From an uncultured Acidobacteriota bacterium (GTDB taxonomy: Bacteria > Acidobacteriota > Vicinamibacteria > Vicinamibacterales > 2-12-FULL-66-21): DNA of 64,000 nt. The stretch lies in NCBI GenBank assembly GCA_963797715.1, contig CAWCQS010000013.1, forward strand, positions 350,855-414,854. The letters run 5' to 3'. The notes below the pieces were generated by a model. The model ran no database searches. It had not been told where the DNA came from and saw only the letters and a list, made by a program, of their open reading frames with translations. Shown piece by piece: positions 1 through 64,000 of this stretch. The first letter of the stretch is position 1. Each line of letters starts with the position of its first letter. The translations under genes and the position numbers were made by a program.

Positions 1-270
1 GTCGATGGCCGCTCGAAGGACTGGCAGTCGCGCTACGCTCCTTATGGCTATAGGGGCAATGCCGACTTCAACTTCCGCTCGTTCAGGACGACGAACGTGC
101 TGCGGTGGGAATATCGTCCCGGCTCGGCACTGTTCGTCGTCTGGCAACAGGGCCGCGAGGAGAACGAGTCCTTCGGCAAGTTCCGCTTCAGTCGTGACTT
201 CGGCGGCGTCTTCGGCGTGCCTGCAAACAACGTGTTTCTGGTGAAGTTTTCTTACTGGCTGAATTACTAG
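1..270 (+). CDS. C-terminal end of an outer-membrane beta-barrel protein (DUF5916-like); the N-terminus lies outside the window
   Basis: Frame 1 reads VDGRSKDW..NVLRWEYRPGSALFVVWQQGREEN..NNVFLVKFSYWLNY up to TAG 268-270. The aromatic terminal strand is typical of OM barrels. The track ORF 5..244 is in a different frame and looks spurious. Confidence 0.5.
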   Translation, partial: VDGRSKDWQSRYAPYGYRGNADFNFRSFRTTNVLRWEYRPGSALFVVWQQGREENESFGKFRFSRDFGGVFGVPANNVFLVKFSYWLNY

Positions 271-295
271 CTTTCAGCTGTCAGCTCTCAGCTTC
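268..295. repeat. Tandem heptamer array (4 units, tagcttt cagctgt cagctct cagcttc)
   Basis: Period-7 repeat read directly. It spans the 3-nt gap between two convergent stop codons and encodes the last residues (KLRADS*) of the minus-strand gene. Confidence 0.7.
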
Positions 296-636
296 GACGA
301 ACGTGCATCGACATAGAGCCACGCGGTCGTCCCTGAGGCCAGCACGACCGACACCCTTACGTACGACGCTCCGCGTTCGTACTCGTCAGCGGCGGCAAGC
401 TCCGCATCAGTCACCACGAACACTGTGCCGCGCACTCGACTCTCGGGGCTCCCAGTGAACAACGCATTTGCGTAGTGCGTATGGCCGGTGCTGGCGATGA
501 CCTGCGGGTCGTCAATCCGGATGAGCGTCGGCTCGAACTTTGGTAACTCGTCAGGCCGCCCTTGCAGCCGCCGTCCGAATGTCGACACCTGCACCCGCAC
601 GTCTTGAAGAGTGCCGTACGAAAAGAGGAGCGGCAT
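274..636 (-). CDS. Gamma-glutamylcyclotransferase (AIG2/GGCT-like) family protein
   Basis: MPLLFSYGTLQ.. N-terminal YGTL motif, about 120 aa. I chose the internal ATG at 636 because the upstream part of ORF 274..822 overlaps the PBP gene end and is Arg/Ser-rich junk. Confidence 0.7.
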   Translation of the reverse strand: MPLLFSYGTLQDVRVQVSTFGRRLQGRPDELPKFEPTLIRIDDPQVIASTGHTHYANALFTGSPESRVRGTVFVVTDAELAAADEYERGASYVRVSVVLASGTTAWLYVDARSSKLRADS

Positions 637-664
637 GTCGTCTCCAGGTGCAATCGGTCGTTCG

Positions 665-2713
665 TTACCGAAAGATGCCCCGAATTCGCTTTCCGAGCCC
701 CGACAGTAACCCATCGAATGCGCGACGCACCTGTTGCTTGAACGATCCCTTGTGGATCGGGCACAAGCCGCTCGGCGCCTTGTCATCAGGCTTGAGATAC
801 TCGGTGTAGGTCGGGCACCCATCTACGGGCCGCAAGTACGAGATGCGACAGAGCGTGGTTTCCTTCAGACCCGCGGGGGCATCGAACGCTTCTGGCGCTC
901 GCACCCGCGCGGCGCGCTTCATGAACTCGGACCAGAGCGGCGCCGCATAGCGCGACCCATAGGCGTCCCGCCCTATCGGCTTCGGTTGATCGAAGCCGAC
1001 CCAGACGCCGACCACGAGATTCGACGAGAACCCGACGAACCACGCGTCCTTGAAATCGTTCGTCGTGCCCGTTTTGCCACCGACCGGGAAAGTCACGCCC
1101 TGTCTTCGCACGACGGCACCAGTTCCGCGGTCGACGACGTCGGCGAGCATCGACACCATCTGAAACGCGGTTTGCACGGAGATCACCCGCTCACTCGTGA
1201 TCGGGTTGTCGAGGGCGACGTCGCCGTCGGCATCGGTGACGCGCAGGATCGCGCGCGGCGTCACCGCCACGCCGCCGTTCGGAAAAGTCGCGTACGCGGC
1301 GGTGAGTTCGATGGGCGTCACCAGCCCGGTTCCGAGCGACAAGGACGGCACGTCCGGCATGTCGTGCAGGCCGACGTGCGAAGCGAGCCGCAGGACAGGA
1401 CGCGATCCGACGCGCTGTTGCAGGACAGTTGCGGCGCGATTGTTCGACTCGAGAAGTGCCGCGCGAAGTGTCAGAACGTCCGGTGTCTCACCGCCGGCGT
1501 TGCGCGGCGACCACTCGTCCGGTCCCTGCGGCTCGATCGTCATCAGCCCCTCGATGGTCGATACCGGCGAGTAGCCATGCTCGAGCGCTGTGGCGAAGAG
1601 GAGCGGCTTGAACGCAGAGCCAGGTTGCCGGCGGCTGCGGCTCGCGCGGTTGAACTGCGATTGCGTGAAGTCGCGGCCGCCAACGAGCGCGAGGATGTTC
1701 CCCGTCCGCGGATCGATCGCGACGAGCGCCGCTTGCAAGTCCGGCTCGTTGAACCGTGCCAGCCCGCTGCGCACGGCTTGTTCTGCCTGTTCCTGTAGCG
1801 CCGGGACGAAGGTCGTCCGCACCTCCCAGTCCGGCGGGTGGTCGCCGCCAAAGCGCTCGCGGAAGAGCTGGCGTAGAAACTCCTTGGCATAGCCGGCGCG
1901 CGGATCGCTCGCGCCCGGGTACGGCCGAATACGAATGCTCGTCGAGCGCGCCTCGCGCTCCAGCGACGGAGTGATGAATCCTTCCTCGCGCATCCGCGCC
2001 AGGACCACGTGACTCCGCGCGATCGCGCCGTCGAGATTCGACCACGGCGAGAGCGTCGATGGCGCCCTCGCCAGGCCGGCGATGAGCGCACACTCCGCGA
2101 GGTTGAGCTGTTTGGCGGGCCGACCGAAGAGATGCCGAGACATCGTCTCGACGCCGTACACGCCGGCGCTGAGGTAAATCCGGTTGAGATAAAGCTCGAG
2201 CACCTGATCCTTCGTCAGCTGCCCGTCAATCATCATCGCCAGCACCGCTTCGCGCGCCTTTCGACCGTAGGTCTTCTTGTTCGACAGGAAAAGCGTGCGC
2301 GCCAACTGCTGGGTGAGCGTGCTTCCACCTTCGACGGTTCCGGGCGAGCGCAAATTTCGGACAACGGCACGGCCGAGTGCGATGGGATCGACGCCAGGAT
2401 GCGCGTAGAACCGGTGATCCTCGACCGCGATGAACGCGTGCTGCAGGTGCTCGGGAATCTCGCTGAGCGGTACGTCCCGCCGGTGCTCGTCCATGCGGAA
2501 CCAGCGCCGGCCGTCGGCAGAGAGAAACCACGTATCTCCGACCCCGCGCGTCAACCGGTGAACGGCATAACCCTGACGCAGCAACCACGTCACCGTGAAC
2601 GCCGCGAGGACGACCATGCCGACAAGAACCACGGGCGCAACGCGGTCCCGCCAGCCGCTCGGCTCGCGCGGCCCACCCTCCCGCGCCGGCCACCAGCTCG
2701 GGCGCCGGGTCAC
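665..2713 (-). CDS. Class A penicillin-binding protein (transglycosylase/transpeptidase, PBP1A family)
   Basis: GT51 motifs VEDHRFYAHPGVD, GGSTLTQQ and RKAREA. Transpeptidase motifs SAFK (SxxK), SNN and KTGTT. There is an N-terminal TM helix. The likely GTG start at 2713 overlaps the upstream stop as GTGA. Confidence 0.9.
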   Translation of the reverse strand: MTRRPSWWPAREGGPREPSGWRDRVAPVVLVGMVVLAAFTVTWLLRQGYAVHRLTRGVGDTWFLSADGRRWFRMDEHRRDVPLSEIPEHLQHAFIAVEDHRFYAHPGVDPIALGRAVVRNLRSPGTVEGGSTLTQQLARTLFLSNKKTYGRKAREAVLAMMIDGQLTKDQVLELYLNRIYLSAGVYGVETMSRHLFGRPAKQLNLAECALIAGLARAPSTLSPWSNLDGAIARSHVVLARMREEGFITPSLEREARSTSIRIRPYPGASDPRAGYAKEFLRQLFRERFGGDHPPDWEVRTTFVPALQEQAEQAVRSGLARFNEPDLQAALVAIDPRTGNILALVGGRDFTQSQFNRASRSRRQPGSAFKPLLFATALEHGYSPVSTIEGLMTIEPQGPDEWSPRNAGGETPDVLTLRAALLESNNRAATVLQQRVGSRPVLRLASHVGLHDMPDVPSLSLGTGLVTPIELTAAYATFPNGGVAVTPRAILRVTDADGDVALDNPITSERVISVQTAFQMVSMLADVVDRGTGAVVRRQGVTFPVGGKTGTTNDFKDAWFVGFSSNLVVGVWVGFDQPKPIGRDAYGSRYAAPLWSEFMKRAARVRAPEAFDAPAGLKETTLCRISYLRPVDGCPTYTEYLKPDDKAPSGLCPIHKGSFKQQVRRAFDGLLSGLGKRIRGIFR

Positions 2714-3454
2714 AGCTGGGCCGGTGTCGCCCGGCGTCGATGCAGCACGAAAGACAGCACCATGTAATAGAGAGGAAACGCGAAAGAGGCGGCGAAGAGA
2801 GCAGTCGGCACCCGAGGCAGCGCCAGAATCATCAGCACGATGTTGATAGCCCAACACACGCCAAAAGCGATCGTCACTGTTCTAAGCGTTGGAGTACGGG
2901 AGGGATAGACGTAGCGGATCCGCCAGAAAACGAGCGCGCTCAACACCAGGAGGACGAGCGCGTTCCCGATAGGTGGCATCGCCGCGACGTAGATATAAAT
3001 GGCGACGATGTTCCAATAGGACGGAAAGCCCGTAAAGAACTGATCGCTCGTTTTCGCATCGCTGGCGGCAAACCCGTAGGCACTGCTCAGCAGCACCACG
3101 GAGAGCACGACGGCGCTCCAACCCTCGGGGAGCACGCCAGAGCGATGGAGGAATAGCGCCGGCAGGAAGACGAACGTCAAGTAATCCACGATATCGTCGA
3201 GTCGAGCGCCGTCGAGGCCGGGCAGCCGTTCCTTGACGCGGGCGCGACGCGCCAGCAACCCATCAGTCGCATCGATCGCCGTGGCGGCCACCATCCACAG
3301 GAGCGCGTCGCGGTAACGGTCGGCAAAGACCGCGAGCGTGCCGAAAAACGCGCAGAGCGCACCTGTAGGCGGTGTAGAGGTGGACGAGCCAGGCCGACAA
3401 AAGGTTCAGGCGGCTTGCTGGCACCGATGGGCTCGTGTACAATGTCATGAGCAT
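2710..3454 (-). CDS. pcs: Phosphatidylcholine synthase-type CDP-alcohol phosphatidyltransferase, interrupted by one frame shift near 3365-3370
   Basis: Motif DG-LL-AR-x12-G-ARL-D-DIV-D has the x12 spacing typical of Pcs. FFTGFPSYWN is also present. The N-terminus MLMTLYTS..LSAWLVHLYTA lies in ORF 3263..3454, and the continuation TGALCAFFGTLAV..WMVAATAIDATDG is in the frame of ORF 2710..3294. Confidence 0.75.
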
Positions 3455-3521
3455 TCCAATCCCCAGCGGAATGTCCCTTACCTCACTCTAATTTAGCGTC
3501 GGGGCCAGCGGTGCGGGACAG

Positions 3522-4982
3522 ATGCCTGCGCATGTCGGGCTGCTGTGCGGAACGGAACTGCAGTTGGAGTTCTCGCGTTTTCGGCGATCTCGCATTGTCC
3601 TCGTAGCTGCCACGCTCCTGTTGAGCGCCGTTGTCGCGCTCTACTTCTTTACTCGCTCCACCGACCCACCGGCGCTGGCCTTCTCGGAATTTCTCAAAGC
3701 GGTAGACACAGGCAACGTCGCGGCTGTCACCTTTGCCGATCCGGTCGTCGACATTACTCTTACTGACGGCCGAGTTGCGCGGACGGTCGCCCCGAAAGAC
3801 TACCTCGCCGCCAACGGATCGTTTGTCACCGATCTCTATCGCCGCAACGTCCGCGTCGACGTGGTCCCTGCCCCGGAGCCCGGCTCGCTCAGCTGGGGCG
3901 CCACGGCGACCGTCGCCGCGTTCCTTGGGCTGCTCGCCTTCACGGTCTATCGGACCACGGCCGGGCGCATCCCGTCCATCTCCGGCCGAGCTCGCGTTGC
4001 CGACAAGGGTGAGCACGTCATCACCTTTCAGGACGTTGCCGGCGTCGACGAGGCCAAGGACGAGGTAAAGGAAATCGTCGATTTCCTACGGGAACCTGGG
4101 CGTTTTTCGAAGATCGGCGGGCGAATTCCGAAGGGCATCCTGCTCGTCGGACCGCCTGGAACCGGAAAAACGCTTCTTGCGCGATCGATTGCCGGTGAAG
4201 CGGGCGTGCCGTTTCTCTTCGCGAGCGGCTCCGACTTCGTCGAGATGTATGCCGGTGTCGGCGCCTCCCGCGTGCGCCGATTGTTCCGCGATGCGCGGCG
4301 CCACGACTCCTGCATTGTGTTCATCGACGAGCTCGACGCTGTCGGCCGCAGCCGCGGCGGCAGCTCGCTCAGCCACGAGGAACGCGAGCAGACGCTCAAC
4401 CAGCTGCTGGTCGAGATGGACGGCTTCGAAGCGCACCTAGGCATCGTCGTCGTCGCCGCGACCAATCGGCCTGACATCCTCGACCCGGCGCTGCTGCGCC
4501 CGGGCCGCTTCGACCGGCAGGTCACCGTCGCCAACCCCGATCTGAAGGGTCGCGAGGCGATTCTCCGTGTCCACACGCGCCGGATTTCTGTCGATCCGAA
4601 AGTTGATTTGCGCACGATTGCCCGCGGCACACCAGGCTTCTCCGGTGCGGACCTGGCCAACCTCGTCAACGAAGCGGCGCTTCTCGCCGGGCGCGCCGCA
4701 CGGACGACGGTGGTCGACGCAGACCTGAGCGAGGCGCGCGACAAGGTTCTCATGGGCGTCGAGCGCCGATCGGTCGTGCTGAGCGACCTCGATCGCGTCA
4801 ACTGCGCGTACCACGAGGCCGGTCATGCGGTCGTTGCCGCACTGCTGCCAGGGGCCGACCCCCTACACAAGGTCACGATTATCCCGCGCGGCCGCGCGAT
4901 GGGCGTGACGATGCAGCTGCCCGAAGCGGATCGGCACACCTACACGAAAGGGTTCCTCGAAACGCAGGTCGCAGGTACCTGA
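3522..4982 (+). CDS. ftsH: ATP-dependent zinc metalloprotease FtsH, N-terminal 486-codon fragment (2 TM, AAA+ module, start of M41 protease)
   Basis: Walker A GPPGTGKT, Walker [33 protein letters not shown] and zinc site HEAGHAVV. It stops at TGA 4980-4982 in the middle of the protease domain. Confidence 0.9.
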
Positions 4983-5377
4983 TGGGCGGACGTGTCGCCG
5001 AAGAGCTCTTCATGAATCACATGACCAGCGGCGCCTCGAACGACATCGAACGCGCCACGGACATCGCCGAGCACATGGTTTGCGAATGGGGCATGTCCGA
5101 CCTCGGTCCGCTCGCCTACCGCAAGCCCGGTAATGCTTTCGAAGCCGATCGGCCGCACGGGATCAGCGAGGCCACCGCCCAGCGAGTGGATGAGGAAATC
5201 CGCCGCGTGGTCATGAACGGTTACGAGCGGGCGCGCGGCGTCATCGAAGAGCACCGCGAGGCCGTTCGCCTGCTTGCCGAAGAACTCCTCCAAATCGAAT
5301 CGCTCGAAGCCGACGAGATTCGCGCATTGCTCGAAAGAGCTGGGGCGCTGGTCGAGCGACCAGCGCTTAGCTCCTAG
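4982..5377 (+). CDS. ftsH: FtsH C-terminal fragment (rest of the M41 protease domain), in a different frame from the preceding fragment
   Basis: [33 protein letters not shown] matches the conserved FtsH LGGRxAEE..GASNDIxxAT block. The junction sequence is ggtaccTGATGggc. Confidence 0.85.
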   Translation: MGGRVAEELFMNHMTSGASNDIERATDIAEHMVCEWGMSDLGPLAYRKPGNAFEADRPHGISEATAQRVDEEIRRVVMNGYERARGVIEEHREAVRLLAEELLQIESLEADEIRALLERAGALVERPALSS

Positions 5378-5398
5378 CTCCTAACTCCTAGCTCCTAG
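5367..5398. repeat. Tandem heptamer array (ttagctc ctagctc ctaactc ctagctc ctag)
   Basis: Period-7 repeat containing the palindromic CTAG. TAG/TAA falls in all three frames on both strands, and the ftsH stop (5375-5377) lies inside it. Confidence 0.75.
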
Positions 5399-5403
5399 AT
5401 AAT
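5398..5403 (+). promoter_or_regulatory. Possible -10 box GATAAT, 9 nt upstream of ATG 5413 (near-leaderless transcript)
   Basis: The hexamer was read directly. No Shine-Dalgarno sequence lies between it and the ATG. Confidence 0.3.
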
Positions 5404-5412
5404 ACGGGGCGC

Positions 5413-5937
5413 ATGTCCCCTGCTTCCGAGTCCGTCCGGCTGGAACGGCTGACGCCGTTCGCCTGGTCGGTCATCGGAGTCGTTGCCCTCACCGTGATCT
5501 ACACGGTCATTCAGGTGCTGTTGGTGCGGCCGTATCTCTGGCCCGCCGGCGCAGGAGTGACCCTCGCGGGTGATCCGACGGCGCACCAGCCCCTGAAGGC
5601 TCGGCCTCCCGAGATCCTTCATTCCTTCACTGTCGCGCCAGAAATCGTCCGTGTCGCGCCCGGAAGCCCTGCCGACGCGAATCACGTCCGCCCTGGCGAT
5701 CGCCTGCTCGCGCAAGAGCGGATCGACAACCGCGCTGGTGTTCGGTTTGACACGCGACTGGATCAGAAGGCTGGCCGCCTTGCAGCGTGGCGGGATCCTG
5801 TATCGGTCAGGGGTTCGCGGACAAGTCGCGTGGGAACTCTCGGCGCCGGACGGCACGGTTCGGCGGCTCACGATGGATCGCCCGTCGGTGCTCGCTTCCG
5901 CAACCGACGGGGTGGGCGCGGCGTCACCTCGGGATGA
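5413..5937 (+). CDS. Membrane-anchored PDZ-like protein. It may be the N-terminal part of the downstream kinase gene.
   Basis: An N-terminal TM helix is followed by VRVAPGSPADANHVRPGDRLLA (PDZ-like). The last ~45 codons are Arg/Gly-rich and look out of frame, whereas frame 2 reads the PDZ-like GILYRSGVRGQVAWELSAPDGTVRRLTMDRPSV. The stop overlaps the next ATG as ATGA. Confidence 0.45.
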   Translation: MSPASESVRLERLTPFAWSVIGVVALTVIYTVIQVLLVRPYLWPAGAGVTLAGDPTAHQPLKARPPEILHSFTVAPEIVRVAPGSPADANHVRPGDRLLAQERIDNRAGVRFDTRLDQKAGRLAAWRDPVSVRGSRTSRVGTLGAGRHGSAAHDGSPVGARFRNRRGGRGVTSG

Positions 5938-8384
5938 TCGTGCAAACGGTCGTATTTGCCGTCGCAGCCGTGCTCCTTCTGCTGATGCGCAGTTACGACT
6001 TGACCGCCGGGCTGTGCGTGCTGGCGCTGGCGTTCAGTGCGGTCGGGGGCGGTGGACCGCTTCTCGGATCGGAGCCGCCGATCCCGGGCGTTCAATCGAT
6101 CTTGACCCTGTTCGCGTGGATCGCAAGCCCACTGGCCTTCCCCACGATCGCGCTGGCCATCCTCCACTTCCCCACCCGCTCGCACCTGCTCGCTCGCTAT
6201 CCATGGCTGTACGCGGTTCCGCTCATCGCCGCCGCGCCGCTCGTTGCCCCGGCGCTCGGAACCGGCTTGTATCTCGCCGGTCTCGAGTCGGCGCAGGGTC
6301 TCGCGATCTGGGATGCGTCACATCCGGGTGTCTACTACGCCGCGTTCGCCACAGCACTCGGTCTCAACGTGGCGGCGGTGGTGGAAGGCGCGTACCGTTA
6401 TCGCTTCAATCACAACGCCAACGAGCGCCGCAAGATCCGCATGGCCCTGTACACAGCGGTGCCCGGAGTCATTGCTTACGCGGTTCGCGACGGTATTCCG
6501 ATCGTCGCGACGCTTTTCAACGTTGACCCGCCCGAGTATTCCGGCGCGGTGAGGGTGCTGCTCGACGGCCTGGTGCTATTGCCAGCATTCGGGCTCGTCT
6601 ACGCGGTCGGCGTCGCCCACGTACTGGGACCACGTGTCGTCCTTCGCCGCAGCCTGCAGTATGCGCTCGCGAACAAATCGCTGACGGTCCTGATCTTTCT
6701 GCCTGCGATCGCGCTCGTGGTCTCGCTGGTCAAAGAGCGAACCCGTACGCTCGAAGACATCGCGCTGAGCAGTTCGGGGCTCTATGCGGCACTCATCCTC
6801 GCGTCGGGGCTGACGTTCATGAAACGCGAGAAGGCGCGGCAGTGGCTCGATCAGCGGTTTTTCCGCGAGGAATACGACGCTCGCAAGATTCTGCTCTCGC
6901 TCGCGAGTCGCGTCCGCTTTGAAACCGACCCTACCGATCTGGCAACGATGGTAGTCAATCAGATCGACGAGGCCCTCCACCCACTGATGACGGCCATCCT
7001 CGTGAGCGGTATCGACGAGGGACGGTTGACGCCAGTGACCGTTCTGCACGGTAGCGCCGAACCCCTCCCGCTCGAAGGCGGCCTGGTCTCGATGCTGCGA
7101 TGGTCGGATGAACCACTCGATATCGTGTTCAACGATCCGCGATCGCCGGCACGCCGTCTGCCACCCGAGGAACGCGAGTGGCTCGAGTGCACTGGCGCGG
7201 TGCTGCTGGTGCCGGTCGTCGGCGAAAGCCGCTCGCTGATAGCTGTCATCGCCTTGGGCGAGCGCCGTTCCGAGGAAGCTTACACCGCCGAGGATCGGCA
7301 ACTGCTCGCGAGCATCGCCGCGCAAATGGCGCTCGGATTCGACGTCGTACGGCTGCGGCGGCGCATCGGCACCTCCACCGAGGACGGTGAACGGACACGG
7401 GTCGTGCCGGCTCCCGTCGAACCCATGACGGAATGCCCGCGTTGCGGCCGCTGCGAGGATGCCGGCGTCGCGAATTGTCCAGCGGATGGCACGTCCATGC
7501 GCCCCGTGCCTTCAGTGCCCCGCACGGTCGACAATAAGTATCGAATCGAGCAATTGCTTGGTCGCGGCGGCATGGGCGCCGTGTATCGCGCCCGCGACGT
7601 GCGCCTCGATCGATTGGTCGCGCTGAAAGTGGTCCGCGCTGACTTGCTCGGCGATCCCGAAGCGCGGCGCCGCTTCCGTCGCGAGGCGCAGATCGTCGCG
7701 CGGCTGCAGCATCCTTCGATCGTGGCCGTCTACGACTATGGAACGTTTGCGGATGGCGGCGCCTATCTGGTGATGGAACTCGTTCGCGGCGAAGACCTGC
7801 GGCACCTCTTGCAGCGCGAGGGACGCCTCGAGGCGGCCGAGGCCATGCAGATCCTGACGGCGGTGTGCGCCGCGATCGGCACGGCGCATCGCGAGGGCGT
7901 GCTGCACCGCGACTTGAAGCCGGAGAACATTCTGCTGCCAAGCGGCGGCGCTGCGGCCAAGGTGCTCGACTTCGGCGTCGCCAAGCTCGTGACCGACGAC
8001 CGTGCACCGGACGCGCAGGAGAGCGGCCTCAGCAGTACGCAGGCGCCGACAGCATTGACCGCGGCAGGAATGATCATCGGGACGCCGGCGTATATGGCGC
8101 CGGAACAGTTCAAAGCCGTAGACGCCGATACGCGCACGGATGTCTTCAGCCTCGGTGTGGTGGCGTACGAGATGCTGTCGGGAGAGCTGCCTTTCGGGCG
8201 AGGGACGCTGGCAGATGTCGTGCTGGCGCAGTCGCGCGGCGTTCCACCGATGCCGGCCGAGCTCGTATCGCAAGCCGCGGAGCGCGCGATTCGAACGGCG
8301 CTCGATGCAGACCCGGATCGCCGGCCGCCGACACCACAGGCGTTCGCCACGATGCTATCTGCGGCGCTCGATAGCGAGCGCTGA
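5934..8384 (+). CDS. Sensor Ser/Thr protein kinase: multi-TM domain, GAF-like domain, Cys4 zinc ribbon and C-terminal kinase domain
   Basis: Kinase motifs GRGGMGAVYRARD..VALKVV, HRDLKPENILL, DFGVAK and GTPAYMAPEQ. The ribbon is CPRCGRC..CPADG. The GAF-like block ends ..LIAVIALGERRSEEAYTAEDRQLLASIAAQMALG. An alternative start is ATG 5787. Confidence 0.85.
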   Translation: MIVQTVVFAVAAVLLLLMRSYDLTAGLCVLALAFSAVGGGGPLLGSEPPIPGVQSILTLFAWIASPLAFPTIALAILHFPTRSHLLARYPWLYAVPLIAAAPLVAPALGTGLYLAGLESAQGLAIWDASHPGVYYAAFATALGLNVAAVVEGAYRYRFNHNANERRKIRMALYTAVPGVIAYAVRDGIPIVATLFNVDPPEYSGAVRVLLDGLVLLPAFGLVYAVGVAHVLGPRVVLRRSLQYALANKSLTVLIFLPAIALVVSLVKERTRTLEDIALSSSGLYAALILASGLTFMKREKARQWLDQRFFREEYDARKILLSLASRVRFETDPTDLATMVVNQIDEALHPLMTAILVSGIDEGRLTPVTVLHGSAEPLPLEGGLVSMLRWSDEPLDIVFNDPRSPARRLPPEEREWLECTGAVLLVPVVGESRSLIAVIALGERRSEEAYTAEDRQLLASIAAQMALGFDVVRLRRRIGTSTEDGERTRVVPAPVEPMTECPRCGRCEDAGVANCPADGTSMRPVPSVPRTVDNKYRIEQLLGRGGMGAVYRARDVRLDRLVALKVVRADLLGDPEARRRFRREAQIVARLQHPSIVAVYDYGTFADGGAYLVMELVRGEDLRHLLQREGRLEAAEAMQILTAVCAAIGTAHREGVLHRDLKPENILLPSGGAAAKVLDFGVAKLVTDDRAPDAQESGLSSTQAPTALTAAGMIIGTPAYMAPEQFKAVDADTRTDVFSLGVVAYEMLSGELPFGRGTLADVVLAQSRGVPPMPAELVSQAAERAIRTALDADPDRRPPTPQAFATMLSAALDSER

Positions 8385-8464
8385 CAGGTGTGTGTCGTGT
8401 CGGGAACGGTCTACCCGCGATCGCCGCCCTGACCTGCAGGGCGGCTTACCCGCGATCGGCGTTA

Positions 8465-8719
8465 TCAGCTGGCCGCGAGACGCTTGTCGATTTCGGCGAG
8501 GGCCGCCTGAATCTGCTGCTTCCGCACAGGGTGCGTCGTAGCGTCGGACTGACGCTCGAGCTCCGCGCGCGCCAGCCGTAGCGATTCAATTGTCCGGGTC
8601 CGTTCGGGGTCTGGCGCCGGGCTCGAACTCCCACGGCGGCGCCGCTCGGCTTCCCGCTCTTCCATCTGCTCCTGGATCCTCGCGTCTGCGTCGACCAGGC
8701 CTTCTCCAGAGTCACCCAT
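8465..8719 (-). CDS. Small hypothetical protein (84 aa, charged and predicted helical)
   Basis: Protein-like composition (..ARIQEQMEEREAERRRR..LARAELERQ..IQAALAEIDKRLAAS). It is divergent from lhr. I recognised no family. Confidence 0.4.
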   Translation of the reverse strand: MGDSGEGLVDADARIQEQMEEREAERRRRGSSSPAPDPERTRTIESLRLARAELERQSDATTHPVRKQQIQAALAEIDKRLAAS

Positions 8720-8721
8720 AG

Positions 8722-8785
8722 TTCAATTCTGAATGCTGACTGCTTATTGCTGAAGTGGAACGTGACATTCAATTCTGCATGAATC
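8722..8785. repeat. Direct repeat TTCAATTCTG(A/C)ATG (two copies, 8722-8735 and 8768-8781) in an AT-richer divergent intergenic region
   Basis: Read directly. It contains the CTGAATG word that recurs elsewhere in the window. Confidence 0.55.
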
Positions 8786-8829
8786 AGACGCGCACAGCAA
8801 TCATCTTTCTCGCACCGCTACAATAAGAT

Positions 8830-11800
8830 GTGGCTGCTTCTACGACAGAGGTGCTCGAGCTGTTTCACCCCGCCGCCACGGAATGGTTCCGCCACTCGTT
8901 CGAAGCACCGACACCGCCGCAGGTGCAAGGGTGGCCGGCGATCGCGCGGGGCGAGTCAACACTGATCCTGGCGCCGACCGGCAGCGGCAAGACGCTGACC
9001 TCCTTCCTCTGGTGCATCAACCGCTTGATGTTTGAAGAGGTCCCGGCGCCGGACCGGCGCTGCCGCGTCCTCTACGTCTCGCCGCTCAAGGCGCTGGCGG
9101 TGGACATCGAACGGAACCTGCGTGCGCCGCTCGCGGGCATTGCCAATCGCGCCAACGCTCGTGGCGATCGGTACCATGCCCCAGCAATCGCCGTCCGCAC
9201 CGGAGACACGCCGGCTAGGGAGCGAGCCCGCTTTCAGCGCGATCCGTCCGACATTCTGATCACCACGCCCGAGTCGCTCTACCTCCTCCTGACGTCGAAC
9301 GCCAGGAACGTGCTGCGATCGATCGACACGGTGATCATCGACGAGATCCACGCGCTCGTGCCGACAAAGCGCGGTGCCCACATGGCCCTGTCGCTCGAGA
9401 GGCTGGAGGCGATTCGACCCGCCGGCGCCGCACCGCTCCAACGCATCGGCCTCTCGGCGACACAGCGGCCGCTCGATGAAGTGGCGCGATATCTTGGCGG
9501 CAACTCCGACGCTCGCGCCGTCACAATCGTCGATACGTCACAAAAGAAGCGGCTCGAGTTGACGATCGAGGTGCCAGTCGAGGATATGGCCCGGATCGGG
9601 CAGCCGCAGGAAATCCCGAGCGGACCCGCGGCTCAGGGGACCGTCCGGACGACGATCTGGACCGCTATCCACCCTCGGCTCCTCGAGCTCATCAAGGGGC
9701 ACCGATCGACGCTCATCTTCGTCAACAGCCGGCGCATCGCCGAACGGCTGGCCGCCGCGCTCAACGAGCTCGCCGGCGAAACGCTCGTCCGATCGCACCA
9801 CGGATCGCTGGCGCGGCCACAGCGGATCGAGGTCGAAGATCGCCTCAAGTCGGGGCTGATTCGCGGGCTGGTCGCGACCTCCTCGCTCGAGCTCGGCATC
9901 GACATGGGGGCTATCGATCTCGTCATTCAGATCGAGGCACCGCCGTCGGTCGCGAGCGGCATGCAGCGCATCGGCCGATCGGGGCATACCATCGGCGAAG
10001 CCAGCCGCGGCATCATCGTCCCGAAGTTCCGCGGCGATCTCGTTGCGTGCGCCGCCGTCACCCGGGCGATGCACGAAGCGCAGGTCGAAAGCACGCGCTA
10101 TCCCCGCAACCCGCTTGACGTCCTCGCGCAGCAAATCGTCGCGATGGTGGCGATGGACGCTTGGCCGGTGGACGAACTCTTCAACACAATCCGGCGGGCG
10201 GCGCCGTTCGCCGAGCTCGGCAGGAACACCTTCGATGGCGTGCTCGACATGTTGTCCGGCCGCTATCCATCCGACGATTTCGCCGACCTTCGGCCTCGCC
10301 TGACGTGGGATCGGCTCGAGGGCACGCTGACGGCGCGCGAAGGGTCGCGACGCGTTGCCGTCACCAACGGCGGAACGATTCCCGACCGCGGGCTGTATGG
10401 CGTCTTTCTCGCCGGCGAGCGCGGGCCGGGCGCGCGGGTCGGCGAGCTCGACGAAGAGATGGTGTTCGAAAGCCGCGTCGGCGAGACGTTTCTCCTCGGG
10501 GCGTCGACGTGGCGGATCGAGCAAATCACTCACGACCGCGTGCTCGTATCGCCTGCCCCCGGTGAGCCTGGGAAGATGCCCTTCTGGAAGGCGGATGCCG
10601 CCGGCAGACCGCTCGAGCTCGGCCGAGCGGTGGGATCGCTCGTCCGGACGCTCCTCGAACTCCCGCCGGCTGCGGCCGCCGAGCGCCTGGTTAATCATCA
10701 CGACCTCGACGCACAGGCCGCCGAGAACTTGCTTCGCTACCTGGCCGACCAGATGGCGGCGGCCGGTGTCGTTCCCGACGATCGCACGGTCGTCGTCGAA
10801 CGTTGCCGCGACGAGCTCGGCGACTGGCGTATTTGTGTGCTGTCGCCCTTCGGCAGCCGCATCCACGCGCCGTGGGCCCTGGCGGTCGTCGAACGCGTCC
10901 GGGCGGAAACCGGGCTCGACGTCGAGACCATGTGGACCGACGATGGGTTTGTCGTGAGATTCGCGGAGACCGACGATCCCCCGGACACGCGCCTGATGCT
11001 GCCCGCGTCCGAAGAGGTCGAGGCGCTGGTGCTCAACCAGCTCGGCGGGACCGCCATGTTCGCGGCGAAGTTCCGCGAGGCCGCCGGACGCGCGCTGCTC
11101 CTTCCCAAGCGGCGGCCTGGTGGTCGGAGTCCGCTGTGGCAGCTGCGGAAACGCGCGTCTGATCTGCTGGCGGTCGCGTCACGATTCGGATCGTTTCCGA
11201 TCGTCCTCGAGGCGTATCGCGAATGCCTGCGGGACGTATTTGACATGCCGGCGCTCGTCGACACGCTCGAGCGGATGGAGCGCCGCGAGATTCGCGTGGC
11301 GACGGTCGACTCGACCCAGGCGTCGCCTTTTGCCGCAGCGCTGCTCTTCGGCTACGTCGCGAACTATTTGTACGACGGCGATGCGCCGCTCGCCGAACGG
11401 CGCGCACAAGCGCTCTCGATCGATCAGGCACAGCTGCGCGAGCTGCTCGGCGATGCCGAGTTGCGTGACTTGCTCGACGCCGACGTGCTGTCGGAGGTAG
11501 AGGAGGAACTGCAGCAGCTCCACGAAGACCGCCGGGCACGAACAGTCGACGGCGTGCACGATCTGCTGTTGCGGCTTGGCGATCTCACGGTCGAGGAGAT
11601 CGACGCCCGCGCGAAGATCGATGGCCGCCGGGCCACTGAGGATCTGCTGAGAGCTCGCCGCGCGATCGCGGTCACCCTTGCCGGACAGTCCAGGATCATC
11701 CCGGTCGAGTACGCGAATCGGTACCGCGACGGTTTAGGCGTGCCACTGCCGCCGGGCCTGCCGGACACATTGCTGGAGCACGCGCCAAACGGCACGCAGG

Positions 11801-13351
11801 ATGTGGCTCGGCGCTTCGCCCGTACCCACGGTCCCTTTACGACTGCAGAACTCGCGGCGCGCTATGCGCTGGCTCGATCGACGGCCGAGGCCTTGCTGAA
11901 GGAGCTCGCCGCAGCAGGACGACTGCTGGAGGGCGACTTCCGCCCGGGCGGCACCGGACGGGAGTGGTGCGAACCAGACGTCCTGCAGACCGTCCGGCGT
12001 CGCTCCCTCGCGAGGCTGCGTCATCAGGTGGAGCCGGTCGAACCGGCTGTCCTCGGACGGCTCATCACGCATTGGCAGGGAGTGGTTCGGCGTCGTGGCG
12101 GGCTCGACGCCCTGCTCGACATCGTCGAGAACCTGCAGGGCGCACCGCTCATCGCCTCGACGCTCGAAACCGACATCCTGCCGGCGCGGGTCGAGGGGTA
12201 TCAGCCATCCGACCTCGATGCCCTCACGACGGCGGGCGAAGTCGTCTGGGCCGGCCTCGAACCGGTTGGCGAGCGCGATGGCCGGCTCGCGCTCTACCTG
12301 ACCGACCACGTGGCCAAGTTACGGCAGCCGACGTCCCTCGTCGACCTGCCCGAACGCGAACGCTTGATTCTCGAGCACCTCGAACGGAACGGTGCATCGT
12401 TCTTTGCGGAATTGCACGACGCGGTGGGCGGCGGTTATCCGGGAGACACAGTCGACGCCATCTGGACGCTCGTCTGGGCCGGAGCGATCACCAACGATAG
12501 CCTCCACGCGGTTCGCGCCTATACGCGACCGCCAGAACGGCGGAGGTCGGCTGCGGCGCGCGCACGCCGCATGGCCGAACGCGAACGGTCGGTTGCCACT
12601 CATGCGGACTTCGGCAGCGCGCACGGAGGCCAAGCACCCCGCAGGTTCAGGAGCAGGCGCGTGGCGCCGCCTACTGCCGAGGGCCGCTGGTCCATCCTCA
12701 GGCAAGCAGTGGCATCGCCAACGGAGGCCGCTGCTGCGCGCGCGCAGCAGCTCCTGGCTCGCTACGGCGTGCTGACGCGCGAAGTCGCAGGAGCCGAAGG
12801 CATCGCCGGCGGTTTCAGCGCGGTCTATGACGTGCTGAAAGCTCTCGAGGACGCCGGTCGTATTCGCCGTGGCTACTTCGCGAGTGGCGTTGGCGCGACG
12901 CAGTTCGCGCTGCCAGCCGCGCTCGACCTGCTGCGGTCGCTCAAGGAGATGCCCGAGGACGCCGAAGTGGTCGTCCTCGCCGCCACTGATCCCGCCAATC
13001 CGTACGGGACGATCCTGCACTGGCCGAACGCTGCAACCGGGGAGGATCGGGCGCGAACCCCAACCCGCTCCGCTGGCTCACTCGTCGTCATGGTCAATGG
13101 CGCGCTCGCGGCGTACATCAGCCGCGGCGGCTCGTCAGCTGTTGGCATTCTTGCCGGAGGACGAACCGTCGCGATCGACGACCGCGCGTGCGCTGGCGAG
13201 AACGCTGGCGCGGTTCCGGCTCCTGGTCCAGGAAATCAACGGCATCCCCGCAGGCGAACACCCCCTCGCGGCCTTTCTCATCGAGGCCGGCTTCAATCCG
13301 TCGGCGATGGGCTTCCAGATTCGACAGACCAGCCTTGGCCGCGGCGCCTGA
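8830..13351 (+). CDS. lhr: Lhr-type large ATP-dependent DEAD/DEAH-box helicase, with one frame shift at about 13132
   Basis: Motifs APTGSGKT, DEIH, SAT, HHGSL and QRIGRSGH, with a long Lhr C-terminal extension. The open frame runs on to 13533 as Arg/Pro junk. The conserved tail RQLLAFLPEDEP..LVQEINGIP..FLIEAGF continues in ORF 12869..13351 after an extra T in GGC GGC t CGT CAG. Confidence 0.9.
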
Positions 13352-13369
13352 GACTAGACCAGGCGGATC

Positions 13370-14197
13370 ATGCCCGAGGGAGATACTATCTACCGCGCCG
13401 CGGCGACGCTACACCGCGCGCTCGCGGGACAACACGTCGTGCGCTTCGAGTCTGTGTTTCCGGCGCTCACGCGCATACACGAGGATCATCCGTTGACGGC
13501 CATGACCGTCGAACGTGTCCAGTCCGTCGGTAAGCACCTCCTGATGCATTTTTCCGGAGGGTTCGTGCTGCGCACGCACATGCGCATGAACGGCAGCTGG
13601 CATATCTATCGGCCCAACGAACGCTGGCGCCGAAGCACGCGCGACATGCGTGTACTGGTGGCCACCTCGGATTACGTCGCGGTTGGATTCAACATTCCCG
13701 TGGCCGAGTTCGTGAAGGCTTCGGACCTCAGTCGGCACGAACCGGTCACCTCGCTCGGTCCTGACCCGCTCGCTGCGAACTTCGACCGGGATGAAGCAGT
13801 CCGCCGCCTACGCTCGAGACCGTTATCTCCGATCGCTGATGCACTGCTCAATCAACGCCTGCTCGCGGGCCTAGGCAACGTACTCAAGTGCGAGGCCCTC
13901 TTCGAGTGCCGCATCGATCCATTTACGACCGTCGCCAACCTGAGCGATGACCAGCTCGAACAACTCGTGGCCACTGGACGACGGCTGCTCGAGGTAAATG
14001 TCTCCGGCGCATCGAACGGCATGCGTGCCGACTCGAAGGTTCGGCGGACCACGCGCCGCGACAACCCAGCAGAGCGCCTGTGGGTTTACGGTCGGGCCGG
14101 CTTGCCATGCCGGCGGTGTGGCACGTCCATCGCCATCCGCAAACACGGCCTCGACGCTCGACTCACCTATTGGTGCCCATCGTGTCAGACCTCTTGA
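13370..14197 (+). CDS. nei: Fpg/Nei family DNA glycosylase/AP lyase (endonuclease VIII-like)
   Basis: N-terminal MPEGDTI catalytic motif, a C-terminal zinc finger CRRCGT..YWCPSCQ, and a position immediately after lhr. Confidence 0.85.
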   Translation: MPEGDTIYRAAATLHRALAGQHVVRFESVFPALTRIHEDHPLTAMTVERVQSVGKHLLMHFSGGFVLRTHMRMNGSWHIYRPNERWRRSTRDMRVLVATSDYVAVGFNIPVAEFVKASDLSRHEPVTSLGPDPLAANFDRDEAVRRLRSRPLSPIADALLNQRLLAGLGNVLKCEALFECRIDPFTTVANLSDDQLEQLVATGRRLLEVNVSGASNGMRADSKVRRTTRRDNPAERLWVYGRAGLPCRRCGTSIAIRKHGLDARLTYWCPSCQTS

Positions 14198-14589
14198 TCT
14201 GGCTCGCCCTCGCCGGAGGCACCGCCGCAGCTGCGGCGGCCTGGTACGGCCACTACTACGTTCTGCCGGGATGGCTGACCGGCCCGGAGATTTGCCGACT
14301 AGAGAACGGCGGTTGCACCGTGCTCTTTCGGAGTCCGCGCGCAGCGCTCCTTGGCGTACCCAACGCCACGCTCGGCCTCGTCCTCTACGCCCTGCTGGCC
14401 ACTGGAATGATCGTCGGTGCCCCGCTGCTCGCGCTGCTGACGATGACCGTGCCCGCCGTGGCGATGAGCGCCTTCCTGGGACGCAGCCTCATCGTCAACG
14501 GCCACCAGTGCCGCATCTGCTGGACAGGCCATTTCTCCAACGCCGTGTTGTTTCTGACGCTGCTCTGGAAGGCGTTGGGAGAAGTCTGA
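14182..14589 (+). CDS. Vitamin K epoxide reductase (VKOR)-family membrane protein
   Basis: Loop cysteines C-RLENGG-C, the block LLGVPNATLGLVLY, a CRIC redox motif (CxxC) and about 4 TM helices. The GTG start at 14182 overlaps the nei 3' end. The upstream part of ORF 14080.. is unlikely to be coding. Confidence 0.7.
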   Translation: MSDLLIWLALAGGTAAAAAAWYGHYYVLPGWLTGPEICRLENGGCTVLFRSPRAALLGVPNATLGLVLYALLATGMIVGAPLLALLTMTVPAVAMSAFLGRSLIVNGHQCRICWTGHFSNAVLFLTLLWKALGEV

Positions 14590-14678
14590 ATGCTGAGTGC
14601 TGAAGTCAATGCTGAAGTCATTGTGAACTTTTGAACTTCGAAGTTCACTACAGCATTCAGCCTTCAGCATTCAGAATT
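14587..14678. repeat. Composite element between convergent genes: left heptamer array (tgaatgc tgagtgc tgaagtc..tgaagtc), central hairpin GTGAACTT-N10-AAGTTCAC, and right inverted heptamer array (cagcatt cagcctt cagcatt cagaatt)
   Basis: Read directly. The two arrays are reverse complements of the same CTGAAKG unit, so the ~92-nt element can fold as one long hairpin. It starts at the VKOR stop and covers the last codons of fdhD (..ILNAEG*). Confidence 0.8.
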
Positions 14679-15529
14679 GGCGTGATCCTCCCCCCGTGGC
14701 TGTACACATTGAACCCGCCGTGGCGGGCGAAGCCGAGGAGTGTGATTCCCGCCTCTTCCGCCAGGTCGATCGCAAGCGTCGACGGCGCGGAGACCGCGCA
14801 AATGAGGCCGATACCGGCCAGCCAGGCCTTCTGGACGATTTCGAACGACGTTCGCCCGCTGACTGCCAGCGCATACGAGGAGAGCGGCACACGTTCGTCG
14901 AGCACCATCGCACCGATCACCTTGTCGACGGCGTTGTGGCGCCCGACGTCTTCGGCCGACATCAAGCACTCCCCGTCCTTGGTGAAGATGCCCGCGCCAT
15001 GAAGGCCGCCAGTGCCTGCAAACACCTGTTGCCGATCGCGTAGCCGGTCCGGCAGTCGCGCGGCAACAGTTGTCGTCATCGACCAGGTGGCTGGAAGCGC
15101 GGTCGCGCGCGTCTTGAGCGAGTCGATCGTCACGCGCCCGCACAAACCACACGATGAGTTGGTGACGACGTTGCGCCGCTCGGCGAGACAAACGTCGAGC
15201 GATGCCCGCGACTCACCCAGCAGATAGACGTCGACGACGTTGTGGCCCTCGGGACGGTCGGGATGGCGGCAGTGCTCGACTGCGCCGACATCGGCGGCCG
15301 ATCGAATCACGCCTTCCGACCAGAGAAAGCCTGTGGCGAGCTCACGGTCCTCTCCAGGAGTCCGCATGATCACAGCGAACGGGCGGCCGTGAAGGCGCAC
15401 TTCCAACGGCTCTTCGACTGCGGCCAAGTCGCGTGCCGGGCCATCGGCGCCACGGTCGGGCCGGCCCACCACAGTCACCGGCACATCACGATACGGCCTC
15501 CGCTCTCGCCGCGGTGAGCTGTCAGACAT
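14657..15529 (-). CDS. fdhD: Formate dehydrogenase accessory sulfurtransferase FdhD
   Basis: SSCGLCG cysteine motif and VGRHNAVDKVIG. ATG 15529 overlaps the upstream stop by 8 nt (ATGTCTGA). Confidence 0.85.
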   Translation of the reverse strand: MSDSSPRRERRPYRDVPVTVVGRPDRGADGPARDLAAVEEPLEVRLHGRPFAVIMRTPGEDRELATGFLWSEGVIRSAADVGAVEHCRHPDRPEGHNVVDVYLLGESRASLDVCLAERRNVVTNSSCGLCGRVTIDSLKTRATALPATWSMTTTVAARLPDRLRDRQQVFAGTGGLHGAGIFTKDGECLMSAEDVGRHNAVDKVIGAMVLDERVPLSSYALAVSGRTSFEIVQKAWLAGIGLICAVSAPSTLAIDLAEEAGITLLGFARHGGFNVYSHGGRITPILNAEG

Positions 15530-16508
15530 GGTTGCGCAACATGAGCTCGCGCGGGTGCGGCTCGAGGTAGGTCTGGTTGGCCAGATACGCAACACTATGC
15601 ACGCGCACATGATGCCTCAGGAGCGTCAGCGGCACGATGAGCGGCACGAGGCCAAGGCGGTACTCGTCGATCGTCCTGATCAGCTCCCGCTTCGAATCGG
15701 AGTCGAGCTGCTTCTTCAGGTGACCGCTCATGTGCGTGAGCACGTTCGTATGGCGCCTGTTCGTGGCGACGATCTTCAGAGTCGCCATGAACGCCGACTC
15801 ATACGCCTCGCGCAGCTCGCGCCTCGGCATCTCGCGGCCGCGAGCGACGAGCTGACCAAGCTCGGCGTACCGCGTTGTCGAGTGCGCGAGCAGCGCCATC
15901 TTGTGCGCGGTGTGGAAGGCGACGAGCGCGCCGAGTGACCAGTTGCCGGCAAACAAATCTTTTAGCCGGCGGTAAGCAAACACCCGCTCGATGAAGTTCT
16001 CGCGCAGCCGTGGGTCGTTCAGCCGGCCCTCTTCCTCTACCGGCAGATTCGGGAACCGCCCCATGAGCGCTGCGGCGAAGAGGCCGCGTCCGTTGCGTTC
16101 GGGTATGCCGCTGGCGCCGTATGTTTTGACCCGCTCCATGCCACAGCTCGGCGAATCCTTCTTCAGCACGTAGCCGCACAAGTCCGGCTCGTCGCGCGCG
16201 AGCTGCTCGAGACGCTTCGCCGCCCATCGGTTCATGCCATCGGTGTGATCGATGGCCGTCCTCGTCGTCACCATCCGGAGCGGCGAAGACGCATCGTCCA
16301 TACGGACCAGCCGCAATGTCTCTCGCGGCGTTCCCAGGCCCATCTCGACTTCAGGACAGACCGTGACGAACTCGACCTGGGCGCCAAGTGTGTCGGTCAG
16401 AAACGGGTCGCGCTTGTGTCCGCCGTCGAAGCGCACCTCTTGTCCGAGCAGGCAGGCGGAGATGCCGATGCGGATGCGCTGTGCTGGACGATCGCGAGTG
16501 GCTGGCAT
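15522..16508 (-). CDS. DUF523 (TudS-like) plus DUF1722 (YbgA-like) fusion protein
   Basis: N-terminal IGISACLLGQEVRFDGGHK (DUF523 signature) and a C-terminal YbgA-like helical half. Confidence 0.75.
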   Translation of the reverse strand: MPATRDRPAQRIRIGISACLLGQEVRFDGGHKRDPFLTDTLGAQVEFVTVCPEVEMGLGTPRETLRLVRMDDASSPLRMVTTRTAIDHTDGMNRWAAKRLEQLARDEPDLCGYVLKKDSPSCGMERVKTYGASGIPERNGRGLFAAALMGRFPNLPVEEEGRLNDPRLRENFIERVFAYRRLKDLFAGNWSLGALVAFHTAHKMALLAHSTTRYAELGQLVARGREMPRRELREAYESAFMATLKIVATNRRHTNVLTHMSGHLKKQLDSDSKRELIRTIDEYRLGLVPLIVPLTLLRHHVRVHSVAYLANQTYLEPHPRELMLRNHV

Positions 16509-16568
16509 GGCTTGAACTTTCCCGCCACGGGAGTTCCAGACAAGCGTAGCGAGCTTCCCTTCAGGGCA

Positions 16569-17545
16569 TCAATTCCACCTCATTCCGCGCAACTGATCGA
16601 GGTTGACGTTGCCGCCGCTCAGGACGCAGACGACCCTCGAACCCGCGGGCAGCGTCGATGAGGCCCTCGAGGAGCGCCGCAACTGGCGCCGCGGCGGCGC
16701 CTTCGACGACGAGCTTGGCGTGCGCCATGACCCACAGCATCGCCTCGAAGATCTTCTCGTCCGGGAGCGTCACGATGTCGATCCACCATCCGGCGGACGA
16801 CCTCGAACGTGGTTTCGCCGACGCGTTTGACGCGCAGGCCGTCGATGATGCAGTCGACGCGATCGAGCGTCACGACGCCGCCTGCCCGAACGCAGTCACG
16901 CATCCCCGGCGCGCCGGACGACTCCACACCGATGACTTTTACCGACGGCTTGAGCGCCTTCACCGCCATCGCGACACCGGAGATGAGGCCGCCACCGCCG
17001 ATCGGCACCACGATGGCGTCGACGTCCGGCCAGTCCTGCACGACCTCGAGGCCGAGCGTTCCTTGTCCGGCGATGAGCTGCAGATCGTCGAACGGATGCA
17101 CGTATGTCAGTCCGCGGTCGCGCACGAGCTCTTTGGCTTTGTCGTTGGCCTCGTCCCAGATCGTCCCATGCAGCACGACCTCGGCGCCATAACCGCGCGT
17201 CGCCGCGACTTTCGACGGCGTCGCGTTCTCGGCCATGACGACGACCGCGTTGATGCCGTGGATGCGGGCGGCGAGCGCCACGCCCTGCGCGTGGTTGCCG
17301 GCCGACGAACAGACGACGCCGCGGCGCCGCTCGTCGTCGGAGAGCAGCGCGAACTTGTTCAGCGGCCCGCGGATCTTGTACGAGCCCGTCCGCTGGAACA
17401 TTTCCGCCTTCAGCCGAACGTCATATCCGGTGCGCTCACTGAGCATGCGCGACGACAGCAGCGGCGTGCGGTGGATGTGCGGCGACACATGCGCGTAGGC
17501 GGCTTCGAACACGTCGAGGCCGAGCGGAAGCGCTGCGACGGTCAT
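16569..17545 (-). pseudogene. PLP-dependent threonine ammonia-lyase/dehydratase, broken by two frame shifts (about 16780 and about 16643)
   Basis: SYKIRGP (PLP lysine), SSAGNHAQGVA and PIGGGGLISG. After ..EVVRRMVD the conserved DIVTLPDEKIFEAMLWVMAHAKLVVEGAAAAP is in ORF 16561..16773. The end GSRVVCVLSGGNVNLDQLRGMRWN* is in the third frame (stop 16569-16571). Confidence 0.8.
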
Positions 17546-18731
17546 TGCCCGGACATCCGCCGTCACCATGATCTCGACCAGCCCGTCCGCCGCAACCAGG
17601 CCGCGTCTGGACGCGTGGCGCGAGCGGGGAAGTCGCTGCTCGAAAAACGCCCGGTAGGCGTCGTTCATCGTCTGGAACGTTTTGATGTCGGTCAGATAGA
17701 CGACCGCGTCGCGACGTCGGCGGGCGTGCAGCCGGCGGCCGTCAGCGCACCGCGGATGCGCGAGCAGCGTCTCGCGCGTCTGCGCCGCGACGTCGCCTTT
17801 CGTTTCGGCCGTGTTGCCGAGCATGCCCGAGAGATAGACGCGGTGGCCGGCGCGGATTGCCGCGCTCAGGTTCGGATTCGCCGGCCGCCCGTCGTCGATC
17901 ACGCGCTTGCGCGGTGCGGACGAGGCGACCAGGGTGATTTCGACGTTGTACTGGCTGCCCGCGAGTCCGGCCTTGACCGTCGCGCGAGCCGGCGGCGCCG
18001 ACGAGAAGTAGCTCGCGGTAGGTCGTCGTTCATCTGCTGGAAGGTCGGCGACGTCTGGCAAATACACGCGCGCGCTGACGACGTTGGCGAGCGTCATGCC
18101 CGCCGCCTTCAGAATCTCGGCCGCGTTGTCCATGACGGCCGCCGTCTGCGTCGGCACGTCGCCGGTGACGACCGAGTTGTCCTTGCCGTTGCGCGACACG
18201 AGTCCCGAGAGAAACAGCGTGTCGCCCGTGCGGATCGCGTAGCTGTACGGGTTCGGCGACGTCGCTCCAGCCGGCCGGATGGACGACCACACGCTCGGCG
18301 CCGGTCGGGACGGCAACCATGGAAATCTCTACCAGCGCGTCCGGCAGCACGAGGTCGGCGACGACCGTCGTCCGCGTCGGCGGATCCTTGGTCCAGAATG
18401 CCTTGTAGGCCTCGTTCATCGCCGCAAAGTCGGCGGCGGATTTCAAATACACGGTTACGGCCACGACCTGCTCGAGCGACGAGCCGGCCGCCGTCAACAA
18501 CGCACGCATCCGTTCGATGACGCGTGTGGTCTGCCCCTTGATGTCGCCCTTCGGGGCGACATCGCCGGCCGCGTCCTGAGACAGCGTGCCGGAGATGTAG
18601 ATGAGACCCCCGGCTTTGACCGCCTGACTATAAGGTCCGACCGGAGGTGTGCCGACAGAGAAGATCGCCTTGTTCGAGGATTGTGTGGACATGGCAAAGA
18701 CACTGGCGAAAAGGAGCACGCACGTGCGCAT
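17542..18731 (-). pseudogene. Signal-peptide-bearing protein with three tandem RidA/YjgF domains, carrying multiple frame disruptions
   Basis: MRTCVLLFASVFAMS signal peptide. Domain 1 is intact in ORF 18030..18731. Domains 2 and 3 are in the frame of ORF 16619..18316, but their conserved F..MN..Y..F and PARATV blocks are only recovered by skipping bases (see findings). The 3' end is uncertain: in-frame run-on into the dehydratase, or caaTGA overlapping its ATG. Confidence 0.65.
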
Positions 18732-18876
18732 GTGCGCAATTCTAAGCCACGGAGAACGCGTGATGTCGGCAGAGGGAAAACACGGTTGAAATCAGCCACG
18801 GAAAACGCCGATGCCAGTGTGGGTCCGGGTCTTTCGTGGCGTAAAATTGAAACGCACCCCATACGGAGGCCCCCGA

Positions 18877-19875
18877 ATGAAGTCGTCGAAGTCGTTTCGG
18901 TCGCAGTGGTTCTGCGCGGTCACGTGTTCGTTCCTGCTGGCGCTGTCCGCGGCGCCCGCATTTGCCGATGTCAAGACCCGCGACAAGGGACAGGTCAAGT
19001 TCGAGGGCATGCTCGGCACGATGATGCGCATGTTTGGCGGCAAGGCCCTCGCCGAAGGCATCGTCTCGACCAGCGCCGTCAAGGGCAATCGCAAAGCCAC
19101 CATCAACGACCTCACCGGCCGCATCGTCGATCTCGGTGAAGAGAAGATTTACGAGCTCGACATGAAGAAGAAGACCTATACGGTCGTCACGTTTGCCGAG
19201 GTGCGGCAAAAGATCCGCGAGGCGCAGGAGCGCGCCGCAAAGGAAGCCAAGGAAGCCAAAGAGGCGCCGAAGGAAGGCGAGCCGGCACAGCCGTCAGCGG
19301 ACGGCAAGCAGGTCGAGTTCGATTTCGACGTCAAGGAAACCGGACAGACGCGCTCGATTGCCGGCTACGACGCCAAACAAGTCATCATGACCGTCACCGT
19401 CCGCGAGAAGGGCAAGACGCTCGAGGAGAGCGGCGGCGTCGTGCTCACTTCTGACTCCTGGCTCGGACCCGAGATCCCTGAGATGAAGGAGTTGGCCGAG
19501 TTCGAGATGAAGTACTGGAAGGCAATCGCGCCCGAAACCGCCCTCGTGTCGGCCGAACAGATGGCGGCCGTCGCAGCGATGTATCCGCTAATCAAGCCGG
19601 CGATGGATCGCCTGAATCAGGAAAAGGGCAGTCTCAAGGGCACGCCGCTCGCCACGACGATGACGTTCGAGGGCGTGAAGAGCAAGGCGCAGCTCGAGCA
19701 GCAGAGCAAGGAGAGCAGCGGCAGCGGGTTGAGCGGCATGCTCGCGCGAAAGATGATGAAGAAGGACGACCGGCCCCGCGCCACGATCTTCACGATGAGC
19801 AACGAGACGCTGGAGATTGCCAAGACCGTCGAGGCCGCCGATATCGACGTGCCAGCGGGATTTAAGGTGAAATAG
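18877..19875 (+). CDS. Secreted hypothetical protein with a Lys/Glu-rich low-complexity segment
   Basis: Signal peptide MKSSKSFRSQWFCAVTCSFLLALSAAPAFA and the segment EAQERAAKEAKEAKEAPKEGE. I am not confident of any family. Confidence 0.55.
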   Translation: MKSSKSFRSQWFCAVTCSFLLALSAAPAFADVKTRDKGQVKFEGMLGTMMRMFGGKALAEGIVSTSAVKGNRKATINDLTGRIVDLGEEKIYELDMKKKTYTVVTFAEVRQKIREAQERAAKEAKEAKEAPKEGEPAQPSADGKQVEFDFDVKETGQTRSIAGYDAKQVIMTVTVREKGKTLEESGGVVLTSDSWLGPEIPEMKELAEFEMKYWKAIAPETALVSAEQMAAVAAMYPLIKPAMDRLNQEKGSLKGTPLATTMTFEGVKSKAQLEQQSKESSGSGLSGMLARKMMKKDDRPRATIFTMSNETLEIAKTVEAADIDVPAGFKVK

Positions 19876-19909
19876 CGCAACGCAATTCTGAATGCCATCC
19901 GGAGGCACC

Positions 19910-21703
19910 ATGAGGCAGCTGCGCAAGTCAGGGGCACAACGGCGTCGGTTTCTCAAGGCGGTGCCTGCCGCCGTCGTTGGCGGCCTGGCGGTCCCCGCCC
20001 TTGCGCAGCAGCCTCCGGAGCAGCCGCGCCGCATCAGCAAAGACACGCTGGAATGTGGTGAAAAGATCTTCGGCGTCGACTTCTCGGACGCTGAGGAGGA
20101 GCAGGCGCTCGCCGGCGTCAACCGCAATCTCGACACGTACGAGCAGCTGCGCGCGATTGAGGTACCGCTCGACACCGAGCCGGCATTCACGTTCAGGCCG
20201 TACCTTCCGGGCAAGAAGCCGAAGGGCGCGTCGACTCCTGGCGCGAAAATGAAGATCGGTCTGCACCCACCGGCAGCCCGCCGATCGTCGCTCGACGATT
20301 TGGCATTTCTGCCGGTCACGGCACTCGCGCCGCTCGTCGAACGTCGTGAGGTCTCCTCCACCGACCTCACGAAGATGTATCTCGAGCGGCTGAAGAAATA
20401 CGGACCGAAGCTCAATTGCGTCGTCACGCTGACCGAGGATCTCGCGCTCGCGCAAGCGGCGCAGGCCGACAAGGAAATCCGCGCCGGCAAATATAAAGGA
20501 CCACTCCACGGGATCCCCTGGGGCGGCAAGGATCTCTTGGCGACGAAAGGGATTCTCACGACGTGGGGCGCGGGACCGTTTCAAAATCAGGTGTTCGACT
20601 ACGATGCGACGGTCGTCGAGCGGCTGCGGGATGCGGGCGCGGTGCTCGTCGCCAAGCTGTCGATGGGCGCCTTGGCGCAGGGCGACCGATGGTTTCGCGG
20701 CCAAACGAAGACGCCCTGGAATCTCGAGAACGGATCGAGTGGCTCTTCGGCGGGACCAGGCTCGGCTACAGCGGCCGGGCTCGTGGGGTTCTCACTCGGC
20801 ACGGAGACGCGCGGCTCGATCATCTCGCCGTCGGCAGTCAACGGTGTGACCGGCCTGCGGCCAACCTACGGCCGCGTCTCGCGCCACGGCGCCATGGCGC
20901 TCAGCTGGACGATGGACAAGATCGGTCCGATGTGCCGATCCGTCGAAGACTGCGCGTTGGTGTTCAACGCGATTTACGGCTCGGACGGGCGCGACGACAC
21001 CGTCGTCGACGCGCCGTTCGTCTGGAACGCCGACGTGCCGCTGTCGAAGCTGCGCATCGGCTATATCAAATCCGAATTCGAGCCCGCAGCAGAAGGTCGT
21101 AGTGGTCGGGGCGATGCCGGCGGCCGCGGCGACGGGCGCGGACGCGGAGGATTGTCACCGGAAGAACAGCGGCGGCGCGCGGAAGAGCGACTGAAGCTCC
21201 TGAACGGTGCGCTCGACGTCTATCGCAACGCGGGCGCAACGCTCAAGCCGATCGAGCTGCCTGAAACCTTGACGGGCTATACGTCAAATCTCGCGTTCGT
21301 GCTGAGCACCGAAGCCGCCGCCGCCTTCGACGACCTGACGCGCGGCCCCGGTATCAAGGACGAGAGCCTGAACACGTGGCCGAACACGTTCAGGACGCAC
21401 CGCTTCGTCCCGGCGGTCGAGTACATCAGGGCGCAGCGCATTCGCACGCTCCTGATGCGCGAGATGGACAAGCTGATGGCGGACTTCGATGTGTTCCTGT
21501 CGTCCACCAACAGCGCCAGCTTGAGCCTGACCAACCTCACCGGCCATCCTGCGGTGGCCGTCCGGGCGGGATTCGTCGCCAACGCGCCGTTGATGCTGAT
21601 GGTGACCGGCCGGCTCTACGACGAAGCGACGCTGTTGAGGGTCGCGCTGGCGCACGAACGCGCGACGAAATGGAATGAGACAACGCCGACCATGCAATCC
21701 TGA
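19910..21703 (+). CDS. Amidase-signature family amidase with a twin-arginine (Tat) signal
   Basis: RRRFLKAVPAAVVGG..ALAQQ Tat-like leader. GIPWGGKDL and NGSSGSSAGPGSATAAG match the amidase signature. There is a Gly/Arg-rich insertion (GRSGRGDAGGRGDGRGRGG). Confidence 0.8.
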   Translation: MRQLRKSGAQRRRFLKAVPAAVVGGLAVPALAQQPPEQPRRISKDTLECGEKIFGVDFSDAEEEQALAGVNRNLDTYEQLRAIEVPLDTEPAFTFRPYLPGKKPKGASTPGAKMKIGLHPPAARRSSLDDLAFLPVTALAPLVERREVSSTDLTKMYLERLKKYGPKLNCVVTLTEDLALAQAAQADKEIRAGKYKGPLHGIPWGGKDLLATKGILTTWGAGPFQNQVFDYDATVVERLRDAGAVLVAKLSMGALAQGDRWFRGQTKTPWNLENGSSGSSAGPGSATAAGLVGFSLGTETRGSIISPSAVNGVTGLRPTYGRVSRHGAMALSWTMDKIGPMCRSVEDCALVFNAIYGSDGRDDTVVDAPFVWNADVPLSKLRIGYIKSEFEPAAEGRSGRGDAGGRGDGRGRGGLSPEEQRRRAEERLKLLNGALDVYRNAGATLKPIELPETLTGYTSNLAFVLSTEAAAAFDDLTRGPGIKDESLNTWPNTFRTHRFVPAVEYIRAQRIRTLLMREMDKLMADFDVFLSSTNSASLSLTNLTGHPAVAVRAGFVANAPLMLMVTGRLYDEATLLRVALAHERATKWNETTPTMQS

Positions 21704-21716
21704 ATGCTGAATTCTC
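21696..21716. repeat. Three heptamer units (aatcctg aatgctg aattctc) bridging two convergent stop codons
   Basis: Read directly. It belongs to the same CTGAATG family as 14587-14678 and 42612-42645. Confidence 0.55.
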
Positions 21717-23614
21717 TACCGGCGCTCCGCCTTCACGAGCGCCGTGAGCGCCCGTCCCTGCTCGAAGTCGCCAAGGTGCTCGGCGGTGGTGACATAAACG
21801 TCGCGCGCTTCGCCCGACAATTTGTGCGTCGTGACGACGGTCTGCAGGACCTGTCCCGTTTCGAAGCTGCTGCCCATGGCCTGCGCCGCGCGCAGCACGG
21901 CGACGACTGTTTCCGGCGTCAGATTCGGCCGCTTTGCCACCGCCTGGAGCACCCGCCCACGCTCGAATGACGAATCGATCGTCGACACGGCGGCGAAAAA
22001 CGGCGTTCGCAGCGGACCATCAACCGGCTGCAGCTTCGCGACCTCCAGGAGGAACGAGGCCTGCTCGAAGTCGGACCCGATCGACACCGACGGATCGAGC
22101 ATGATCGCCAGCGTCTCAGGCGTGGGATCGGCCTTCACCACTGCGGTGACGACGCGGCGACGCTCGAAGTCGCTCGTGACCGTCGCCAGCGCCTTGAGAA
22201 ACACCGGGCGCGTGCGCGCGTCGAGCGGCTGAACCTTCGCAATCTGTTCGAGCAGCGACGCCTCCTCGAAGTCCGAGTCGATCGACGTGCTCGCCTCGAG
22301 CACGCCGGCCAAGATCTCGGGCGATACCGGCCCGCGCTGGAGCGCCGCTGACAGCGCGCCGCGCATCTCGAAATCCGACTCGATGCTGCGCGCCGCGGCA
22401 AAGTAGGCGCGCCGCGTGGTGTCGTCGGCCAGAAGGTGCGTTGACGACTTCAGCAGGCTGGCCAGCTCAAAATCTGAATCTATCTGCCGTCCGGCCTGCT
22501 CGAGCACCTGCGCGACCGTCGCCGGATCGAGCCGGTTCTTCAGCAGCTCGGTGAAGTAGATGCGCTTGGCCCAGCTCCCCTCGATCAGGTTGATCTCGGC
22601 AAGTACGCCCGTGACGCCCTTCGCCTTGAAGATGCGCGCAACACGGCTCTCGGCCCCAAACCCAGTCTGCCGGATGACCTTCGGCAACATCTGCGACAGC
22701 CACGCTTTGCCCTCGGGGACAAAGGGCTTTTCGCTCCGGCCATCCCAGTAACGCCGCTCGATCGTCCCTGACCCGTCGGCTCTGAATTCGACAGCCCGCG
22801 AACTAACCCAACCCCTCTCGCGTATCCGCATGAACGCGCCGGGCGACATCGTCTTGACGTCGCTGTCGTCGTCTGTGAACTCGATCGAACCCTCGTAGCG
22901 GACCTCGAGCTTCTGCTTGCCGTCCGACCACATGAAGTTCCCGTTCGACTGCGACCGCTCGAATCCATACGGCGGCGCGGGTGGCGTCGGCGGAGTTGGC
23001 GGCGTCGGAGGCGTCGGCGGCGTCGGGGGTGCCGGCGGCGGCTCTGCTGCGACCGGCGTCGGCGGCGTGGGTGGAGTCGGGGGCGTTGGCGGTGTCGGAG
23101 GCGTGGGTGGCGTTGGCGGTGCGGGTGGCACCGGCGGCGTCGACCATGTGAACTGATCGAGCACTTCGGCAACGAATGAGGCGACGGCCTGGCCGACGGC
23201 AATCGTCGGGGTCGCGACCGGCGCGGCGGCTTCACTCCGAACAGTATTCGCTCGAGCAACGACTGGAGCCGCTTCACTTGCCGTCGTAGCCGGGCGCGCC
23301 GGCGCTGCCGGCGCCGTCACAGGCGCGGCATTGATCGCCGTTGAAACTTCCGGCGCCATTTCCTGCGTGACCGGCACAGCGTCGGATGCGTCCGCCGACT
23401 CGACGACCGCGTTCTGGCCGATCGCGCCGGCAGCAATACCGGCGATCAGGACGACAGCAGGACCGCCCGCAAGCCAGCCCGGTCCGCGGCCGGCGTGCGA
23501 TGGGGCTCCGAGCAAGCCGGCGCACGCGCAGCAGCAGCGATCCGCCGTTGGCCGCAAGCGCCAGCGGCGCCGAGTCGCCGCGCAATTCTTCGAGATCGGC
23601 GAGCGCCTTCGCAT
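21716..23614 (-). CDS. C-terminal portion of a BlaR1-like M56 signal transducer: TM segment, Ala/Pro-rich region, Pro/Thr linker, beta-rich module and eight ~34-aa SDFE repeats
   Basis: The frame joins the M56 fragment near 23515 (..GGSLLLRVRRL | LGAPSHAGRGPGWLAGGPAVVLIAG..). The first ~30 codons of the track ORF are out-of-frame overlap. Confidence 0.7.
   Translation of the reverse strand: MRRRSPISKNCAATRRRWRLRPTADRCCCACAGLLGAPSHAGRGPGWLAGGPAVVLIAGIAAGAIGQNAVVESADASDAVPVTQEMAPEVSTAINAAPVTAPAAPARPATTASEAAPVVARANTVRSEAAAPVATPTIAVGQAVASFVAEVLDQFTWSTPPVPPAPPTPPTPPTPPTPPTPPTPPTPVAAEPPPAPPTPPTPPTPPTPPTPPAPPYGFERSQSNGNFMWSDGKQKLEVRYEGSIEFTDDDSDVKTMSPGAFMRIRERGWVSSRAVEFRADGSGTIERRYWDGRSEKPFVPEGKAWLSQMLPKVIRQTGFGAESRVARIFKAKGVTGVLAEINLIEGSWAKRIYFTELLKNRLDPATVAQVLEQAGRQIDSDFELASLLKSSTHLLADDTTRRAYFAAARSIESDFEMRGALSAALQRGPVSPEILAGVLEASTSIDSDFEEASLLEQIAKVQPLDARTRPVFLKALATVTSDFERRRVVTAVVKADPTPETLAIMLDPSVSIGSDFEQASFLLEVAKLQPVDGPLRTPFFAAVSTIDSSFERGRVLQAVAKRPNLTPETVVAVLRAAQAMGSSFETGQVLQTVVTTHKLSGEARDVYVTTAEHLGDFEQGRALTALVKAERR
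22970..23139 (-). repeat. Coding low-complexity repeat: two blocks of (PPT)n separated by VAAEPPPA
   Basis: Translation PPVPPAPPTPPTPPTPPTPPTPPTPPTPVAAEPPPAPPTPPTPPTPPTPPTPPAPP. The underlying DNA is a 9-nt-period GGCGGYGTS repeat. Confidence 0.85.
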
Positions 23615-24461
23615 AGGCGTACGGATCGCCGCACAAGCTGACCGCGAGATCGTCGCAGCAGTTCTCGCGCTCGATCCGAATCCGCCGCGAGAGCCACCAC
23701 ACCGCGGGGTGATAGAAGAGGAGCGTCTCGACGAGCGTCTGCAGCAGGTTGACCAGATAGTCGTGACGCCGGATGTGCGCGAGCTCGTGCGCGAGGATTG
23801 CCTCGATCTGCTGCGGTGCCATGCCGGCGAGGGCGCTCGCCGGCATCAGCACGACCGGCCGCAACCAGCCGACGACCGTCGGCACTTCCACCAGTGCCGA
23901 TTCGAGGAAGCGGATCGGACGGGCGATGTGCAACTGCTTGGAGAGCCGGACGGCGGTCTGCCGCCAGCCATTTGCGGCGGGCGATGTGCCGCGCGACTTC
24001 AGCCGTTGCACCCATGCCCATCCAACCAGCAACCGCATCGTCAGAATGGCCACCCCGGACAACCACACCAGGAACACGAGGCGCAGCCAATTCTCGCCAT
24101 TGCTGGTCCGAATTGTCGTATCAGCGGCGATGAACGGCACGGCGGGTCCGATGTCGGCCGCTTCGGCCGGTCGTGCCACCGGATCGAACGGCACCGAGGT
24201 AAGGGGCTGGCTCGCTGTCGGCAGCCGGTCGTCCGTAATCGTGCGCCAGGTCTGCACGGCTGTGACCGTCGGCATCGTCAACATCAGCGCCAGCCCGATC
24301 GTGGCGACGACGTAGCGAACATCGGCGGCGCTGCGCCTGAGCGCGACGAGCGCGATGGCCGACAGGAGCCCGACAAGCGCGCCCTGCCAAACGAACTGAA
24401 GGAGCGCCCACCCGATCGCCTGTGCCGCCGGCTGCTGGAACAGTTGCTCAATCGCGGTCAT
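23274..24461 (-). CDS. BlaR1-like M56 family metallopeptidase/signal transducer, N-terminal fragment (genuine to about 23515)
   Basis: HELAHIRRHD (HExxH), multi-TM N-terminus MTAIEQLFQQP.., and a position directly downstream of a BlaI-type repressor (14-nt overlap). After ..RVRRLA the frame turns into Arg/Cys junk. Confidence 0.8.
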   Translation of the reverse strand: MTAIEQLFQQPAAQAIGWALLQFVWQGALVGLLSAIALVALRRSAADVRYVVATIGLALMLTMPTVTAVQTWRTITDDRLPTASQPLTSVPFDPVARPAEAADIGPAVPFIAADTTIRTSNGENWLRLVFLVWLSGVAILTMRLLVGWAWVQRLKSRGTSPAANGWRQTAVRLSKQLHIARPIRFLESALVEVPTVVGWLRPVVLMPASALAGMAPQQIEAILAHELAHIRRHDYLVNLLQTLVETLLFYHPAVWWLSRRIRIERENCCDDLAVSLCGDPYAYAKALADLEELRGDSAPLALAANGGSLLLRVRRLARSPIARRPRTGLACGRSCCRPDRRYCCRRDRPERGRRVGGRIRRCAGHAGNGAGSFNGDQCRACDGAGSAGAPGYDGK

Positions 24462-24876
24462 CACGAACCTCCCGATCGCTGTCGATTCCACTGTCTCGTG
24501 CGCCGTCCTTGCCGCGCTCGAGCATCTGCCTGATTTCCGCGAGCTCGTCCGACGAGGCGCGCTTGGTCGCGAGGGCCTGCAGGACGAGCTTCGACGACGA
24601 GCCGCCGAACGCGCGATCGAGCAGGTCGCGAATCAGCTGCCGCTGGGTCTGCTCTTCGCTCAGCTTTGAGTGATAGACGTGCGTGCGGTCGGATTCGTCG
24701 CGTCGAACGAGCCCTTTTTCCGTCATGATCTGCAACAGCTTGAGCGCCGTCGTATAGGCGGTCGGCCGCTCGCGCGACATGACATCGTGCACCTGGCGCA
24801 CGGTGCTCGGACCGAGCTGCCAGAGCACGCGCAGTATCGAGAGCTCGGCGTCTGTGGGGCGTGGAGTCTTGGACAT
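24448..24876 (-). CDS. BlaI/MecI/CopY family transcriptional repressor
   Basis: N-terminal winged helix PTDAELSILRVLWQLGPSTVRQVHDVM..TTALKLLQIMTEKGLV, about 140 aa, upstream of the M56 gene. Confidence 0.85.
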   Translation of the reverse strand: MSKTPRPTDAELSILRVLWQLGPSTVRQVHDVMSRERPTAYTTALKLLQIMTEKGLVRRDESDRTHVYHSKLSEEQTQRQLIRDLLDRAFGGSSSKLVLQALATKRASSDELAEIRQMLERGKDGARDSGIDSDREVRDDRD

Positions 24877-24923
24877 AGGGTCGACCGAAACGGCCGGCCG
24901 AGGCCGGATCCGACGAATGCCCT

Positions 24924-24966
24924 AGTCTACGAAGTTCTTCGTCGATGTCAACGAAGAACTTCGTAG
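24924..24966 (-). promoter_or_regulatory. Putative blaI promoter embedded in a perfect 16-nt inverted repeat (likely BlaI operator)
   Basis: The minus strand reads CTACGAAGTTCTTCGT-TGACATCG-ACGAAGAACTTCGTAG-ACT. That gives -35 TTGACA (plus 24946-24951), a 16-nt spacer and -10 TAGACT (plus 24924-24929). The arms 24927-24942 and 24951-24966 are exact reverse complements. The site is about 50-90 nt upstream of ATG 24876. Confidence 0.65.
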
Positions 24967-25141
24967 TCGAGGTGCGAAAAGGGGGCCTGCCGCACGGATC
25001 AGGCGAAAGGACGGGCAAAAACGCCCGGCCGGAGACAGGGAGAAGGGATATCTCCGGCGCGGAACGCTCCGCCCGCCCTCCGCGCCACCGCGAAGAAACA
25101 GGCCCTGCACCTTAGACGACAGGTGCGCCATTTTTGTTGGC

Positions 25142-25147
25142 TATAAT
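25142..25147 (+). promoter_or_regulatory. Possible -10 box TATAAT upstream of the cyclophilin gene
   Basis: Consensus hexamer 48 nt upstream of ATG 25195. A good SD (AAGGAG) sits 6 nt before the ATG. I saw no convincing -35. Confidence 0.35.
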
Positions 25148-25194
25148 CCTTGGCTGATTGGCAGCCGGGCGTTGACGTCCGGGAAGGAGCGCCC

Positions 25195-25716
25195 ATGGAG
25201 CCAGGAATCTACGCAAAGTTCGATACGACCGAGGGGTCGTTTACCATCCGACTCTTCGATAAGGAGGCCCCGAACACCGTGGCCAACTTCGTCGGCCTTG
25301 CCGAGGGCACGAAGGAGTGGCGACACCCCGGAACCGGCGAGAAGCAAACGGCCCCCTACTACGACGGCATCATCTTTCACCGTGTCATCGAGGGCTTCAT
25401 GATCCAGGGTGGCGACCCGCTCGGCCAGGGCACCGGCGGACCGGGCTACAACTTCGGGGACGAATTCCACCCGTCGCGCCGCCACGACAAGGCGGGAATC
25501 CTGTCGATGGCCAATGCCGGCCCTGGCACCAACGGCAGCCAGTTCTTTATTACGCTCGGGCCGACGCCGCACCTCAACAACAAGCACTCCGTCTTCGGCG
25601 AGGTTGTCTCGGGCCTCGACGTCGTCAAGAAGATCGGATCGGTACCAACGGGCCGGCAGGATCGTCCGATCACGCCGGTCGTCATGAACAAGGTGACTAT
25701 CGAGCGGGTGTCCTAG
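25195..25716 (+). CDS. Peptidyl-prolyl cis-trans isomerase, cyclophilin type
   Basis: FHRVIEGFMIQGGDP, GPGTNGSQFFIT and NNKHSVFGEV. Confidence 0.9.
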   Translation: MEPGIYAKFDTTEGSFTIRLFDKEAPNTVANFVGLAEGTKEWRHPGTGEKQTAPYYDGIIFHRVIEGFMIQGGDPLGQGTGGPGYNFGDEFHPSRRHDKAGILSMANAGPGTNGSQFFITLGPTPHLNNKHSVFGEVVSGLDVVKKIGSVPTGRQDRPITPVVMNKVTIERVS

Positions 25717-25717
25717 C

Positions 25718-26248
25718 GTGGCGGATGACCGGCAGTCACTCGATTCGCTGCTGCCGGTCGTCTACCAGGAACTGCGGCGGCTCGCGGCTGGCTACCTGCG
25801 CCGCGAGCGTCCAGGACAGACACTTCAGCCCACCGGTCTCGTCCACGAGGCATACCTTCGTCTCATGAAGGATCGGCCGGATCGCTGGCAGAATCGCGCG
25901 CACTTCTGCGCGATTGCCGCGCACTCGATGCGGCAGATCCTCATCGAACGCGCGCGGGCGCGCGGCGCGCTGAAGCGTGGCGGCGCCGACCGGCGCGTCA
26001 CGCTCGACGAGGCCCTTGTTGCCGGCGGTGAACAATCGTTCGACATCCTCGCGCTCGACGCCGCACTCGAAAAGCTGGCGGCGCTCGACGCCGAACAGGC
26101 CCGGCTCGTGGAGCTCAGGTTCTTCGGCGGCCTCACGGTCGAGGAAACCGCCGAAGCCATGTCGATTTCGCCGGCCACGGTGAAGCGGCACTGGGCGATC
26201 GCGCGCGCCTGGCTCGCCCGCGAGTTGGAGGGCAACTCGCAAACGTGA
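25718..26248 (+). CDS. ECF-type sigma-70 family factor of the kinase-associated subgroup
   Basis: LLPVVYQELRRLAAGYL..TLQPTGLVHEAYLRL (region 2) and TVEETAEAMSISPATVKRHWAIARAWL (region 4). GTG start. The stop overlaps the next gene start (GTGA). Confidence 0.8.
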   Translation: MADDRQSLDSLLPVVYQELRRLAAGYLRRERPGQTLQPTGLVHEAYLRLMKDRPDRWQNRAHFCAIAAHSMRQILIERARARGALKRGGADRRVTLDEALVAGGEQSFDILALDAALEKLAALDAEQARLVELRFFGGLTVEETAEAMSISPATVKRHWAIARAWLARELEGNSQT

Positions 26249-27702
26249 ACCAGGACCGCTGGCGGCAGGTCAACTCGCTTTTTCATCAGGCGCTCGACCT
26301 CGACGCCGCGGCCCGCGACGCGCTGCTTCGCCAGACCGCCGACACCGACCCCGAACTCGCGGCGGAGGTGCGATCCCTCCTTGCGCGCCACAGTCAGGAC
26401 TCCAATTTCCTCGAAGTGCCGGCATGGTCGGTTGCGGCGGATCTCGTCGCGGACGAGGGGCCGGCGCGGATTGGTCAGCGGATCGGCCCGTACACGATTC
26501 TCGAAGAGTTGGGCCGCGGCGGCATGGGCGTCGTGTACGCGGCCCGCGACGAGAGGCTTGGCCGCACCGTTGCGCTCAAGGCGCTTCCGCCCGAGTACAC
26601 GCGCAATCGTCGCCACCGCGAACGGCTCGCGCAGGAAGCACGGGCGGCGGCGGCGTTTACGCACGAGGCCATCGCCACCGTCTTCGCGCTCGAGGAGATC
26701 GACGGCGAACTCTACATCGCGTCGGAGCTGGTGCATGGACAGACGCTCCGCACAGAGCTCGCGGGCGGGCCGGTACCGGTCAATCGCCTGATCCCGACCC
26801 TCATCGACATTGCCTCCGGCCTCGCCGCTGCTCATGCCAAAAAGATCGTCCATCGCGATCTCAAACCGGAGAACTTGATGCGGCGGACAGACGGTCACAT
26901 CAAGATCCTCGATTTCGGCCTGGCCCGCATCGACGAACCCGACGTGTCGACGCGCACCAAGTTGACGAAAACGGGCACGGCGCCGGGCACGCCGGGTTAC
27001 ATGGCACCGGAGCAACTCGCTGGCGCCCCGATCGACGGCCGCACCGACATCTTCTCGTTCGGCGTGGTGGCGTTGGAACTCGCAACCGGCGAGCATCCGT
27101 TGGGGTCGAACCCGGCGCTGAGGGTCGCACAGATGATGGAGGAACGTGCGTCGCTGCCGCAGCAACTTCCCAATCCGGCGCTCAGGCACATCATTCGCCG
27201 GTGCCTGAAGGTCTCGCCGGCCGACCGGTACGAGACGGCCGACCAGCTGCTCGAGGATCTCCAGAAGTTGCGGCTGGCAACAGGCGGCGTCCTCACCGAC
27301 GGCTGGTGGTGGTGGCGATTCCACCAGGGGATGATGACGGCCGTCGACGTCGCGACGCCGATCCTGGCGTGGGCGGCCCGAGGCGAGCTCGCGGCGCCGT
27401 TTCGAACGCAGTTCTTCCTCGCTGTCCTCGCGCTTGCGACCGCCGCAGTCACGCTGCGATTGAATCTCCTCTTCACGGCACGGGTTCACCCGACAACGCT
27501 CGGCAGCCACCGCGCGCGGTTGTCCCGGTGGATCGCAGGTTCGGAAGCAGGCATCGCGGCGCTGCTTCTCGGCGCCGCCGCAGCGATCGCCGAAACGCGG
27601 CCAGTAACCGCCGCCGTCCTCGTCAGCCTGGCCATCGTGATGCTGGCATCGCTGGCGCTGATCGAGCCGGAGACTGCGCGCGGGGCGCGCCTCGATACCT
27701 AG
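26245..27702 (+). CDS. Ser/Thr protein kinase with C-terminal TM helices, coupled to the ECF sigma factor
   Basis: GRGGMGVVYAARD..VALK, HRDLKPENLM, DFGLAR and GTPGYMAPEQ. The N-terminal WRQVNSLFHQALDL..ELAAEVRSLLARH is typical of sigma-linked kinases. Confidence 0.85.
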   Translation: MNQDRWRQVNSLFHQALDLDAAARDALLRQTADTDPELAAEVRSLLARHSQDSNFLEVPAWSVAADLVADEGPARIGQRIGPYTILEELGRGGMGVVYAARDERLGRTVALKALPPEYTRNRRHRERLAQEARAAAAFTHEAIATVFALEEIDGELYIASELVHGQTLRTELAGGPVPVNRLIPTLIDIASGLAAAHAKKIVHRDLKPENLMRRTDGHIKILDFGLARIDEPDVSTRTKLTKTGTAPGTPGYMAPEQLAGAPIDGRTDIFSFGVVALELATGEHPLGSNPALRVAQMMEERASLPQQLPNPALRHIIRRCLKVSPADRYETADQLLEDLQKLRLATGGVLTDGWWWWRFHQGMMTAVDVATPILAWAARGELAAPFRTQFFLAVLALATAAVTLRLNLLFTARVHPTTLGSHRARLSRWIAGSEAGIAALLLGAAAAIAETRPVTAAVLVSLAIVMLASLALIEPETARGARLDT

Positions 27703-27754
27703 CGGCGGCGGAACACACGCGATATTCGCGACGAATCCCTGTAGAATGTGAGCA

Positions 27755-28762
27755 ATGCGGCTGTGCACCTGCGTCGTGCTGCTGTTTCTCCAGGTAAGCG
27801 GAACGGCGCGCGCGCAGGACGTGGCCGTGGCCCCGCCGCAGCCGTTCGACGCCTGGCTCGCCGACCTTCGTGCCGAAGCGCTCACCCGAGGCATCCGGCC
27901 CGAGATTCTCGACGCCGCGTTCGCTGACATGCAACCCGTCGAACAGATCCTCCAACGCGATCGCACGCAGGCGGAGTTCGCCCTCGATCTCACCGCGTAT
28001 CTGAAACGGCGCCTGACGAGCCGCGCCGTCCAGACCGCGCAGCAGATGCACACTCAGTATCACGACCTTCTCGCCGCCGTCGGCAAGAAATACGGCGTTC
28101 AGCCGCGGATCATCACCGCGGTCTGGGGGCTCGAATCAAACTTCGGGCGATTTGCCGGCGTGCGTCCGACGATTCCGGCGCTGACGACGCTCGCGTACGA
28201 TCCGCGGCGCGCGACGCTCTTTCGCAAGGAGCTGTTCAGCGCGCTCGAGATCGTCAATCGCGGCGACATCGAGCTCGAACGCCTCAAGGGCTCGTGGGCC
28301 GGCGCGCTCGGCCAGCCGCAGTTCATGCCGTCCACGTATCTCGAGTTCGCGCAGGACTTCGACGGCGACGGCCGCCGCGATATCTGGAGCTCCCAGGCGG
28401 ACGTGTTCGCGTCGGTGGCGCACTACCTGAAGGAGCACGGCTGGTCCGATACGTCGACGTGGGGTCGCGAGGTGAAGGTGCCAAAGGCGGCCAGATCCCG
28501 TGTCACGGCTGTGCCGCATCGCCCTGAAGGCTGCCGCGCTGTCCGCGCGCTCAGCAAGCGCCTCCCGCCCAAGGAATGGTCCAAGATGGGCGTCCGAACG
28601 CTCGCCGGCACGGCGCTGCCCGCAAGCGCGATCGATGCCTCGATGGTGACCGATGGCGCGCGGTTCTTTCTCGTCTACCCGAATTACGAAGCACTGCTCT
28701 CGTACAACTGCGCCACAAGTTACGCCATCAGCATCGGAATGCTCTCGGATCGGCTCAAGTAA
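27755..28762 (+). CDS. mltB: Lytic murein transglycosylase (MltB family)
   Basis: Signal peptide, WGLESNFG and AGALGQPQFMPSTY motifs. Confidence 0.8.
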   Translation: MRLCTCVVLLFLQVSGTARAQDVAVAPPQPFDAWLADLRAEALTRGIRPEILDAAFADMQPVEQILQRDRTQAEFALDLTAYLKRRLTSRAVQTAQQMHTQYHDLLAAVGKKYGVQPRIITAVWGLESNFGRFAGVRPTIPALTTLAYDPRRATLFRKELFSALEIVNRGDIELERLKGSWAGALGQPQFMPSTYLEFAQDFDGDGRRDIWSSQADVFASVAHYLKEHGWSDTSTWGREVKVPKAARSRVTAVPHRPEGCRAVRALSKRLPPKEWSKMGVRTLAGTALPASAIDASMVTDGARFFLVYPNYEALLSYNCATSYAISIGMLSDRLK

Positions 28763-28823
28763 GCTTCCAGCTGCCGCTGCCGGTTTCCAGCCGCGGAAGC
28801 CAATACGCTCGAGGAGTGTCGAC

Positions 28824-29384
28824 ATGAAGCAGACGACGATGGGATTCTTGTGCGCGATGGGTCTCAGCGCGGCAGCAATCGCGCAAACGCCGGCGCCGCC
28901 ACCGACGTTGGACATCGCGGGCGCCCTCAAGCTCCAGCATCAGAACATCCGCCGCAACCTCGCCGCGTCGGCCGAAAAGATGCCCGAAGCGGACTATAAC
29001 TTCCGGCCGCAGGGCGCGGCACCGGAAGTCAGGACATTCGGCCAGTTGATTGCGCATCTCGTAGACGCCAACTACGCCATCTGCGCCGGAGCGAAGCCCG
29101 AGCCGGCGCCGAAGCACGCGGCCAACGACAAGGAAGTGCAGCCGAAGGCGGATCTCGTCAAGATGCTCAACGAGGCACTTGCCTACTGCGACGCGATCTA
29201 CGACGCGCAGACCAGCTCCACCATCAACGAGATGTTGAAGCGTAACGGCCCGAACAACACGACGCTCGAACGCGCCCGAGGCAACTCGCTCATCAGCAAC
29301 ATCGCGCACAACAACGAGCACTACGGCAACCTGGTCACCTACATGCGCGCCAAGGGGCTTGTGCCGCCGTCCAGTGAACGATAA
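28824..29384 (+). CDS. DinB-superfamily protein with signal peptide
   Basis: MKQTTMGFLCAMGLSAAAIAQ leader. The His-containing helices (..FGQLIAHLVDANY.., ..NIAHNNEHYGNLVTYMR) fit a DinB-like four-helix bundle. Confidence 0.6.
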   Translation: MKQTTMGFLCAMGLSAAAIAQTPAPPPTLDIAGALKLQHQNIRRNLAASAEKMPEADYNFRPQGAAPEVRTFGQLIAHLVDANYAICAGAKPEPAPKHAANDKEVQPKADLVKMLNEALAYCDAIYDAQTSSTINEMLKRNGPNNTTLERARGNSLISNIAHNNEHYGNLVTYMRAKGLVPPSSER

Positions 29385-29413
29385 GAAAGTCTGACGTCAG
29401 ACGTCAGACTTTC
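29385..29413. terminator. 29-nt perfect palindrome gAAAGTCTGACGTCAGACGTCAGACTTTc (heptamer-based, contains a TGACGTCA core)
   Basis: The arms are exact reverse complements around a single central base. It starts 1 nt after the DinB stop and ends 10 nt before the symporter ATG. It could be a terminator hairpin or a dimeric regulator site. Confidence 0.5.
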
Positions 29414-29423
29414 GAGGTTTCCC

Positions 29424-30131
29424 ATGACTCTCTCATCACTCGACTGGCTGATCGTCGCGATCTCGCTGATTGTGTGCTTCGTACCTGCGCTGTTCTTCGC
29501 GCGCCGGGCGGGCAAGAACACCTCCGAGTTCTTCGCGTCCGGCCGCTCGGTGCCATGGTGGCTGGCGGGGCTGTCGATGGTCGCCACCACCTTCAGCAGC
29601 GACACGCCAAACCTCGTGACCGACATCGTTCGCCGGAATGGCGTCGCGGGGAACTGGGTCTGGTGGGCGTTTGTCCTCACCGGCGTGTCCACCGTCTTCT
29701 TCTACGCGCGGCTGTGGCGGCGGTCCGGCGTGTTGACCGACCTGGAGTTCTACGAGATCCGCTACTCGGGAACGGCGGCAAGCGTCGTTCGCGGCTTCCG
29801 CGCCATCTATCTCGGGTTCCTCTTCAACTGCATGATCATGGCCGCGGTCAATCTCGCCGCGTGCAAGATCGCCGGCATCCTGTTCGGCCTCGAGCGCTGG
29901 CAGACGCTCCTCGGCGTCGGCATCCTCAACGTCGTGTTCGCAGCGCACTCTGGACTGTGGGGTGTGCTCGTCATCGACATGATTCAGTTCTTCATCAAGA
30001 TGACGGCGGTCATTGCCGCCGCGTGGTTCGCGCTTGAGTGCGCCGCAGGTCGGCGGTCTCAGCGGGCTCATCGACAAGCTGTCGGTGACCCGCGGCCCAG
30101 GCGGCATCGACTACCTCGCGGTGCTGCCTGA
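29424..30131 (+). CDS. Sodium:solute symporter (SSF) family transporter, N-terminal fragment (genuine to about 30036)
   Basis: EFFASGRSVPWWLAGLSMVATTFSSDTP is typical of SSF. The frame is lost after ..AAAWFAL. Confidence 0.75.
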   Translation: MTLSSLDWLIVAISLIVCFVPALFFARRAGKNTSEFFASGRSVPWWLAGLSMVATTFSSDTPNLVTDIVRRNGVAGNWVWWAFVLTGVSTVFFYARLWRRSGVLTDLEFYEIRYSGTAASVVRGFRAIYLGFLFNCMIMAAVNLAACKIAGILFGLERWQTLLGVGILNVVFAAHSGLWGVLVIDMIQFFIKMTAVIAAAWFALECAAGRRSQRAHRQAVGDPRPRRHRLPRGAA

Positions 30132-31578
30132 CTTCTCGAACAACTGGGACATGGCGGTGGCCGTGTTCATCATGCCAATCGCCGTGCAATGGTGGGCGGT
30201 GTGGTATCCGGGAGCCGAGCCGGGCGGCGGCAGCTACATCGCGCAGCGGATGCTGGCCTCGAAGTCAGAACGCGACGCGCTCGGCGCCGTTCTCTTCTTC
30301 AACGTTGCGCACTACGTGCTCCGTCCGTGGCCGTGGATTCTCGTCGCGCTCTGCTCGATCCTCGTCTATCCGGAGCTTTCGGACATCCAGCGCGCCTTCC
30401 CCAATCTCGACCCGGGACTGCTCGGCCACGACATTGCCTATCCAGCGATGCTCAAGTTCCTGCCCGCCGGATTCGTCGGCCTGATGGTCGGTGGCCTGAT
30501 CGCCGCCAATTCATCGACGATCCTCACGCACCTCAATTGGGGGGCGTCGTACCTGGTTCACGACTTCTATCGCCGCTTCATCCGGCGTGACGCGAGCGAA
30601 CAGCACTACGTCGCCGCCGGACGCATCGTCACGTTCGTGCTCTTCATCTCGTCGTCCATGCTCGTGTATCTGCTCGATACCGCGAAGGACGCCTTCGACG
30701 TCATCCTGCAAGTCGGCGCCGGGACCGGACTGCTGTATCTGGTGCGCTGGTTCTGGTGGCGGGTCAACGCCTGGTGCGAAGTCGTCGCGATGCTCAGCTC
30801 GTTCGCCGTGTCCCTTGCGATTCTCGTGCTGGCAAAAAACGGCGTCGCGCTGAGCACGCACGTCGCGCTGCTCGTCACGATTGCGGTCACGACCGTGTGC
30901 TGGATGGCTACGGCATGGCTGGGACCGGAGACAGATCGAGCCGTGCTGGTGGAGTTTTACCGAAAGGTTCGGCCGGCCGGTCCCGGCTGGGAACCGATTC
31001 GCCGCGCGGCGGGATTGCCGGCAGGCGCGTCTCCCGACAACATTCCGCTTGCGCTGCTCGGTTGGACCGCCGGCTGCACCGCCATCTGGTCAGCGCTCTT
31101 TACCGTCGGTAATGTGCTTTACAAGCGGCCGGGAACCGCTGGCATCCTGTTCGTAGTCTTCTTGATCAGCGCCGCCGTCCTCGCCCGCGTCACGCGAACG
31201 CTGTGGGCCGAGAAGAGTTCCGTGGCTGTCCCGCCTAGGACCCTAACGCACCGCAGGCGTAAACGCTCTCGAGAAGATCTGACCATCTTTGCCAAGCAGC
31301 CCCAGATCCTTGCCATCGACCACGAGGCGAACGGCACCAGCGTCGCCGGCCCGAATCAGGATCGAGCGATCGGCACCGAGCGCGATGCGCTGATCGGCGG
31401 GGAATTCCCTCTCCATCGCCTTGCGACCGTCAATCGTGATGCGCGCCCAGACTGGACGCGTCGTGATGAACTCGATGTTGAGGGCGCGCGGCGGCCCGGC
31501 TGGCGCCACTGGCTTCGGTGCAGGAGCAGCCTCCGCCGGAGGCTGAGCCGCCGGGGCGGCGGAACTCGACGCCGCTGA
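30013..31578 (+). CDS. Sodium:solute symporter, C-terminal fragment. The last ~110 codons are probably a run-on.
   Basis: SAPQVGGLSGLIDKL..WWAVWYPGAEPGGGSYIAQRMLASKSE.. continues the SSF fold. The tail after about 31240 overlaps the well-conserved C-terminus of the convergent gene and is Arg-rich. Confidence 0.7.
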   Translation: MPPRGSRLSAPQVGGLSGLIDKLSVTRGPGGIDYLAVLPDFSNNWDMAVAVFIMPIAVQWWAVWYPGAEPGGGSYIAQRMLASKSERDALGAVLFFNVAHYVLRPWPWILVALCSILVYPELSDIQRAFPNLDPGLLGHDIAYPAMLKFLPAGFVGLMVGGLIAANSSTILTHLNWGASYLVHDFYRRFIRRDASEQHYVAAGRIVTFVLFISSSMLVYLLDTAKDAFDVILQVGAGTGLLYLVRWFWWRVNAWCEVVAMLSSFAVSLAILVLAKNGVALSTHVALLVTIAVTTVCWMATAWLGPETDRAVLVEFYRKVRPAGPGWEPIRRAAGLPAGASPDNIPLALLGWTAGCTAIWSALFTVGNVLYKRPGTAGILFVVFLISAAVLARVTRTLWAEKSSVAVPPRTLTHRRRKRSREDLTIFAKQPQILAIDHEANGTSVAGPNQDRAIGTERDALIGGEFPLHRLATVNRDARPDWTRRDELDVEGARRPGWRHWLRCRSSLRRRLSRRGGGTRRR

Positions 31579-32217
31579 AGGATTCGTCGGCGTGACTGGG
31601 CCCACGGGACCCGACGACGACCGCCACAACAAGACCGCAACAGCCAGGACGGCGATCGTGGCGAGCCCGACGCCGACGTGAGCGGCCCGGATACGCGGCA
31701 GCGCGCCGGGAGCCTGCGTAATCGCTTCGCGCTCGGCACTCGATCCCCACGGCGACGTATCGTCCACTGCTGGGGACGCCGAGGCACGCGCGCCTGCCAC
31801 CGGCGTAACAACCGTCGCTGGTGTCGCGGGCAGAGCGGCAGTCGCCGGCGGGGCAACAGCGGCTGGAGCCGCGGCGAGGGGGACGGTAGACGGTGTGGTG
31901 ACCGCGGCAGGCGGCACCTGAGCACGAGCCGCATGTGTCGCCGCTGTCGTCGCAACAGGCGAACGATCTTCAGCCCGCCGCAACTCGCGGTCCGTGGCGG
32001 CAATCGACTGTGTATATCGGTCGTATCGGAAGGTGTTGACGAAGGCATCGAACTCGGCCACCGCTTTTTCGCGCTGTCGTCGGGAGAGCTGGATCTTGTC
32101 GGCGAGCTGCTCGAGCTCGGCGAGGGCCGAGCGCTCGTCGAAGGGCGTTGGATCCTGTGTCTGTGTCGAATCGCTCACGATGCGCAGTAGTTGACCAAGG
32201 TCCCGCCGCCCGGTCAA
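31243..32217 (-). CDS. RodZ-like DUF4115 domain protein (one TM helix, Ala/Pro-rich linker, C-terminal DUF4115-type beta domain)
   Basis: The C-terminus VWARITIDGRKAMEREFPADQRIALGADRSILIRAGDAGAVRLVVDGKDLGLLGKDGQ matches the RodZ C-terminal pattern. No N-terminal HTH is evident. Confidence 0.6.
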   Translation of the reverse strand: MTGRRDLGQLLRIVSDSTQTQDPTPFDERSALAELEQLADKIQLSRRQREKAVAEFDAFVNTFRYDRYTQSIAATDRELRRAEDRSPVATTAATHAARAQVPPAAVTTPSTVPLAAAPAAVAPPATAALPATPATVVTPVAGARASASPAVDDTSPWGSSAEREAITQAPGALPRIRAAHVGVGLATIAVLAVAVLLWRSSSGPVGPVTPTNPSAASSSAAPAAQPPAEAAPAPKPVAPAGPPRALNIEFITTRPVWARITIDGRKAMEREFPADQRIALGADRSILIRAGDAGAVRLVVDGKDLGLLGKDGQIFSRAFTPAVR

Positions 32218-32369
32218 GCCTTATCCTCATTCGTAGCAAAGTTGCACGGCCACCAGGGATGTGGCTGAGACACGCCGTGCAGGATCGTGCCTTTTCGCCA
32301 CTTCTTCGATGGGTGACGGAAGGTCCTCCTCTTGCAGGACTCCTGAGCTGGATCATCCCAGGAGGCGCC

Positions 32370-32930
32370 GTGTTCCAGCTCAGCCTTGTCGATCACATCC
32401 GCTTGAGCTTCGGCAGCGTCGCGACGAGTTATCGGGCGCATGCCCGAGCCGCCGAACGCCTTTCGTCACGCGCATGGAAGTCGCGAGCGGTGCTCGTCAC
32501 GCTGCTCGGCCTCTCGACGGGGGCGAGCCTCGTCGCGCTCACCGGCGTACGTCAGGCGCAGATCGCCGCCGCTGTGCTCTCGGCGACGGCGCTCGTTGGC
32601 CTCGCCATCGTCCACTCCCTCGACTTCGAATCGCGCGCGTTCGCGCACCGCGCCTGCGCGGCGCAGCTGTGGCTCCTCTGCGAGAAGTACCGCGCGCTCC
32701 TCGCCGAGGTCCATGATGGCCTCATCGATCTCGCGCAGACGACGGCGCGGCGCGATGCGCTGATGCGCGAGGTGCAAAACGTCTACGAGCACGCACTGCC
32801 GGCCGATCGGGACGCCTACGAGATCGCGCGCGAGGCCCTCGGCGCAGGAACAGGGACGCCGGCGGACGCCGAGATCGATCGCCTCCTGCCAGCCTCCCTC
32901 AGACACCCGGCGGGCGTTTCTCCGACATAA
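32370..32930 (+). CDS. SLATT-like two-TM protein (tentative)
   Basis: RBS AGGAGG lies 5 nt before GTG 32370. ..SYRAHARAAERLSSRAWKSR is followed by two adjacent TM helices (AVLVTLLGLSTGASLVALTG, IAAAVLSATALVGLAIVHSL). Next comes a helical ..FAHRACAAQLWLLCEKYRALLAEV.. region, which is the layout of SLATT effector domains. Confidence 0.45.
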   Translation: MFQLSLVDHIRLSFGSVATSYRAHARAAERLSSRAWKSRAVLVTLLGLSTGASLVALTGVRQAQIAAAVLSATALVGLAIVHSLDFESRAFAHRACAAQLWLLCEKYRALLAEVHDGLIDLAQTTARRDALMREVQNVYEHALPADRDAYEIAREALGAGTGTPADAEIDRLLPASLRHPAGVSPT

Positions 32931-33115
32931 ATGTCAGTTCTGTCACAACCAGCCTGAGATCGACGTAGTATTGCTATACGTGTGGGCTCGCGGTCCGGCT
33001 GCGACGGACCTGTGAGCGCCTCGCGACCGCATGGCACGTCGGGCGTGACTCCCTGCCGCCCCACATGGTCAGGCGTGCGTGCGCCGTCTTGATCATTCGC
33101 ATCGGAGGAGGCGGA

Positions 33116-33352
33116 GTGGTCGAATCGGATCAAAAACCTCGATCGGTCGACGAGTGCCTGGCCAGGATCCGCCAGCTCGAAGAAGAAAACGCCCATCTGC
33201 GCGAGGCTGCGAAGACGTTTGGGGATCTGGCCGAGCGCCTGAAGCGCGCCCTCGACGCAGAACTGCGGCGCGGAGGGCACCCCGGTTCCCCCCGCGATCG
33301 CCTCGCAAAAGACAGTCGAGCCGTCGTCGACGCCGGCCAGCCCGGGCGATAA
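33116..33352 (+). CDS. Small hypothetical coiled-coil protein (~78 aa)
   Basis: GGAGGAGG precedes GTG 33116. The helical heptad-like segment is ECLARIRQLEEENAHLREAAKTFGDLAERLKRALDAEL. No family recognised. Confidence 0.35.
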   Translation: MVESDQKPRSVDECLARIRQLEEENAHLREAAKTFGDLAERLKRALDAELRRGGHPGSPRDRLAKDSRAVVDAGQPGR

Positions 33353-33452
33353 CCCCTCAACCCGGCCTGCTGGAAAAAGCGGGCCTCGGCTGCTACTCTA
33401 GAAAGACGGGCACCTACCGAACAGGCCGTTTCTGGGAGGCTATCTGACGGCA

Positions 33453-34127
33453 ATGCGCTTTCCCGTCGCACTCGTGCTCGCGGTCGGCCTGGCAGGCGCA
33501 GGCGCCTACGCCAGCGCCCCCACGCGCGACACGACGCTGCCAGAACCCGCGGCATTCGCCGGTGGTAGTTCGCTCAACAACAAGGTTCTCAAGCTTGCGC
33601 TGAGCGCGGCGGCGTGTGCCCGGAGCGTCGGTGCGGCTACGAACGATCGCCTTCTGACGGTCATCGATTATTCGCGCGCGTCCAGCCAACCTCGGCTCTG
33701 GGTCCTCGATCTCGTTCGTGAACAGGTGCTCTTCGAAGAGCTCGTCGCCCACGGCCGTGGCAGCGGTGAAAACTTCGCCACGCGGTTCTCGAACGACGAC
33801 GGCAGCCATCAGACGAGTCTGGGTCTCTTCCGTACGGCAGACACTTACGTCGGCACCAATGGATATTCGCTGCGCCTCGATGGGCTCGAGCCCGGCGTCA
33901 ACGATCGCGCGCGCGAGCGCGCCATCGTCATGCACGGCGCCCCGTATGTCAGTGACACGCAGCTAAGGGCCGTAGGACGGCTTGGCCGCAGCCACGGCTG
34001 CCCCGCGCTCCGGCCGGCCATCGCCCGCACCATCATCGACACCATCAAACAGGGCTCGCTCGTATTCGCGTATTACCCCGACACGAGCTGGTTGCACGCG
34101 TCGCGGTTCCTCAACGGCTGTTCCTGA
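33453..34127 (+). CDS. L,D-transpeptidase catalytic-domain family protein (YkuD_2-like)
   Basis: Signal peptide, IVMHGAPYV and GRLGRSHGCPAL (catalytic His/Cys block). Confidence 0.75.
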   Translation: MRFPVALVLAVGLAGAGAYASAPTRDTTLPEPAAFAGGSSLNNKVLKLALSAAACARSVGAATNDRLLTVIDYSRASSQPRLWVLDLVREQVLFEELVAHGRGSGENFATRFSNDDGSHQTSLGLFRTADTYVGTNGYSLRLDGLEPGVNDRARERAIVMHGAPYVSDTQLRAVGRLGRSHGCPALRPAIARTIIDTIKQGSLVFAYYPDTSWLHASRFLNGCS

Positions 34128-34165
34128 CGTTGCCCCGCGCTGATTCGCCCGGGCGCCCCAGCGAC

Positions 34166-34264
34166 ATGCGCCGCAGCTACGCTCGCGTGATCCTCGTCTG
34201 GGCCATCACCCTCATCGCCCTCTACGCGTTTCAGGAGTATTTCTCCTGGCCGGACGTTCGCTGA
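34166..34264 (+). CDS. Candidate 32-aa single-TM micro-protein preceding the symporter
   Basis: ATG..MRRSYARVILVWAITLIALYAFQEYFSWPDVR*. The stop is 1 nt before the symporter ATG (cgcTGAtATG). It is too short for the ORF track. Confidence 0.4.
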   Translation: MRRSYARVILVWAITLIALYAFQEYFSWPDVR

Positions 34265-34265
34265 T

Positions 34266-35969
34266 ATGCACCCGCTCGACTGGGCAGTCGTCATCGGCTT
34301 CACTGCCTGGATCGTCTACGACGGGCTGAAGCGGACGAAAGACAGCCACGAGATCGAGGGCTACTTTCTCGCCAATCGATCGATTCCGTGGTGGGCCGCC
34401 GGCATCTCGGTGATGGCGACGCAGCTGAGCGCGATCACCATGATCGGGACGACCGGGCAGGGCTACACCGACGGACTGCGTTTCATCCAGTTCTACTTCG
34501 CGCTGCCGCTGGCAATGGTCATCCTGTCGGTGACGCTGGTGCCGTTCTTCTACAGGTCCGGGGTCTACACGGCGTACGAATACCTCGAGCGCCGCTTCGA
34601 TTCGAAGACGCGCAGCCTGACCAGCCTGCTCTTCCTCATCTCGCGCGGCATGTCGTGCGGAGCAGTCATCTCGGCGCCGGCGGTCGTCCTCTCGCTGGTG
34701 CTCGGCTGGAACCTCACGGCGACGGCGCTCGCGATCACGCTGCCGGCCGTGGTCTACACCATGTTCGGCGGCGTGCAGGCGGTGACCTGGACCGACGTCA
34801 AGATCATGGTCCTCATTGTCTTCGGCCTGTTTGCCGTCATCGCCACCGCGCTCATCGGCCTGCCCTCGGGCGTCGGGCTGGTCGATGGCCTGCATATCGC
34901 CGCCGTCACCGGGCGGCTGCGCACGTTCGACTTCTCCTTCGATCTCACGAATCAGTACACGTTCTGGTCGGGCACGATTGCCGCGCTCTTCCTGTTCTGC
35001 TCGTACTTCGGCACCGATCAGAGCCAGGTCCAGCGCTACCTCACCGCGCGGTCGGTCGACGAAGCGCGACACTCGCTGCTGATGAGCGCGTACTGGAAGA
35101 TTCCGCTTCAGCTCATCGTGCTTTTGCTCGGCGTGCTGGTGTTCGTGTTCTACGTCTTCAACCGCCCGCCGCTCCTCTTCAGCTCGGCGCAGGTCGAACG
35201 GGTGCGCGCTGGCGGCCAGGCGACGGCCTACTCGGCGCTCGAGTCGGAGTTCCAGACGGCGTTGGACGCGAGACGCACGGCAGCGACCGAGTTCGTCGAC
35301 GCCCGTCACGCCGGCGACGCGCCGCGTATCGAAGCCGGGGCGGCAGCCGTGCGACGCGGCGAGTCCGGCGTCAACGAGGTCCGCGGCCGCGCAGCCGCGC
35401 TCGTGCGCGAGACGACGGGCGATCGGAGCTCCTCGGACGTCAACTACATCACGCCCACGTTCATCCTCACCCAGCTCCCGATTGGCCTCGTCGGCGTACT
35501 GATCCTTGCGATCATCATGGCCGCAACCGACACGATTGCCGGCGAGCTGAACTCGCTCTCGACCGCGACGGTCATCGACTTCTACAAGCGCTGGTTCCGT
35601 CCCGTGGCGACCGACGCGCATTACCTGACGGTGTCGAAGGCCATCACGGGAGTCTGGGGCCTCTTTGCCTGCGCCGTCGCGGTCTGGGCGGCCGAGCTCG
35701 GCTCGCTCATCGAAGTCGTCAACCGGTTCGGGTCGTTTTTCTACGGATCGATTCTCGGCGTCTTCATCCTCGCCGTGGCCGTGCCGTTTGCGTCCGGCAC
35801 TGGTGCCTTCGTCGGCCTGATTGCTGGCATGGCGTCGGTGGCCCTGGTCGCGTCGTTCACAAAGATCGCCTTCCTCTGGCACAACGTTGTCGGCGCCGTC
35901 GTTGTCGTAGTCGTCGGCGTCGTCTTCAGTGCCGTCATGCCCTCCGGGCGCGCGCAGCGAACGCCATAG
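34266..35969 (+). CDS. Sodium:solute symporter (SSF) family transporter
   Basis: EGYFLANRSIPWWAAGISVMATQLSAITMIGTTGQGY and about 13 TM helices. The 567-codon ORF is intact. Confidence 0.85.
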   Translation: MHPLDWAVVIGFTAWIVYDGLKRTKDSHEIEGYFLANRSIPWWAAGISVMATQLSAITMIGTTGQGYTDGLRFIQFYFALPLAMVILSVTLVPFFYRSGVYTAYEYLERRFDSKTRSLTSLLFLISRGMSCGAVISAPAVVLSLVLGWNLTATALAITLPAVVYTMFGGVQAVTWTDVKIMVLIVFGLFAVIATALIGLPSGVGLVDGLHIAAVTGRLRTFDFSFDLTNQYTFWSGTIAALFLFCSYFGTDQSQVQRYLTARSVDEARHSLLMSAYWKIPLQLIVLLLGVLVFVFYVFNRPPLLFSSAQVERVRAGGQATAYSALESEFQTALDARRTAATEFVDARHAGDAPRIEAGAAAVRRGESGVNEVRGRAAALVRETTGDRSSSDVNYITPTFILTQLPIGLVGVLILAIIMAATDTIAGELNSLSTATVIDFYKRWFRPVATDAHYLTVSKAITGVWGLFACAVAVWAAELGSLIEVVNRFGSFFYGSILGVFILAVAVPFASGTGAFVGLIAGMASVALVASFTKIAFLWHNVVGAVVVVVVGVVFSAVMPSGRAQRTP

Positions 35970-36055
35970 TGCAGCGGTGAAGCCGCAGCTCCCGCCTCCC
36001 GCCCAGCGGCTGCGGGCGCTCGGCGCTCGATCGAGGCGTGTCAGAAGGCCACTGC

Positions 36056-36304
36056 TCACAGCCGGCAGATCAACAGTTCGCGCTCGTAGACCATTTCCGG
36101 CGGCAGGTGATCGTGCAGATCGATGAACAACTCCTCATGCTGAATCACTTCTCTGCGCCACTGCGCGGGTCGACTCTCTGCATTTCCTCGAACTGCTCCC
36201 TGTTGATGTCGAGACCGCCCCAGTCGATGTCCTCGTAGCGCGCCATCCAGCCGATCGGTGACTCCTTTGCCAGCACGCGACCGTGCACACGATCGACGAT
36301 CCAT
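36056..36304 (-). CDS. pckG: GTP-dependent PEP carboxykinase, extreme C-terminal fragment (genuine from about 36180)
   Basis: ..[36 protein letters not shown] is the conserved PEPCK tail. It joins the previous fragment at GAC CC(C) GCG (C-run). Confidence 0.75.
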
Positions 36305-36567
36305 TTCAACACACGCATGTTCTCGCGAAACCCCGGCCAGAGAAAGCGGCCGTCCGCGTCTTTCCGGAACCAGTTGACGTGAAATATCTTCGGCGTCTCG
36401 CTGAGCAACCGCTGCATCTTGATCCAGTGCCGGAAGTAATCTCCCATGTGATAGCCGCAGAAGGGCAGCATCGCCATTGGGTCACGACGGAGCGCACCGA
36501 CGCTGCCGGTGGCCGCCGCGGTCGTCTCCGAACCCATCGTCGCGCCGACGTCACACCTGAGCTCCAA
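36145..36567 (-). CDS. pckG: GTP-dependent PEP carboxykinase, middle fragment
   Basis: [63 protein letters not shown]. Confidence 0.85.
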
Positions 36568-37886
36568 TTGAACGACTGATAGACGAGCGGCAACGTGTGG
36601 GCACGGCGGCCGCCGAAGATGATGGCGCTGATTGGCACACCTTCAGGGGCCTCCCAGTCGGCATCGATGATCGGGCACTGCGACGCGGGCGCCGTGAATC
36701 TCGCGTTGGGGTGCGCCGCTGTCTTACCGGCGAGGCGACCGAGCTCCGGCGTCCACTGTTCACCTCGCCAGTCCAGGCACTCGGCCGGAGGCTGCTCCGT
36801 CATACCTTCCCACCACACACCTCCTTCTGGCGTCAGGGCCACGTTCGTGAAGATGGTGTTGCGTGCGACGGTCGCCATGGCATTGGGATTCGTCGCTCTC
36901 GACGTTCCCGGCGCGACGCCAAACACACCCGCTTCTGGATTGATCGCTCGCAAGGAGCCGCTCGGGTCCAGTTTGATCCAGGCGATGTCGTCGCCGACCA
37001 TCGACACCTTCCAGCCCTTCATCTCGTCGGGCGGGATGAGCATCGCCAGGTTGGTCTTGCCGCAGGCGCTCGGAAACGCCGCCGCCATGTAGGTCTTTTC
37101 GCCTCGCGGATCCTCGACGCCGAGAATCAACATGTGCTCCGCCATCCAGCCTTCGTCGCGCGCGATGTTCGAGGCGATGCGCAATCCAAAACACTTCTTT
37201 CCCAGGAGCGCATTGCCGCCGTAGCCGGAACCGAAGGACCAGATCTCCCGCGTCTCGGGAAAATGGACGATGTACTTCTCCTTGTTGCACGGCCACGGAA
37301 CGTCTGCCTGACCCGGCGCAAGCGGCGCGCCCACGCTATGCATGCACGGCACGACGCGCTGATTGTTGCGGTCGATCTCGCGGAGCACCGGGAGGCCGAT
37401 ACGGGCCATGATTCGCATGCTGACGACGACGTATGGGGAGTCGGTCAGCTGTACGGCGATGCGCGACATCGGCGACCCTGGCACGCCCATGCTGAACGCC
37501 AGCACGTACATCGTGCGGCCGGCCATCGCGCCGCTGAACATTTCCTTCAGTCGGGCGTGCATCTCAAACGGGTTGACCCAGTTGTTGGTCGGGCCGGTGC
37601 TGTCCTTCGACAGCGAGCAGACGAAGGTGCGCGACTCTACGCGCGCGACGTCATCCGCATCCGACCGGGCGTAGAAACAGCCGGGCCACAGTTCCTGGTT
37701 CAGGCGAACCAGAGTGCCAGTGCCCACCATCTGGTTACAGAGCTGGTCGTACTCTTCAGCGGATCCATCCACCCAGTGAATTGACTTGGGCTGGGTCAGG
37801 TCCGCCATCTTCCTGACCCACCTCAGCAAATGCGGATTGGTTGACAGCGACACCGATGTGTCGCGCGACGTCATGTGTGAGTCCAT
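36306..37886 (-). CDS. pckG: GTP-dependent PEP carboxykinase, N-terminal 2/3 (genuine to about 36560)
   Basis: [16 protein letters not shown]-loop, [10 protein letters not shown] and GDDIAWI. After ..LVYQSFNWS the frame degenerates. Confidence 0.9.
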
Positions 37887-37966
37887 GTCTAAAACGGTAA
37901 TACGAGAAGCCTGTCAGCGGCGAATCGAACCCGAGGCGGTCTCGACGCTCTCGATGGCCTTGTCTG

Positions 37967-38830
37967 TCAGTCCTTTTCCGCCAGCAGCACCTTCTTCGAT
38001 TCGAGCAGCTCGTTCTTCTTGTCCTTGCTGACCGTCGGGTATTTGAGGTTCAGATCGTCGAGCGTCTGATACGTGATCGCGGCGACCGCCAGACGCATGA
38101 ACCATTTGTTGTCGGCGGGGATGATGTTCCACGGCGCGTCTTTCGTGCTCGTGTGGGTGAAGACGTCCTCGTACGCGTGCATGTAGTCCTTCCAGAACAC
38201 GCGCTCCTTGGCGTCGTTGACAGAGAACTTCCAGTTCTTGTCGTTCTGGTCGATGCGCTCGAGGAAGCGCTTCTTCTGCTCCCCTTTCGAGACGTGCAGA
38301 AAGAACTTCAGAACGCGCGTGCCGTTGTCGACCAGATACTTCTCGAAGTTGTTGATTTGGTCGAAGCGGCGCTTCCAGATACCGTCCTTCTTGCGATCCT
38401 CGGGCAGCTGCTGCGAGGCGAGAATCTCGGGATGGACCCGGCAGACGAGAACTTCCTCGTAGTACGAGCGATTGTGGATACCAATTCGCCCGCGTTCGGG
38501 CAGTGCCTTTTGCGACCGCCAGAGGTAGTCGTGATCGCGCTCTTCCGCCGACGGCGCCTTGAAGCTGTAGACCTGGCAGCCCTGCGGGTTGATTCCCGAC
38601 ATGACGTGCCGGATGGTCCCGTCCTTCCCGGCGGCGTCCATCGCCTGGAAGACCATGAGGAGCGAGTACGTGTCCTGAGCGTAGAGCTTGTCCTGCTCCT
38701 CTGCGAGCCACTTGATGCCGTCCTCGAGCAGTGACTCAGCCTCTTTCTTGTCCTTGATCGAGCCCGTCCAGCCGGAGTCGTAGTCCTTGAGCGAGATCTT
38801 CTTCCCCGGGGTGGCAATCAGCTCGTCCAT
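37967..38830 (-). CDS. ppk2: Polyphosphate kinase 2 (PPK2) family phosphotransferase
   Basis: [20 protein letters not shown] (P-loop-like), YLWR and [18 protein letters not shown]; about 287 aa. Confidence 0.85.
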
Positions 38831-38891
38831 CAGCTTGCGGATCTCTTCATGAGCTCCTCACTCGGATTGATTACGGCGAAGGCGCCGACAA

Positions 38892-39350
38892 CTAGGACTG
38901 ACCGGCAGCCGCGCGCAAACGCGGCACGACGTCCGGGGGCACAGCAACGGATCGCATCGAACCGTCCTCGGTGCGCGCCGCGCAGGCTGTCGTCAACCAA
39001 CCCGTGCCGACAGCGGTGTCGCCGCGCGTGAATACGAACGAATACTTGATGGTCCGCCTCGACACCGCATGGACGCGGGCAACGATCAGGAAGCGATCTT
39101 CGAAGAACAGTGGATTCTTGTAGTCGAACGTGGCCGACACTCGAGGGTATCCAAGCTCGGCGCCAGCGCGGTCGACCGTCAGGCCGGCCGCGCGCCACAG
39201 CGCGTGCTCGGCCTCCTCCATATAGCGAAAATAGCAGCTGAAATGGACGACGCCGGCCAGATCGGTCTCGTAGAAGAAGACCGAACGCGAGTAGTTGAAG
39301 CCTGGCTCGGTGGAATCGATCGTGTCTGCAGCCTGGTCCGGCACGGTCAT
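38892..39350 (-). CDS. Acyl-CoA thioesterase (hot-dog fold, YbgC/4HBT-like)
   Basis: FFYETDLAGVVHFSCYFRYMEEAEHALWRAAG. Confidence 0.75.
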   Translation of the reverse strand: MTVPDQAADTIDSTEPGFNYSRSVFFYETDLAGVVHFSCYFRYMEEAEHALWRAAGLTVDRAGAELGYPRVSATFDYKNPLFFEDRFLIVARVHAVSRRTIKYSFVFTRGDTAVGTGWLTTACAARTEDGSMRSVAVPPDVVPRLRAAAGQS

Positions 39351-39432
39351 CGCCGGACATTGTAGCCGGTCAAGCTCCGCCGTGCTGTAGACCTAAGGGC
39401 CTACCGTGGCAGCATTCCCGAGGTTCGAGACG

Positions 39433-41334
39433 CTATTCGGTGCGCAACGCGACGACGGGATCGACGCGCGCGGCGCGACGCGCCGGGACAAGGCCTGCGA
39501 CGGCGGCGGTGAACACGATCATCGCGACGGTTGCCGCCGCGACGATCGGATCCATCGGCCGGACGCCGTAAAGCAGGTGCGCGAACGATTTCGTGGCCGC
39601 GTAGGCAAGCGGCAACCCAATCGCGAGGCCGAGGGCCGCAGCCATCAGGCAGCGGCCGACCACGAGGAACCGCAACGACCGTGGTCTCGCGCCGAGCGCC
39701 AGCCGAATCCCAAGCTCCCGCCGGCTGCGAATGACAGCCGCTGCCATCGTCCCATAAAGACCGACGACGAGCAGGACGAGGGCAGTGATGCCGAGGCTCC
39801 AGCCGATGCCGGCGAGTACGCGTTCTTGACTGAGGGCGCCGTTGGCCTCTTCGTCGAACGTCGAGATGCGGTCGATGAAGAGACTGGGATCGAAGTCGAG
39901 TGCCGCCTGTTGAAGCCGGTCTCTCGACATGCGCTCATCCGGCCGTGCTCGCAGAATCAGAGTGAGGTTGAGCGGCTGCGTCGCGCCGGCGACATTCCGG
40001 CCCTCGTCCAGCGGCTTGGGAACCTGCGCCAGGGGAAAGAAGATGCCGTCGGGTGCCGCTTCGCGCAAGTGCTCGTATCGAAGGTCCCTGACCACCCCGA
40101 TGACTTCGATGTCAAAAGGCCCCGGCGGCCCGAACGAGACTCGTCGTCCGATCGGGTTCGCGTTTCCGAACGCGCGCGTAGCCAGCGTCTCGTTGACGAT
40201 CGCGACGCGCGGCGCAGAAGCATCATCGGCCGGTGTGAAATCCCGGCCGACCCGCATCGGGAGCGCGAGGGCCGCGAAGTAGCCGGGCGTCACGTAGTTC
40301 TGGCTGACGATCCACGGCTTTTCGAGGCGGGCAGCTCCTTCTCCTGGTCCTCCGCGTGGTCCTCCTCGCGGCGGTGGCGGAGGTGGTGGGCCCCATGGCA
40401 TCGGTTTGCTGTCAGGAATCGTCGTCATCCCTTCGACGCGGAGCGGGCCGCGGCTAATCGATGAGAGCGGACGGCCGGAGCTCAAGGCCACGGCCTCGAT
40501 GGCGGGCGCCGATGCGAGATGCAGCCGCAAGCGTTCACGGACATCGGCCATTCGCGCCGAGGGTGTGTTGGTCGTGTCGAACGTCACGTTCGCAAACCAC
40601 ACGCGCTCGGGAGCGGATGCCTGGATGCCGAGCTTCAATTGCTGAACGGTCTTGCCGAGGAGCCCGGCCGATGCGAGCAGCACCGTGCCAAATGCGACCT
40701 GCCACGGGATCAGCCACCACAAACCGTTCGATCCGAAGAGACGGGTCAAGCCTGCGGTGTGACCTTGCAGCGCCGGTAGTGTGTTGACGCGAGACCAGCG
40801 AACGGCCGGCATCACGCCGATCGCGGCCGCGGCAACGAAGGCCACGCCAAACGTGAAGAGGGCGACGTTCACATCCGGTGAGACATCCAGGTCGCCCGGT
40901 GTGAAACGGCTGGCCATCAACGGCGCCAGGCCCCGCGCCATCCAGGTGCCCAGGAGTCCACCACCAACGCCGCCGAGCGCCGCCAGGAACATGTGCTCGG
41001 CCAGCAGCTGTCGCAGAAGGCGCAAACGGCCAGCGCCAAGAGACGATCGGATCGCGAGCTCTTTCTGTCGTGCCTGCACAGTCGTGCCGATGAGCGTCGA
41101 CACGTTGAGGCAGGCAATCGCGAGGGTGAGGAGCGAAAACACGCCGATCAGGCGCAAGCGACTCTCGGGCGCCGGAGTGTACCACTGCCGTCCGCGCGGA
41201 GTCAGTCGGACGACGGCTACGTCATCGCGTCCGCTCCGCTTTCCATCTGGCGTTGAGCGCCGCCGTGACAGTCGCCAGTGATTCGATGCGCTCGAGAACG
41301 CCGCCCAGGCCCAACCACCCGGCAGCGGGGCCAA
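39433..41334 (-). CDS. ADOP-type (MacB/FtsX-like) permease, C-terminal fragment (genuine from about 41232)
   Basis: Two FtsX-type 4-TM modules (..LSLLTLAIACLNVSTLIGTTVQARQKELAIRSSLGAGRLRLL.. and ..[15 protein letters not shown]..), ending PARRAARVDPVVALRTE. Confidence 0.85.
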   Translation of the reverse strand: MAPLPGGWAWAAFSSASNHWRLSRRRSTPDGKRSGRDDVAVVRLTPRGRQWYTPAPESRLRLIGVFSLLTLAIACLNVSTLIGTTVQARQKELAIRSSLGAGRLRLLRQLLAEHMFLAALGGVGGGLLGTWMARGLAPLMASRFTPGDLDVSPDVNVALFTFGVAFVAAAAIGVMPAVRWSRVNTLPALQGHTAGLTRLFGSNGLWWLIPWQVAFGTVLLASAGLLGKTVQQLKLGIQASAPERVWFANVTFDTTNTPSARMADVRERLRLHLASAPAIEAVALSSGRPLSSISRGPLRVEGMTTIPDSKPMPWGPPPPPPPRGGPRGGPGEGAARLEKPWIVSQNYVTPGYFAALALPMRVGRDFTPADDASAPRVAIVNETLATRAFGNANPIGRRVSFGPPGPFDIEVIGVVRDLRYEHLREAAPDGIFFPLAQVPKPLDEGRNVAGATQPLNLTLILRARPDERMSRDRLQQAALDFDPSLFIDRISTFDEEANGALSQERVLAGIGWSLGITALVLLVVGLYGTMAAAVIRSRRELGIRLALGARPRSLRFLVVGRCLMAAALGLAIGLPLAYAATKSFAHLLYGVRPMDPIVAAATVAMIVFTAAVAGLVPARRAARVDPVVALRTE

Positions 41335-42235
41335 GCATTGCGGTGTTGCCGTCGATCAGGGGCGCCTGGGTCAATGGCACCCAGAGGTCGGGGCTGTAAC
41401 CAATCTGTGTTCCGGTGAAACCCGCAGGCGCGACGCCGACGATCGTGAAGATCGCGTGGCGAAGGCGAACGGTCCGTCCGATCGCCGAAGGATCCGATCC
41501 AAATCGCTCTCGCCATGCCGTGTCGCTCAACACGACGACAGGAGGTTTCCCAGACTCACCATCGGCGGCGTCGAAGAGACGCCCCCGCGTGCCTGGACCA
41601 ACGCCGAGCGCCGAGAAGTAGTTCGCCGTCACCATTTCGATCACGATGCGCTGACGCGTGCGCGCGTCATCGATCGTCGAGTCGAGCGTCGTCGAGGTGC
41701 GGCCGCCGGCGATGAGCGTCTCGATTCCCGGGAGGTCGCGAAGGGCCAGGTATTCGGGGTAGGTGAACGACCCGCCGTCCTTCGCTCCGATGGAGACGAA
41801 CCGGTCGGCGTGTGCGATCGGCAGTTTCTTGAAGTAGGTCGCGTTCAAGACGGAGAAGGCGGCAGCGTTGACGCCGACGCCAACCGCGAGCGTCGAGACG
41901 ACGATGGCAGACAGCAGCGGGTGTCGCCAGCAGAAACGGAGAGCAGCGCGGAAATCGGTTCCCAGGCCACGACTGTCCTGCATGATCGCGCTCCTCAGTG
42001 AAATGCGTTCCGCGGGTTCGAGGCTGTGCACGGATGGCTCGCGCAGACAAGCAGCGATCGACAGCAGCGTCTGCCGCCAGTACCAGCGTCGAGCTGCGCG
42101 CAGGCCGAAGCGCTCGACGAGGATGCAGGAGAACTCCTCATCGAGGTCCCCGATGATGGCGGAACGGACCGGGCCGTCGAGCGCGCGTCGCAACAGCCAG
42201 CGAGCAAAACGTGGCGGCTGCGGCGTGGAGGTCAT
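41222..42235 (-). CDS. ADOP-type permease, N-terminal fragment (permease-prefix helix plus first TM and MacB-like periplasmic core)
   Basis: ..FARWLLRRAL..GDLDEEF.. prefix, DFRAALRFCWRHPLLSAIVVSTLAVGVGVNAAAFSV. It joins the next fragment at ..NARWKAER|RDDVAVVRLTP. Confidence 0.8.
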   Translation of the reverse strand: MTSTPQPPRFARWLLRRALDGPVRSAIIGDLDEEFSCILVERFGLRAARRWYWRQTLLSIAACLREPSVHSLEPAERISLRSAIMQDSRGLGTDFRAALRFCWRHPLLSAIVVSTLAVGVGVNAAAFSVLNATYFKKLPIAHADRFVSIGAKDGGSFTYPEYLALRDLPGIETLIAGGRTSTTLDSTIDDARTRQRIVIEMVTANYFSALGVGPGTRGRLFDAADGESGKPPVVVLSDTAWRERFGSDPSAIGRTVRLRHAIFTIVGVAPAGFTGTQIGYSPDLWVPLTQAPLIDGNTAMLGPAAGWLGLGGVLERIESLATVTAALNARWKAERTR

Positions 42236-42564
42236 GAGGTGCGCCTGACGTTGCCGTCGGGATCGCGTGCCAATGCCGAGAGCGCCGCTTCCGCTTTCGC
42301 GAGCGCCTTCTTCCCGGCGGCAAGCACACGATAGTAGCGCTTGGCTTTGCCACCGCGTTCGGGCGTCGGCTCCCCGAGCCAGGATTGGACGAGCCCGCGG
42401 CGCTCGAGGCGCGCGAGCGCGGTGTAAATGGCGCCAACCGCGATGTCGCGTCCGGTGTGATCAGCAAGCTGGCGACGAATCGTCATGCCGTACGCGTCGT
42501 CTTCGAGGCGCATGACCGCCAATAGCAGGAAATGTTCGAACCGCCCGAGATGGTCACCGGCCAT
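42232..42564 (-). CDS. PadR family transcriptional regulator
   Basis: FEHFLLLAVMRLEDDAYGMTIRRQL..AVGAIYTALARLERRGLV. The stop overlaps the permease start (ATGA). Confidence 0.85.
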   Translation of the reverse strand: MAGDHLGRFEHFLLLAVMRLEDDAYGMTIRRQLADHTGRDIAVGAIYTALARLERRGLVQSWLGEPTPERGGKAKRYYRVLAAGKKALAKAEAALSALARDPDGNVRRTS

Positions 42565-42611
42565 TGCTACTTCTTTGTAGTAAATATCACGACGCTTGTC
42601 AACTTCGTCAA

Positions 42612-42645
42612 TTCAGCACTCAGCATCCAGCATTCAGAATCAGCG
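42612..42645. repeat. Five tandem heptamers (ttcagca ctcagca tccagca ttcagaa tcagcg). On the gene strand this reads CGCTGA TTCTGAA TGCTGGA TGCTGAG TGCTGAA.
   Basis: Read directly. It starts at the TGA stop of the minus-strand oxidoreductase gene and supplies further TGA codons in other frames. Confidence 0.7.
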
Positions 42646-43956
42646 TCTAACTCCGTCTGGCAGCACGAGTTCGTTCGCCTTGTGCTTGGCCTCTTCGGGG
42701 GTCTGGCCCTCGTGCCATGCGGGTATGTCGCGATGTTCGGGCCCGTAGAGCGATTCCATCGGCGCCCACACTTTGTCGACGCGAGGCGTGAAGAGGTCGC
42801 CGATGAGAAGATCGGTCACCGTTCCTCGGAGCTCCGGATACTTGCGCACGAAGGCGCCGAAGCTGAAGCCGTTGTAGTACTCGCAGACGAGCCGGCGCAT
42901 GCGATCGACGCCTTCGTTGAAGCCGGCACCCCACTTCCCGAGCTGCGCCGCACTCACATCGCCGACTTTCAACCCCTCGGCAATCGCGTCGGCGGCCATC
43001 TCACCCGACCGCAAAGCCAGGAGCACACCCGACGAATACAGCGGATCGAGGAAACCGAAGGCATCGCCGACGAGCACCCATCCATCGCCCGCCACTTCCT
43101 TCGCGCGGTACGAGTAGTCGCGCGTGGCGAAATAGCCGGTGACGCGCGTCGCCTTCCCGATGCGGTCCTTGACGACCGGACAGCGCTCGACTTCCTCGTG
43201 ATACGTCTGCTCGTGACCGTCGCGGCCCTTGAACAGATAATCGAACGGTGCCACCACGCCGACGCTGACAATGTCGTCGTGCTGCGGGATGTACCAGAAC
43301 CAGCCGTTCTTTGACACCGTCTGCAACACCATCGTCGCGCCTTCGTCGCGGCCGGTGTCGCGGTAGGCGCCCTGCCAGTACGTCCAGATCGCGCCCTTGT
43401 TCAGCAGCGGATCCCACACGCGCAGCTTGAACCGGTTTTGCAGCAGCGCCGCCTGTCCGCTCGCATCGACGACGACCTTGGCGCGAATGTCGCGGCGCCC
43501 GTTGCCGTCGGCAATGCGCACGCCGCACGCGCGATCGCCCTCGAACAGCACGTCGACGACGTGCACGCCGTCGAACGCCTCGACGCCGTGCTCGCGCGCG
43601 TTGTCGAGCATCATCTGATCGAACTCGCTTCTGACGACCTGCCACGTCTGCGAGCATTCGTGTGGCTTGTTGTCCCAGAAGTAGAACGGCGCCGACAGCT
43701 TGCCGCTGGCATTGACGAACTGCACGCTGTACTTCTTGACGAAGTGGCTCTGCTGCATCTTCGGCAGCATGTTGAGCCGCTTCAAGACCCAGTAGGTCTC
43801 CGGAATCAGCGACTCGCCGATGTGAAAGCGTGGAAATTTCTCGCGCTCGAAGAGTCCGACCTTGAGCCCGTGCTGCGCCAGCAGCGTCGACGTGGTCGAC
43901 CCGGCCGGGCCGCCACCAATCACGACAACGTCATAACTCGATGAGGACATAGACAT
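42640..43956 (-). CDS. FAD-dependent oxidoreductase of the flavin-dependent halogenase-like family
   Basis: YDVVVIGGGPAGS (GxGxxG), GWFWYIP (WxWxIP halogenase signature) and GDAFGFLDPLYSSG (GDAxxFxDPxxSxG). Confidence 0.7.
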   Translation of the reverse strand: MSMSSSSYDVVVIGGGPAGSTTSTLLAQHGLKVGLFEREKFPRFHIGESLIPETYWVLKRLNMLPKMQQSHFVKKYSVQFVNASGKLSAPFYFWDNKPHECSQTWQVVRSEFDQMMLDNAREHGVEAFDGVHVVDVLFEGDRACGVRIADGNGRRDIRAKVVVDASGQAALLQNRFKLRVWDPLLNKGAIWTYWQGAYRDTGRDEGATMVLQTVSKNGWFWYIPQHDDIVSVGVVAPFDYLFKGRDGHEQTYHEEVERCPVVKDRIGKATRVTGYFATRDYSYRAKEVAGDGWVLVGDAFGFLDPLYSSGVLLALRSGEMAADAIAEGLKVGDVSAAQLGKWGAGFNEGVDRMRRLVCEYYNGFSFGAFVRKYPELRGTVTDLLIGDLFTPRVDKVWAPMESLYGPEHRDIPAWHEGQTPEEAKHKANELVLPDGVRR

Positions 43957-44066
43957 AAGACAGATCGCGGCTCGCTTCTGGCTGTTCGCTATTGGTATGT
44001 CTTGCGTGGGCGCGGATGTTGCGACCGCTCGTTTTCAATTATCTTATCGGGCCGCGAGACGCAAAT

Positions 44067-44108
44067 GCGAGCCGCGAACCGCGAGCCGCCAACCAAGAAC
44101 CCAATCAC
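44067..44108. repeat. Six tandem heptamers of GCGARCC type (gcgagcc gcgaacc gcgagcc gccaacc aagaacc caatcac)
   Basis: Read directly. It abuts and overlaps the stop codon (44105-44107) of the radical SAM gene. Confidence 0.6.
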
Positions 44109-45439
44109 GTATAACGAATTCCCGTATGCTGCGGCAGGAAGAACCGTGGCAGGAGCACGTCGACTCGCAGCAGCGCATTCCGGGTGATGGCAATCAGATC
44201 GTCGCCCGCCGACGACAGGTAACCTGCGGATTCGAGCGATGCCAGTTGATCGCGGAATCGCTGGAGAACGTTCACGCCGTACTTGTCCTTGAAATAGGCG
44301 GGCCGCACTGACCCTCGCTTGAGCTGCAGCACGAACTCGCGGATCATCCGCTCCTCGGCGGTCGGCCTGTAGGCCCGACCGAGCGGAATCTCGCCACGCT
44401 CGATGAGCGCGCTGTACTTCTCCCAGGTATCGACGTTCTGCAGGTGGACCCCGTTGATGTGGCCGAACGACGCGACCCCGAGTCCGACCATATCGGCACC
44501 CTGCCACAGACGGTCGCGATAGAGAAAGCGCGTCTTTGCCGGATTCTTGACCGCTGTGTAGGCGCTGCCGACCGTGTAGCCGGCGCGCTCGAGCGCCTCG
44601 AAGGCCTCGGCCACCCACCGTCGCTTGACCGACCACTGCGCCACCGGCTCGTCGAACTTCCCGCCATGCTTCAGCAGGTCCTTGCTGATGGTGGTGTTGT
44701 ACGGCAGCTCCATCTGGTAAATCGTGACGCTGTCAGGCGCGAGATCGACCGTACGTTTGACGCAGTCCGTCCAGTTGGCGTCGGTTTCGCCGAGCATGCC
44801 GGCGATCAGGTCGATGTTGATTTGCGGAAAGCCGAGGTCGCGGGCTTCTTTGTAGACCCGCGCAATCTCAGGCGAGCGATGCGCCCGACCGTTGAGTTCG
44901 AGAATGCGATCGTCATAATTCTCGACGCCCAGGCTGAGCCGGGTGACGCCGATACCCCGGATCGCCGCCAGCTTGGGACGAGTGATGGTGCCGGGCTCGC
45001 ACTCGAACGTGATCTCCTCGGCAGTCTTCCACGAGCGGCTCGCTGTCACGCGGTTGACGAGCGTCTCGAGCTGCCGGGTCGACAGAAACGAAGGCGTCCC
45101 ACCACCAAAGTAGACGAAGTTGAACGGCCGTCCGGCGAGCGCCGGCTGTTCGGCATAGAGCTCCCACTCGCGTCCCAGTAGATCGAGGTACTGCTCGACC
45201 TCTTTCGCATTCTTGTCCGTGTATACCCGGAAGTAGCAGAAATGACAGCGCTTACGGCAAAAAGGGATATGGAGATAGACGCCGAGCGGCGTCTCCGGCT
45301 GTGCCGGGGACTCGAGCGCGACCTTGGCATCCGTGGCGACGGCTTCTGGAGTCCAGACCGAAAACGGCGGGTAATTCGCGACAAAGTAGCTGCCGACCTC
45401 GGTCTGCTCGAGGTCGGCCACCGGCGACGTTTCGGGCAT
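44105..45439 (-). CDS. HemN-like radical SAM enzyme (coproporphyrinogen dehydrogenase / class C radical SAM family)
   Basis: YLHIPFCRKRCHFCYF (CxxxCxxC), YFGGGTPSFL and a HemN C-terminal-like domain. Confidence 0.8.
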   Translation of the reverse strand: MPETSPVADLEQTEVGSYFVANYPPFSVWTPEAVATDAKVALESPAQPETPLGVYLHIPFCRKRCHFCYFRVYTDKNAKEVEQYLDLLGREWELYAEQPALAGRPFNFVYFGGGTPSFLSTRQLETLVNRVTASRSWKTAEEITFECEPGTITRPKLAAIRGIGVTRLSLGVENYDDRILELNGRAHRSPEIARVYKEARDLGFPQINIDLIAGMLGETDANWTDCVKRTVDLAPDSVTIYQMELPYNTTISKDLLKHGGKFDEPVAQWSVKRRWVAEAFEALERAGYTVGSAYTAVKNPAKTRFLYRDRLWQGADMVGLGVASFGHINGVHLQNVDTWEKYSALIERGEIPLGRAYRPTAEERMIREFVLQLKRGSVRPAYFKDKYGVNVLQRFRDQLASLESAGYLSSAGDDLIAITRNALLRVDVLLPRFFLPQHTGIRYT

Positions 45440-45445
45440 GCCTGT

Positions 45446-45451
45446 ACTATA
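45446..45451 (-). promoter_or_regulatory. Possible -10 box TATAGT, 6 nt upstream of ATG 45439 (leaderless candidate)
   Basis: The minus strand reads cggTATAGTacaggcATG, with no SD. Confidence 0.35.
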
Positions 45452-45560
45452 CCGGCTGGCACGCGGACTGCTTACCGGTGCGGCTCGGCGGCGTAATCTA
45501 GGCGGTCTCGGCGTCTCAGCGGGCTAGCGGTTCGGAAACCTTCACCTCGGGCCAGCAGAC

Positions 45561-45588
45561 GCGAGCGGCGAGCAGCGAGCCGCGACTT
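45561..45588. repeat. Four tandem heptamers (gcgagcg gcgagca gcgagcc gcgactt)
   Basis: Read directly. It lies immediately downstream of the stop codon of the minus-strand DUF937 gene. Confidence 0.6.
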
Positions 45589-46151
45589 CACCTCTCCCCG
45601 AACATCTTCCCCACAAACCCCATCACGTCATCTGCGATCGAGCCGTCGTGGTTGACGTCGAGGAAGCTGGCCAGCGACCCGATGTTCCCGGTCATCTGCG
45701 CGCGGCCAGGCTGGCCGGGCTGGAGCTGCTGCGTCGCTGCCTGTTTGGCCAGCGCGCCCATCGCGAGCGTGGCGATGACAGGTAGCATCCGCTTCAGAAC
45801 GTCAGGACCGATGCCGGTGGCTGACGAGGCGTTATTCGCCACGGCGCGGCTCACGTCGGGCGAGCCGAGGATGTGCCCGAGAATGGCGTTGCCGTCGCTG
45901 ACGGTGTCCGCGGATCGCAGACTTCCGACATCATCCAGGTATCGTCCGTGCTCGCCGTTCGTCAGCGCCGACATCAGCTGACTGAGTCCGCCTTGCGACG
46001 ACACGTTACGCTGCAAACCGCCGGCGAGCGCTGGGAGCAACGCGCCCAGCGCTGAGACGGTCTGGTCTTGTGAGAGTCCGAACTGTTGCGACAGGGCGCC
46101 GACCGCCTGCCCGTCCTGCGCGCCGAGGATCGCGTTCATGATGTTCATCAA
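45588..46151 (-). CDS. DUF937 domain-containing protein
   Basis: MMNIMNAILGAQDGQAVGALSQQFGLSQDQTVSALGALLPALAGGLQRN.. matches the DUF937 N-terminal pattern as I remember it. Confidence 0.6.
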   Translation of the reverse strand: MMNIMNAILGAQDGQAVGALSQQFGLSQDQTVSALGALLPALAGGLQRNVSSQGGLSQLMSALTNGEHGRYLDDVGSLRSADTVSDGNAILGHILGSPDVSRAVANNASSATGIGPDVLKRMLPVIATLAMGALAKQAATQQLQPGQPGRAQMTGNIGSLASFLDVNHDGSIADDVMGFVGKMFGER

Positions 46152-46277
46152 AGTCCTCCTGACCTTCGCGACGGTGCTTCAACGTTCGTACCATGCCTCA
46201 CCGCCCAACTTGTCTGGGTCACGCGCCGCGCCCCGCGACATCTCGTGATGCGGGGTCAGACGAGAGGTCAGACCGCC

Positions 46278-47915
46278 TCAGGGAAGTTCGTAGCAGGCGG
46301 CTTCGGTGTCGGTGCGCACCAGCAGATAGCGGCCGGCAAGTGCGGGAGGGTTCCATTGCTTCTGCGAGAACGCGGTGAAGCGGGCCAGCTCGCGGTGCGC
46401 ATCGGGGCTGGCTTCCACGAGAATGACGTCGCCGTCCTCGGTCGTGACGAGCAGGCGGTTCCCAACGAGCAGCGTCTGACCATGCCCGTAACGACCGCTC
46501 CTCCACCGCCGCTCGCCGGTCGCGGGATCGAGGCATACGAGCACGCCATCGTCGAGTCCGTAGACGAACCCGTCATGCAGCACAGGGTTGGTGAACTTGG
46601 CCTTGAGCCGTGGGCTCTCCCACACGAGCGTCGCGGCGACGGCCTCCCCTTGCCGTGAAATCTGCAGTACGCGGCTGCCGATCCCATAACCAGCCGAGAG
46701 CAGCACGCGATCTTCGGACAGGATGACGGGGATAGCGACGCTCGGCTGCTGACGCGGCCATTCATGGTTCCAGAGCACACGGCCGGTCGCGGGATCGTGG
46801 CCCGTGACGCTCGACTGGTTGAGGACGACGATCTGTCGAACGCCCGCAAGCGTGGTCAGAATGGGCGAACTGTAACTCGCGACGTCGTCGCCCGCGTGCC
46901 ACGCCGACGCGCCTGTCTCCTGGTTATATGCGACCAGCGAATGCCCAGCTGATCCGCCGGCGGTGACAACAACGAGCTCGTCCACAAGGAGCGGCGAGCT
47001 GCTGCGACCCCACTCCGGCTGCGGCGACTGGTTGTCGGCTCCGACATCGCGGCGCCAGATCGACTTTCCGGTTTCGAGATCGAGGCAATTGAGCAACCCC
47101 GTCGATCCGAGCGTGAACACGCGCCCACCAGAGATCGTCGGTGTGGCGCGAGGACCCTCTCCGGCTATTGTCGATTCGTAGTGCGCATCGTCGCCGTGCG
47201 ACCACTTGGGCTTGCCGTCGGCGAGCGAATAGGCGATCACCATTTCCCGATCGCCGCGCTGCTCTTGCGTAACGGCCAGACCGTGCGATACCGCAAAGCC
47301 AGACCATCCCGCGCCCACGGGCCGTCGCCAGACAAGGCGCGGAGGTTTAGTGGTCCAGTCGTCCGCGAGCCGAACCCCGCCGATGATTCCATTGCGCGAC
47401 GACCCGAGAAACTGGGAAAACTCCCCGGCCGCGACTTTCGATACCGGCGGATTCGCCGGATCAGGCGCAGCAGCCCGCAACGGCGAGGAACGCTCGCTCT
47501 CAGCCGCACTCGCGGGCGGAGCGGTCCCGCGAGGCGCAGGTTCCAGGGGCAGAGGCGACGGCGCTCGCTCGATCGGCGGCGGCACGTGTGACGCCCACCG
47601 CCACTCGAGGATCGGCACGAGATCACCGGTTACACCCTTGACACGCGTCGTCACGGCAACGAGCGCCAGCGCGGCGAACACGAGCGCCGCTGCTGTCCGA
47701 CGTGCTCGACGAGACATCCGCGAGAAGAACACGAGCCAGATGGTCAGCAGGAGGACGGTCACCAATGCGACCGGATAGGACATGAGCACTCGGTCCTGAC
47801 CCGTGCGTCCGCCGTCGGAGAACCACACCCACGCCAGAACCATCGTCCCCGCCGTCGCGACCATGACGGCCGGCCACCAGCGCACGCCGGGGTGAGTCGA
47901 TCGCGCCTCGCTCAT
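46278..47915 (-). CDS. PQQ-like beta-propeller repeat protein with an N-terminal multi-TM anchor
   Basis: Three N-terminal TM helices. Repeated W/G-containing blades follow (..GRVFTLGSTGLLNCLDLETGKSIWRRD.., ..LVAYNQETGASAWH.., ..LVCLDPATGERRW..). Confidence 0.7.
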   Translation of the reverse strand: MSEARSTHPGVRWWPAVMVATAGTMVLAWVWFSDGGRTGQDRVLMSYPVALVTVLLLTIWLVFFSRMSRRARRTAAALVFAALALVAVTTRVKGVTGDLVPILEWRWASHVPPPIERAPSPLPLEPAPRGTAPPASAAESERSSPLRAAAPDPANPPVSKVAAGEFSQFLGSSRNGIIGGVRLADDWTTKPPRLVWRRPVGAGWSGFAVSHGLAVTQEQRGDREMVIAYSLADGKPKWSHGDDAHYESTIAGEGPRATPTISGGRVFTLGSTGLLNCLDLETGKSIWRRDVGADNQSPQPEWGRSSSPLLVDELVVVTAGGSAGHSLVAYNQETGASAWHAGDDVASYSSPILTTLAGVRQIVVLNQSSVTGHDPATGRVLWNHEWPRQQPSVAIPVILSEDRVLLSAGYGIGSRVLQISRQGEAVAATLVWESPRLKAKFTNPVLHDGFVYGLDDGVLVCLDPATGERRWRSGRYGHGQTLLVGNRLLVTTEDGDVILVEASPDAHRELARFTAFSQKQWNPPALAGRYLLVRTDTEAACYELP

Positions 47916-47926
47916 GGACGCACCAT

Positions 47927-49891
47927 TTAGCGCTTCACCACCATGACCGCAATTTGCGACGGATACTGCTTGGAATGGTGGACGGCGTTGTGCGCGACGA
48001 CGCCCTTGACTTCGTCGTAGTTGTTCCCACCGGTGTTCAGATTGCGGTCGAAGCGGGGAAAGTTGCTGCTCGACACTTCGACGCGGAAGCGATGTCCGAC
48101 GTCGAAGTAGTTGCTCGTCGTCAACGGCTGAAGAGTGACTTTGACGATCTTGCCCGGCTCCATCCAGACCGGCGGCCTGTCATAACCGTCACGGTAACGC
48201 AGCCGCTGGATCGATTCGTCGAGGTTGTAGGCGCGGCCGTCGGGATAGACGTCCAGCAGCTTGACGGTGATGTCGGTGTCCTTTGCGTCCGAGGCCACGT
48301 AGATCGTGGGAACGATCGGACCGCTCATCTCAACGCCTTCGGTGAACGGCAACGACGTGTAGACGAGGATGTCGGGCCGCGACTCCATCTTGCGCTGATC
48401 GAACGAGCCGGCGTTGATCGCAGTGCCGGTGCAGCACACGTTGCCGCCGTAGGACGGCACCGGGTTCATCGGATCGTAGGTAAACGAATCCGGCTTGTTG
48501 TCAGCTGGCGGTGCCGTCGTCAGGATGCCATCGCCATCGAGCGTGTTGGCGTTGCCACCGCTCGCGAGATAGAACGTCTGCGGTTGCGCGCCCTTCGGAG
48601 GCCAGGTATCGGACGACTGCCACTTGTTGGCGCCCATCGTGAAATACGTGACCCTCGGCAACTTGTCGAGCGTGGCGTTCTTCTCGCCCTTGAGCAGCCG
48701 GTCGAAGAAGCCGTAGGTCAGCTCGGCGTAATCGAGCTGCGCGTCCCCCATGCTGCGCTCGCCGACGATCGTGTTCTCGGAGGCGCGTGAATACGCGCAA
48801 TGCGCGACGGGCGCGACAATCGCCCATTGCTGGTCTGCAACTTCAGGCGTGGCTGTCTTGCGCACGTGGTTGTAGAGTGCCAGGTTCGGTCCGACCGACA
48901 CGTCGTACCACGACATGAACCACAGGCCCGGTACGTTCAGTGGCATGTTGTCGTGATAGAGGCCGCCCTTGTACCACGCCGGATCGTTCGGCGTGCGTTG
49001 GATCATGCGGCCGCCAGTGGACACAGGCATGGTGTCGGCGAAGATGCCGCGTGGCCCGTCCACATTTTTGAGGATGTCCTGCACTGGAAGATGCCACAGC
49101 GCCTTCGACCAATCCACGGTCGGCAACTGCTGCGCAAGGTCGAACGATTTCGACGCGCGGATGAGATCCTCCTGCGTCGTCGTCGGCGGGAACGTCGGAC
49201 GGACCTGGTTCTGCTCGCCGTAGATCCACGTGATGAAGAGCATCTGCACGGCGCCGCCGCGATACCAGTTGCCCTGTTCGTAATACGGCGCCACGCGGCC
49301 GACGCCGGCGCCAAATCCCTGCACGTTCATCGCGGCATACGCCGGATGGCCGAGGGCGGCGACGCCCATCTGGTACTCGGCCGTCGACGAACATCCCGTG
49401 GTTCCGACCTTTCCGTTCGACCACGGTTGCTTCGACAGCCACTCGAGCGCATCGTAGCCGTCGGTCGGCGAGCCGAGGATGTCGTAGTTGCCCTCCGAGA
49501 AATAGTGGCCGCGCTCGTTCTGGACGACGTAGGCGTAGCCGCGCTTGACGGCCGTCAGCGCCGCCGTCATGTCGCCCGGCACGCGGTTTCGCACGTCCCA
49601 GAAATTGAAGTTGTAGGGCGTCCGCACAAAGACGATGGGCACCGGGCCCGTCTCGTTCTTGGGCCGGTAAATATCGGTCGCGAGCCGGACGCCGTCCCGC
49701 ATCGGCATCATCACCTTGCGCTCGACGATGGCCAGCGACTGCAGTTCTTTCTCCATCTCCCAGCGGCGCGCTGTCTGCTCCGCGGTCAGCGGCGCTCCGC
49801 GTTGTGCGATCCCGATCGCCGTCGCCCCTGCAATGGCAATCGCGGTGGAGCAGAAAACCAGGCGCATGGACTTGTTGATACATTCGTTCAT
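47927..49891 (-). CDS. CocE/NonD family hydrolase (S15 X-Pro dipeptidyl-peptidase-like)
   Basis: [18 protein letters not shown].. and the C-terminal ..[18 protein letters not shown] are typical of the family; signal peptide present. The start is uncertain (49891 or 49867). Confidence 0.75.
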
Positions 49892-49902
49892 TCCTTCTGC
49901 GG

Positions 49903-52320
49903 CTACTCCGCCCGAAGAGAGACGATGGGGTCGATTCTGGCCGCTCGACGTCCGGGCACGTAACACGCGATGAACGCGACGACTGTCAACGTCAACGCAA
50001 TCGTCGCGAACGTACCCGGATCGTTGGCATCTACGCCAAAGAGTAGGGCGCGCATGTAACGCGTGACGACGAACGATCCAGCGAGGCCCAGCGCCATGCC
50101 GGCCAGCGCGACGAACATGCCCTGTCGCACGACGAGCATCAGCACGTCGCCCGGCGCGGCCCCGAGCGCCAGACGAATGCCAAGCTCCCGCGTGCCCTGG
50201 CTCACGAGATACGACATGACGCCGTAGACGCCGATTGCGGCCAGGCCGAGCGCCAGCACCGCGAACAGTGCCAGCAGCAGCATGGAAAAGCGCCGCTCGG
50301 CGAGGGAGGACGCAACTCGCTCCCCCATCGTGCGCATCTTATAGATCGGCAGATCGGGATCGAGCGATCGAATCTGAGCGGTCACCGCCGAGGCGAGCCC
50401 TGCGGCGTCTGCGGCGCTCCTGATCACGACGTTCATGGCGCGCGACGGCGTCTGTCCCTGAAAACGATAAAAGGCGATGCGCGAGTCGGCGTCGAGGGCA
50501 TCTTGCTTGATGGCGCCAACGACCCCGACAACCGTCATCCAGGGCGTGTCAGGCGTCACGTCGAATCCGCCCGTGCGGATGCGCTTGCCGATTGGATCCT
50601 GGCCGGGCCACAACTGCTCCGCCATCCGCTCGTCGACCAGCACCACACGGGGTGAGGTCCTCGTATCGAGCTCGGGTGAAAAAAGGCGGCCCTGAATCAG
50701 CGGAATGTTCATCGCGCGAAAGTAATCACCGCCGGCGACGCGAATGTCGGCGTTGATGAACTTCTCGCCCTCCGGTCCAACGCGCCCTTCGACCGTGATC
50801 GGGCCCCACGCCATCATCTGGCTGAGCGGCAGGGCGGTGATCCCGCCGGCCGCAGTTACGCCCGGGAGCGCCGACAGGCGTTCCCACAGCTGACGGTAGG
50901 TCTGAATTACTACTTCGGCGTCGTTGTACTTGCGGCCGGTCATCGTCAGTTCGAGCGTCAGCACGTTCGAGGCATTGAAGCCCGGCGAGATCCGCTGCAG
51001 GTGCGCGAAGCTGCGCACGAGCAAGCCCGCTCCAACGAGGAGCACGACCGACAGCGCGAGCTCCGCGACGACGAGCATTCGGCGAAGATTGTGGCCGCGT
51101 CCCCAGACGGCGCTGGTTCCCGCCGATCCGCGTGTCCCGTCATTCAGGTGACGCTGCAGATCCATCGCCGACAGTCTGAGCGTTGGCGCGAGGCCGAATA
51201 TCGCTCCTGCCACCACCGACACGCCGATGGTGAAGAGCAGAACACGCCAGTCGAACCCGATCTCATGGAGCCGCGGCACGCTGGCCTCGCCGAGCGCCCG
51301 GATACCCTGAAGGCAGAGAAACGCCAGCAGAAGCCCCAACGCGCCGCCGCCAATCGCCAGCACGAGGCTCTCGGTCAGCAACTGCCTGGCCAGACGCCAG
51401 CGGCTCGCGCCAAGAACAGCACGGACGGCAATTTCGCGCTGACGCGCGATCGCGCGCGACAGCAGCAGGTTGGCGACGTTCGCGCACGCGATGAGCAGCA
51501 CGAAGGCGACGGCAGCGGCAAGAACGATCAGGGCAAGCCGCACGCGCCCGACCGCCTGCTCCTGAAGCGGCAGCACGCGGAACGTCAATCCTCCGTTATG
51601 CGGGTAGAAGTCTGGATGCTCGCGCCTCAGCCGTGCGGTAAGCGCGTTGAGCTCGGCACGCGCCTGCTCGATTCCCGCGCCCGGCGTAAGCGTCGCGAGG
51701 ATGTTGTAGTCCTCGCGGTTCCGGATCTCGGCCGCGTTCGCCGGCAGCGGCAACGGCAGCGCGATTTCCGCATCATCGACGACGCCAAGGGTTGGCATCA
51801 CCTCGCGAGGTAGCGAGAACGAGGCGGGCAGGACGCCGACGATCTGATAGGGCTGTCCGTTCAGCGTCAACGACCGGCCGACGACTGCCCGGTCGCTCAC
51901 CGTAGCGGCGTGTCCACGTGCCGAATCCGAGGAGGGCCTTACCAGCCCGTCCCGGCCGGTCGTCGTCGGATGTGAAGAGATCGCCGAGCAGCGGCCGGAC
52001 CCCGAGCATCGGCAGCAGATTGGAAGAGACGCGAATGGTGCCGATCCGTTCAGGTTCACCATCGCCGGTGAGGTTGGCATTCGCACCAATCGCAATCGCG
52101 ACGCTCTCGAAGCTGCGCTGGCCATTCCGAATGTCGAAGTACTGCGCGGTCGAGAACCAGTCCTCGGTGATGCCGAGACCTGGAGAGGTATTCCACAGAA
52201 TGACCTGGCGGTCTGCGTTCGCGTACGGCAGCGGGCGCAGCAGGAGTGCGCTCGTGACGCTGAAGATCGCAGTATTGGCGCCGATGCCGATCGCGAGCGA
52301 CAGCAACGCCGCCGCCGCAA
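49903..52320 (-). CDS. Second ADOP-type permease, C-terminal fragment (genuine from about 51909)
   Basis: ..[27 protein letters not shown].., two FtsX modules, ending [17 protein letters not shown]. Confidence 0.85.
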
Positions 52321-52381
52321 AACCTGGACTCGCGGCCAGGGCGCGGCATGCGTAACGAATGTCCTGGACGAACGCGTGCAT
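51773..52381 (-). CDS. Second ADOP-type permease, N-terminal fragment
   Basis: [42 protein letters not shown].. It joins the other fragment at ..TWTRRYG|SDRAVVGR (extra G). No PadR gene lies upstream. Confidence 0.8.
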   Translation of the reverse strand: MHAFVQDIRYACRALAASPGFAAAALLSLAIGIGANTAIFSVTSALLLRPLPYANADRQVILWNTSPGLGITEDWFSTAQYFDIRNGQRSFESVAIAIGANANLTGDGEPERIGTIRVSSNLLPMLGVRPLLGDLFTSDDDRPGRAGKALLGFGTWTRRYGERPGSRRPVVDAERTALSDRRRPARLVLATSRGDANPWRRR

Positions 52382-52436
52382 GGGCCACAGCTTACCGCAC
52401 GATTCCCTGCATAGGGCCGCTGTATACTGACGCGCC

Positions 52437-53426
52437 ATGCATGACTTCAGACGCCTCGCTGCGGCAGCCGCGCTCGTCGTCGCCGCGAGCACGCCAACCG
52501 TCACACAACCGAATCCATATACCGCGATTGAGAAGTGGGGACAGCTGCCGGCCGGGCGCACATGGGGATCCACGAGCGCCGTCGACGTTGCGCCTGACGG
52601 ACACATCTGGGTTGCCGAACGCTGCGGCGCCAATACCTGCGCCGGTTCGAATCTTCCTCCGATTCTCGAGTTCGATCCGTCGGGCAAGCTTCTGCGCAGC
52701 TTCGGCGCGGGCATGCTCATCTTCCCGCACGGGTTCCACGTCGACCGCGACGGCAACGTCTGGGTCACCGACGCGCAAGGCAGCGACGGCAAGGGGCATC
52801 AGGTTCTGAAGTTCAGTCCCGATGGCAAGCTGCTGCTCGCGCTCGGCAAAGCCGGTGTCGCTGGTTCAGGACCCGACGAGCTCAATCAGCCCTCGGACGT
52901 CGTGGTGGGACCGAACGGGGACATCTTCGTTGCCGACGGCCACGACGAAGGGTCGAACATGCGCATCGTGAAGTACACGAAAGACGGCAAGTTCATCAAG
53001 AGCTGGGGCAAACCTGGTTCGGGCCCCGGCGAGCTCAACGTGCCGCACGGCATCGCCTTCGATTCGCAGGGACGGCTCTTCGTCGCCGACCGCGCCAACA
53101 ACCGCCTGCAGATTTTCGATCAGGACGGGAAGCTACTCGGAGAGTGGAAGCAGTTCAGCAGGGTGAGCGGCATCTACATCGACAAGAACGACGTGCTTTA
53201 CGCCGCCGACTCGGAGTCGAACACCAAGCGCAATCCGGGGTGGAAGCGCGGCATCCGTGTCGGGAGCGCGCGGAACGGCATCATCTCCGCGTTCATCCCC
53301 GACCCGGAAGCCAAACCCGACGAGTCCGCGACCAGCGGTGCCGAAGGCATCGCCGCGGATGCGCAAGGCAACATCTTCGGCGCCGAGGTCGGTCCGAAGA
53401 TGATCAAGAAGTACGTCAGGAAGTAG
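52437..53426 (+). CDS. NHL-repeat six-bladed beta-propeller protein (peptidyl-alpha-hydroxyglycine lyase-like)
   Basis: Repeats ..GHIWVAER.., ..PHGFHVDRDGNVWVTD.., ..PSDVVVGPNGDIFVADGH.. and ..PHGIAFDSQGRLFVADRANNRLQIF..; signal peptide. Confidence 0.75.
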   Translation: MHDFRRLAAAAALVVAASTPTVTQPNPYTAIEKWGQLPAGRTWGSTSAVDVAPDGHIWVAERCGANTCAGSNLPPILEFDPSGKLLRSFGAGMLIFPHGFHVDRDGNVWVTDAQGSDGKGHQVLKFSPDGKLLLALGKAGVAGSGPDELNQPSDVVVGPNGDIFVADGHDEGSNMRIVKYTKDGKFIKSWGKPGSGPGELNVPHGIAFDSQGRLFVADRANNRLQIFDQDGKLLGEWKQFSRVSGIYIDKNDVLYAADSESNTKRNPGWKRGIRVGSARNGIISAFIPDPEAKPDESATSGAEGIAADAQGNIFGAEVGPKMIKKYVRK

Positions 53427-53438
53427 CGGCGCCGTCCG

Positions 53439-53909
53439 CTACTTCTTTTTCTTTGGCATTCGCGACACGTCCGGCACGTCCTCTCCCAGTGCCGTCGCCA
53501 GATCGATCTGGTGCTCTTGCTCCTGGCGCAGGATCTCGCGGATGTCTTCCGCGATCGCGTACTCCTGCAGCGCCTCGCACTGCTTGAGCCGCTCGCGGTA
53601 GTTCTTGACGGTGTCGTTCTCGTTGGCCAGATCCGCGCGGAGCATCACTTCGGCTTTCTCGCTCAGCTTGACCGGCAACGCCGTTCCGGTCGGCATACCG
53701 CCGAGGTAGTCGATGTGGCGCGCGATGGTAATCGCGTGCTGCAGTTCCTCGCCAGCATGGACTTCGAGCTCCGCGGCGATGTTCATGTACTGCGCGCCCT
53801 TGAGCGCCTGCGAGTAGACGACGTAGGCGATGATTGCCTGGTATTCCCTGGCAAGGTCTTCGTTCAGGCGTTCGATCAACTGTTCGCGTGTAATTGCCTC
53901 ATCGGCCAT
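53439..53909 (-). CDS. Ferritin-like (bacterioferritin-like) four-helix-bundle protein
   Basis: LNEDLAREYQAIIAYVVYSQ..ELEVHAGEELQHAITIARHI.. (E..EExxH pattern). ATG 53909 has AAGGGAG 7 nt upstream. An alternative start is GTG 53927. Confidence 0.65.
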   Translation of the reverse strand: MADEAITREQLIERLNEDLAREYQAIIAYVVYSQALKGAQYMNIAAELEVHAGEELQHAITIARHIDYLGGMPTGTALPVKLSEKAEVMLRADLANENDTVKNYRERLKQCEALQEYAIAEDIREILRQEQEHQIDLATALGEDVPDVSRMPKKKK

Positions 53910-54036
53910 GTAGGCATCTCCCTTCACATGTCATTTGTAGTCGTTCCTTCAAGAGTCTACTCGTGTGCCGCTGCTACAAGCTCAGCTACGTCTGCGCTTC
54001 GAGTACAGTAAGCACGCGCGCATACAGCTGACTTTC

Positions 54037-55447
54037 ATGCAAAGACGTGTCCTGATCTACGCGATAGTCATCGCGGTATCGATCGCCGCGATTGCCGGGC
54101 TGCTCCAACTCGGCGAGCGCTGGTTTCCGCACGGCGGACAGCCGATTACGGCCTCGACTGAAGCCGCAATTGAAGCCTCACCGCTTGCGGCCGCCAACCC
54201 TCTGCGGCCGCTGCCACTCCTCATCATCCAAATGCTCGTGATTGTGATCGCGACGCAGGCCGTCGGCGCGGCTGGCGACAACACTCCGCCAGCCGGCCGT
54301 CATCGGGGAGATGGCCGCCGGCCTGCTCCTTGGGCCGTCGCTCCTTGGGGCCGTGTGGCCGGGGGCCTACACGTTTCTGTTTCCGACCGCGTCGCTCGAT
54401 ATCCTTCGGCTCCTCAGCCAAGTCGGCGTGATCCTCTTCATGTTCACCGTCGGCCTCGACGTCGACGCTGCACACCTCCGCCAGCGTGCACCAACGGCGA
54501 TCGCCGTCAGCCACTTCAGCATCGTCGTCCCGTTTCTGCTCGGCGTGGCAGCGGCGCTGGGACTCTACGCTTCATACGCGCCGAACGATGTTCCCTTCTA
54601 CTCGTTTGCGCTCTTCATGGGCATCGCGCTCAGCATCACGGCGTTCCCGGTTCTCGCACGTGTCATCGAGGAGCGCGGACTCACGCGGACGCCGCTCGGT
54701 ACGACCGCCCTTGCCTGTGCTGCTGTAGACGATGTGACGGCGTGGGCGCTGCTGGCGGCGGTGGTCACCCTGGTGACCGCCGGAGGGCTTGGCTGGCCGC
54801 TGGCCCTAATGGGCGCAGCGCTGGCGACGTTCCTGGTCGTGATGATTCGTCTCGTCAGGCCGTGGCTCGATCGAGTGTTCGGAGATGTACAGCCGCCGCT
54901 CAGCCGTCCGCGGACCGCGCAAGTGCTTGCGGTGCTGCTGGCGTCTGCCCTCGTCACGGAACTCATCGGCATCCACGCGCTGTTCGGCGCGTTCCTGGCC
55001 GGCGCGATCATGCCGGCCAATCACGAGTTCCGTCAGCAGCTCCGCGAACGGTTTGAGACTCTCAGCTCGGTTGTGCTCCTTCCGATCTTCTTCGCCTACA
55101 CCGGCCTGCGCACCGAAATCGGGCTCCTCAATGACGTGTGGGCGTGGGCCGTCTGCGGCGCCGTCATCGTGGTTGCCATCGCGGGCAAGCTGCTCGGCAG
55201 CATGCTCGCTGCCCGCTGGTCGGGCTCGAGCTGGCACGACGCCTTCGTTCTTGGCGCGCTGATGAACACGCGCGGGCTGATGGAACTCGTCGCGCTCAAC
55301 GTCGGCTACGATCTCGGCATTCTCTCGCCACGCATCTTCACGATGCTGGTGCTGATGGCGCTCGTGACGACGGCGATGACAGGACCGCTCATCGATCTGG
55401 CGTCGCGGTCCGATGTTCGGCGTGCCGGGAGCATCGCGAGACCGTAG
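54037..55447 (+). CDS. Cation:proton antiporter (CPA2/Kef-type), with one frame shift near 54270
   Basis: LLIIQMLVIVIATQAVGA | LATTLRQPAVIGEMAAGLLLGPSLLG.. The rest of the 378-codon ORF 54311..55447 is a typical Na+/H+ exchanger membrane domain. Confidence 0.8.
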
Positions 55448-55452
55448 GAAGA

Positions 55453-55515
55453 AATTCTGAATTCTGCAGGCTGAGGTGGGAAGCGGAAGGGATGAAGTGG
55501 GAAGTTTGAAGTCTG
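55453..55515. repeat. Nine tandem heptamers (aattctg aattctg caggctg aggtggg aagcgga agggatg aagtggg aagtttg aagtctg)
   Basis: Read directly. It starts 6 nt after the antiporter stop, and TGA occurs in all three frames. Confidence 0.65.
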
Positions 55516-55634
55516 CTCGGGTGAAGACTAATGCAGTCGCTAGGTACTTGCTGAATAGTTGTTTTTTCGAACAAAAACTACAATTCCCGGACTGCCGACG
55601 GGCGGGCGTCGTTTTTGCGTTCATAGTTCAGCGT

Positions 55635-55790
55635 ATGTCGATGGAGCTTCTCATCGGTCGGGGCCTTGCCTTCTGTGCCCATCCGCTCGCGGCGTGGCGG
55701 GTGTTGTCCACGCCTGGCCGCGCCTTCGTGGTGGCGGCGTACGCGTGTGCTGGCTACGTGGCGGTCCTCGGCGTTCTGCTTCTGTCCTAG
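55635..55790 (+). CDS. Candidate small membrane protein (51 aa)
   Basis: MSMELLIGRGLAFCAHPLAAWRVLSTPGRAFVVAAYACAGYVAVLGVLLLS*. The hydrophobic C-terminal helix is the only support. Confidence 0.3.
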   Translation: MSMELLIGRGLAFCAHPLAAWRVLSTPGRAFVVAAYACAGYVAVLGVLLLS

Positions 55791-55800
55791 CGCGCGAACG

Positions 55801-56445
55801 TCAGGCGCGCGTTCCGTTCAGCAAGGCAGTCACGGCGCTGACCTCGTCGTTGTTGACGGTGTGTCCCATCCCTCGATAGATCCGTTCATCAACCGACGCC
55901 TTCATCGTCCGGAGCACGGCGGCTGATTCGCGTACGCGCTCGACTGGAATGTGCGGGTCAACGTCGCTACAGCCGAGAAACACCGGCGTCTGCGCGAGTG
56001 AGCCGGGATAGACCCGTGGCGTTCCAGGCGGTCCGATGAGCCCGCCACTGAGGCCGACGATCGCGGCATAGCGCCGGGGGTTGCGCGCCGCGAACTCCAA
56101 CGTCAGGCATGCGCCCTGCGAGAAGCCGAGAATGGCGACGCGGTCTGACGGTAGTCCCTTTTCGCCCAGCGTTCGAACGAGACCAGCGACGACACCAAGC
56201 GCCGACGTCAGGAACGGCTCGTTCTGCTCGATCGGTGAGAGGAACGAGTACGGATACCAGGTCCGGTTCGCGGCCTGCGGCGCGAGGAACGCGACATCGT
56301 CAATGTCGAATTCCTCGGCAAGCGCGAGGATGTCGTCAGCGGACGCGCCCCGGCCGTGAACAAGAATCGCCGCCAGCCGGGCCTCGTCCAGGCTGGGGCC
56401 ACGGCGAAGCACAGGCTGGCCAGCATGCGGATCGGCAGTCGACAT
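55801..56445 (-). CDS. Alpha/beta hydrolase (phospholipase/carboxylesterase family)
   Basis: Nucleophile elbow ILGFSQGA (GxSxG), ILVHGRGA, and C-terminal ..MGHTV. The internal ATG at 56445 was chosen because the upstream part of the ORF is Arg/His junk. Confidence 0.75.
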   Translation of the reverse strand: MSTADPHAGQPVLRRGPSLDEARLAAILVHGRGASADDILALAEEFDIDDVAFLAPQAANRTWYPYSFLSPIEQNEPFLTSALGVVAGLVRTLGEKGLPSDRVAILGFSQGACLTLEFAARNPRRYAAIVGLSGGLIGPPGTPRVYPGSLAQTPVFLGCSDVDPHIPVERVRESAAVLRTMKASVDERIYRGMGHTVNNDEVSAVTALLNGTRA

Positions 56446-56480
56446 CGTATGAGGATACCGGAACTGGTCCCGCCGCGGCG

Positions 56481-57263
56481 TCAGCCGCGCAGCGTCTTGA
56501 CGGTCTCCGTGGCCTTGTCGAGTAAGAAGCCGATATCGCTGTTGCAGCTGAACAGCCGCAGCCCGCGGTCGCTCCACTGCCGGGCGAGCTCCAGGGTGCG
56601 CATGTGGATGCCGGGCGCGATGCCGGCCCGATCGCACCGCTCGCGAATCTTCTCGACGGCGGCGACAAACGTCGGGTGGGAAAAGTCGCCGGCGACGCCA
56701 AGCGAGATCGACAGGTCGCCGGGGCCGATGAGAACCGCGTCGATATTCGGCACGGCGAGGAGATCGTCGATCCGCTCGAGCGCCGTTCTCGTCTCGATTT
56801 GCAGCACGACGAGCACGTTCGCGTTGATGTGCGCGATGGCGTCAGGGATCGAGACGGCTTCGTACTCGAGCTGCGGCGCCGCGAGTCCAAAGCCGCGCGT
56901 CCCCATCGGCGGAAACCGCGTCCAGCTGACGGCCGCCGCCAGCAACTCCGGCGACTCGACACGCGGGAGGAGCACACCCTGGGCGCCGCAGTCGAGCGCG
57001 CGCGCGATGAGTGCGTACTGCAGATCGGCGACTCTGACGATCGGACAGAGTCCGGCGCCGGCCGCAACGCGCATCAGATCCTGCAGCGTCTCAAGACCAA
57101 ACGGCCCGTGCTCGGCATCGAAGAAGACCCAGTCGAGGCCGGCTGCCGCCAGCGCGCGGACGGCGTCGACCGAACGAAGCTGAAAACAGCTGCAGCCAAG
57201 CTGCACCTGACCGTCACGGAGAGCTTGTTTGACGCGATTTTGACGCACGGCGCGATCATACAT
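56481..57263 (-). CDS. HpcH/HpaI family aldolase
   Basis: ..GLDWVFFDAEHGPF.., ..GVLLPRVES.., ..PPMGTRGFG.., ..VVLQIETR.., ..GPGDLS.. Confidence 0.8.
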   Translation of the reverse strand: MYDRAVRQNRVKQALRDGQVQLGCSCFQLRSVDAVRALAAAGLDWVFFDAEHGPFGLETLQDLMRVAAGAGLCPIVRVADLQYALIARALDCGAQGVLLPRVESPELLAAAVSWTRFPPMGTRGFGLAAPQLEYEAVSIPDAIAHINANVLVVLQIETRTALERIDDLLAVPNIDAVLIGPGDLSISLGVAGDFSHPTFVAAVEKIRERCDRAGIAPGIHMRTLELARQWSDRGLRLFSCNSDIGFLLDKATETVKTLRG

Positions 57264-57270
57264 ACAACTT

Positions 57271-57376
57271 CTGAAAGCTGACAGCTGATCAGCTCTCAGC
57301 TCTCAGCTCTCAGCTCTCAGCTCGTCCGAACTGAGAACTCCTAGCTGACAGCTGACAGCTGAGAGCTGAGAGCTGT
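57271..57376. repeat. About 15 consecutive heptamers: (CAGCTCT)5 facing (AGCTGAC)2(AGCTGAG)2, plus a CTGAAAG/CTGACAG/CTGATCA lead-in. Together they form a long imperfect inverted repeat.
   Basis: Read directly. It fills almost the entire 124-nt divergent intergenic region between ATG 57263 (minus strand) and ATG 57388 (plus strand). Confidence 0.85.
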
Positions 57377-57387
57377 AAAATCCCCCC

Positions 57388-58734
57388 ATGAAGCGTAGTG
57401 TGCGATCGGTTTACCTCTGCGTTGGGTTGTCCCTCTTGTGCGTCGCCTCGATCTCGGCCGACTGGACCAACTGGCGCGGGCCGAATGGGAACGGTGTGGC
57501 GCCCGATCGGACCCTGCCGGTTCGATGGAGCGCAACCGAGAACGTCGCGTGGAAGGCACCCATCGCTGGCGCCGGCGTTTCGACGCCAATCGTGAGCGGC
57601 GATCGAGTCTACGTCACATCGCAAATCGGCGCGGGGGTTCGGCGCGAGGGCACTCACCCGCGGCTCGTGCAGGGGTCGGACGCGGCCGCGCAAGGCGAGC
57701 GCGCGCTCTCAATCGACAGCGCGGGGTCCGACCCCGCGCGCACCGTTTTCGTTGTCGAGGCAATCAATCGCGCCACGGGTGCTCGCATCTGGGAGCGGCG
57801 GATCGATGCCGTCGGCGAACTCACGCCCGTGCATGACAAACACAACCTCGCCACGCCCAGCCCTGTCACCGATGGCAATCTCGTCGTCGCATGGTTCGGG
57901 ACCGGCCAGGTCGTCGCGCTCGATCGGTCGGGTGCGGTCGTGTGGCAGCGGCACCTCGCAAAAGAGAACGGGGCGTTCGACATCCAGTGGGGCCACGGCA
58001 CTTCGCCGGTGATCCACGGCGACCTCGTGATCCTGCTGTGCGACCAGCCGGCCCGGTCGTACCTGCTCGCCGTCGACAAGGCCACCGGCAAGGATCGGTG
58101 GAAAACGGACCGTGGTCAGGGACGCGCGTCGTACAGCACACCGCTCGTGGTGGAAGGATCGTTTGGCGCTGAAGTCATCGTGAACTCCACCGAGCGGATC
58201 GACGCCTACGATGTCAAGACGGGCGCGTTTCTCTGGCACACCGGCGAGACGAGCCGCTTTGCCGTGCCGTCGCCGGTGTTCCACGACGGCGTGATCTATG
58301 CCAGCCGCGGCTATCGCAGCGGGCCGTACATGGCGATCAAGCCAGGCGGGCGCGGTGACGTGTCAGCGACGCAAACGGTCTGGAAGATCGCCACCGGTGC
58401 GCCGTACTGCTCATCGCTGCTCTATTACGACGGGATCGTCTACATGGCGAACGACGTCGGCGTGTTGACGGCCGTTGCGGCAGCGACCGGTGACCGCGTG
58501 TGGCAGGAGCGTGTCGACGGCGTCTTCTCGGCATCGCCGGTCGCCGGAGGCGGGCACGTGTACTTCCTCGGCGAGGGCGGGGAGACGGTGGTCCTGAAGG
58601 CTGGTGCGAAGGACCGCCCGCCGGCAATCGTCGCGAGCAACGACCTCGGTGAACGCGCGATCGCGTCGCCGGCCATCTCGAACGGTCAGATCTTCATCCG
58701 CACCGACAAGCACGTCTTCGCCATCGGCCGCTGA
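57388..58734 (+). CDS. PQQ-like beta-propeller repeat protein, secreted
   Basis: Signal peptide, ADWTNWRGPNGNGVA.., and repeated ..G..VYV.. / ..ATG..W.. blades. Confidence 0.75.
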   Translation: MKRSVRSVYLCVGLSLLCVASISADWTNWRGPNGNGVAPDRTLPVRWSATENVAWKAPIAGAGVSTPIVSGDRVYVTSQIGAGVRREGTHPRLVQGSDAAAQGERALSIDSAGSDPARTVFVVEAINRATGARIWERRIDAVGELTPVHDKHNLATPSPVTDGNLVVAWFGTGQVVALDRSGAVVWQRHLAKENGAFDIQWGHGTSPVIHGDLVILLCDQPARSYLLAVDKATGKDRWKTDRGQGRASYSTPLVVEGSFGAEVIVNSTERIDAYDVKTGAFLWHTGETSRFAVPSPVFHDGVIYASRGYRSGPYMAIKPGGRGDVSATQTVWKIATGAPYCSSLLYYDGIVYMANDVGVLTAVAAATGDRVWQERVDGVFSASPVAGGGHVYFLGEGGETVVLKAGAKDRPPAIVASNDLGERAIASPAISNGQIFIRTDKHVFAIGR

Positions 58735-58748
58735 AGGCACGGCGGACG

Positions 58749-60542
58749 CTAAGACGCTTCGGCCTTGCGCCGTGATTTGGAGGCCGGCTTTTTCTCCTCG
58801 CCATTCACGATCGCTGCGAGGTCGTGCGCAAACGGTGTGTCGCCGTCGGAGTCGAGCACAGCCCCGATGCGATCGTCGAAGAGCGACGCCGCGGCCGAGC
58901 CTTCGAGCGCCGCGCGCTGCGCGTAGAGCTGCCTGGCGCACTCGATCGTGTCCTTCAGCCGCGATCGGCGCTCGGCATCGCCTTTTTCCGCCTGCGTGTC
59001 GGCGCTGTACATCTCTTGCGCCTCCTGCAGGAGCATCGCCGCATAGTCGCGCAGCTCGTTGAGCGTCTTGAGCTCCTGCGACAACCGCATCAGCAGCACA
59101 CCGGCGGTGCGAACCATCAACCGGGCAAAGCCGACGCTGGCCTCGTGGCCGGCGGGCCCGCGGTCGGAGAGCGGCTGATCCGAGTCCGCGTAGACAACCG
59201 CTAACGTCTCGCCCTGGAACGCGATCGGCATCGCCAGCGCAATGCTGGGCGTGCCGCCAAACGGCGCGCGGCTGCTGTCATCGAGTTCGCTGCCCACCAA
59301 CTGTTCGAAGCTGCCAGAGCCCGCCGCTCGGGTAATCAACGAGTCGACGCTCAGCGGCAGGACGAGCTTGGTGATGTCGGTCTGCTGGTCGAAGCCGATC
59401 TGATCCTCTCCCTCGAGACGATTGGCCTTGACGCGGAAGAGCGCGACACGCGAGAACTCGCCGGCAAGATGCCGCACCAGCGCCGCGAAGAGATCGTTGA
59501 TAGTCGTCTTCTCGGACAACTCGTCGACGGCCTGGCTCGACGATTCGAGGATCGACGCCATGCGCGCCACGTCGTCCCGCATGGCGCTGTCGTCGGCCAT
59601 CCCATGCACCCCATGGAGATCCGACTCGCCGGCGCGCGCGGCGAGCTCTGCCCTGAGCGCCTCGGCCGAATCATTCGCGGTGCCGAGGGCCTTCTCGAGC
59701 TGCCGTACACGATCTTCGTGCGCTGACTGGTTCCGTTCGAGTGTCTGGATGCGAGCGCGGCTGGCCTCGAGCTGCGCCGAGATGGCCTCGCGCTGCGTCC
59801 GGGCGGCGTCGAGCTCCGCCTGGGCGGCGCTGAGGTCGGCGGCCAGCATGCCCTTCTCGGCAGCATTGGCGTCGAGCTCCATCCCCAGCCGGGCGGCTTG
59901 CGCCACCGAGGCGTCGAGTACCGCACGAATGTCGGCGAGCTCGGCCTCGGCCGTCGCCGCGGCAATGGCGAGTCGCTTGGACTCACCTTCCGCCTGGACC
60001 CTGGCGGCGTCGACGTTGGCGTGCGCCTCGATCGCCGCATCGAGATCGCGGTCGACCGATTCGGCGCGTTCCGTCTCGCGCTGAAGGTCGGCGCGCAGCG
60101 TTTCGATCTGGCCGCGCGCATCGCCGAGCTCGGAGCGCAGCCCGTGAATCTGGCCGCGCGCGTCGGCGAGCTCGCCGCGGAGCGACTCCGCCTGACCGTG
60201 AACCTCAGCCAGCTCACGGCGAACGGTGTCGGTTTGCGCGTGCGCGTCGGCCAGGTCGGTACGGTGCTGTTCGGCCTGCGTTTCGGCCTCTGCAAGATCC
60301 GCCAACAGGATGTCCGCCTGTGCCTGCACTTCGGCGAGTGACTCCGTCAGCCGCTCGCCGCGTTCGCGCTCCCCTGCGAGCTCGGCATGTGCGGCGTCGA
60401 GCGCCGCTTGCGCCTCGACACGAGCGTGTTCGCCAGCGTCTTGAACCGACGTCAGCCGCTCGTTCAGCTGCGCGGCTTCGCTTCGTACCGACTCGAGCTC
60501 GCCCGACATCCGCGCCGCATCGGCAACGGTGGCATCGAGCAA
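58749..60542 (-). CDS. Long coiled-coil protein with C-terminal GAF-like domain, C-terminal fragment
   Basis: About 330 aa of Ala/Glu/Arg/Leu coiled coil is followed by ..LFAALVRHLAGEFSRVALFRVKANRLEGEDQIGF..ALAMPIAFQGETLAVVYADSD (GAF-like). Confidence 0.6.
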   Translation of the reverse strand: MLDATVADAARMSGELESVRSEAAQLNERLTSVQDAGEHARVEAQAALDAAHAELAGERERGERLTESLAEVQAQADILLADLAEAETQAEQHRTDLADAHAQTDTVRRELAEVHGQAESLRGELADARGQIHGLRSELGDARGQIETLRADLQRETERAESVDRDLDAAIEAHANVDAARVQAEGESKRLAIAAATAEAELADIRAVLDASVAQAARLGMELDANAAEKGMLAADLSAAQAELDAARTQREAISAQLEASRARIQTLERNQSAHEDRVRQLEKALGTANDSAEALRAELAARAGESDLHGVHGMADDSAMRDDVARMASILESSSQAVDELSEKTTINDLFAALVRHLAGEFSRVALFRVKANRLEGEDQIGFDQQTDITKLVLPLSVDSLITRAAGSGSFEQLVGSELDDSSRAPFGGTPSIALAMPIAFQGETLAVVYADSDQPLSDRGPAGHEASVGFARLMVRTAGVLLMRLSQELKTLNELRDYAAMLLQEAQEMYSADTQAEKGDAERRSRLKDTIECARQLYAQRAALEGSAAASLFDDRIGAVLDSDGDTPFAHDLAAIVNGEEKKPASKSRRKAEAS

Positions 60543-61072
60543 ACTACGGCTCTCGACGAGATTTTTTCTGCCTCCGCCCGCGCGGCTGACTGCTTTCTGA
60601 GTTCGGCCTCCGCTTCGACGCGTGAGGCGTCGACATGGGCGTGCGCTTCGATTGCCGCGTCGAGATCGCGGTCGAGCGACTCGGCCCGCTCGGTTTCCTT
60701 CTGCAGCTGCTCGCGCAAGGCGTCGGACTGCGCCTGGGCGTCGACCAGGTTGCTCGTGAGCCGCTCGTTCTCGCCGCGCTGGGCGTCGAGGTCCGCTTGC
60801 ACGCCCTCGAGCACCGCCTGGGCTTCTTTCTGGACCCTCTGCGCCGCGACCTTGGCCGCGGTGCCGGCCGCCGTGTTCAGGCGGCGGATGAGCTCCTGGA
60901 GGTCCTGGTCGGCCTCTGGCGTCGCCGTCCCCGCATCCTCTATAGAGCGTGTGGCGGCGTCGAAGGCCTCACGAAGACTGCGGAGGTGCTGTACAGACGC
61001 CTCTGTCTGGCTGGCGAGCAGCCGGGTGAACAGGGCGGCCGTTTCCTTTGCGGCGTAGTCGCGGAAATCCAT
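60464..61072 (-). CDS. N-terminal fragment of the same coiled-coil/GAF protein (genuine to about 60565)
   Basis: ..AEAEK|NLVESRSLLDATVADAARMSG.. is continuous if one A is added to the A6 run (plus-strand T6 at 60562-60567). Confidence 0.6.
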   Translation of the reverse strand: MDFRDYAAKETAALFTRLLASQTEASVQHLRSLREAFDAATRSIEDAGTATPEADQDLQELIRRLNTAAGTAAKVAAQRVQKEAQAVLEGVQADLDAQRGENERLTSNLVDAQAQSDALREQLQKETERAESLDRDLDAAIEAHAHVDASRVEAEAELRKQSAARAEAEKISSRAVVCSMPPLPMRRGCRASSSRYEAKPRS

Positions 61073-61205
61073 CGGGGTTGGTGGGCCTGCTGGCCTTGCA
61101 AACGGCGGGGCCGGGCCATCCGCGCGCGAAACGGCGTGTTTTTGAAAATCGCGCGCATTCGCTCATGACAATTCAGTCATGCACCTTGACGGTTTTGTAA
61201 CGGCT

Positions 61206-62099
61206 TCACTGCGCCAGCCGGACGCGTGCAACCACGGGAAAGTGGTCGGACGGGTAACGGTTGTTGCGGCTGGTTCGAATGATGTCGGCGCTCATGACCT
61301 CGGTGCCAGGCTGGACGAGCACGTAGTCGATCTTGTCTCCAGTGGTGGCGTCGAGCTTGAACCCGGTGAACGTGCCCACTGTCGCCGCATCCGGATAGCG
61401 CACGCGATACGTGTCGACGAACGCTGCGGCGGCTCCGGGTTCACCGCCGACGAGCGAGGTGAGCGCCGGGTTGCGCTCGCCGACGTTGAAGTCTCCGGTA
61501 ACGATCACCGGCTCGGCACTGAACGCCCGTGACTCGATGCGCTGCTTCAACAGCAACGCGCTGCGCTCGCGCGAGGGCTGAGACTCGTGGTCCAGGTGCA
61601 GGTTGAAATGGTAGAACCCGTGCCCGTCAGCGTCGATGAACCGCGTCCAGGTGCAGATTCGCGTGATGTTGTTGCCCCAGGACTTCGACGCCGGCACCGA
61701 CGGCGTATCGGAGAACCAGAACGTCCCCGCCTCGGCAATCCGCAGGCGGTCCTTGCGGAACAGGATCGCCGAAAACTCCCCCGCCCTCGCCGCATCGTCT
61801 CGTCCGACCCCAACGGCGGCGTAGCCGGGTACCGCGGCCAGGATCTCGTCGATCTGAAACGCGAGCGCTTCCTGGAGGCCAATGAGATCCGCGTTCTGCT
61901 CGCGAATGACGTCGAAGAGAAATTCGCGGCGCGCCGTCCAGTGGTTCTCGCCGTCCTTGGCCGTCCCGTAGCGGATGTTGAACGTCATCACGGTGAGCGG
62001 CTCGCGGGGCGCGACCTGCGCTGAGACGAGTGACGGCGCTGTCAACCACAGCGCAATGACGCTCGCGATTACGATTCGATGAGAGGTCGAAGGAAGCAT
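61206..62099 (-). CDS. Endonuclease/exonuclease/phosphatase (EEP) family protein, secreted
   Basis: Signal peptide MLPSTSHRIVIASVIALWLTAPSLVSAQ, ..VMTFNIRY.., ..IGLQE.., ..TGDFN.. and ..SDHFPV.. Confidence 0.8.
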   Translation of the reverse strand: MLPSTSHRIVIASVIALWLTAPSLVSAQVAPREPLTVMTFNIRYGTAKDGENHWTARREFLFDVIREQNADLIGLQEALAFQIDEILAAVPGYAAVGVGRDDAARAGEFSAILFRKDRLRIAEAGTFWFSDTPSVPASKSWGNNITRICTWTRFIDADGHGFYHFNLHLDHESQPSRERSALLLKQRIESRAFSAEPVIVTGDFNVGERNPALTSLVGGEPGAAAAFVDTYRVRYPDAATVGTFTGFKLDATTGDKIDYVLVQPGTEVMSADIIRTSRNNRYPSDHFPVVARVRLAQ

Positions 62100-62107
62100 G
62101 CGCCGAC

Positions 62108-62113
62108 ATTGTA
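62108..62113 (-). promoter_or_regulatory. Possible -10 box TACAAT, 8 nt upstream of ATG 62099 (leaderless candidate)
   Basis: The minus strand reads gcgcTACAATgtcggcgcATG. Confidence 0.35.
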
Positions 62114-62483
62114 GCGCCCGAGATGACGACAGCTTTAGCGGCGCGTGGGACATCCGCCGGAGCGAAGCGGTCGGCTCGGCGCTCCGCTTCGGGCCGTGGA
62201 AAAACCGTCCCTCCGCGGCTGGCCTTACGATGCGGCGTCGGCTGGGGTTGGCCGGGCGCCGGTAAAGCATCGGTTCGGCAACGAAGCCGAGTGACCGCTT
62301 GAGACAAAACGGCGCCGTTGACGATAGCTGCGGCGGTCCGAGGGCGCCTGACGACGGCTCCAGAAGCCAGCACCTACACGACGCGGCAGCGGCAGGGGAT
62401 CAGCGTAGGTCGCGTTCCCGGCGAGCGGAGCCGGTCCGGCCAGCCAGCCTCGTTGCGACATCCGCGGAAACGCTCGAACGGAG

Positions 62484-62489
62484 TACAAT
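62484..62489 (+). promoter_or_regulatory. Possible -10 box TACAAT, 16 nt upstream of ATG 62506
   Basis: ggagTACAATcttcgggctttagaccATG. Confidence 0.3.
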
Positions 62490-62505
62490 CTTCGGGCTTT
62501 AGACC

Positions 62506-63714
62506 ATGGCAGCCAACGTCGACTCCCCACGCGTCATCAACATCGCTGACCTCCGCCGGCTGGCCAAGGCGCGGCTCCCGAGAGTAGCCTTCGACTATAT
62601 AGACGGCGGCGCCGATGCCGAGGTCACCCTCCGCGAGAACTGCCGTGTTTTCGAGGACGTGCTGTTCCGGCCGCGCTGTGCGGTCTCGACGCCGTGCGAC
62701 TTGCGGACGCGCGTGCTCGGCCACGACCTCGCGTTGCCGTTTGCGCTGGCGCCGGTCGGCAGCAGCCGGATGTTCTACCCACGCGGCGAGGTCGTCGCGG
62801 CCGCTGCCGCCGGCGAAGCGGGAACCGCATACACCCTCTCCACCCTCTCCGGTTGCCGCGTCGACGAAGTCGGCGCCGGCACGAAAGGGCCACTCTGGTA
62901 TCAGCTCTATCTGGTTGGCGGCCGTGACGTCGCCACGGCCGGCCTCGAGCGCGCGATGAAAGCCGGTGCGTCTGCGCTGTTCGTCACGATCGACACCGCC
63001 GTCGCTGGCCTACGCGAGCGCGACTTCCGGAACGGCACCAAGGAACTCCTCACCCGCAACCCGTGGACGATGCTGCCGTACGTGCACCAGTTTCTGCTGC
63101 GCCCGCGCTGGCTCGCCGGCTTCATTGGCGACGGCGGCCTGATGGACTTCCCCAACGTCGTCCTCAAGGACGGCCCGATGTCGTATGCCGACGTTGGCGC
63201 CGCGCTCGAGCAGTCCACCGTGTGTTGGGCGGATTTGAAGTGGATCCGCCAGATCTGGAAAGGGCCGATCGTCATCAAGGGTGTGATGATCGGCGACGAT
63301 GCCAGGCGAGCCGTGGACGAGGGTGCGGAAGGCGTTGTGGTCTCGAACCACGGAGGACGTCAGCTCGATTGCTGCTATCCGACGTTGCGTTCACTGCCCG
63401 AAGTCGTTGCGGCGGTGAACGGACGGTGTGAAGTGCTCCTCGACGGCGGCATTCGCCGCGGCACCGACATCGCCAAAGCGCTCTGCATGGGCGCGAAGGC
63501 GGTCCTTGTCGGACGCGCTTATGCCTATGGACTCGGTGCGGGCGGGCACGCCGGCGTCGCGCGTGCGATTCAGATTCTTCGCGCGGATTTAGTGCGAGCG
63601 CTGAAGCTGCTCGGGTGTCCGTCGGTCACCGAGCTCGACGAGTCCTACGTGACGTATCCCGCCGAGTGGCGGGGCCACACAACCTCCACGAAGTCGTACG
63701 CCGGGGTCAAGTAG
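62506..63714 (+). CDS. FMN-dependent alpha-hydroxy-acid dehydrogenase/oxidase (L-lactate/glycolate oxidase family)
   Basis: ..VSNHGGRQLD.., ..DGGIRRGTDI.KAL..GA.. and the N-terminal ..DYIDGGA..E.T. Confidence 0.85.
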   Translation: MAANVDSPRVINIADLRRLAKARLPRVAFDYIDGGADAEVTLRENCRVFEDVLFRPRCAVSTPCDLRTRVLGHDLALPFALAPVGSSRMFYPRGEVVAAAAAGEAGTAYTLSTLSGCRVDEVGAGTKGPLWYQLYLVGGRDVATAGLERAMKAGASALFVTIDTAVAGLRERDFRNGTKELLTRNPWTMLPYVHQFLLRPRWLAGFIGDGGLMDFPNVVLKDGPMSYADVGAALEQSTVCWADLKWIRQIWKGPIVIKGVMIGDDARRAVDEGAEGVVVSNHGGRQLDCCYPTLRSLPEVVAAVNGRCEVLLDGGIRRGTDIAKALCMGAKAVLVGRAYAYGLGAGGHAGVARAIQILRADLVRALKLLGCPSVTELDESYVTYPAEWRGHTTSTKSYAGVK

Positions 63715-63812
63715 CACGGATCACACCCGTGTGTTCCGTGACTTCCTTGGCGTACTCGACCGTGTACTCCGTGGCTTGTGTTAGCGGAAGCCACGGGATC
63801 GCCGCGGAAGAC

Positions 63813-64000
63813 TCACTGAAAGAACGGCCCTAATGAGATATAGAACCGGCCGCCGCCCTGAAAGCCGACGCTGCCGCCGAGGAACACCGGTCCGAGCAGC
63901 GTCTCGAGGATGAAGCCACCGGTGATGTCGCTCTTCCAGTCCTTCTCGTCCCAGTCGTTGAACGCCGATCCGGCCTCGACCCACGCGCCCAGGAAGACGC
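63813..64000 (-). CDS. C-terminal end of an Omp85/BamA-like beta-barrel domain protein (for example a patatin-associated barrel); the N-terminus lies outside the window
   Basis: The minus frame reads ..VFLGAWVEAGSAFNDWDEKDWKSDITGGFILETLLGPVFLGGSVGFQGGGRFYISLGPFFQ* (stop 63813-63815). The track ORF 63781..63984 is in another frame. Confidence 0.45.
   Translation of the reverse strand, partial: VFLGAWVEAGSAFNDWDEKDWKSDITGGFILETLLGPVFLGGSVGFQGGGRFYISLGPFFQ

Follow-up and report, generated by a model that had tools for sequence, protein, structure and literature searches.

What are the runs of tandem 7-nt units that lie between genes in this DNA, and what might they do there? The sequence analyzed, a 64,000-nt stretch from a soil acidobacterium of the Vicinamibacterales (the window), had been predicted to carry such arrays at 11 sites, and in fact, 10 of these were clear, the remaining one, 55453-55515, being a decayed array (Table 1). 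TRF found 13 period-7 rows of at least 3 copies in the window, compared with 0.4 per block-shuffle, and two sites stayed under its threshold: 21696-21716, which has just 3 units, and 55453-55515, with its decayed heptads. A lag scan of the window gave 7 segments at lag 7, 2 at lag 9, and 0 at lags 5, 6, 8, 10, and 11; such an excess was seen for period 7 alone and not for other unit lengths. Perfect arrays occur as well, such as one of 5 copies with 100% matches. The word CTGAATG, thought to recur at seven sites, was found in its exact form at 4 of the listed sites, and its 10 occurrences in the window were not significantly above the 6.2 expected. ATTCTGAATKC (with at most 1 mismatch) occurred 9 times, with 1.05 expected. 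A solo copy of the AATTCTGAATGC word, absent from the sites listed originally, is a seed or remnant of the heptamer family.

Table 1. Heptamer arrays in the window, with TRF period-7 intervals, gene context, stop codons, and RNA folding
Position	Strand	Repeat	TRF	Context	Stop codon(s)	Fold
268..295		(CAGCTNT)x4; minus strand has CTGA in three consecutive units	269-293; 3.6 copies, 88% matches	Fills spacer of convergent DUF5916-like (1..270 +) and GGACT (274..636 -) genes, holds both stops, and codes the last GGACT residues	268-270, 274-276	Not structured, z +0.5
5367..5398	+	(TAGCTCC)x4.4	5368-5398; score 55, 91% matches	Stop of FtsH C-terminal ORF is TAG of second unit	5375-5377	Unstructured, z +1.1
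8722..8785	-	(AATGCTG)x4.3 at 8725-8754 plus decayed copies	8725-8754; 73% matches	Immediately upstream of ATG (8719, minus strand) of small conserved ORF; spacer divergent from Lhr		Unstructured, z +0.6
14586..14620	+	5' arm, (CTGAATG)x4.7	14586-14616	First unit holds TGA stop of VKOR-family gene (14173..14589)	14587-14589	Hairpin 14585-14675 with next row: plus strand -42.4 kcal/mol (z -4.7), minus strand -39.8 kcal/mol (z -5.6)
14651..14678	-	3' arm, (CAGCATT)x4; inverted partner of 14586-14620	14651-14678	Holds fdhD stop	14657-14659	See previous row
19884..19895	+	Solo AATTCTGAATGC word, ~1.5 units		34-nt spacer, 18817..19875 to amidase start 19910 (set from 597-aa homologues)
21696..21716	+	AATCCTG AATGCTG AATTCTC; no partner arm	Under threshold	Fills 12-nt spacer of convergent amidase and gene 21716..23515 (-)	21701-21703, 21716-21718
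29385..29413	+	Palindromic GAAAGTCTGACGTCAGACGTCAGACTTTC = (GTCAGAC)x3	29389-29409	Directly follows TAA of DinB-family gene	29382-29384	13-bp hairpin, -19.8 kcal/mol, z -4.5
42611..42645	-	(CTGAATG-like)x4 on sense strand	42611-42637	Begins at TGA of FAD-dependent halogenase-like gene (42640..43923); upstream of PadR	42640-42642	Unstructured, z +0.4
44067..44108	-	(GCGAGCC/GCGAACC)x4 plus decayed copies; unit without stop triplet	44067-44094	Just 3' of radical-SAM gene stop	44105-44107	z +1.0
45561..45588	-	(GCGAGCN)x3.6	45561-45585	Just 3' of DUF937 gene stop	45588-45590	z +0.5
55453..55515	+	Decayed, 9 heptads: 2 x AATTCTG, then AAGNNNG-like	Silent	6 nt past stop of Na+/H+ exchanger gene	55445-55447	z +1.2
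57271..57323	+	Left arm: CTGAAAG, CTGACAG, (TCAGCTC)x5 perfect	57271-57294, 57289-57323; score 70, 100% matches	Divergent spacer of HpcH-family aldolase (56481..57263 -) and PQQ/BamB-like gene (57400.. +)		Paired with next row: plus -60 kcal/mol (z -5.7), minus -70.7 kcal/mol (z -6.2)
57343..57376	+	Right arm: (AGCTGAC)x2, (AGCTGAG)x2.7; inverted partner of 57271..57323	57343-57375	Same spacer; promoter-like matches, -35-like CTGACA 18 nt upstream of TAAAAT (57376-57381)		See previous row

With stop codons positioned by our own codon-bias gene calls and Pfam, 9 of the 11 sites adjoin or overlap a stop, as had been claimed, and the C-termini quoted for GGACT (KLRADS), fdhD (ILNAEG), and FtsH (ALSS), each directly before the stop, were correct. 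The other two sites lie upstream of a small minus-strand gene start (8722-8785) and in a divergent promoter region (57271-57376). Since arrays 44067-44108 and 45561-45588 belong to one unit family on one strand, the radical-SAM gene is flanked by both.

An assembly artefact was refuted by identical arrays in independent assemblies (JGI, ENA, and NCBI; both sequencing technologies), and arrays are present in Illumina-assembled as well as long-read-assembled relatives. Among contigs of the same species (L081, L082, and L086; 96.8 to 99.2% identical), array 21696-21716 is identical in L081 and L082 and array 55453-55515 in L086; no copy-number change was found in these two, the arrays fully comparable with the same-species contigs. 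L086 terminates within array 57271..57323, with one indel and one substitution relative to the window. That the arrays are such an artefact, or a mobile family of the REP/BIME or MITE type that a transposase has spread, is very improbable: the break of a short-read contig within an array, the resemblance of 3'-end inverted pairs to BIMEs, and the genome-specific unit repertoires speak for it, the last also being what stood of the REP-like family first proposed, but units differ from locus to locus, individual units are not palindromes, and the arrays showed neither flanks in common nor duplicated targets.

How the arrays are distributed was surveyed across the window and 80 related loci, 1.39 Mb in total, of which 11.8% is intergenic. 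Period 7 gave 143 intergenic and 31 coding arrays, compared with 8 and 19 for period 6, 27 and 8 for period 8, and 29 and 34 for period 9, and array density was 0.9 to 2.0 per 10 kb in each FdhD-identity bin. Arrays were carried by 22% of convergent, 9% of divergent, and 6.4% of tandem spacers, which makes them 3.4 times commoner per spacer in convergent than in tandem ones, and they lay within 10 nt of a stop in 33 of 45 convergent and 18 of 38 tandem spacers. An inverted partner was found for 69% of arrays in convergent, 54% in divergent, and 27% in tandem spacers and for 6% in coding DNA (controls, 0 to 7%). The median fold z of array-bearing convergent spacers was -5.7; even among array-free convergent spacers, 39% were at z < -2, compared with 13 to 16% elsewhere, and paired arrays occupy sites where relatives have ordinary hairpins. 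Pairing between the arms is kept, with A-U to U-A exchanges. In three loci that are 92 to 94% identical (L055, L058, and L061), both arms differ by multi-unit indels between conserved flanks, and in L055, both arms expanded together. The Lhr helicase of several relatives has in-frame arrays in one variable loop, read as low-complexity peptide.

The explanation that we favor, at about an even chance of being correct, is that the arrays are heptamer microsatellites generated by slippage, with paired arrays working as hairpins at 3' ends or as barriers to transcription and single arrays being unstructured spacers. A 7-nt unit would be duplicated and then gained or lost via slipped-strand mispairing, in a process that would strongly favor 7-nt steps across the Vicinamibacterales, with similar arrays in at least one tailed phage; a published idea links the number 7 to the length of DNA contacted by the polymerase. 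Selection would clear arrays from most coding DNA, and they would pile up in transcribed spacers, chiefly right after stops, with occasional in-frame arrays where a protein loop tolerates them. Facing arrays with complementary units, mostly between convergent genes, form 25- to 40-bp hairpins, most likely 3'-end structures acting as bidirectional transcription barriers and/or protecting mRNA 3' ends, and the match between arms may be kept by selection for pairing or by hairpin-templated copying. Single arrays are unstructured, relatively AT-rich spacers, with a landing site for ribosomes or RNA-binding proteins, or all-frame stops, as candidate roles. The indels in L055, L058, and L061 together with the perfect arrays are slippage-like dynamics, the in-frame Lhr arrays count for the selection filter, and the convergent-spacer excess and partner rates count for the hairpin niche.

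RNA folding indeed bore out that inverted array pairs form long hairpins, but the terminator role proposed with them is plausible for paired arrays only: 3 of the 11 window sites are paired or hairpin forming, whereas the other 8 are unstructured. Intrinsic terminators have a U-tract. No U-tract follows the hairpin stems, and the window shows no enrichment of canonical terminators; classical intrinsic termination is therefore unsupported. Against a 3'-end role, paired arrays are also found in promoter spacers between divergent genes, such as 57271-57376. At least one tailed phage carries arrays at ~7.5 per 10 kb; in a 40-kb phage, ~28 arrays sit in intergenic spacers. Phage arrays lie between codirectional structural genes, often 3 to 20 nt upstream of start codons and in both orientations relative to the genes, and their presence within such operons, where a terminator would be harmful, argues against terminators.

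If the arrays were a pure mutational by-product, that is, functionless neutral or slightly selfish microsatellites surviving wherever harmless, inverted pairs would arise and stay matched by template switching in hairpins (quasi-palindrome correction) rather than by selection. This alternative is possible but not probable. It would fit the sporadic occupancy of orthologous gene ends (FtsH, 5/13, with units other than ours; VKOR, 9/36; amidase, 6/14; STK, 2/23), the invaded Lhr loop, the joint expansion of arms in L055, the absence of structure in single arrays, and the unrelated units of different species. The spacer between the amidase and the hypothetical protein, orthologous to 21696..21716, has no array, a single array, or full paired arrays of unrelated units (AATGCTG, ATTGCTG, GGGCTCA, GGGATCC, or CAACGCC, by species); array 8722..8785 has an orthologous array at the matching place in one relative, L006. 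The by-product alternative is opposed by the convergent-over-tandem excess, by paired arrays where relatives have ordinary hairpins, by the ~28 arrays that a phage under packaging constraint retains, by genome-specific unit repertoires, and by a strand bias of CTGA beside stops (sense, 22; antisense, 7).

Simple slippage leaves three features unexplained: the marked bias toward 7 rather than 6 or 8, the enrichment of a CTGA/TCAGC core, and unit identity within genomes. The 154 arrays comprise 109 canonical units, and the sequence varies by locus; the core was found in 46 of 155 independent units, compared with 11 expected (CTGA, 46, z 11; CAGC, 37, z 8). Identical units at different spacers were 7.5 times more frequent within one genome than between genomes, and unit repertoires are partly genome specific. 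The core enrichment and the genome-specific repertoires count for the alternative that the arrays are RNA or DNA binding platforms on which a host factor reads a 7-nt register; a CTGA/TCAGC-type core would make them sites of posttranscriptional or translational control, and phages would exploit this factor too. The ninefold enrichment of ATTCTGAATKC in the window, solo copy included, the lack of structure in single arrays, and the arrays immediately preceding starts that lack a clear Shine-Dalgarno sequence (the start at 8719 and starts in phage) point the same way, as do CTGA heptamers in Geobacter (MTYCTGA; PMC2700814) and TAACTGA in Beggiatoa, cyanobacteria, and Bacteroidetes (PMC4679880). 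For the TAACTGA repeats, the proposed factors are ribosomal protein S1, Csp, or CsrA-like proteins. We nevertheless consider binding platforms unlikely, since ~70% of units lack CTGA, the canonical units are so many, arrays occur in both orientations relative to genes, and no candidate protein was identified; moreover, the phage contigs were retrieved with a CTGAATG query, and their sharing of this word is therefore ascertainment.

Fail-safe stops, in which TGA or TAG units every 7 nt would put stops in every frame, so that ribosomes that read through or shift frame are halted ahead of the spacer or hairpin, had also been suggested, and several window arrays do have TGA or TAG in three frames. 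Next to stops, 46% of sense units contain a stop triplet, compared with 27% of antisense and 32% of shuffled units (z ~3), and the CTGA sense bias agrees. This is weak support, the bias being in part inherent, since the first stop encountered is where an ORF ends. Of the stop-adjacent arrays, over half lack a stop triplet (for example, those of GCGAGCC, AACTCCC, or GGCTTCA units), phage arrays have mixed orientations, and other arrays precede starts or lie in divergent spacers, which makes fail-safe stops quite improbable.

The arrays had been taken for a heptanucleotide tandem-repeat family resembling cyanobacterial STRRs and not known from Acidobacteria-like genomes. They do make up a true family of this kind, and our literature search found no paper on heptamer arrays in Acidobacteria. 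The REP/BIME elements and terminators of enterobacteria are repeated hairpin formers at gene 3' ends, often between convergent genes, as are the paired arrays here, and may stabilize mRNA or block read-through. REPs are 20- to 40-nt imperfect palindromes of one conserved sequence, mobilized by RAYT transposases; unlike the Vicinamibacterales arrays, neither they nor terminators are built of tandem 7-mers. In filamentous cyanobacteria, STRRs belong to a small number of fixed families (CCCCAGT, TTGGTCA, and CAACAGT), whereas our units are diverse, locus specific, and often hairpin paired. As cited in PMC4692102, the STRRs (short tandemly repeated repetitive sequences) of Calothrix and Nostoc are heptamers, and they share with our arrays the tandem 7-nt structure, many copies per genome, and an intergenic position.

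Heptamer repeats of this kind were described earlier in Xanthomonas, cyanobacteria, Geobacter, and Beggiatoa. According to summaries of Mrazek et al. 2007 (PMC4679880, PMC4692102), heptamers are the most frequent class of long simple-sequence repeat in many bacteria, are intergenic, and may originate from polymerase slippage, all of which applies or might apply here; as summarized there, Acidobacteria are not among the repeat-rich genomes named, and paired arms, convergent-spacer excess, and phage carriage do not feature. TAACTGA repeats in Beggiatoaceae (PMC4679880) and MTYCTGA/GGACCGG sites in Geobacter metallireducens (PMC2700814) are likewise short tandem heptamers in spacers, with the CTGA core in common (ATTCTGA and ATCCTGA are units in Vicinamibacterales arrays) and some arrays a few nucleotides upstream of starts without a clear ribosome-binding site, but each of them is a family with a single sequence, located mostly ahead of starts, whereas ours vary in unit and mostly follow stops. 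The original prediction overlooked the GGGAATC repeats of Xanthomonas, whose published anatomy matches (Rehm et al. 2015, PMC4692102): tandem 7-nt units, commonly ~4 copies, 89 to 93% intergenic, far nearer the upstream ORF and at or overlapping its stop codon, with 70 to 75 inverted, stem-loop-capable pairs per genome and lengths that differ among related species. Copy number, inverted pairs, stop-codon positions, and length variation are thus the same in both groups. Xanthomonas, however, has one G-rich, G-quadruplex-capable consensus, whereas the Vicinamibacterales have >100 units, mostly without G-tracts and with a CTGA/TCAGC bias, a stronger concentration in convergent spacers, a different lineage, the Acidobacteriota, and carriage by phage as well.

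Tandem 7-nt units are a real component of the window. TRF returned 13 period-7 rows with at least three copies, compared to 0.4 per block-shuffled window, so the tandemness is longer than chance and the arrays are LSSRs (sensu Mrazek 2007) of head-to-tail 7-nt copies. A lag scan of the window gave seven segments at lag 7, two at lag 9 and none at lags 5, 6, 8, 10 and 11, and lag-7 identity showed a rise in intergenic DNA (0.281) that was absent from coding DNA (0.259). The original prediction had listed eleven array sites and placed nine of them at a stop codon, with genes terminating inside arrays as KLRADS*, ILNAEG* and ALSS*. We called genes by codon bias and checked them against Pfam; these calls put a stop inside or next to the array at nine of the eleven sites, and the three C termini are correct. 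The two exceptions are 8722-8785, directly 5' of the start codon (ATG) of a small minus-strand ORF that is conserved, and 57271-57376, in a divergent spacer. The recurrence of CTGAATG at seven sites was overstated, since the word occurs 10 times, against 6.2 expected, and at four of the listed sites. A longer word, ATTCTGAATKC, is enriched in the window (9 versus 1.05 expected), and searching for it exposes an additional solo copy. The arrays are thus confirmed, and the interpretation first given to them is supported in part.

The small ORF (about 85 to 90 aa, beginning MGDSGEGLVDADARIQEQMEE) has no obvious Shine-Dalgarno sequence and is kept in many relatives, where it follows the Ser/Thr kinase gene. 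Elsewhere, GCGAGCN arrays on the same strand lie on either side of the radical-SAM gene, and neighbouring spacers with the same unit were also seen in relatives. The coordinates of these and the other features are collected in the table.

Heptanucleotide arrays and accompanying features. Positions are those of the window unless a related locus (L-handle) is named.
Feature	Position	Remark
Period-7 array (TRF)	269-293
Period-7 array (TRF)	5368-5398
Period-7 array (TRF)	8725-8754
Period-7 array (TRF)	14586-14616
Period-7 array (TRF)	14651-14678
Period-7 array (TRF)	29389-29409
Period-7 array (TRF)	42611-42637
Period-7 array (TRF)	44067-44094
Period-7 array (TRF)	45561-45585
Period-7 array (TRF)	57271-57294
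Period-7 array (TRF)	57289-57323
Period-7 array (TRF)	57343-57375
Weaker array site	21696-21716	three units only
Weaker array site	55453-55515	nine heptads, decayed
ATTCTGAATKC solo copy	19884-19895
Small ORF	8446-8719 (-)
GCGAGCN arrays	44067-44108; 45561-45588	radical-SAM gene 44105..45439
CGGATCC arrays	L022 8255; 9401	neighbouring spacers
TTGGGAG arrays	L056 8190; 17752	neighbouring spacers
FtsH split	4982 (4975-4985)	..TQVAGT*, then continues in another frame
Sodium:solute symporter split	29424-30131 + 30034-31578
PEPCK truncated	36306-37808	in C-terminal domain, ~36540
FtsX/MacB-type permease split	41222-42193 + 39433-41157	break 41157-41222
PadR-family regulator gene	42232..42564	adjoins permease genes, 39433-42564
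Second FtsX/MacB-type permease	49903..51900
CGGCGGCGT x19, period 9	22970-23142	inside hypothetical gene 21716..23515
42-nt unit x2.1	60088-60174	inside coiled-coil protein gene 58749..60542
Canonical terminator	53418-53447	12-bp stem, 6-nt loop, T-run
Genes flanking terminator	52437..53426; 53439..53927	NHL-repeat protein; ferritin-like protein
cattgtata(a)/cattataga word, divergent spacers	L025 6087-6368; L044 7572-7710; L048 7735-7899; L035 5549-5663; L032 2797-3002
Lhr helicase gene	8851-13533	without loop insert
Lhr-internal arrays	L010 8469-8549; L013 10090-10124; L068 18854-18896	also L020, L022
GGCTTCCGCCTNNAGGCGGAAGC palindrome	L018 7822; L022 8219; L026 8216, 8260, 18499; L029 550, 620; L031 18098; L043 13161
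TGGCAC-N5-TTGC motif	L001 ~10870	L001-L037; also e.g. L015, L020, L022

An exact-protein search with the window FdhD had no match, and the organism was placed through related loci. FdhD-based retrieval gave 80 of these, from both short-read and long-read assemblies and with 79% identity at best; nearly all are labelled as metagenome-assembled genomes of Vicinamibacterales or Acidobacteriota. The period-7 scan of relatives that the original prediction had called for did reveal an excess. In the window plus the 80 loci (1.39 Mb, 11.8% intergenic by our own gene calls; arrays of at least three copies), 143 period-7 arrays were intergenic and 31 coding, compared to 8 and 19 for period 6, 27 and 8 for period 8, and 29 and 34 for period 9; as in LSSRs, 7-nt units exceed other unit lengths, mainly outside genes. 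Array density was 0.9 to 2.0 per 10 kb in each relatedness bin, and the arrays at 21696-21716 and 55453-55515 are unchanged in three independent contigs of the same species (L081, L082 and L086; 96.8 to 99.2% identical). Therefore, the arrays are real and lineage-wide and not artefacts. Extrapolated, about one to two arrays per 10 kb would amount to hundreds per genome; in this abundant soil lineage, short-read assemblies break at them and predicted gene ends are displaced.

Several window genes appear to be interrupted (FtsH, the symporter, PEPCK and an FtsX/MacB-type permease), which may reflect long-read-assembly indel errors or true pseudogenes; the window differs from L086 by six single-base indels. 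The interrupted permease adjoins a PadR-family regulator gene, a pairing that we take to be typical of acidobacterial "duplicated orphan permeases." Two coding repeats of other periods were also seen in the window.

The 154 arrays comprise 109 canonical heptamers, AATGCTG (= CTGAATG) being the commonest, with a median copy number of 4.4. The units are biased: CTGA/TCAG is present in 46 of 155 independent units versus 11 expected (z 11) and CAGC/GCTG in 37 of the 155 (z 8), and an identical unit at different spacers was found in 10% of pairs within a locus versus 1.3% between loci (permutation z ~3.8). Convergent spacers carry an array in 22% of cases (2.8 arrays per kb), compared to 6.4% of tandem (0.61 per kb) and 9% of divergent spacers (0.51 per kb). 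An inverted partner within 150 nt was present for 69% of convergent, 54% of divergent and 27% of tandem-spacer arrays but only 6% of coding arrays and 0 to 7% of controls. In matched pairs (n = 25), each arm has about four units, and the arms are separated by a median of 24 nt. An array lies at most 10 nt from a stop in 33 of the 45 convergent spacers and in 18 of the 38 tandem ones, and 28 of the 38 have it closer to the upstream stop. This placement had suggested fail-safe stops in three frames. Stop-adjacent units contain a stop triplet in the sense direction in 46% of cases versus 32% expected, and CTGA next to stops is found 22 times in sense but 7 times in antisense; many units have no stop, and the fail-safe reading is only weakly favoured.

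Inverted arrays had also been expected to fold into long hairpins. This holds for 14585-14675, 29385-29413 and 57271-57376, the only strong folds at window sites (z -4.5 to -6.2), whereas the remaining eight sites had no more structure than their shuffles. In the spacer folding survey, which was scored against mononucleotide shuffles, array-bearing convergent spacers had a median z of -5.7. Array-free convergent spacers were still structure-rich, with z < -2 in 39% versus 13 to 16% in other spacer types, and therefore the array hairpins fill a niche that is held by ordinary hairpins in relatives. They do not resemble canonical Rho-independent terminators in what follows the stem: no T-run was found after array stems in the window, so the U tract is missing from the array hairpins, and a canonical terminator scan gave none at arrays and no enrichment overall. 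Likewise, a canonical promoter scan gave no enrichment, and an Rfam scan of the whole window had 0 matches at gathering score.

Those parts of the window that were scanned have a single clear canonical terminator, between the convergent genes for an NHL-repeat and a ferritin-like protein. In divergent spacers of relatives, the array adjoins a conserved word (cattgtata(a) or cattataga), some 45 nt 5' of an ATG that has ggaggac before it. Read on the gene strand, this word gives a putative TACAAT-like -10 box, with the array where a -35 element would be expected. Arrays as -35 boxes were set aside, since the idea fits 57343-57376 but, by eye, does not fit L025.

Among the ends of orthologous genes, arrays are present in some loci and missing from others, and their units are unrelated. 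An array was present at the end of FtsH in 5 of 13 loci, of VKOR in 9 of 36, of the amidase in 6 of 14, of the hypothetical gene neighbouring the amidase in 8 of 22, and of the Ser/Thr kinase in 2 of 23. At the fdhD 3' end, 6 of 80 loci have an array, 5 of the 6 with a convergent neighbour. The spacer between the amidase and the hypothetical gene illustrates this variation. The window and its species have three units without a partner, and L083 has no spacer at all. L001, L003 and L006 have AATGCTG arms as a pair. In L014, L022 and L024, the paired arms consist of ATTGCTG and enclose a GC hairpin with a T-run; L020 has AATGCTG arms around this same core, and the paired arms of L084 are of GGGCTCA. 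Pairing of the arms is maintained through A-U to U-A exchanges. Moreover, in one spacer of three relatives that are 92 to 94% identical (L055, L058 and L061), both arms vary by indels of several units between conserved flanks, the whole-unit change in copy number that is characteristic of LSSRs. Within the species, two arrays are identical. A metagenome scan with a junction word from 57254-57274 gave one same-species contig, L086, which ends inside the array, and three other matches, to unrelated low-GC contigs. A core hairpin, GGCCGAAC..GTTCGGCC, was rejected as a genome-wide element since no more than 9 copies were found, and a single orthologous spacer accounts for 4 of these.

Most relatives have a co-directional gene after fdhD, preceded about 60 to 110 nt downstream of fdhD by a conserved TGGCAC-N5-TTGC motif of the -24/-12 type of sigma-54 promoters; the window fdhD is instead convergent with a VKOR-family gene. 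A REP-like palindrome distinct from the heptamers, GGCTTCCGCCTNNAGGCGGAAGC, occurs in spacers of several relatives, in some of them at the ends of genes that carry heptamer arrays in other species. Period-7 arrays were also seen inside the Lhr helicase ORF of relatives (CCTTGTC x11.6, ACTTTTG x5, CTGACGA x6), all in one variable loop right after the motif VARFLGG; read in frame, they encode low-complexity peptide such as QQKGQGKRDKGQRERDKGQGTREEG. These in-frame arrays argue for a general mutational process that is then filtered by selection.

Viral contigs searched for (CTGAATG)3 gave 15 loci, most with a GC content of 57 to 70% and most dense in period-7 arrays of many units; as the contigs were chosen by unit sequence, only their other arrays are unbiased evidence. 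IMGVR_UViG_3300028840_003139 (our loci L089, L091, L096, L098 and L100) is a 40-kb tailed phage with a GC content of 0.63 that encodes the terminase large subunit, portal protein, major head protein and head-tail adaptor. It has 28 arrays in 37 kb, or about one per 1.3 kb, in both orientations and mostly unpaired, for example, (CTGAATG)5-6 followed by (CCCTGAC)7-11. They are placed between co-directional genes of the structural module, often 3 to 20 nt 5' of start codons, and therefore single arrays cannot be terminators. In this phage, composite (CTGAATG)n+(CCCTGAC)n blocks are found at intervals of 0.4 to 1 kb, and array density is comparable in other viral contigs (12 arrays in 6.3 kb of L092).

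In the explanation that we prefer, arrays would arise by slippage favouring a 7-nt step, paired arrays would act as a 3' hairpin or transcription barrier, and their arms would stay matched by selection or by hairpin-templated copying. It is improbable, in our judgement, that the 7-nt register is instead the work of a dedicated host process or factor common to bacteria and their phages and not a side effect of ordinary slippage, with paired and single arrays forming an evolvable cis-element system. Such a factor might be a protein or ribonucleoprotein by which heptads with a CTGA/TCAGC-type core are read or deposited. If so, paired arrays would be self-renewing bidirectional terminators, single arrays would be intercistronic control sites, and the CTGA heptamers of Geobacter, Beggiatoa, cyanobacteria and Bacteroidetes would share the mechanism. 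We also considered, and dropped, readings of the arrays as DNA-uptake sequences, Chi-like sequences or restriction sites (CTGAAG). The Vicinamibacterales are unusually informative, with many units, co-changing arms and orthologous spacers that can be compared across many metagenome-assembled genomes; the unit diversity (>100), co-changing arms, Lhr-loop copies and phage are natural experiments by which selection and mutational bias could be told apart.

Knowledge of heptameric tandem repeats dates from 1990 (STRR), and the cyanobacterial families STRR1 to STRR3 have the units CCCCAGT, TTGGTCA and CAACAGT. The predicted resemblance to STRR stands for the tandem heptanucleotide family as such but not for the units: TCAGCNN, TAGCTCC, GTCAGAC and GCGAGCC of the window fall outside STRR1 to STRR3, and STRR units are absent among the common units of relatives. 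Likeness to REP/BIME, also suggested, is limited to a partly genome-specific unit repertoire, since REP/BIME have one conserved imperfect palindrome of 20 to 40 nt, whereas single arrays here are direct repeats with units that differ by locus. REP/BIME are also associated with a RAYT gene (IS200/IS605-like TnpA); in the 64-kb window, no transposase family matched by Pfam among the 40 proteins scanned. According to Mrazek (2007), as cited in PMC4679880 and PMC4692102, most of the genomes examined have heptamers as their commonest class of long simple-sequence repeat, and PMC4679880 gives as a possible reason that the polymerase contacts a stretch of 7 nt. TAACTGA arrays lie upstream of start codons (MacGregor 2015, PMC4679880), and Geobacter metallireducens has sites with MTYCTGA x5 and GGACCGG x4 (PMC2700814). 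In Xanthomonas, there are about 185 GGGAATC arrays per genome, mostly of four units and 89 to 93% intergenic, with 70 to 75 inverted pairs and lengths that vary between species (Rehm et al. 2015, PMC4692102). Their anatomy is the same: as in the heptamers of Xanthomonas and Nostoc, we found about four units, near or overlapping the upstream stop and frequently in inverted pairs. The G-quadruplex heptamers of these bacteria differ in having a G3-4 tract per unit, whereas no window array has GGG in each unit; GGG-type arrays such as GGGGTCA and GGGCTCA are few, in relatives and phage. Our literature search on heptamer repeats in Acidobacteria found no paper, in line with the original prediction. 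Thus, the arrays are a kind of repeat already known in Xanthomonas, cyanobacteria, Geobacter and Beggiatoa and, by this search, new in Acidobacteria, and some traits are distinctive here: the unit diversity with matched arms, the concentration in convergent spacers, and the carriage in a protein loop and in phage.

Follow-up and report, generated by a model that had tools for sequence, protein, structure and literature searches.

A probable BlaI/BlaR1-type proteolytic switch with a predicted alpha-solenoid sensor in a soil acidobacterium

The stretch of acidobacterial DNA analyzed here (the window, 64,000 nucleotides) carries on its minus strand a gene for a BlaI/MecI/CopY-family repressor, and the gene that comes next (24461-21719, minus strand) encodes an M56 metalloprotease with a long C-terminal tail. 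The features of the locus, in order of transcription, are:

24924..24964, minus strand: promoter-like site TTGACA-16-TAGACT with two overlapping dyads, ACGAAGTTCTTCGT and ACGAAGAACTTCGT, 22 bp apart
24448..24876, minus strand: repressor gene of the BlaI/MecI/CopY family, 142 aa (PF03965, E 3.5e-27)
23516..24461, minus strand: 5' part of the M56 gene (frame A), with TM1-TM3 and the putatively cytoplasmic zinc-protease loop (PF05569, HELAH at 23775-23789, hydropathy)
23514..23515, minus strand: frame break, one extra T (TT here, T in 10 relatives)
23402..23473, minus strand: fourth TM segment (frame B), LAGGPAVVLIAGIAAGAIGQNAVV (hydropathy)
22970..23401, minus strand: Pro/Ala/Thr/Val-rich linker of 144 residues with two (PPT)n blocks (composition, Tandem Repeats Finder)
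22727..22945, minus strand: predicted beta domain, tail residues 9-81, eight strands, with a conserved F.DDD.DV..SPGG loop (AlphaFold2)
22481..22723, minus strand: four helices that start the solenoid and hold the most conserved tail residues (R100, R109, G118, V122, E125, Y138)
22490-22591, minus strand: degenerate repeat 0, GSWA, within these four helices
21719..22489, minus strand: eight two-helix repeats of 33-34 residues, each opening with [SG][DS]FE

Frame A (23274-24491, minus strand) matches PF05569 with an E-value of 9.2e-32 (110.8 bits against a cut-off of 31; Pfam). Its zinc site, HELAH...E, is intact, and both the HELAH motif at 23775-23789 and the third zinc-ligand Glu (in ...IERE...) align with their counterparts in S. 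aureus BlaR1 (HEYAH, H201/E202/H205, and E242; PDB 8EXS). Read across the frame break, the protein has four TM segments by hydropathy in the expected order, TM3 and TM4 flanking HELAH (residue 225); by analogy with BlaR1 the protease loop would be cytoplasmic and the tail periplasmic. The linker behind TM4 is dominated by three residues (P 45, A 30, T 22), and its (PPT)n blocks lie at 23057-23137 and 22976-23038 in a period-9 array at 22970-23142 (Tandem Repeats Finder). The M56 protease domain (HELAHIRRHD), the further TM segment, the Ala/Pro-rich stretch and the two (PPT)n blocks (given there as 22970-23139) had all been named in a preliminary description of this DNA and were recovered here.

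The tail comprises 417 residues. An AlphaFold2 model built on a shallow alignment (26 sequences at 59-98% identity) reaches a pLDDT of 92.5 and a pTM of 0.85, and places 19 helices behind a beta domain of about 75 residues. The tail is thus predicted to be confidently folded, with about 9.5 hairpins forming an alpha-alpha solenoid behind the beta domain. For the beta domain, per-block pLDDT values were about 74-93 in the first model and 88-95 in the second. A beta-rich module of ~150 aa had been described at this place; the strands hold, but only about 75 residues (tail 9-81) belong to them and four solenoid helices make up what follows. The eight [SG][DS]FE motifs are spaced by 33, 34, 34, 33, 34, 34 and 33 residues, and three or more such motifs turned up in 1 of 20000 shuffles of the tail. 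The description of this region (21719-22489) as eight helical repeats of ~34 aa forming an alpha-solenoid therefore agrees with both the motif count and the structure prediction. Two alternating repeat sub-types, also proposed there, are clear for repeats 1-6, whereas repeats 7 and 8 are both B-like. A degenerate ninth repeat reads GSWA where relatives have SD[YH]x.

In the AlphaFold2 model helices start at tail residues 166, 199, 233, 267, 300, 334, 368 and 401, in each case the residue right after the first of the motif, and every repeat has the conserved S-D-[FY]-E at the beginning of its first helix, where Ser is the N-cap residue and Glu occupies N3. Because each motif starts a helix, it is most simply read as part of a capping-box ladder that would hold the solenoid together, rather than as a ligand site. 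The repeats had been pictured as centred on SDFE; the motif does recur, but at the start of the helix and most simply as its cap. An acidic, cation-binding ridge was rejected as a general property of the tail, whose net charge ranges from +6 to -91 (median -6) across 59 homologues.

No named family could be found for the tail, just as had been stated for its repeats. No Pfam match was found in the tail of this protein or of 13 diverse homologues (14 members), and the curated TPR, HEAT and Sel1 profiles gave none in this set even at E <= 1. NCBIfam likewise yielded no match to the tail, nor did the PDB by sequence (phmmer) or by profile, and two Foldseek searches against the PDB (whole tail; beta domain plus four helices) returned no significant fold match. 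Foldseek ranked generic repeats highest (TPR, HEAT or designed), together with the Hsp70 substrate-binding domain at a probability of 0.1-0.3. A two-helix unit with a period of 33-34 residues (AlphaFold2, 19 helices) nevertheless marks the repeats as a predicted solenoid. They share with TPR the 33-34-residue helix-turn-helix unit and the (predicted) superhelical rod, and Foldseek matches TPR, designed TPR and HEAT; they differ from TPR in a TM-score of at most 0.36 at E-values of about 1e-3 or worse, in the lack of a Pfam TPR match and in their consensus residues. The earlier statement that a penicillin-binding sensor is missing also holds: the tail has no match to PF00905 or any other family, and frame A, which contains the M56 domain, reaches 93 bits with NCBIfam blaR1_generic, whose cut-off is 400 bits. 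TonB_C (PF03544) was not matched in the M56-solenoid protein. Our literature search found nothing specific on this tail domain in Acidobacteriota.

The tail belongs to a large family of 2829 representative clusters at 50% identity (E <= 1e-3). Its carriers include Vicinamibacterales, Gemmatimonadota, Kangiellaceae and others; they span several phyla and include at least one cultured bacterium, Aliikangiella coralliicola M105, and the tail is frequent in soil metagenomes. There are more than 753 homologues, most of them 860-1000 residues long and with PF05569, and M56 is present in 8/9 remote members; ten shorter hits comprise four with an N-truncated M56 and six without a Pfam match. The tail is always C-terminal, it is fused to M56 in every case with an assignable N-terminal domain, and no other N-terminal partner occurs among 19 sampled hits (M56, N-truncated M56, or no Pfam match). 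Almost every acidobacterial locus has a BlaI-like gene upstream, and such a gene can be detected in loci of Gemmatimonadota, Eisenbacteria and Aliikangiella as well. Within the genome studied here the tail is single-copy, tblastn and profile searches having found no second copy, neither a paralogue nor a secreted twin. The word "novel", used for this tail at first, should be toned down: most M56 proteins lack a transpeptidase domain (PMC13492132), and this tail is frequent in soil metagenomes.

The repressor of the pair (142 aa) aligns end to end with the structures of MecI, BlaI and Rv1846c. In an ungapped alignment its LVLQ100|A101 stands opposite the MecI cleavage site LVLN101|F102 (site from PMC9834060); with Q100|A101 at the aligned scissile site, P1' is not conserved. 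BlaI is known to be cleaved directly by BlaR1 (PMC9834060). The promoter-like site upstream of blaI is sigma-70-like, with 10/12 matches (0.1 expected by chance), and the dyads before blaI follow the pattern ACGAAG-NN-CTTCGT. The double dyad, which we presume to be the BlaI operator, is found upstream of blaI in 42/50 related loci, and in the whole genome double dyads occur at only two sites, those of the BlaI-M56 operon and of its closest paralogue. An operator scan of the genome gave no convincing BlaI target beyond the autoregulatory site. One extra exact dyad inside a porin-like gene is probably a chance occurrence, and a dyad that deviates at one position is found shortly before a MacB/ADOP-like permease gene. 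Beside the cassette runs a conserved divergent operon (cyclophilin / ECF sigma / Ser-Thr kinase); outside Vicinamibacterales no conserved partner gene adjoins the cassette.

Taken together, the locus is probably a two-gene switch that works by regulated proteolysis, like BlaI/BlaR1, but has a non-antibiotic sensor. With BlaR1/BlaI and MecR1/MecI (S. aureus, Bacillus licheniformis; 8EXP-8EXT; PMC9834060) it has in common the M56 gluzincin site HExxH...E, four TM segments of which the third and fourth flank the protease loop, a C-terminal domain after TM4 (extracytoplasmic by analogy), the adjacent winged-helix repressor of the BlaI family, and dyads overlapping the operon promoter. Unlike the acyl-serine penicillin-binding domain of BlaR1, the sensor is predicted to be a beta domain plus alpha-solenoid, and it stands apart from the membrane on a Pro-rich linker of 144 residues. 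Further differences are a host that is a diderm and the lack of any beta-lactamase or PBP gene visibly under control. The repressor, too, departs from those of BlaR1/MecR1 systems at the aligned scissile position (Q|A vs N|F).

Knowledge of BlaR signalling is not overturned by this. Most BlaR homologues are already known to lack a beta-lactam sensor. A transpeptidase domain is present in only about 6% of M56 proteins, and the commonest architecture class has no identifiable domain after M56 (PMC13492132). The transpeptidase domain is also missing from atypical BlaIR systems, namely CenIR of C. difficile (PMC13492132), PvmSR of P. aeruginosa (bioRxiv 10.64898/2026.08.03.742534) and the BlaIR of Mycobacterium tuberculosis and M. 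abscessus. According to these papers the C-terminal regions of atypical BlaIR proteins are short, missing or disordered, whereas the one described here is a widely conserved module of 417 residues that is predicted to fold confidently. Thus, part of the M56 class without identifiable domain is a large, conserved and foldable receptor family of at least 2800 clusters, and not a disordered tail. Among M56 paralogues of the same genome, four end in TonB_C and one (C8:668192-670618) carries a HEAT-repeat solenoid. With such M56-TonB_C/HEAT/TPR proteins the present one shares the sequence of M56, TM4, Pro-rich linker and periplasmic protein-binding domain; its tail matches none of those models and has its own I.SD[FY]E signature, in alternating A/B units, as well as its own beta domain.

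The beta domain is a separable module, to judge from its occurrence elsewhere. Residues 409-512 of an acidobacterial M56-transpeptidase protein are homologous to it (HMM E 9.5e-13; hhalign probability 96.5%) and have a true penicillin-binding domain behind them (PF00905, E 1.4e-46); in other M56 proteins the beta domain precedes a Lys-rich repeat. Because it is found before both a genuine penicillin-binding domain and a Lys-rich repeat, we infer that it is a conserved coupling element. A word-based search with the transpeptidase-type beta adapter retrieved only the query itself and one relative. Tentatively, one may go further and see here a new portable class of periplasmic receptor, in which the beta adapter couples interchangeable heads and the SD[FY]E solenoid reads a periodic or extended envelope ligand, for example a glycan strand, an unfolded or secreted protein, or another polymer; we rate this as possible but doubtful. 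The heads seen behind the beta adapter are the SD[FY]E solenoid, the true penicillin-binding domain and Lys-rich repeats. If true, soil Acidobacteriota and Gemmatimonadota would own envelope-surveillance switches feeding ECF sigma and Ser/Thr-kinase circuits. Once the family, with its two-part design of beta adapter and repeat head, is named and modelled, thousands of soil-metagenome proteins could be better annotated, and the family (a purifiable 417-residue domain, a defined operator, a cultured host) would offer a handle on the non-antibiotic signals that are read by switches of the cut-the-repressor kind.

The following mechanism is proposed for the switch. The solenoid would act as a variable ligand-binding head, periplasmic by analogy with BlaR1 topology. 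Solenoids usually have proteins, peptides or polymers as partners, so an envelope or periplasmic macromolecule is a more likely ligand than a small molecule, and the ligand would not be a beta-lactam. Binding of the ligand, or loss of a bound partner, might be signalled to the cytoplasmic protease by way of TM4 and the extracellular loop. The protease would then cleave BlaI and so derepress the blaI-M56 operon and perhaps also the divergent cyclophilin / ECF sigma / Ser-Thr kinase operon. In BlaR1 the extracellular TM2-TM3 loop is the signal transmitter. A flexible linker of 144 residues argues against BlaR1-like rigid-body coupling, and the transmission step is therefore the weakest of the chain. 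Low conservation of the TM2-TM3 extracellular loop across homologues of the M56 protein counts against the mechanism as well, as does the aligned BlaI site (Q|A, not N|F).

Alternatively, the tail could be a tether or scaffold on a fixed envelope partner, the switch then reporting the integrity or spacing of the envelope and not a diffusible signal. Candidate partners would be an outer-membrane protein, a lipoprotein or peptidoglycan; the signal would be a contact lost or strained, with the Pro-rich linker spanning the periplasm. The 144-residue Pro/Ala/Thr linker with its polyproline-like (PPT)n blocks suits such a role, and so do the four same-genome M56 paralogues with a C-terminal TonB_C, which docks on receptors of the outer membrane. 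M56-TonB_C ranks second in frequency among M56 architectures (PMC13492132), solenoids typically serve as surfaces for the docking of proteins, and the Foldseek matches are to TPR and HEAT scaffolds only. We nonetheless consider a tether unlikely, because the long linker is not universal (only about 30 residues lie between TM4 and the beta domain in the Aliikangiella homologue) and because outside Vicinamibacterales a conserved partner gene next to the cassette is missing.

Both the ligand-sensing and the tether scenario presume an intact M56 gene, and the frame break has to be accounted for. At 23514-23515 the window reads cgccggcTTgctcgg, where 10/10 relatives have cgccggcTgctcgg without the extra T and read through the junction in a single frame. 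Frames A and B join at LLLRVRRL|LGAPSHAGR, the same junction as in intact homologues, frame B stays open for 632 codons past the break, and its product includes a tail that shares 98% identity with a metagenomic protein. Within 8 kb, at least three other frameshifts fall in conserved genes (about 18270, 16780 and 16645), among them such housekeeping-type neighbours as a RidA-like gene and a PLP-dependent dehydratase gene. The close relatives are long-read MAGs, in which the same gene is broken at other positions. Given the absence of the extra T from 10 relatives and the at least three additional shifts nearby, the break is most likely an error of long-read assembly. The proposal that a shift at ~23515 must be bridged to obtain one protein is thereby supported, and the two fragments form one gene.

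A genuine pseudogene, in which the T is real, the M56 protein stops short of TM4 and the sensor, and the switch no longer works, appears distinctly improbable. The break is present in the assembly as given, at least one M56 paralogue of the same genome also looks broken (C11:152843-154246, with an in-frame TAG), and another on C17 is short and possibly truncated. Against decay stand the 632 open codons of frame B with the 98% identical tail, the intact frame of all 10 relatives at the break site, and the similar shifts in the RidA-like and dehydratase genes; with housekeeping-type neighbours affected in the same way, sequencing error fits better than selective decay. A functional break, be it programmed +1 frameshifting or a deliberate division of the protein into a protease and a membrane-anchored sensor made on its own, is scarcely credible even though frame B offers an ATG at 23614, upstream of TM4, and databases call many tail-only proteins: the extra base occurs in 0/10 relatives, neither a stop nor a rare codon for stalling is present at the site CGG-CTT-G (for these two reasons the programmed frameshift was rejected), the tail-only proteins sit on short contigs or on long-read contigs with neighbouring genes also fragmented, and relatives are broken at different positions. 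If the break is an assembly error, the organism would make the full protein of about 914 residues.

The M56-tail feature is real, and our data uphold the proposal that its two fragments are a single gene bridged near position 23515. On the minus strand of the window two open frames overlap, 23274-24491 (frame A), which carries the protease domain (PF05569, Peptidase_M56, E 9.2e-32), and 21716-23614 (frame B), which carries linker and tail and has no Pfam match. Intact homologues read through the junction (...LLYRVRRLLGAPSHAGR...) in one continuous frame, and the window therefore encodes one protein; joined between LLLRVRRL and LGAPSHAGR, it comprises 914 residues from a start ATG at 24461. The features needed here are:

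24448-24876, minus strand: Penicillinase_R/BlaI repressor gene (PF03965, E 3.5e-27), upstream of the M56 gene
21719-22969, minus strand: tail, the last 417 residues of the M56 protein
21703-21716: 12 bp between the ends of the M56 gene and the convergent Tat-signal amidase gene (19892-21703)
16572-18737, minus strand: shifted-frame alignments of relatives' intact orthologues, in a triple RidA-like gene (~18270) and a PLP-dependent dehydratase gene (~16780 and ~16645)

No terminator-like hairpin was called between the two gene ends.

An alignment of the junction DNA with 10 relatives reduces the break to a single extra T at 23514-23515 (cgccggcTTgctcgg in the window, cgccggcTgctcgg in relatives). 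We regard an assembly error as quite probable. The frameshifts in the RidA-like and dehydratase genes point to an indel-prone assembly, and the genome is in 26 contigs. The nearest relatives are MAGs made up of few, long contigs under contig_N record names; we take these MAGs to be long-read assemblies, and several of them have the M56-tail gene broken at other positions. Frame B stays open over 632 codons, and its encoded tail shares 98% identity with a metagenomic protein. The alternative is a very recent pseudogene. A programmed frameshift at 23514-23515 is excluded for practical purposes, since the extra T occurs in none of the 10 relatives and no stalling codon is present at the site.

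The hydropathy profile shows four hydrophobic segments (TM1-TM4, residues 23-41, 51-69, 124-146 and 330-353); the zinc-protease motif HELAH falls between TM3 and TM4, at residue 225. In an alignment with S. aureus BlaR1 (PDB 8EXS), HELAH matches H201/E202/H205 and the Glu of IERE matches E242. As anticipated in the preliminary description, the further membrane segment (TM4) is followed by a Pro-rich stretch, a 144-residue linker (P 45, A 30, T 22, V 14) containing two (PPT)n blocks. Structure prediction, which had been suggested for the C-terminal region, returned a confident AlphaFold2 model of the tail (alignment of 26 homologues, mean pLDDT 92.5, pTM 0.85) with eight beta strands (tail residues 9-81) and then 19 helices (83-416); a second model of tail residues 1-165 concurs (pLDDT 89.7).

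The motif [SG][DS]FE occurs eight times in the tail at spacings of 33, 34, 34, 33, 34, 34 and 33 residues, exactly the periodicity originally described, and at least three matches arose in only 1 of 20000 shuffles of the tail. All eight motifs sit exactly at modelled helix starts (tail residues 166, 199, 233, 267, 300, 334, 368 and 401), the helix beginning one residue past the first residue of the motif. A classic capping box has Ser at N-cap and Glu at N3, and because of this pattern we read S-D-[FY]-E as a structural ladder and not necessarily as a ligand site. Across 59 tails, with identity down to 29%, the S, D and E are each more than 90% conserved. A degenerate extra unit precedes the eight (GSWA in the window protein, SD[YH]x in relatives). 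The proposed alternation of two sub-types holds for repeats 1-6 (A-type SDFE-x-AS-LL, B-type SDFE-x-R-R-V-L) and fails for repeats 7 and 8, which are both B-like. Homologues carry roughly 5 to 11 strict motifs, and their tail net charge ranges so widely (+6 to -91) that a general polyanionic function is unlikely.

The tail belongs to no known family, as had been suspected for the repeats. Pfam searches with the window protein and 13 diverse members gave chance matches only, NCBIfam had no match to the tail, and sequence and profile searches of the PDB with the tail found nothing under E 0.07. Whole-tail Foldseek against the PDB retrieved only TPR proteins, designed repeats and HEAT proteins at TM-scores of 0.36 or less; the beta domain plus four helices gave nothing under E 1e-3, the top match being an Hsp70 substrate-binding domain (probability 0.18-0.33).

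The tail is also widespread. Of 8000 candidates scored in a word-indexed search, more than 753 were homologues; most of these are 860-1000 residues long, carry PF05569 and are labelled 'M56 family metallopeptidase' or 'beta-lactamase regulating signal transducer' at source. Exhaustive search of 50%-identity representatives yielded 2829 clusters with the tail at E <= 1e-3, of which 1038 reach E <= 1e-30. Its position is always C-terminal; M56 is present in 8 of 9 remote members, and ten shorter matches comprise four N-truncated M56 proteins and six without a Pfam match. Tail-bearing genomes include many Vicinamibacterales, Solibacteraceae, Holophagaceae, Gemmatimonadota, Candidatus Eisenbacteria, a Verrucomicrobia MAG, Kangiellaceae, Marinicella and Alteromonadaceae. 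Of 41 relatives, 24 carry the tail, essentially as one gene per genome; this takes in almost all genomes from the same family, versus 1 of 16 from the order's other families. When the phylum was sampled evenly, 13 of 301 genomes had it. In the window's own genome the tail is single-copy, and no secreted twin was found. Most BlaR homologues lack a transpeptidase domain, the largest class being 'M56 plus no identifiable domain', and a few transpeptidase-less systems, CenIR, PvmSR and mycobacterial BlaIR, have already received study (PMC13492132; bioRxiv 10.64898/2026.08.03.742534). Two points are new with respect to public resources: the tail constitutes a large and folded family that is still uncurated, and its design is two-part, with a beta domain (the beta adapter) that also serves a penicillin-binding head. 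Loci from three other genomes are relevant:

L083:4296-7116: BlaI and M56-SDFE-tail pair with short linker, Aliikangiella coralliicola M105
L090:1769-4189: 806-residue M56 protein of another acidobacterial genome, beta domain between TM4 and a transpeptidase sensor (PF00905, E 1.4e-46)
L091:1456-3924: M56 protein of another acidobacterial genome, beta adapter followed by about five Lys-rich VKKGGKVV repeats and a C-terminal coiled-coil-like stretch

In the first, the gene after BlaI encodes an M56-tail protein of about 800 residues that carries SDFE repeats; A. coralliicola M105 is a cultured marine gammaproteobacterium and experimentally tractable. Several matches in the phylum sample, the L090 and L091 proteins among them, cover tail residues 5-100 only (E 1e-12 to 6e-22). 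The beta segment of the 806-residue protein (residues 409-512) aligns with hhalign probability 96.5% (E 9e-10), and a word-based search with this transpeptidase-type adapter found only that protein and one 75%-identical relative. The Lys-rich protein has no Pfam match besides its M56 domain. Since the segment stands ahead of either a transpeptidase or a Lys-rich repeat, the beta domain is an independent module preceding different heads, and we therefore propose it as a coupling element.

Upstream of the cassette (BlaI repressor gene plus M56-tail gene) lie:

24951-24924: promoter-like site TTGACA-16-TAGACT (10/12 matches; 0.1 expected by chance)
25195-28762, plus strand: divergent operon of cyclophilin (PF00160), ECF sigma (PF07638), Ser/Thr kinase (PF00069) and MltB-like lytic transglycosylase (PF13406)

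The promoter-like site is overlapped by the dyads ACGAAGTTCTTCGT and ACGAAGAACTTCGT, 22 bp apart, the presumed BlaI operator. Of 50 related loci, 42 carry two ACGAA-N4-TTCGT dyads, 21-23 bp apart, upstream of blaI; in the window's own genome such a double dyad occurs only at the cassette and at the closest M56 paralogue. The cyclophilin/ECF sigma/kinase operon diverges from the cassette in about 42 Vicinamibacterales loci (spacer median 251 bp, range 89-387 bp), with an MltB-like transglycosylase nearby in 15; its co-regulation by BlaI is possible. Outside Vicinamibacterales only the BlaI-M56-tail pairing recurs, BlaI being detectable in some loci, not all.

Homology shows the repressor gene to be autoregulated and the M56 protease to be catalytically intact. 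The BlaR1 protease of S. aureus cuts BlaI directly and is activated when ligand displaces an extracellular loop from the sensor (PMC9834060). In the window's system the periplasmic tail would receive the signal with the solenoid as binding head, most likely for a macromolecule or polymer and not for a beta-lactam; the beta adapter would link this head with TM4 and the protease, BlaI would be cut near LVLQ100-A101 (aligned with N101-F102 of MecI), and the operon would then be derepressed. Signal transmission is the weakest step, because the TM2-TM3 loop is poorly conserved and the linker is long and flexible, at odds with the BlaR1 rigid-body model. A serious rival is a tether model, with the tail docking on an envelope partner.

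The proposed survey of M56 paralogue C-termini drew on 11 M56 matches that score above the Pfam cut-off in this genome; the eight intact paralogues scanned end in TonB_C (four), HEAT repeats (one) or no recognisable domain (three); none has a transpeptidase domain. Two paralogues stand out:

C8:668192-670618: M56 paralogue with a HEAT/PBS-lyase-type repeat array as C-terminal sensor (HEAT_2, E 4e-71)
C11:152843-154246: closest M56 paralogue, HELAHVRRHD followed by an in-frame TAG and scrambled frames
C11:154620-154656: double operator of this closest paralogue, two copies of TTACGAAGCGGTTCGTAAT 23 bp apart

The former is a putative second solenoid-type BlaR-like sensor in the genome; the latter is either a casualty of assembly error or a pseudogene. 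At C8:339952-339967, CTACGAAGTTCTTAGTAC, one mismatch from the BlaI dyad, lies directly upstream of a MacB/ADOP-like permease ORF (MKDITYAVRGLRKNAGF...) and may be a distal BlaI target or a chance occurrence.

Follow-up and report, generated by a model that had tools for sequence, protein, structure and literature searches.

An array of heptamers that fills the gap between two divergently transcribed genes differs in length among closely related strains of an uncultured soil bacterium, and the change is confined to one arm of the array, an inner run of perfect units. We located this array at 57271-57376 of the window, as we call the whole stretch of 64,000 nucleotides that was analysed. It is a slippage-prone variable-number tandem repeat (VNTR) inside a hairpin of a dispersed repeat family, and it documents a natural heptamer copy-number polymorphism in an organism that has not been cultured. 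The explanation that we consider likely is that of a gene-less AGCTNTC/GANAGCT hairpin lying between two compact leaderless promoters, with an inner arm that slips; the consequences would probably be neutral or mild, and no evolved switch would be involved.

The array and the two predicted promoters beside it

The neighbours of the array had been named in the first-pass annotation as an HpcH aldolase gene and a PQQ propeller gene, and matches to PF03328 and PQQ_2 confirmed both names. The annotation also placed the array in the divergent promoter region, where it takes up 106 of 124 nt and leaves 7 and 11 nt before the two ATGs, and these figures are correct for the longest open reading frames. 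The ATG at 57263 that was thereby taken as the aldolase start is, however, not conserved; the conserved start is the GTG at 57248, with the sequence (G/A)TG CG being invariant in eight species. The features of the region are as follows:

56481..57248, minus strand: HpcH/HpaI-family aldolase gene (Pfam PF03328, E 1.9e-30), GTG start at 57246-57248
57255..57260, minus strand: -10 box TATGAT of the putative aldolase promoter, 6 nt before the GTG, found by promoter scan and conserved
57271-57288, strand not applicable: left mini-arm CTGAAAGCTGACAGCTGA, 2.5 units of GCTGANA type
57289-57323, strand not applicable: inner arm, perfect (TCAGCTC)5, the copy-number-variable part
57324-57342, strand not applicable: hairpin loop GTCCGAACTGAGAACTCCT, 19 nt, non-repeat
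57343-57375, strand not applicable: right arm (AGCTGAC)2(AGCTGAG)2AGCTG, complementary to the inner arm
57376..57381, plus strand: -10 box TAAAAT of the putative propeller-gene promoter, found by promoter scan and conserved
57382..57387, plus strand: C-run spacer from the -10 box to the ATG of the propeller gene, 6 nt in the window
57388..58734, plus strand: PQQ_2 (BamB-like) beta-propeller gene (Pfam PF13360, E 7.5e-27)

The protein encoded by the propeller gene has a signal-peptide-like segment at its N-terminus, and the gene belongs to a set of about 40 genomic paralogues (40 matches).

The sequence of the array is as first described, (CAGCTCT)5 set against (AGCTGAC)2(AGCTGAG)2 together with TGATCA, and the latter sits at the junction of the left mini-arm and the inner arm. 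The unit number was put too high, at about 15, by a count that took in the 19-nt loop; about 12 heptamers are recognisable in addition to that loop. Tandem Repeats Finder divided the stretch into three period-7 arrays and gave 5.0 copies with a 100% match for the inner arm, and a repeat search yielded arms of 33 nt that are 94% complementary. Either strand is predicted to fold into a single long interrupted hairpin, with RNA folding energies of -60 kcal/mol (z -6.8) for the plus strand and -72.5 kcal/mol (z -6.1) for the minus strand, and a DNA folding energy of -35 kcal/mol (z -5.8); zero shuffles reached an equal energy. The loop contains no open reading frame, so that the array lacks the four-helix-bundle gene that is enclosed by other arrays of the genome (see below). 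Rfam 15 returned only miRNA-precursor hairpin models for the array, at 25-40 bits against gathering scores of 57-104, and a known RNA family was rejected because all of these matches lay below threshold. An intrinsic terminator was likewise rejected, as a scan of the array revealed no terminator-like site, the stem is not followed by a T-run, and the two genes are both directed away from the array.

A consensus promoter scan of 57150-57480 returned exactly two sites, compared with 0.0 in shuffled sequence: CTGACA-18-TAAAAT on the plus strand, which scored 10/12, and CTGTCA-18-TATGAT on the minus strand. Both -10 boxes lie immediately outside the array, and both -35-like hexamers lie inside its outermost GCTGACA units, CTGTCA in the left mini-arm (57279-57284, minus strand) and CTGACA in the right arm (57352-57357, plus strand). 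The promoters thus make use of the array, which answers the earlier question of whether they lie inside it or further away. UP elements and activators act just upstream of the -35 region, and the variable run begins 5 nt upstream of the aldolase -35-like hexamer, within this zone.

On the aldolase side, the minus strand reads TATGAT (57260-57255), CGCGCC and then the GTG at 57248, and the box, as TAT(G/C)AT, is invariant in eight species. The propeller side reads TAAAAT (57376-57381), six C and then the ATG at 57388; here TA(A/G)(A/G)AT is kept in seven species of the same genus regardless of the upstream sequence. An extended -10 element (TGn) is not claimed for the propeller promoter, its TG being one base out of register. 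The same layout recurs throughout the genome, in which TANNNT has a sharp maximum with its end placed 6 nt ahead of the start codon (125 cases, compared with about 22 in the background) and is also raised at 7-9 nt. A position matrix of these 125 upstream regions contains the -10 box and a G two bases upstream of it, with no conserved -35. We therefore conclude that leaderless, -10-dominated promoters are common in this organism. Judged by their upstream sequences, both flanking genes look leaderless, and transcription of each would begin at its start codon (57388 on the plus strand, 57248 on the minus strand) or no more than 1-2 nt from it. Promoters of the genus can apparently be compressed to a -10 box and a start codon, and because the two promoters here are squeezed in this way, a repeat can fill nearly the whole divergent gap without destroying either gene.

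Unit number among strains

We obtained a set of strains by searching public assemblies for exact matches to the aldolase and propeller proteins and by a pattern scan of one metagenome, which together gave seven independent contigs with flanks 97.5-99.3% identical to the window. With units counted in the orientation of the aldolase gene, in which (GAGCTGA)n corresponds to (TCAGCTC)n of the window, the alleles are as follows:

Window: 5 units
L036: about 3 units
L037: 4 units
L040: 3 units
L038: at least 17 units, the contig beginning inside the run
L039: at least 13 units, the contig beginning inside the run
L046: contig ending inside the run, no unit count
L035: hairpin-less allele, CTGAAAGCTGACAGCTGAGAGCTGAGAGCTG-TAAAAT, 74 nt shorter than the window

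Variation in unit number, which had been proposed from the window sequence, was thus borne out among close strains by alleles of 3, about 3, 4, 5, at least 13 and at least 17 units and by one allele without the hairpin. Since unit number is not identical everywhere among the relatives compared, the idea of a mutable site survives. The alleles of L038 and L039, the two longest, are known from contig ends only and may partly be assembler artefacts; altogether, the array is a breakpoint in four of the seven strain contigs. Sequence divergence among the strains is about 1%, and the data therefore give no rate of unit change.

Outside the inner arm, the locus is nearly constant. In all contigs that extend far enough, the loop, right arm, -35-like hexamers, spacers and -10 boxes are unchanged, with the single exception of L036, whose right arm lacks 1 nt; in L037 and L040 this arm is identical. 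The 18-nt spacers between the -35-like and -10 elements are invariant in the strains, and the part of the left mini-arm nearest the aldolase gene is the same in 7/7 contigs. We infer that replication slippage is the mechanism by which the inner arm varies.

The hairpin-less allele of L035 comes from the same metagenome as the 3-unit allele of L040. The 74 nt that it lacks take in the inner arm and the loop together with part of the right arm, and the edges fall in direct repeats of 11-13 nt. This allele may be a deletion, or it may be an ancestral state without the inverted arm. Related species carry short direct AATGCTG arrays at the same site, or none, and this layout of direct arrays only favours the ancestral state, although it does not settle the matter.

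The C-run between the propeller -10 box and ATG is 6 nt long in the window and L036 and 7 nt long in L035, L037 and L040. We treated this difference as technical because it tracks the assembly type, long-read for the former two and short-read for the latter three, as we assigned them ourselves. The difference is thus probably a homopolymer error of long-read assemblies; biological variation was rejected as its cause on the same ground, and also since other genes of this metagenome-assembled genome (MAG) are frameshifted at homopolymers.

Variability follows repeat purity rather than position. A degenerate heptamer array 1.8 kb away (55453-55515) is the same in three strains compared, and the mixed-unit hairpins of the ribosomal-protein operon have constant lengths (79-80 and 85 nt) over nine contigs and differ by substitutions only. 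Just upstream of the TTGACA -35 of a blaI-like gene, at C8:370403-370455, lies a second pure run, (CCCCGAG)n, which is 2 units long in six contigs and 6-8 units long in the others. Variability of pure runs is thus general in the species and not peculiar to the aldolase-propeller site. An exact-protein look-up beside a further pure array, (AGCTATC)6 at C12:426351, returned no match on record. With its five units, the inner arm is among the 8 longest of the 72 perfect heptamer runs of the genome and is the longest such run of any divergent region, which could reflect selection for mutability.

A heptamer hairpin family and its association with PF05635 genes

The array belongs to a large population of heptamer repeats. 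The assembly (6.72 Mb, 64.7% GC) contains about 790 period-7 loci, 169 of which are hairpins of inverted arrays by a folding criterion. Perfect arrays of at least three copies are far more numerous for period 7 (n = 74) than for period 6 (n = 25) or period 8 (n = 2). Among the period-7 arrays reported by Tandem Repeats Finder, 716 of 1062 are intergenic, although intergenic DNA makes up only about 14% of the genome; since the gene calls used for these statistics came from an ORF and GC3 heuristic that covered 86% of the genome, counts by gene context are approximate. Heptamer types include AATGCTG, AGCCGCG, AGAGCTG/ACAGCTG/AAAGCTG, ACGACTG, AAGTCTG, GGTTCNN, TCGGGGC, TAGGAGC and others. At a typical locus, an array is followed within 100 nt by its own reverse complement, forming a hairpin of 58-230 nt.

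Among intergenic regions, hairpins occupy 3.6% of those that are convergent, 2.8% of those that are co-directional and 1.1% of those that are divergent. The array was first described as the largest one and as the only one away from 3' ends. Both descriptions are true of the window but do not extend to the genome, where it ranks 53rd by length among the 169 hairpins and is one of 13 located in divergent regions (13 of 158 intergenic hairpins, 8%). The 101 hairpins between co-directional genes lie at a median of 2 nt from the upstream stop codon, and at least 11 of the family are found between ribosomal-protein cistrons (operon C15:525327-542453).

The AGCT-core family to which the array belongs has 191 loci, laid out as TAGCTNTC...loop...GANAGCTA or, in regular form, TAGCTNTCAGCTNTCAGC - loop - GCTGANAGCTGANAGCTA. 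Arrays of AGCTNTC/GANAGCT were found in 13/13 genomes of the genus, whereas 18 further genera from the same family and order gave 0-2 hits and a reversed control pattern about 0. The family is thus restricted to one genus of the Vicinamibacterales. Among the ribosomal-protein hairpins, the one at rplC|rplD occurs in 6 contigs, while 3 contigs of greater divergence lack it and read TAGGCCATG; comparison of filled and empty sites (TAG-hairpin-ATG versus TAG-GCC-ATG) revealed no target duplication. Inspection of the window sequence likewise revealed no target-site duplication flanking the aldolase-propeller array. A MITE was rejected on the absence of such duplications at both sites.

We also searched for inverted arrays too widely spaced to be joined by a hairpin loop, and two such pairs enclose a small four-helix-bundle-like gene. 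A family search detected five loci of PF05635 (23S rRNA IVS-protein or Avd-like type) in the genome, and 5/5 lie between inverted heptamer arms, each of another type:

C25:2164-2731: PF05635 locus with GGTTCNN arms
C8:250119-250754: PF05635 locus with CAGTCGN arms
C8:130000-130520: PF05635 locus with TAGGAGC arms
C8:701380-702000: PF05635 locus with TCGGGGC arms
C15:547150-547640: PF05635 locus (84 bits; coding region C15:547190-547530) with AGCTNTC/GANAGCT arms, the type of the aldolase-propeller array; left arm AGCTCTC/AGCTTTC/AGCTGTC, right arm GCTGAAA/GCTGAGA

For comparison, 39 of 6068 crudely called genes have a period-7 array within 120 nt on both sides. Several of the PF05635 genes are seemingly frameshifted at homopolymers, for which, in a long-read MAG, sequencing error is a more likely cause than decay. 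Genus-wide, about 20 of 30 PF05635 loci have both arms, of ten heptamer types, and the median protein identity is 84% within an arm type and 36% between types. These sequence identities show that the gene and its arms are inherited as a unit, because proteins that share an arm type are so much more alike than those that do not. Shared inheritance by itself is no proof that the PF05635 protein recognises the arms, and any role of the four-helix-bundle protein in array biology is hypothetical. Every PF05635 gene of the genome is thus framed by arrays, and gene-less copies have colonised even a ribosomal-protein operon.

Two other candidate partners were rejected. The GxxExxY nuclease (PF13366) is encoded at four loci (five matches, one gene being split), none of which is framed by an abundant heptamer family; one of the four has repeat arms, of a CACGATG type with period 8. 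REP/REPIN elements are single imperfect palindromes, dispersed, intergenic and depleted in promoters, and their RAYT gene is framed by the same repeats. The heptamer family resembles the REP/REPIN-RAYT system in consisting of dispersed, promoter-depleted, intergenic palindromic elements with a dedicated gene framed by the same repeats, but differs from it in that the elements are tandem arrays. The system was rejected as an explanation since the two Y1_Tnp genes (PF01797) of the genome are flanked by other palindromes and not by heptamer arrays.

Our literature search for heptamer repeats in Acidobacteria found no paper, and the connection between dispersed heptamer arrays and PF05635 genes is not made in PMC4692102, PMC4679880, PMC4990558 or PMC2700814.

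Readings of the variable run and comparison with known repeats

According to the explanation that we favour, the array would be a gene-less copy of the AGCTNTC/GANAGCT hairpin family that is tolerated between two compact promoters. It would occupy an untranscribed gap between leaderless, -10-dominated promoters pointing away from each other, with each -10 box placed just outside the array and each -35-like hexamer supplied by the outermost unit. The perfect inner run of five units would grow and shrink by replication slippage, giving rise to the copy-number differences among strains, of which at least one has an allele without the hairpin. Such changes would leave both core promoters intact, and the variation would follow from repeat purity, with neutral or mildly modulating effects, and would not have evolved as an on/off switch. 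A quantitative effect of array length is possible, to judge from the promoter layout, either via an upstream element of the aldolase promoter or via relief of promoter overlap.

Unit-number variation had originally been proposed to act as a contingency (phase-variable) switch for one or both genes. On this reading, slippage of (TCAGCTC)n would change transcription of the aldolase gene or of the exported propeller gene, or of both, and the population would be mixed in expression at all times. We regard this as rather unlikely, even though the repeat itself proved mutable. Every strain-level contig examined differs in unit number, from 3 to at least 17; alleles with and without the hairpin come from one metagenome; the breaks of 4/7 contigs at the array are what a heterogeneous locus would be expected to produce; the run is among the longest perfect ones in the genome and the array abuts both -35-like hexamers; and a secreted propeller from a family of about 40 paralogues is a plausible target of variable expression. 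Nevertheless, the variable run (57289-57323) lies upstream of both -35-like hexamers (57279-57284, minus strand; 57352-57357, plus strand), neither between a -35 and a -10 nor within a coding sequence. Because no strain differs in the units that separate -35 from -10, a change in unit number leaves core promoter spacing unaltered, and the predicted promoter geometry thus does not favour a phase-variable switch. Moreover, the leaderless promoters of this genome have no conserved -35, so changes upstream of them may matter little; the (CCCCGAG)n array is equally variable; hundreds of arrays of the same family sit where no promoter exists; five 7-nt units are short for high-frequency slippage; and at about 1% divergence the strain differences may be a slow build-up. 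An evolved switch is disfavoured because the variable part is outside the core promoters, the spacing-critical units are invariant, this kind of promoter shows no constraint on the -35, and a second pure array varies to the same degree. An on/off function is therefore probably absent. Promoter-located simple sequence repeats in Haemophilus and Neisseria, where tracts with units of 1-5 nt change the spacing between -35 and -10, resemble the array in being slippage-prone repeats in a promoter region shared by divergent genes; here, however, the tract is upstream of both -35-like hexamers, its unit is 7 nt, and switching is hypothetical. A bolder and quite unlikely reading is that array length serves as population-level tuning of two promoters that are partly built of repeats, with the hairpins of the genus depending on PF05635 proteins. 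In the hairpin-less allele, the -35-like hexamers would overlap on opposite strands and polymerase binding would become mutually exclusive, while insertion and expansion of the inverted arm would put 60 to more than 150 nt between the two promoters and thereby end their coupling. In operons, including those for ribosomal proteins, hairpins would bring the stop codon beside the next start codon at the base of the stem, and would either preserve translational coupling or act as processing sites that release leaderless cistrons. If array length did affect both promoters, it would be one of the few instances in which repeats cause expression to vary in organisms other than host-associated pathogens.

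It is also conceivable, if distinctly improbable, that the hairpin has been selected as a spacer or insulator: extruded into a cruciform, or with the four-helix-bundle protein attached to it, it would hold apart two promoters that without it would overlap each other and compete for polymerase. The -35-like hexamers of L035 indeed fall on the same bases of opposite strands (CTGACAG / CTGTCAG), while those of alleles with the hairpin are at least 60 nt apart; the predicted DNA fold is stable (-35 kcal/mol, z -5.8), and the same heptamer type frames a PF05635 gene in the genome. Related species, however, have only short direct AATGCTG arrays at the site or lack an array there altogether, the arms of expanded alleles are so unequal that pairing is not maintained, and binding of arrays by the four-helix-bundle protein is purely hypothetical. 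Hairpins are, furthermore, about threefold rarer in divergent regions, which suggests disfavour and not recruitment. An element acting at the RNA level, whether terminator, mRNA stabiliser or RNase III processing site, is very improbable at this locus, although members of the family at 3' ends and in operons perhaps act in this way: most are in transcribed positions (101 co-directional ones, at a median of 2 nt from the stop codon, and at least 11 ribosomal-protein ones), and their stems of about 30 bp are within the size range of known RNase III substrates. There is also a precedent in the intervening sequence (IVS) of the Coxiella burnetii 23S rRNA, which contains a PF05635 ORF (S23p) and adjoining tandem heptamers, 2 or 3 in number depending on the strain, and is excised by RNase III (Warrier et al. 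2016, PMC4990558). Coxiella shares with the present genome a PF05635 four-helix bundle in a long stem and heptamers of strain-variable number beside the ORF. The aldolase-propeller array differs in having no ORF, in lying outside rRNA within a seemingly untranscribed promoter gap, and in having arms that consist entirely of heptamer arrays. Against an RNA-level role stand the orientation of the two genes and their presumed starts outside the array, which leave no known transcript across it, together with the missing T-run and the sub-threshold Rfam matches to miRNA-precursor hairpins. That the array is an artefact of long-read MAG assembly is barely credible. This MAG does have homopolymer frameshifts and the adjoining C-run differs between the window and L036 (6 nt) and L035, L037 and L040 (7 nt), but the same hairpin, loop and right arm recur in independent assemblies from other samples (L036, L037 and L040), some of them apparently short-read, and differences of whole 7-nt units are atypical of sequencing error.

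Bacteria carry an excess of 7-base repeats that is so far unexplained, and these repeats have repeatedly been associated with a four-helix-bundle family of unknown function; the present case is a clear addition to both patterns. The closest printed description of the family is that of the GGGAATC heptamer repeats of Xanthomonas, to which its figures are very similar. The Xanthomonas repeats occur at 186 loci, with 70 cases of convergent inverted pairs, and are about 90% intergenic (Rehm et al. 2015, PMC4692102). They lie near the end of the upstream gene, 7-8% of them are between divergent genes, and prominent ones are not shared by related species (PMC4692102). Related heptamer repeats exist in Nostoc (PMC4692102), and cyanobacterial STRR heptamers are likewise abundant in intergenic DNA. 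In common with the Xanthomonas and Nostoc repeats, the family described here has a 7-nt unit with a conserved core and variable positions and hundreds of mostly intergenic loci. Further parallels with Xanthomonas are the inverted arrays (70/186 in Xcc being convergent inverted pairs able to form stem-loops), the share between divergent genes (7-8% there, 13/158 or 8% here), the closeness to the end of the upstream gene, and the failure of long repeats to be kept at the same genes in related species. In contrast to both, the host here belongs to the Acidobacteriota, the units are not G-rich, so that no quadruplex is expected, and several unrelated heptamer families coexist in one genome. In contrast to Xanthomonas, copy number varies among strains, whereas the Xanthomonas repeat regions are rather conserved, and a link to PF05635 is present that was not made for them (PMC4692102).

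A second group of comparable repeats, TAACTGA, is found in Beggiatoaceae, cyanobacteria and Bacteroidetes, where it is intergenic and located just before start codons, ribosomal-protein operons included (MacGregor 2015, PMC4679880). The arrays of the present genome resemble these in being intergenic heptamer arrays just upstream of start codons, also in ribosomal-protein operons. Unlike the TAACTGA repeats, which are a single heptamer arranged nearly always in direct orientation (one indirect set in 170), they are inverted and hairpin-forming.

Promoters of the divergent gap

Across the whole genome we found a strong leaderless-gene signature, in which a TANNNT hexamer is separated from the start codon by exactly 6 nt (125 genes, compared with ∼22 expected). 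In the genes carrying it, a G stands two bases upstream of this hexamer, and no conservation of a -35 element was detected. Both genes flanking the heptamer-array hairpin are examples:

57376-57390, + strand: -10 box TAAAAT and ATG of the PQQ_2 propeller gene
57246-57260, - strand: -10 box TATGAT and GTG of the HpcH/HpaI aldolase gene

The C-run between the propeller -10 box and ATG (57382-57387) has 6 nt in the window and in strain-level contig L036, and 7 nt in strain-level contigs L035, L037 and L040. We take the former two to be long-read and the latter three to be short-read assemblies. The 6-nt run in the MAG is thus probably a homopolymer error, and the real spacing at this gene may be 7 nt. 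This genome encodes a family of ∼40 PQQ_2 paralogues, the propeller itself (57388-58734) among them; most large relatives yielded 28 to 53 matches.

The orthologous gap carries direct AATGCTG arrays, with no inverted arm, in five species of the same genus (L002, L004, L005, L007 and L021), and contains no heptamers in two others (L001 and L020). Since the -10 boxes were kept in all same-genus species compared, we conclude that the gap filler turns over while the promoters persist.

Arrays at other loci of the genome

Two further loci with arrays lie outside the window:

C8:370403-370455: pure (CCCCGAG)7 run (locus L058)
C15:524837-544952: main ribosomal-protein gene cluster, rpsL to rplQ (locus L047)

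Directly downstream of the (CCCCGAG)7 run lies the TTGACA -35 element of a blaI/mecI-like repressor gene, and an M56 peptidase gene comes after the repressor gene. The unit count was 2, 6, 7 or 8 across strain contigs; in one contig, more distant than these, the array is a different one.

In the ribosomal-protein cluster, nine hairpins of the target's AGCTNTC family (76-88 nt each) and several shorter AGCTNTC-type arrays lie between cistrons. In several cases the hairpin takes up the entire gap between a TAG stop, which consists of a T and the array's first AG, and the following ATG; the stop and start codons would then pair at the stem base. The hairpin between rplC and rplD was present in six strain contigs and missing from three more diverged ones, which read TAGGCCATG; comparison of the two groups revealed no target duplication.

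Genes enclosed by inverted arrays

Inverted heptamer arrays enclose all five PF05635 genes of the genome, which encode four-helix-bundle proteins of the 23S rRNA IVS-protein type, with a different heptamer type at each gene:

C15:547150-547640
C8:130000-130520
C8:250119-250754
C8:701380-702000
C25:2164-2731

Several of these genes carry homopolymer frameshifts, probably caused by long-read errors. Genus-wide, ∼20 of 30 PF05635 genes have such arms, and protein identity follows arm type (median, 84% versus 36%). In one relative, G006, which has the most pattern matches in the genus (192), a PF05635 gene (C10:2968-3578; L071) is preceded by a very long AGCTNTC array of ∼24 units and followed by a short GANAGCT arm.

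A GxxExxY (PF13366) gene, apparently frameshifted, lies between inverted CACGATG-type arrays of period 8 (C25:55810-56159). Near the three remaining PF13366 genes of the genome there are either other palindromes or a tandem repeat of 32 nt.
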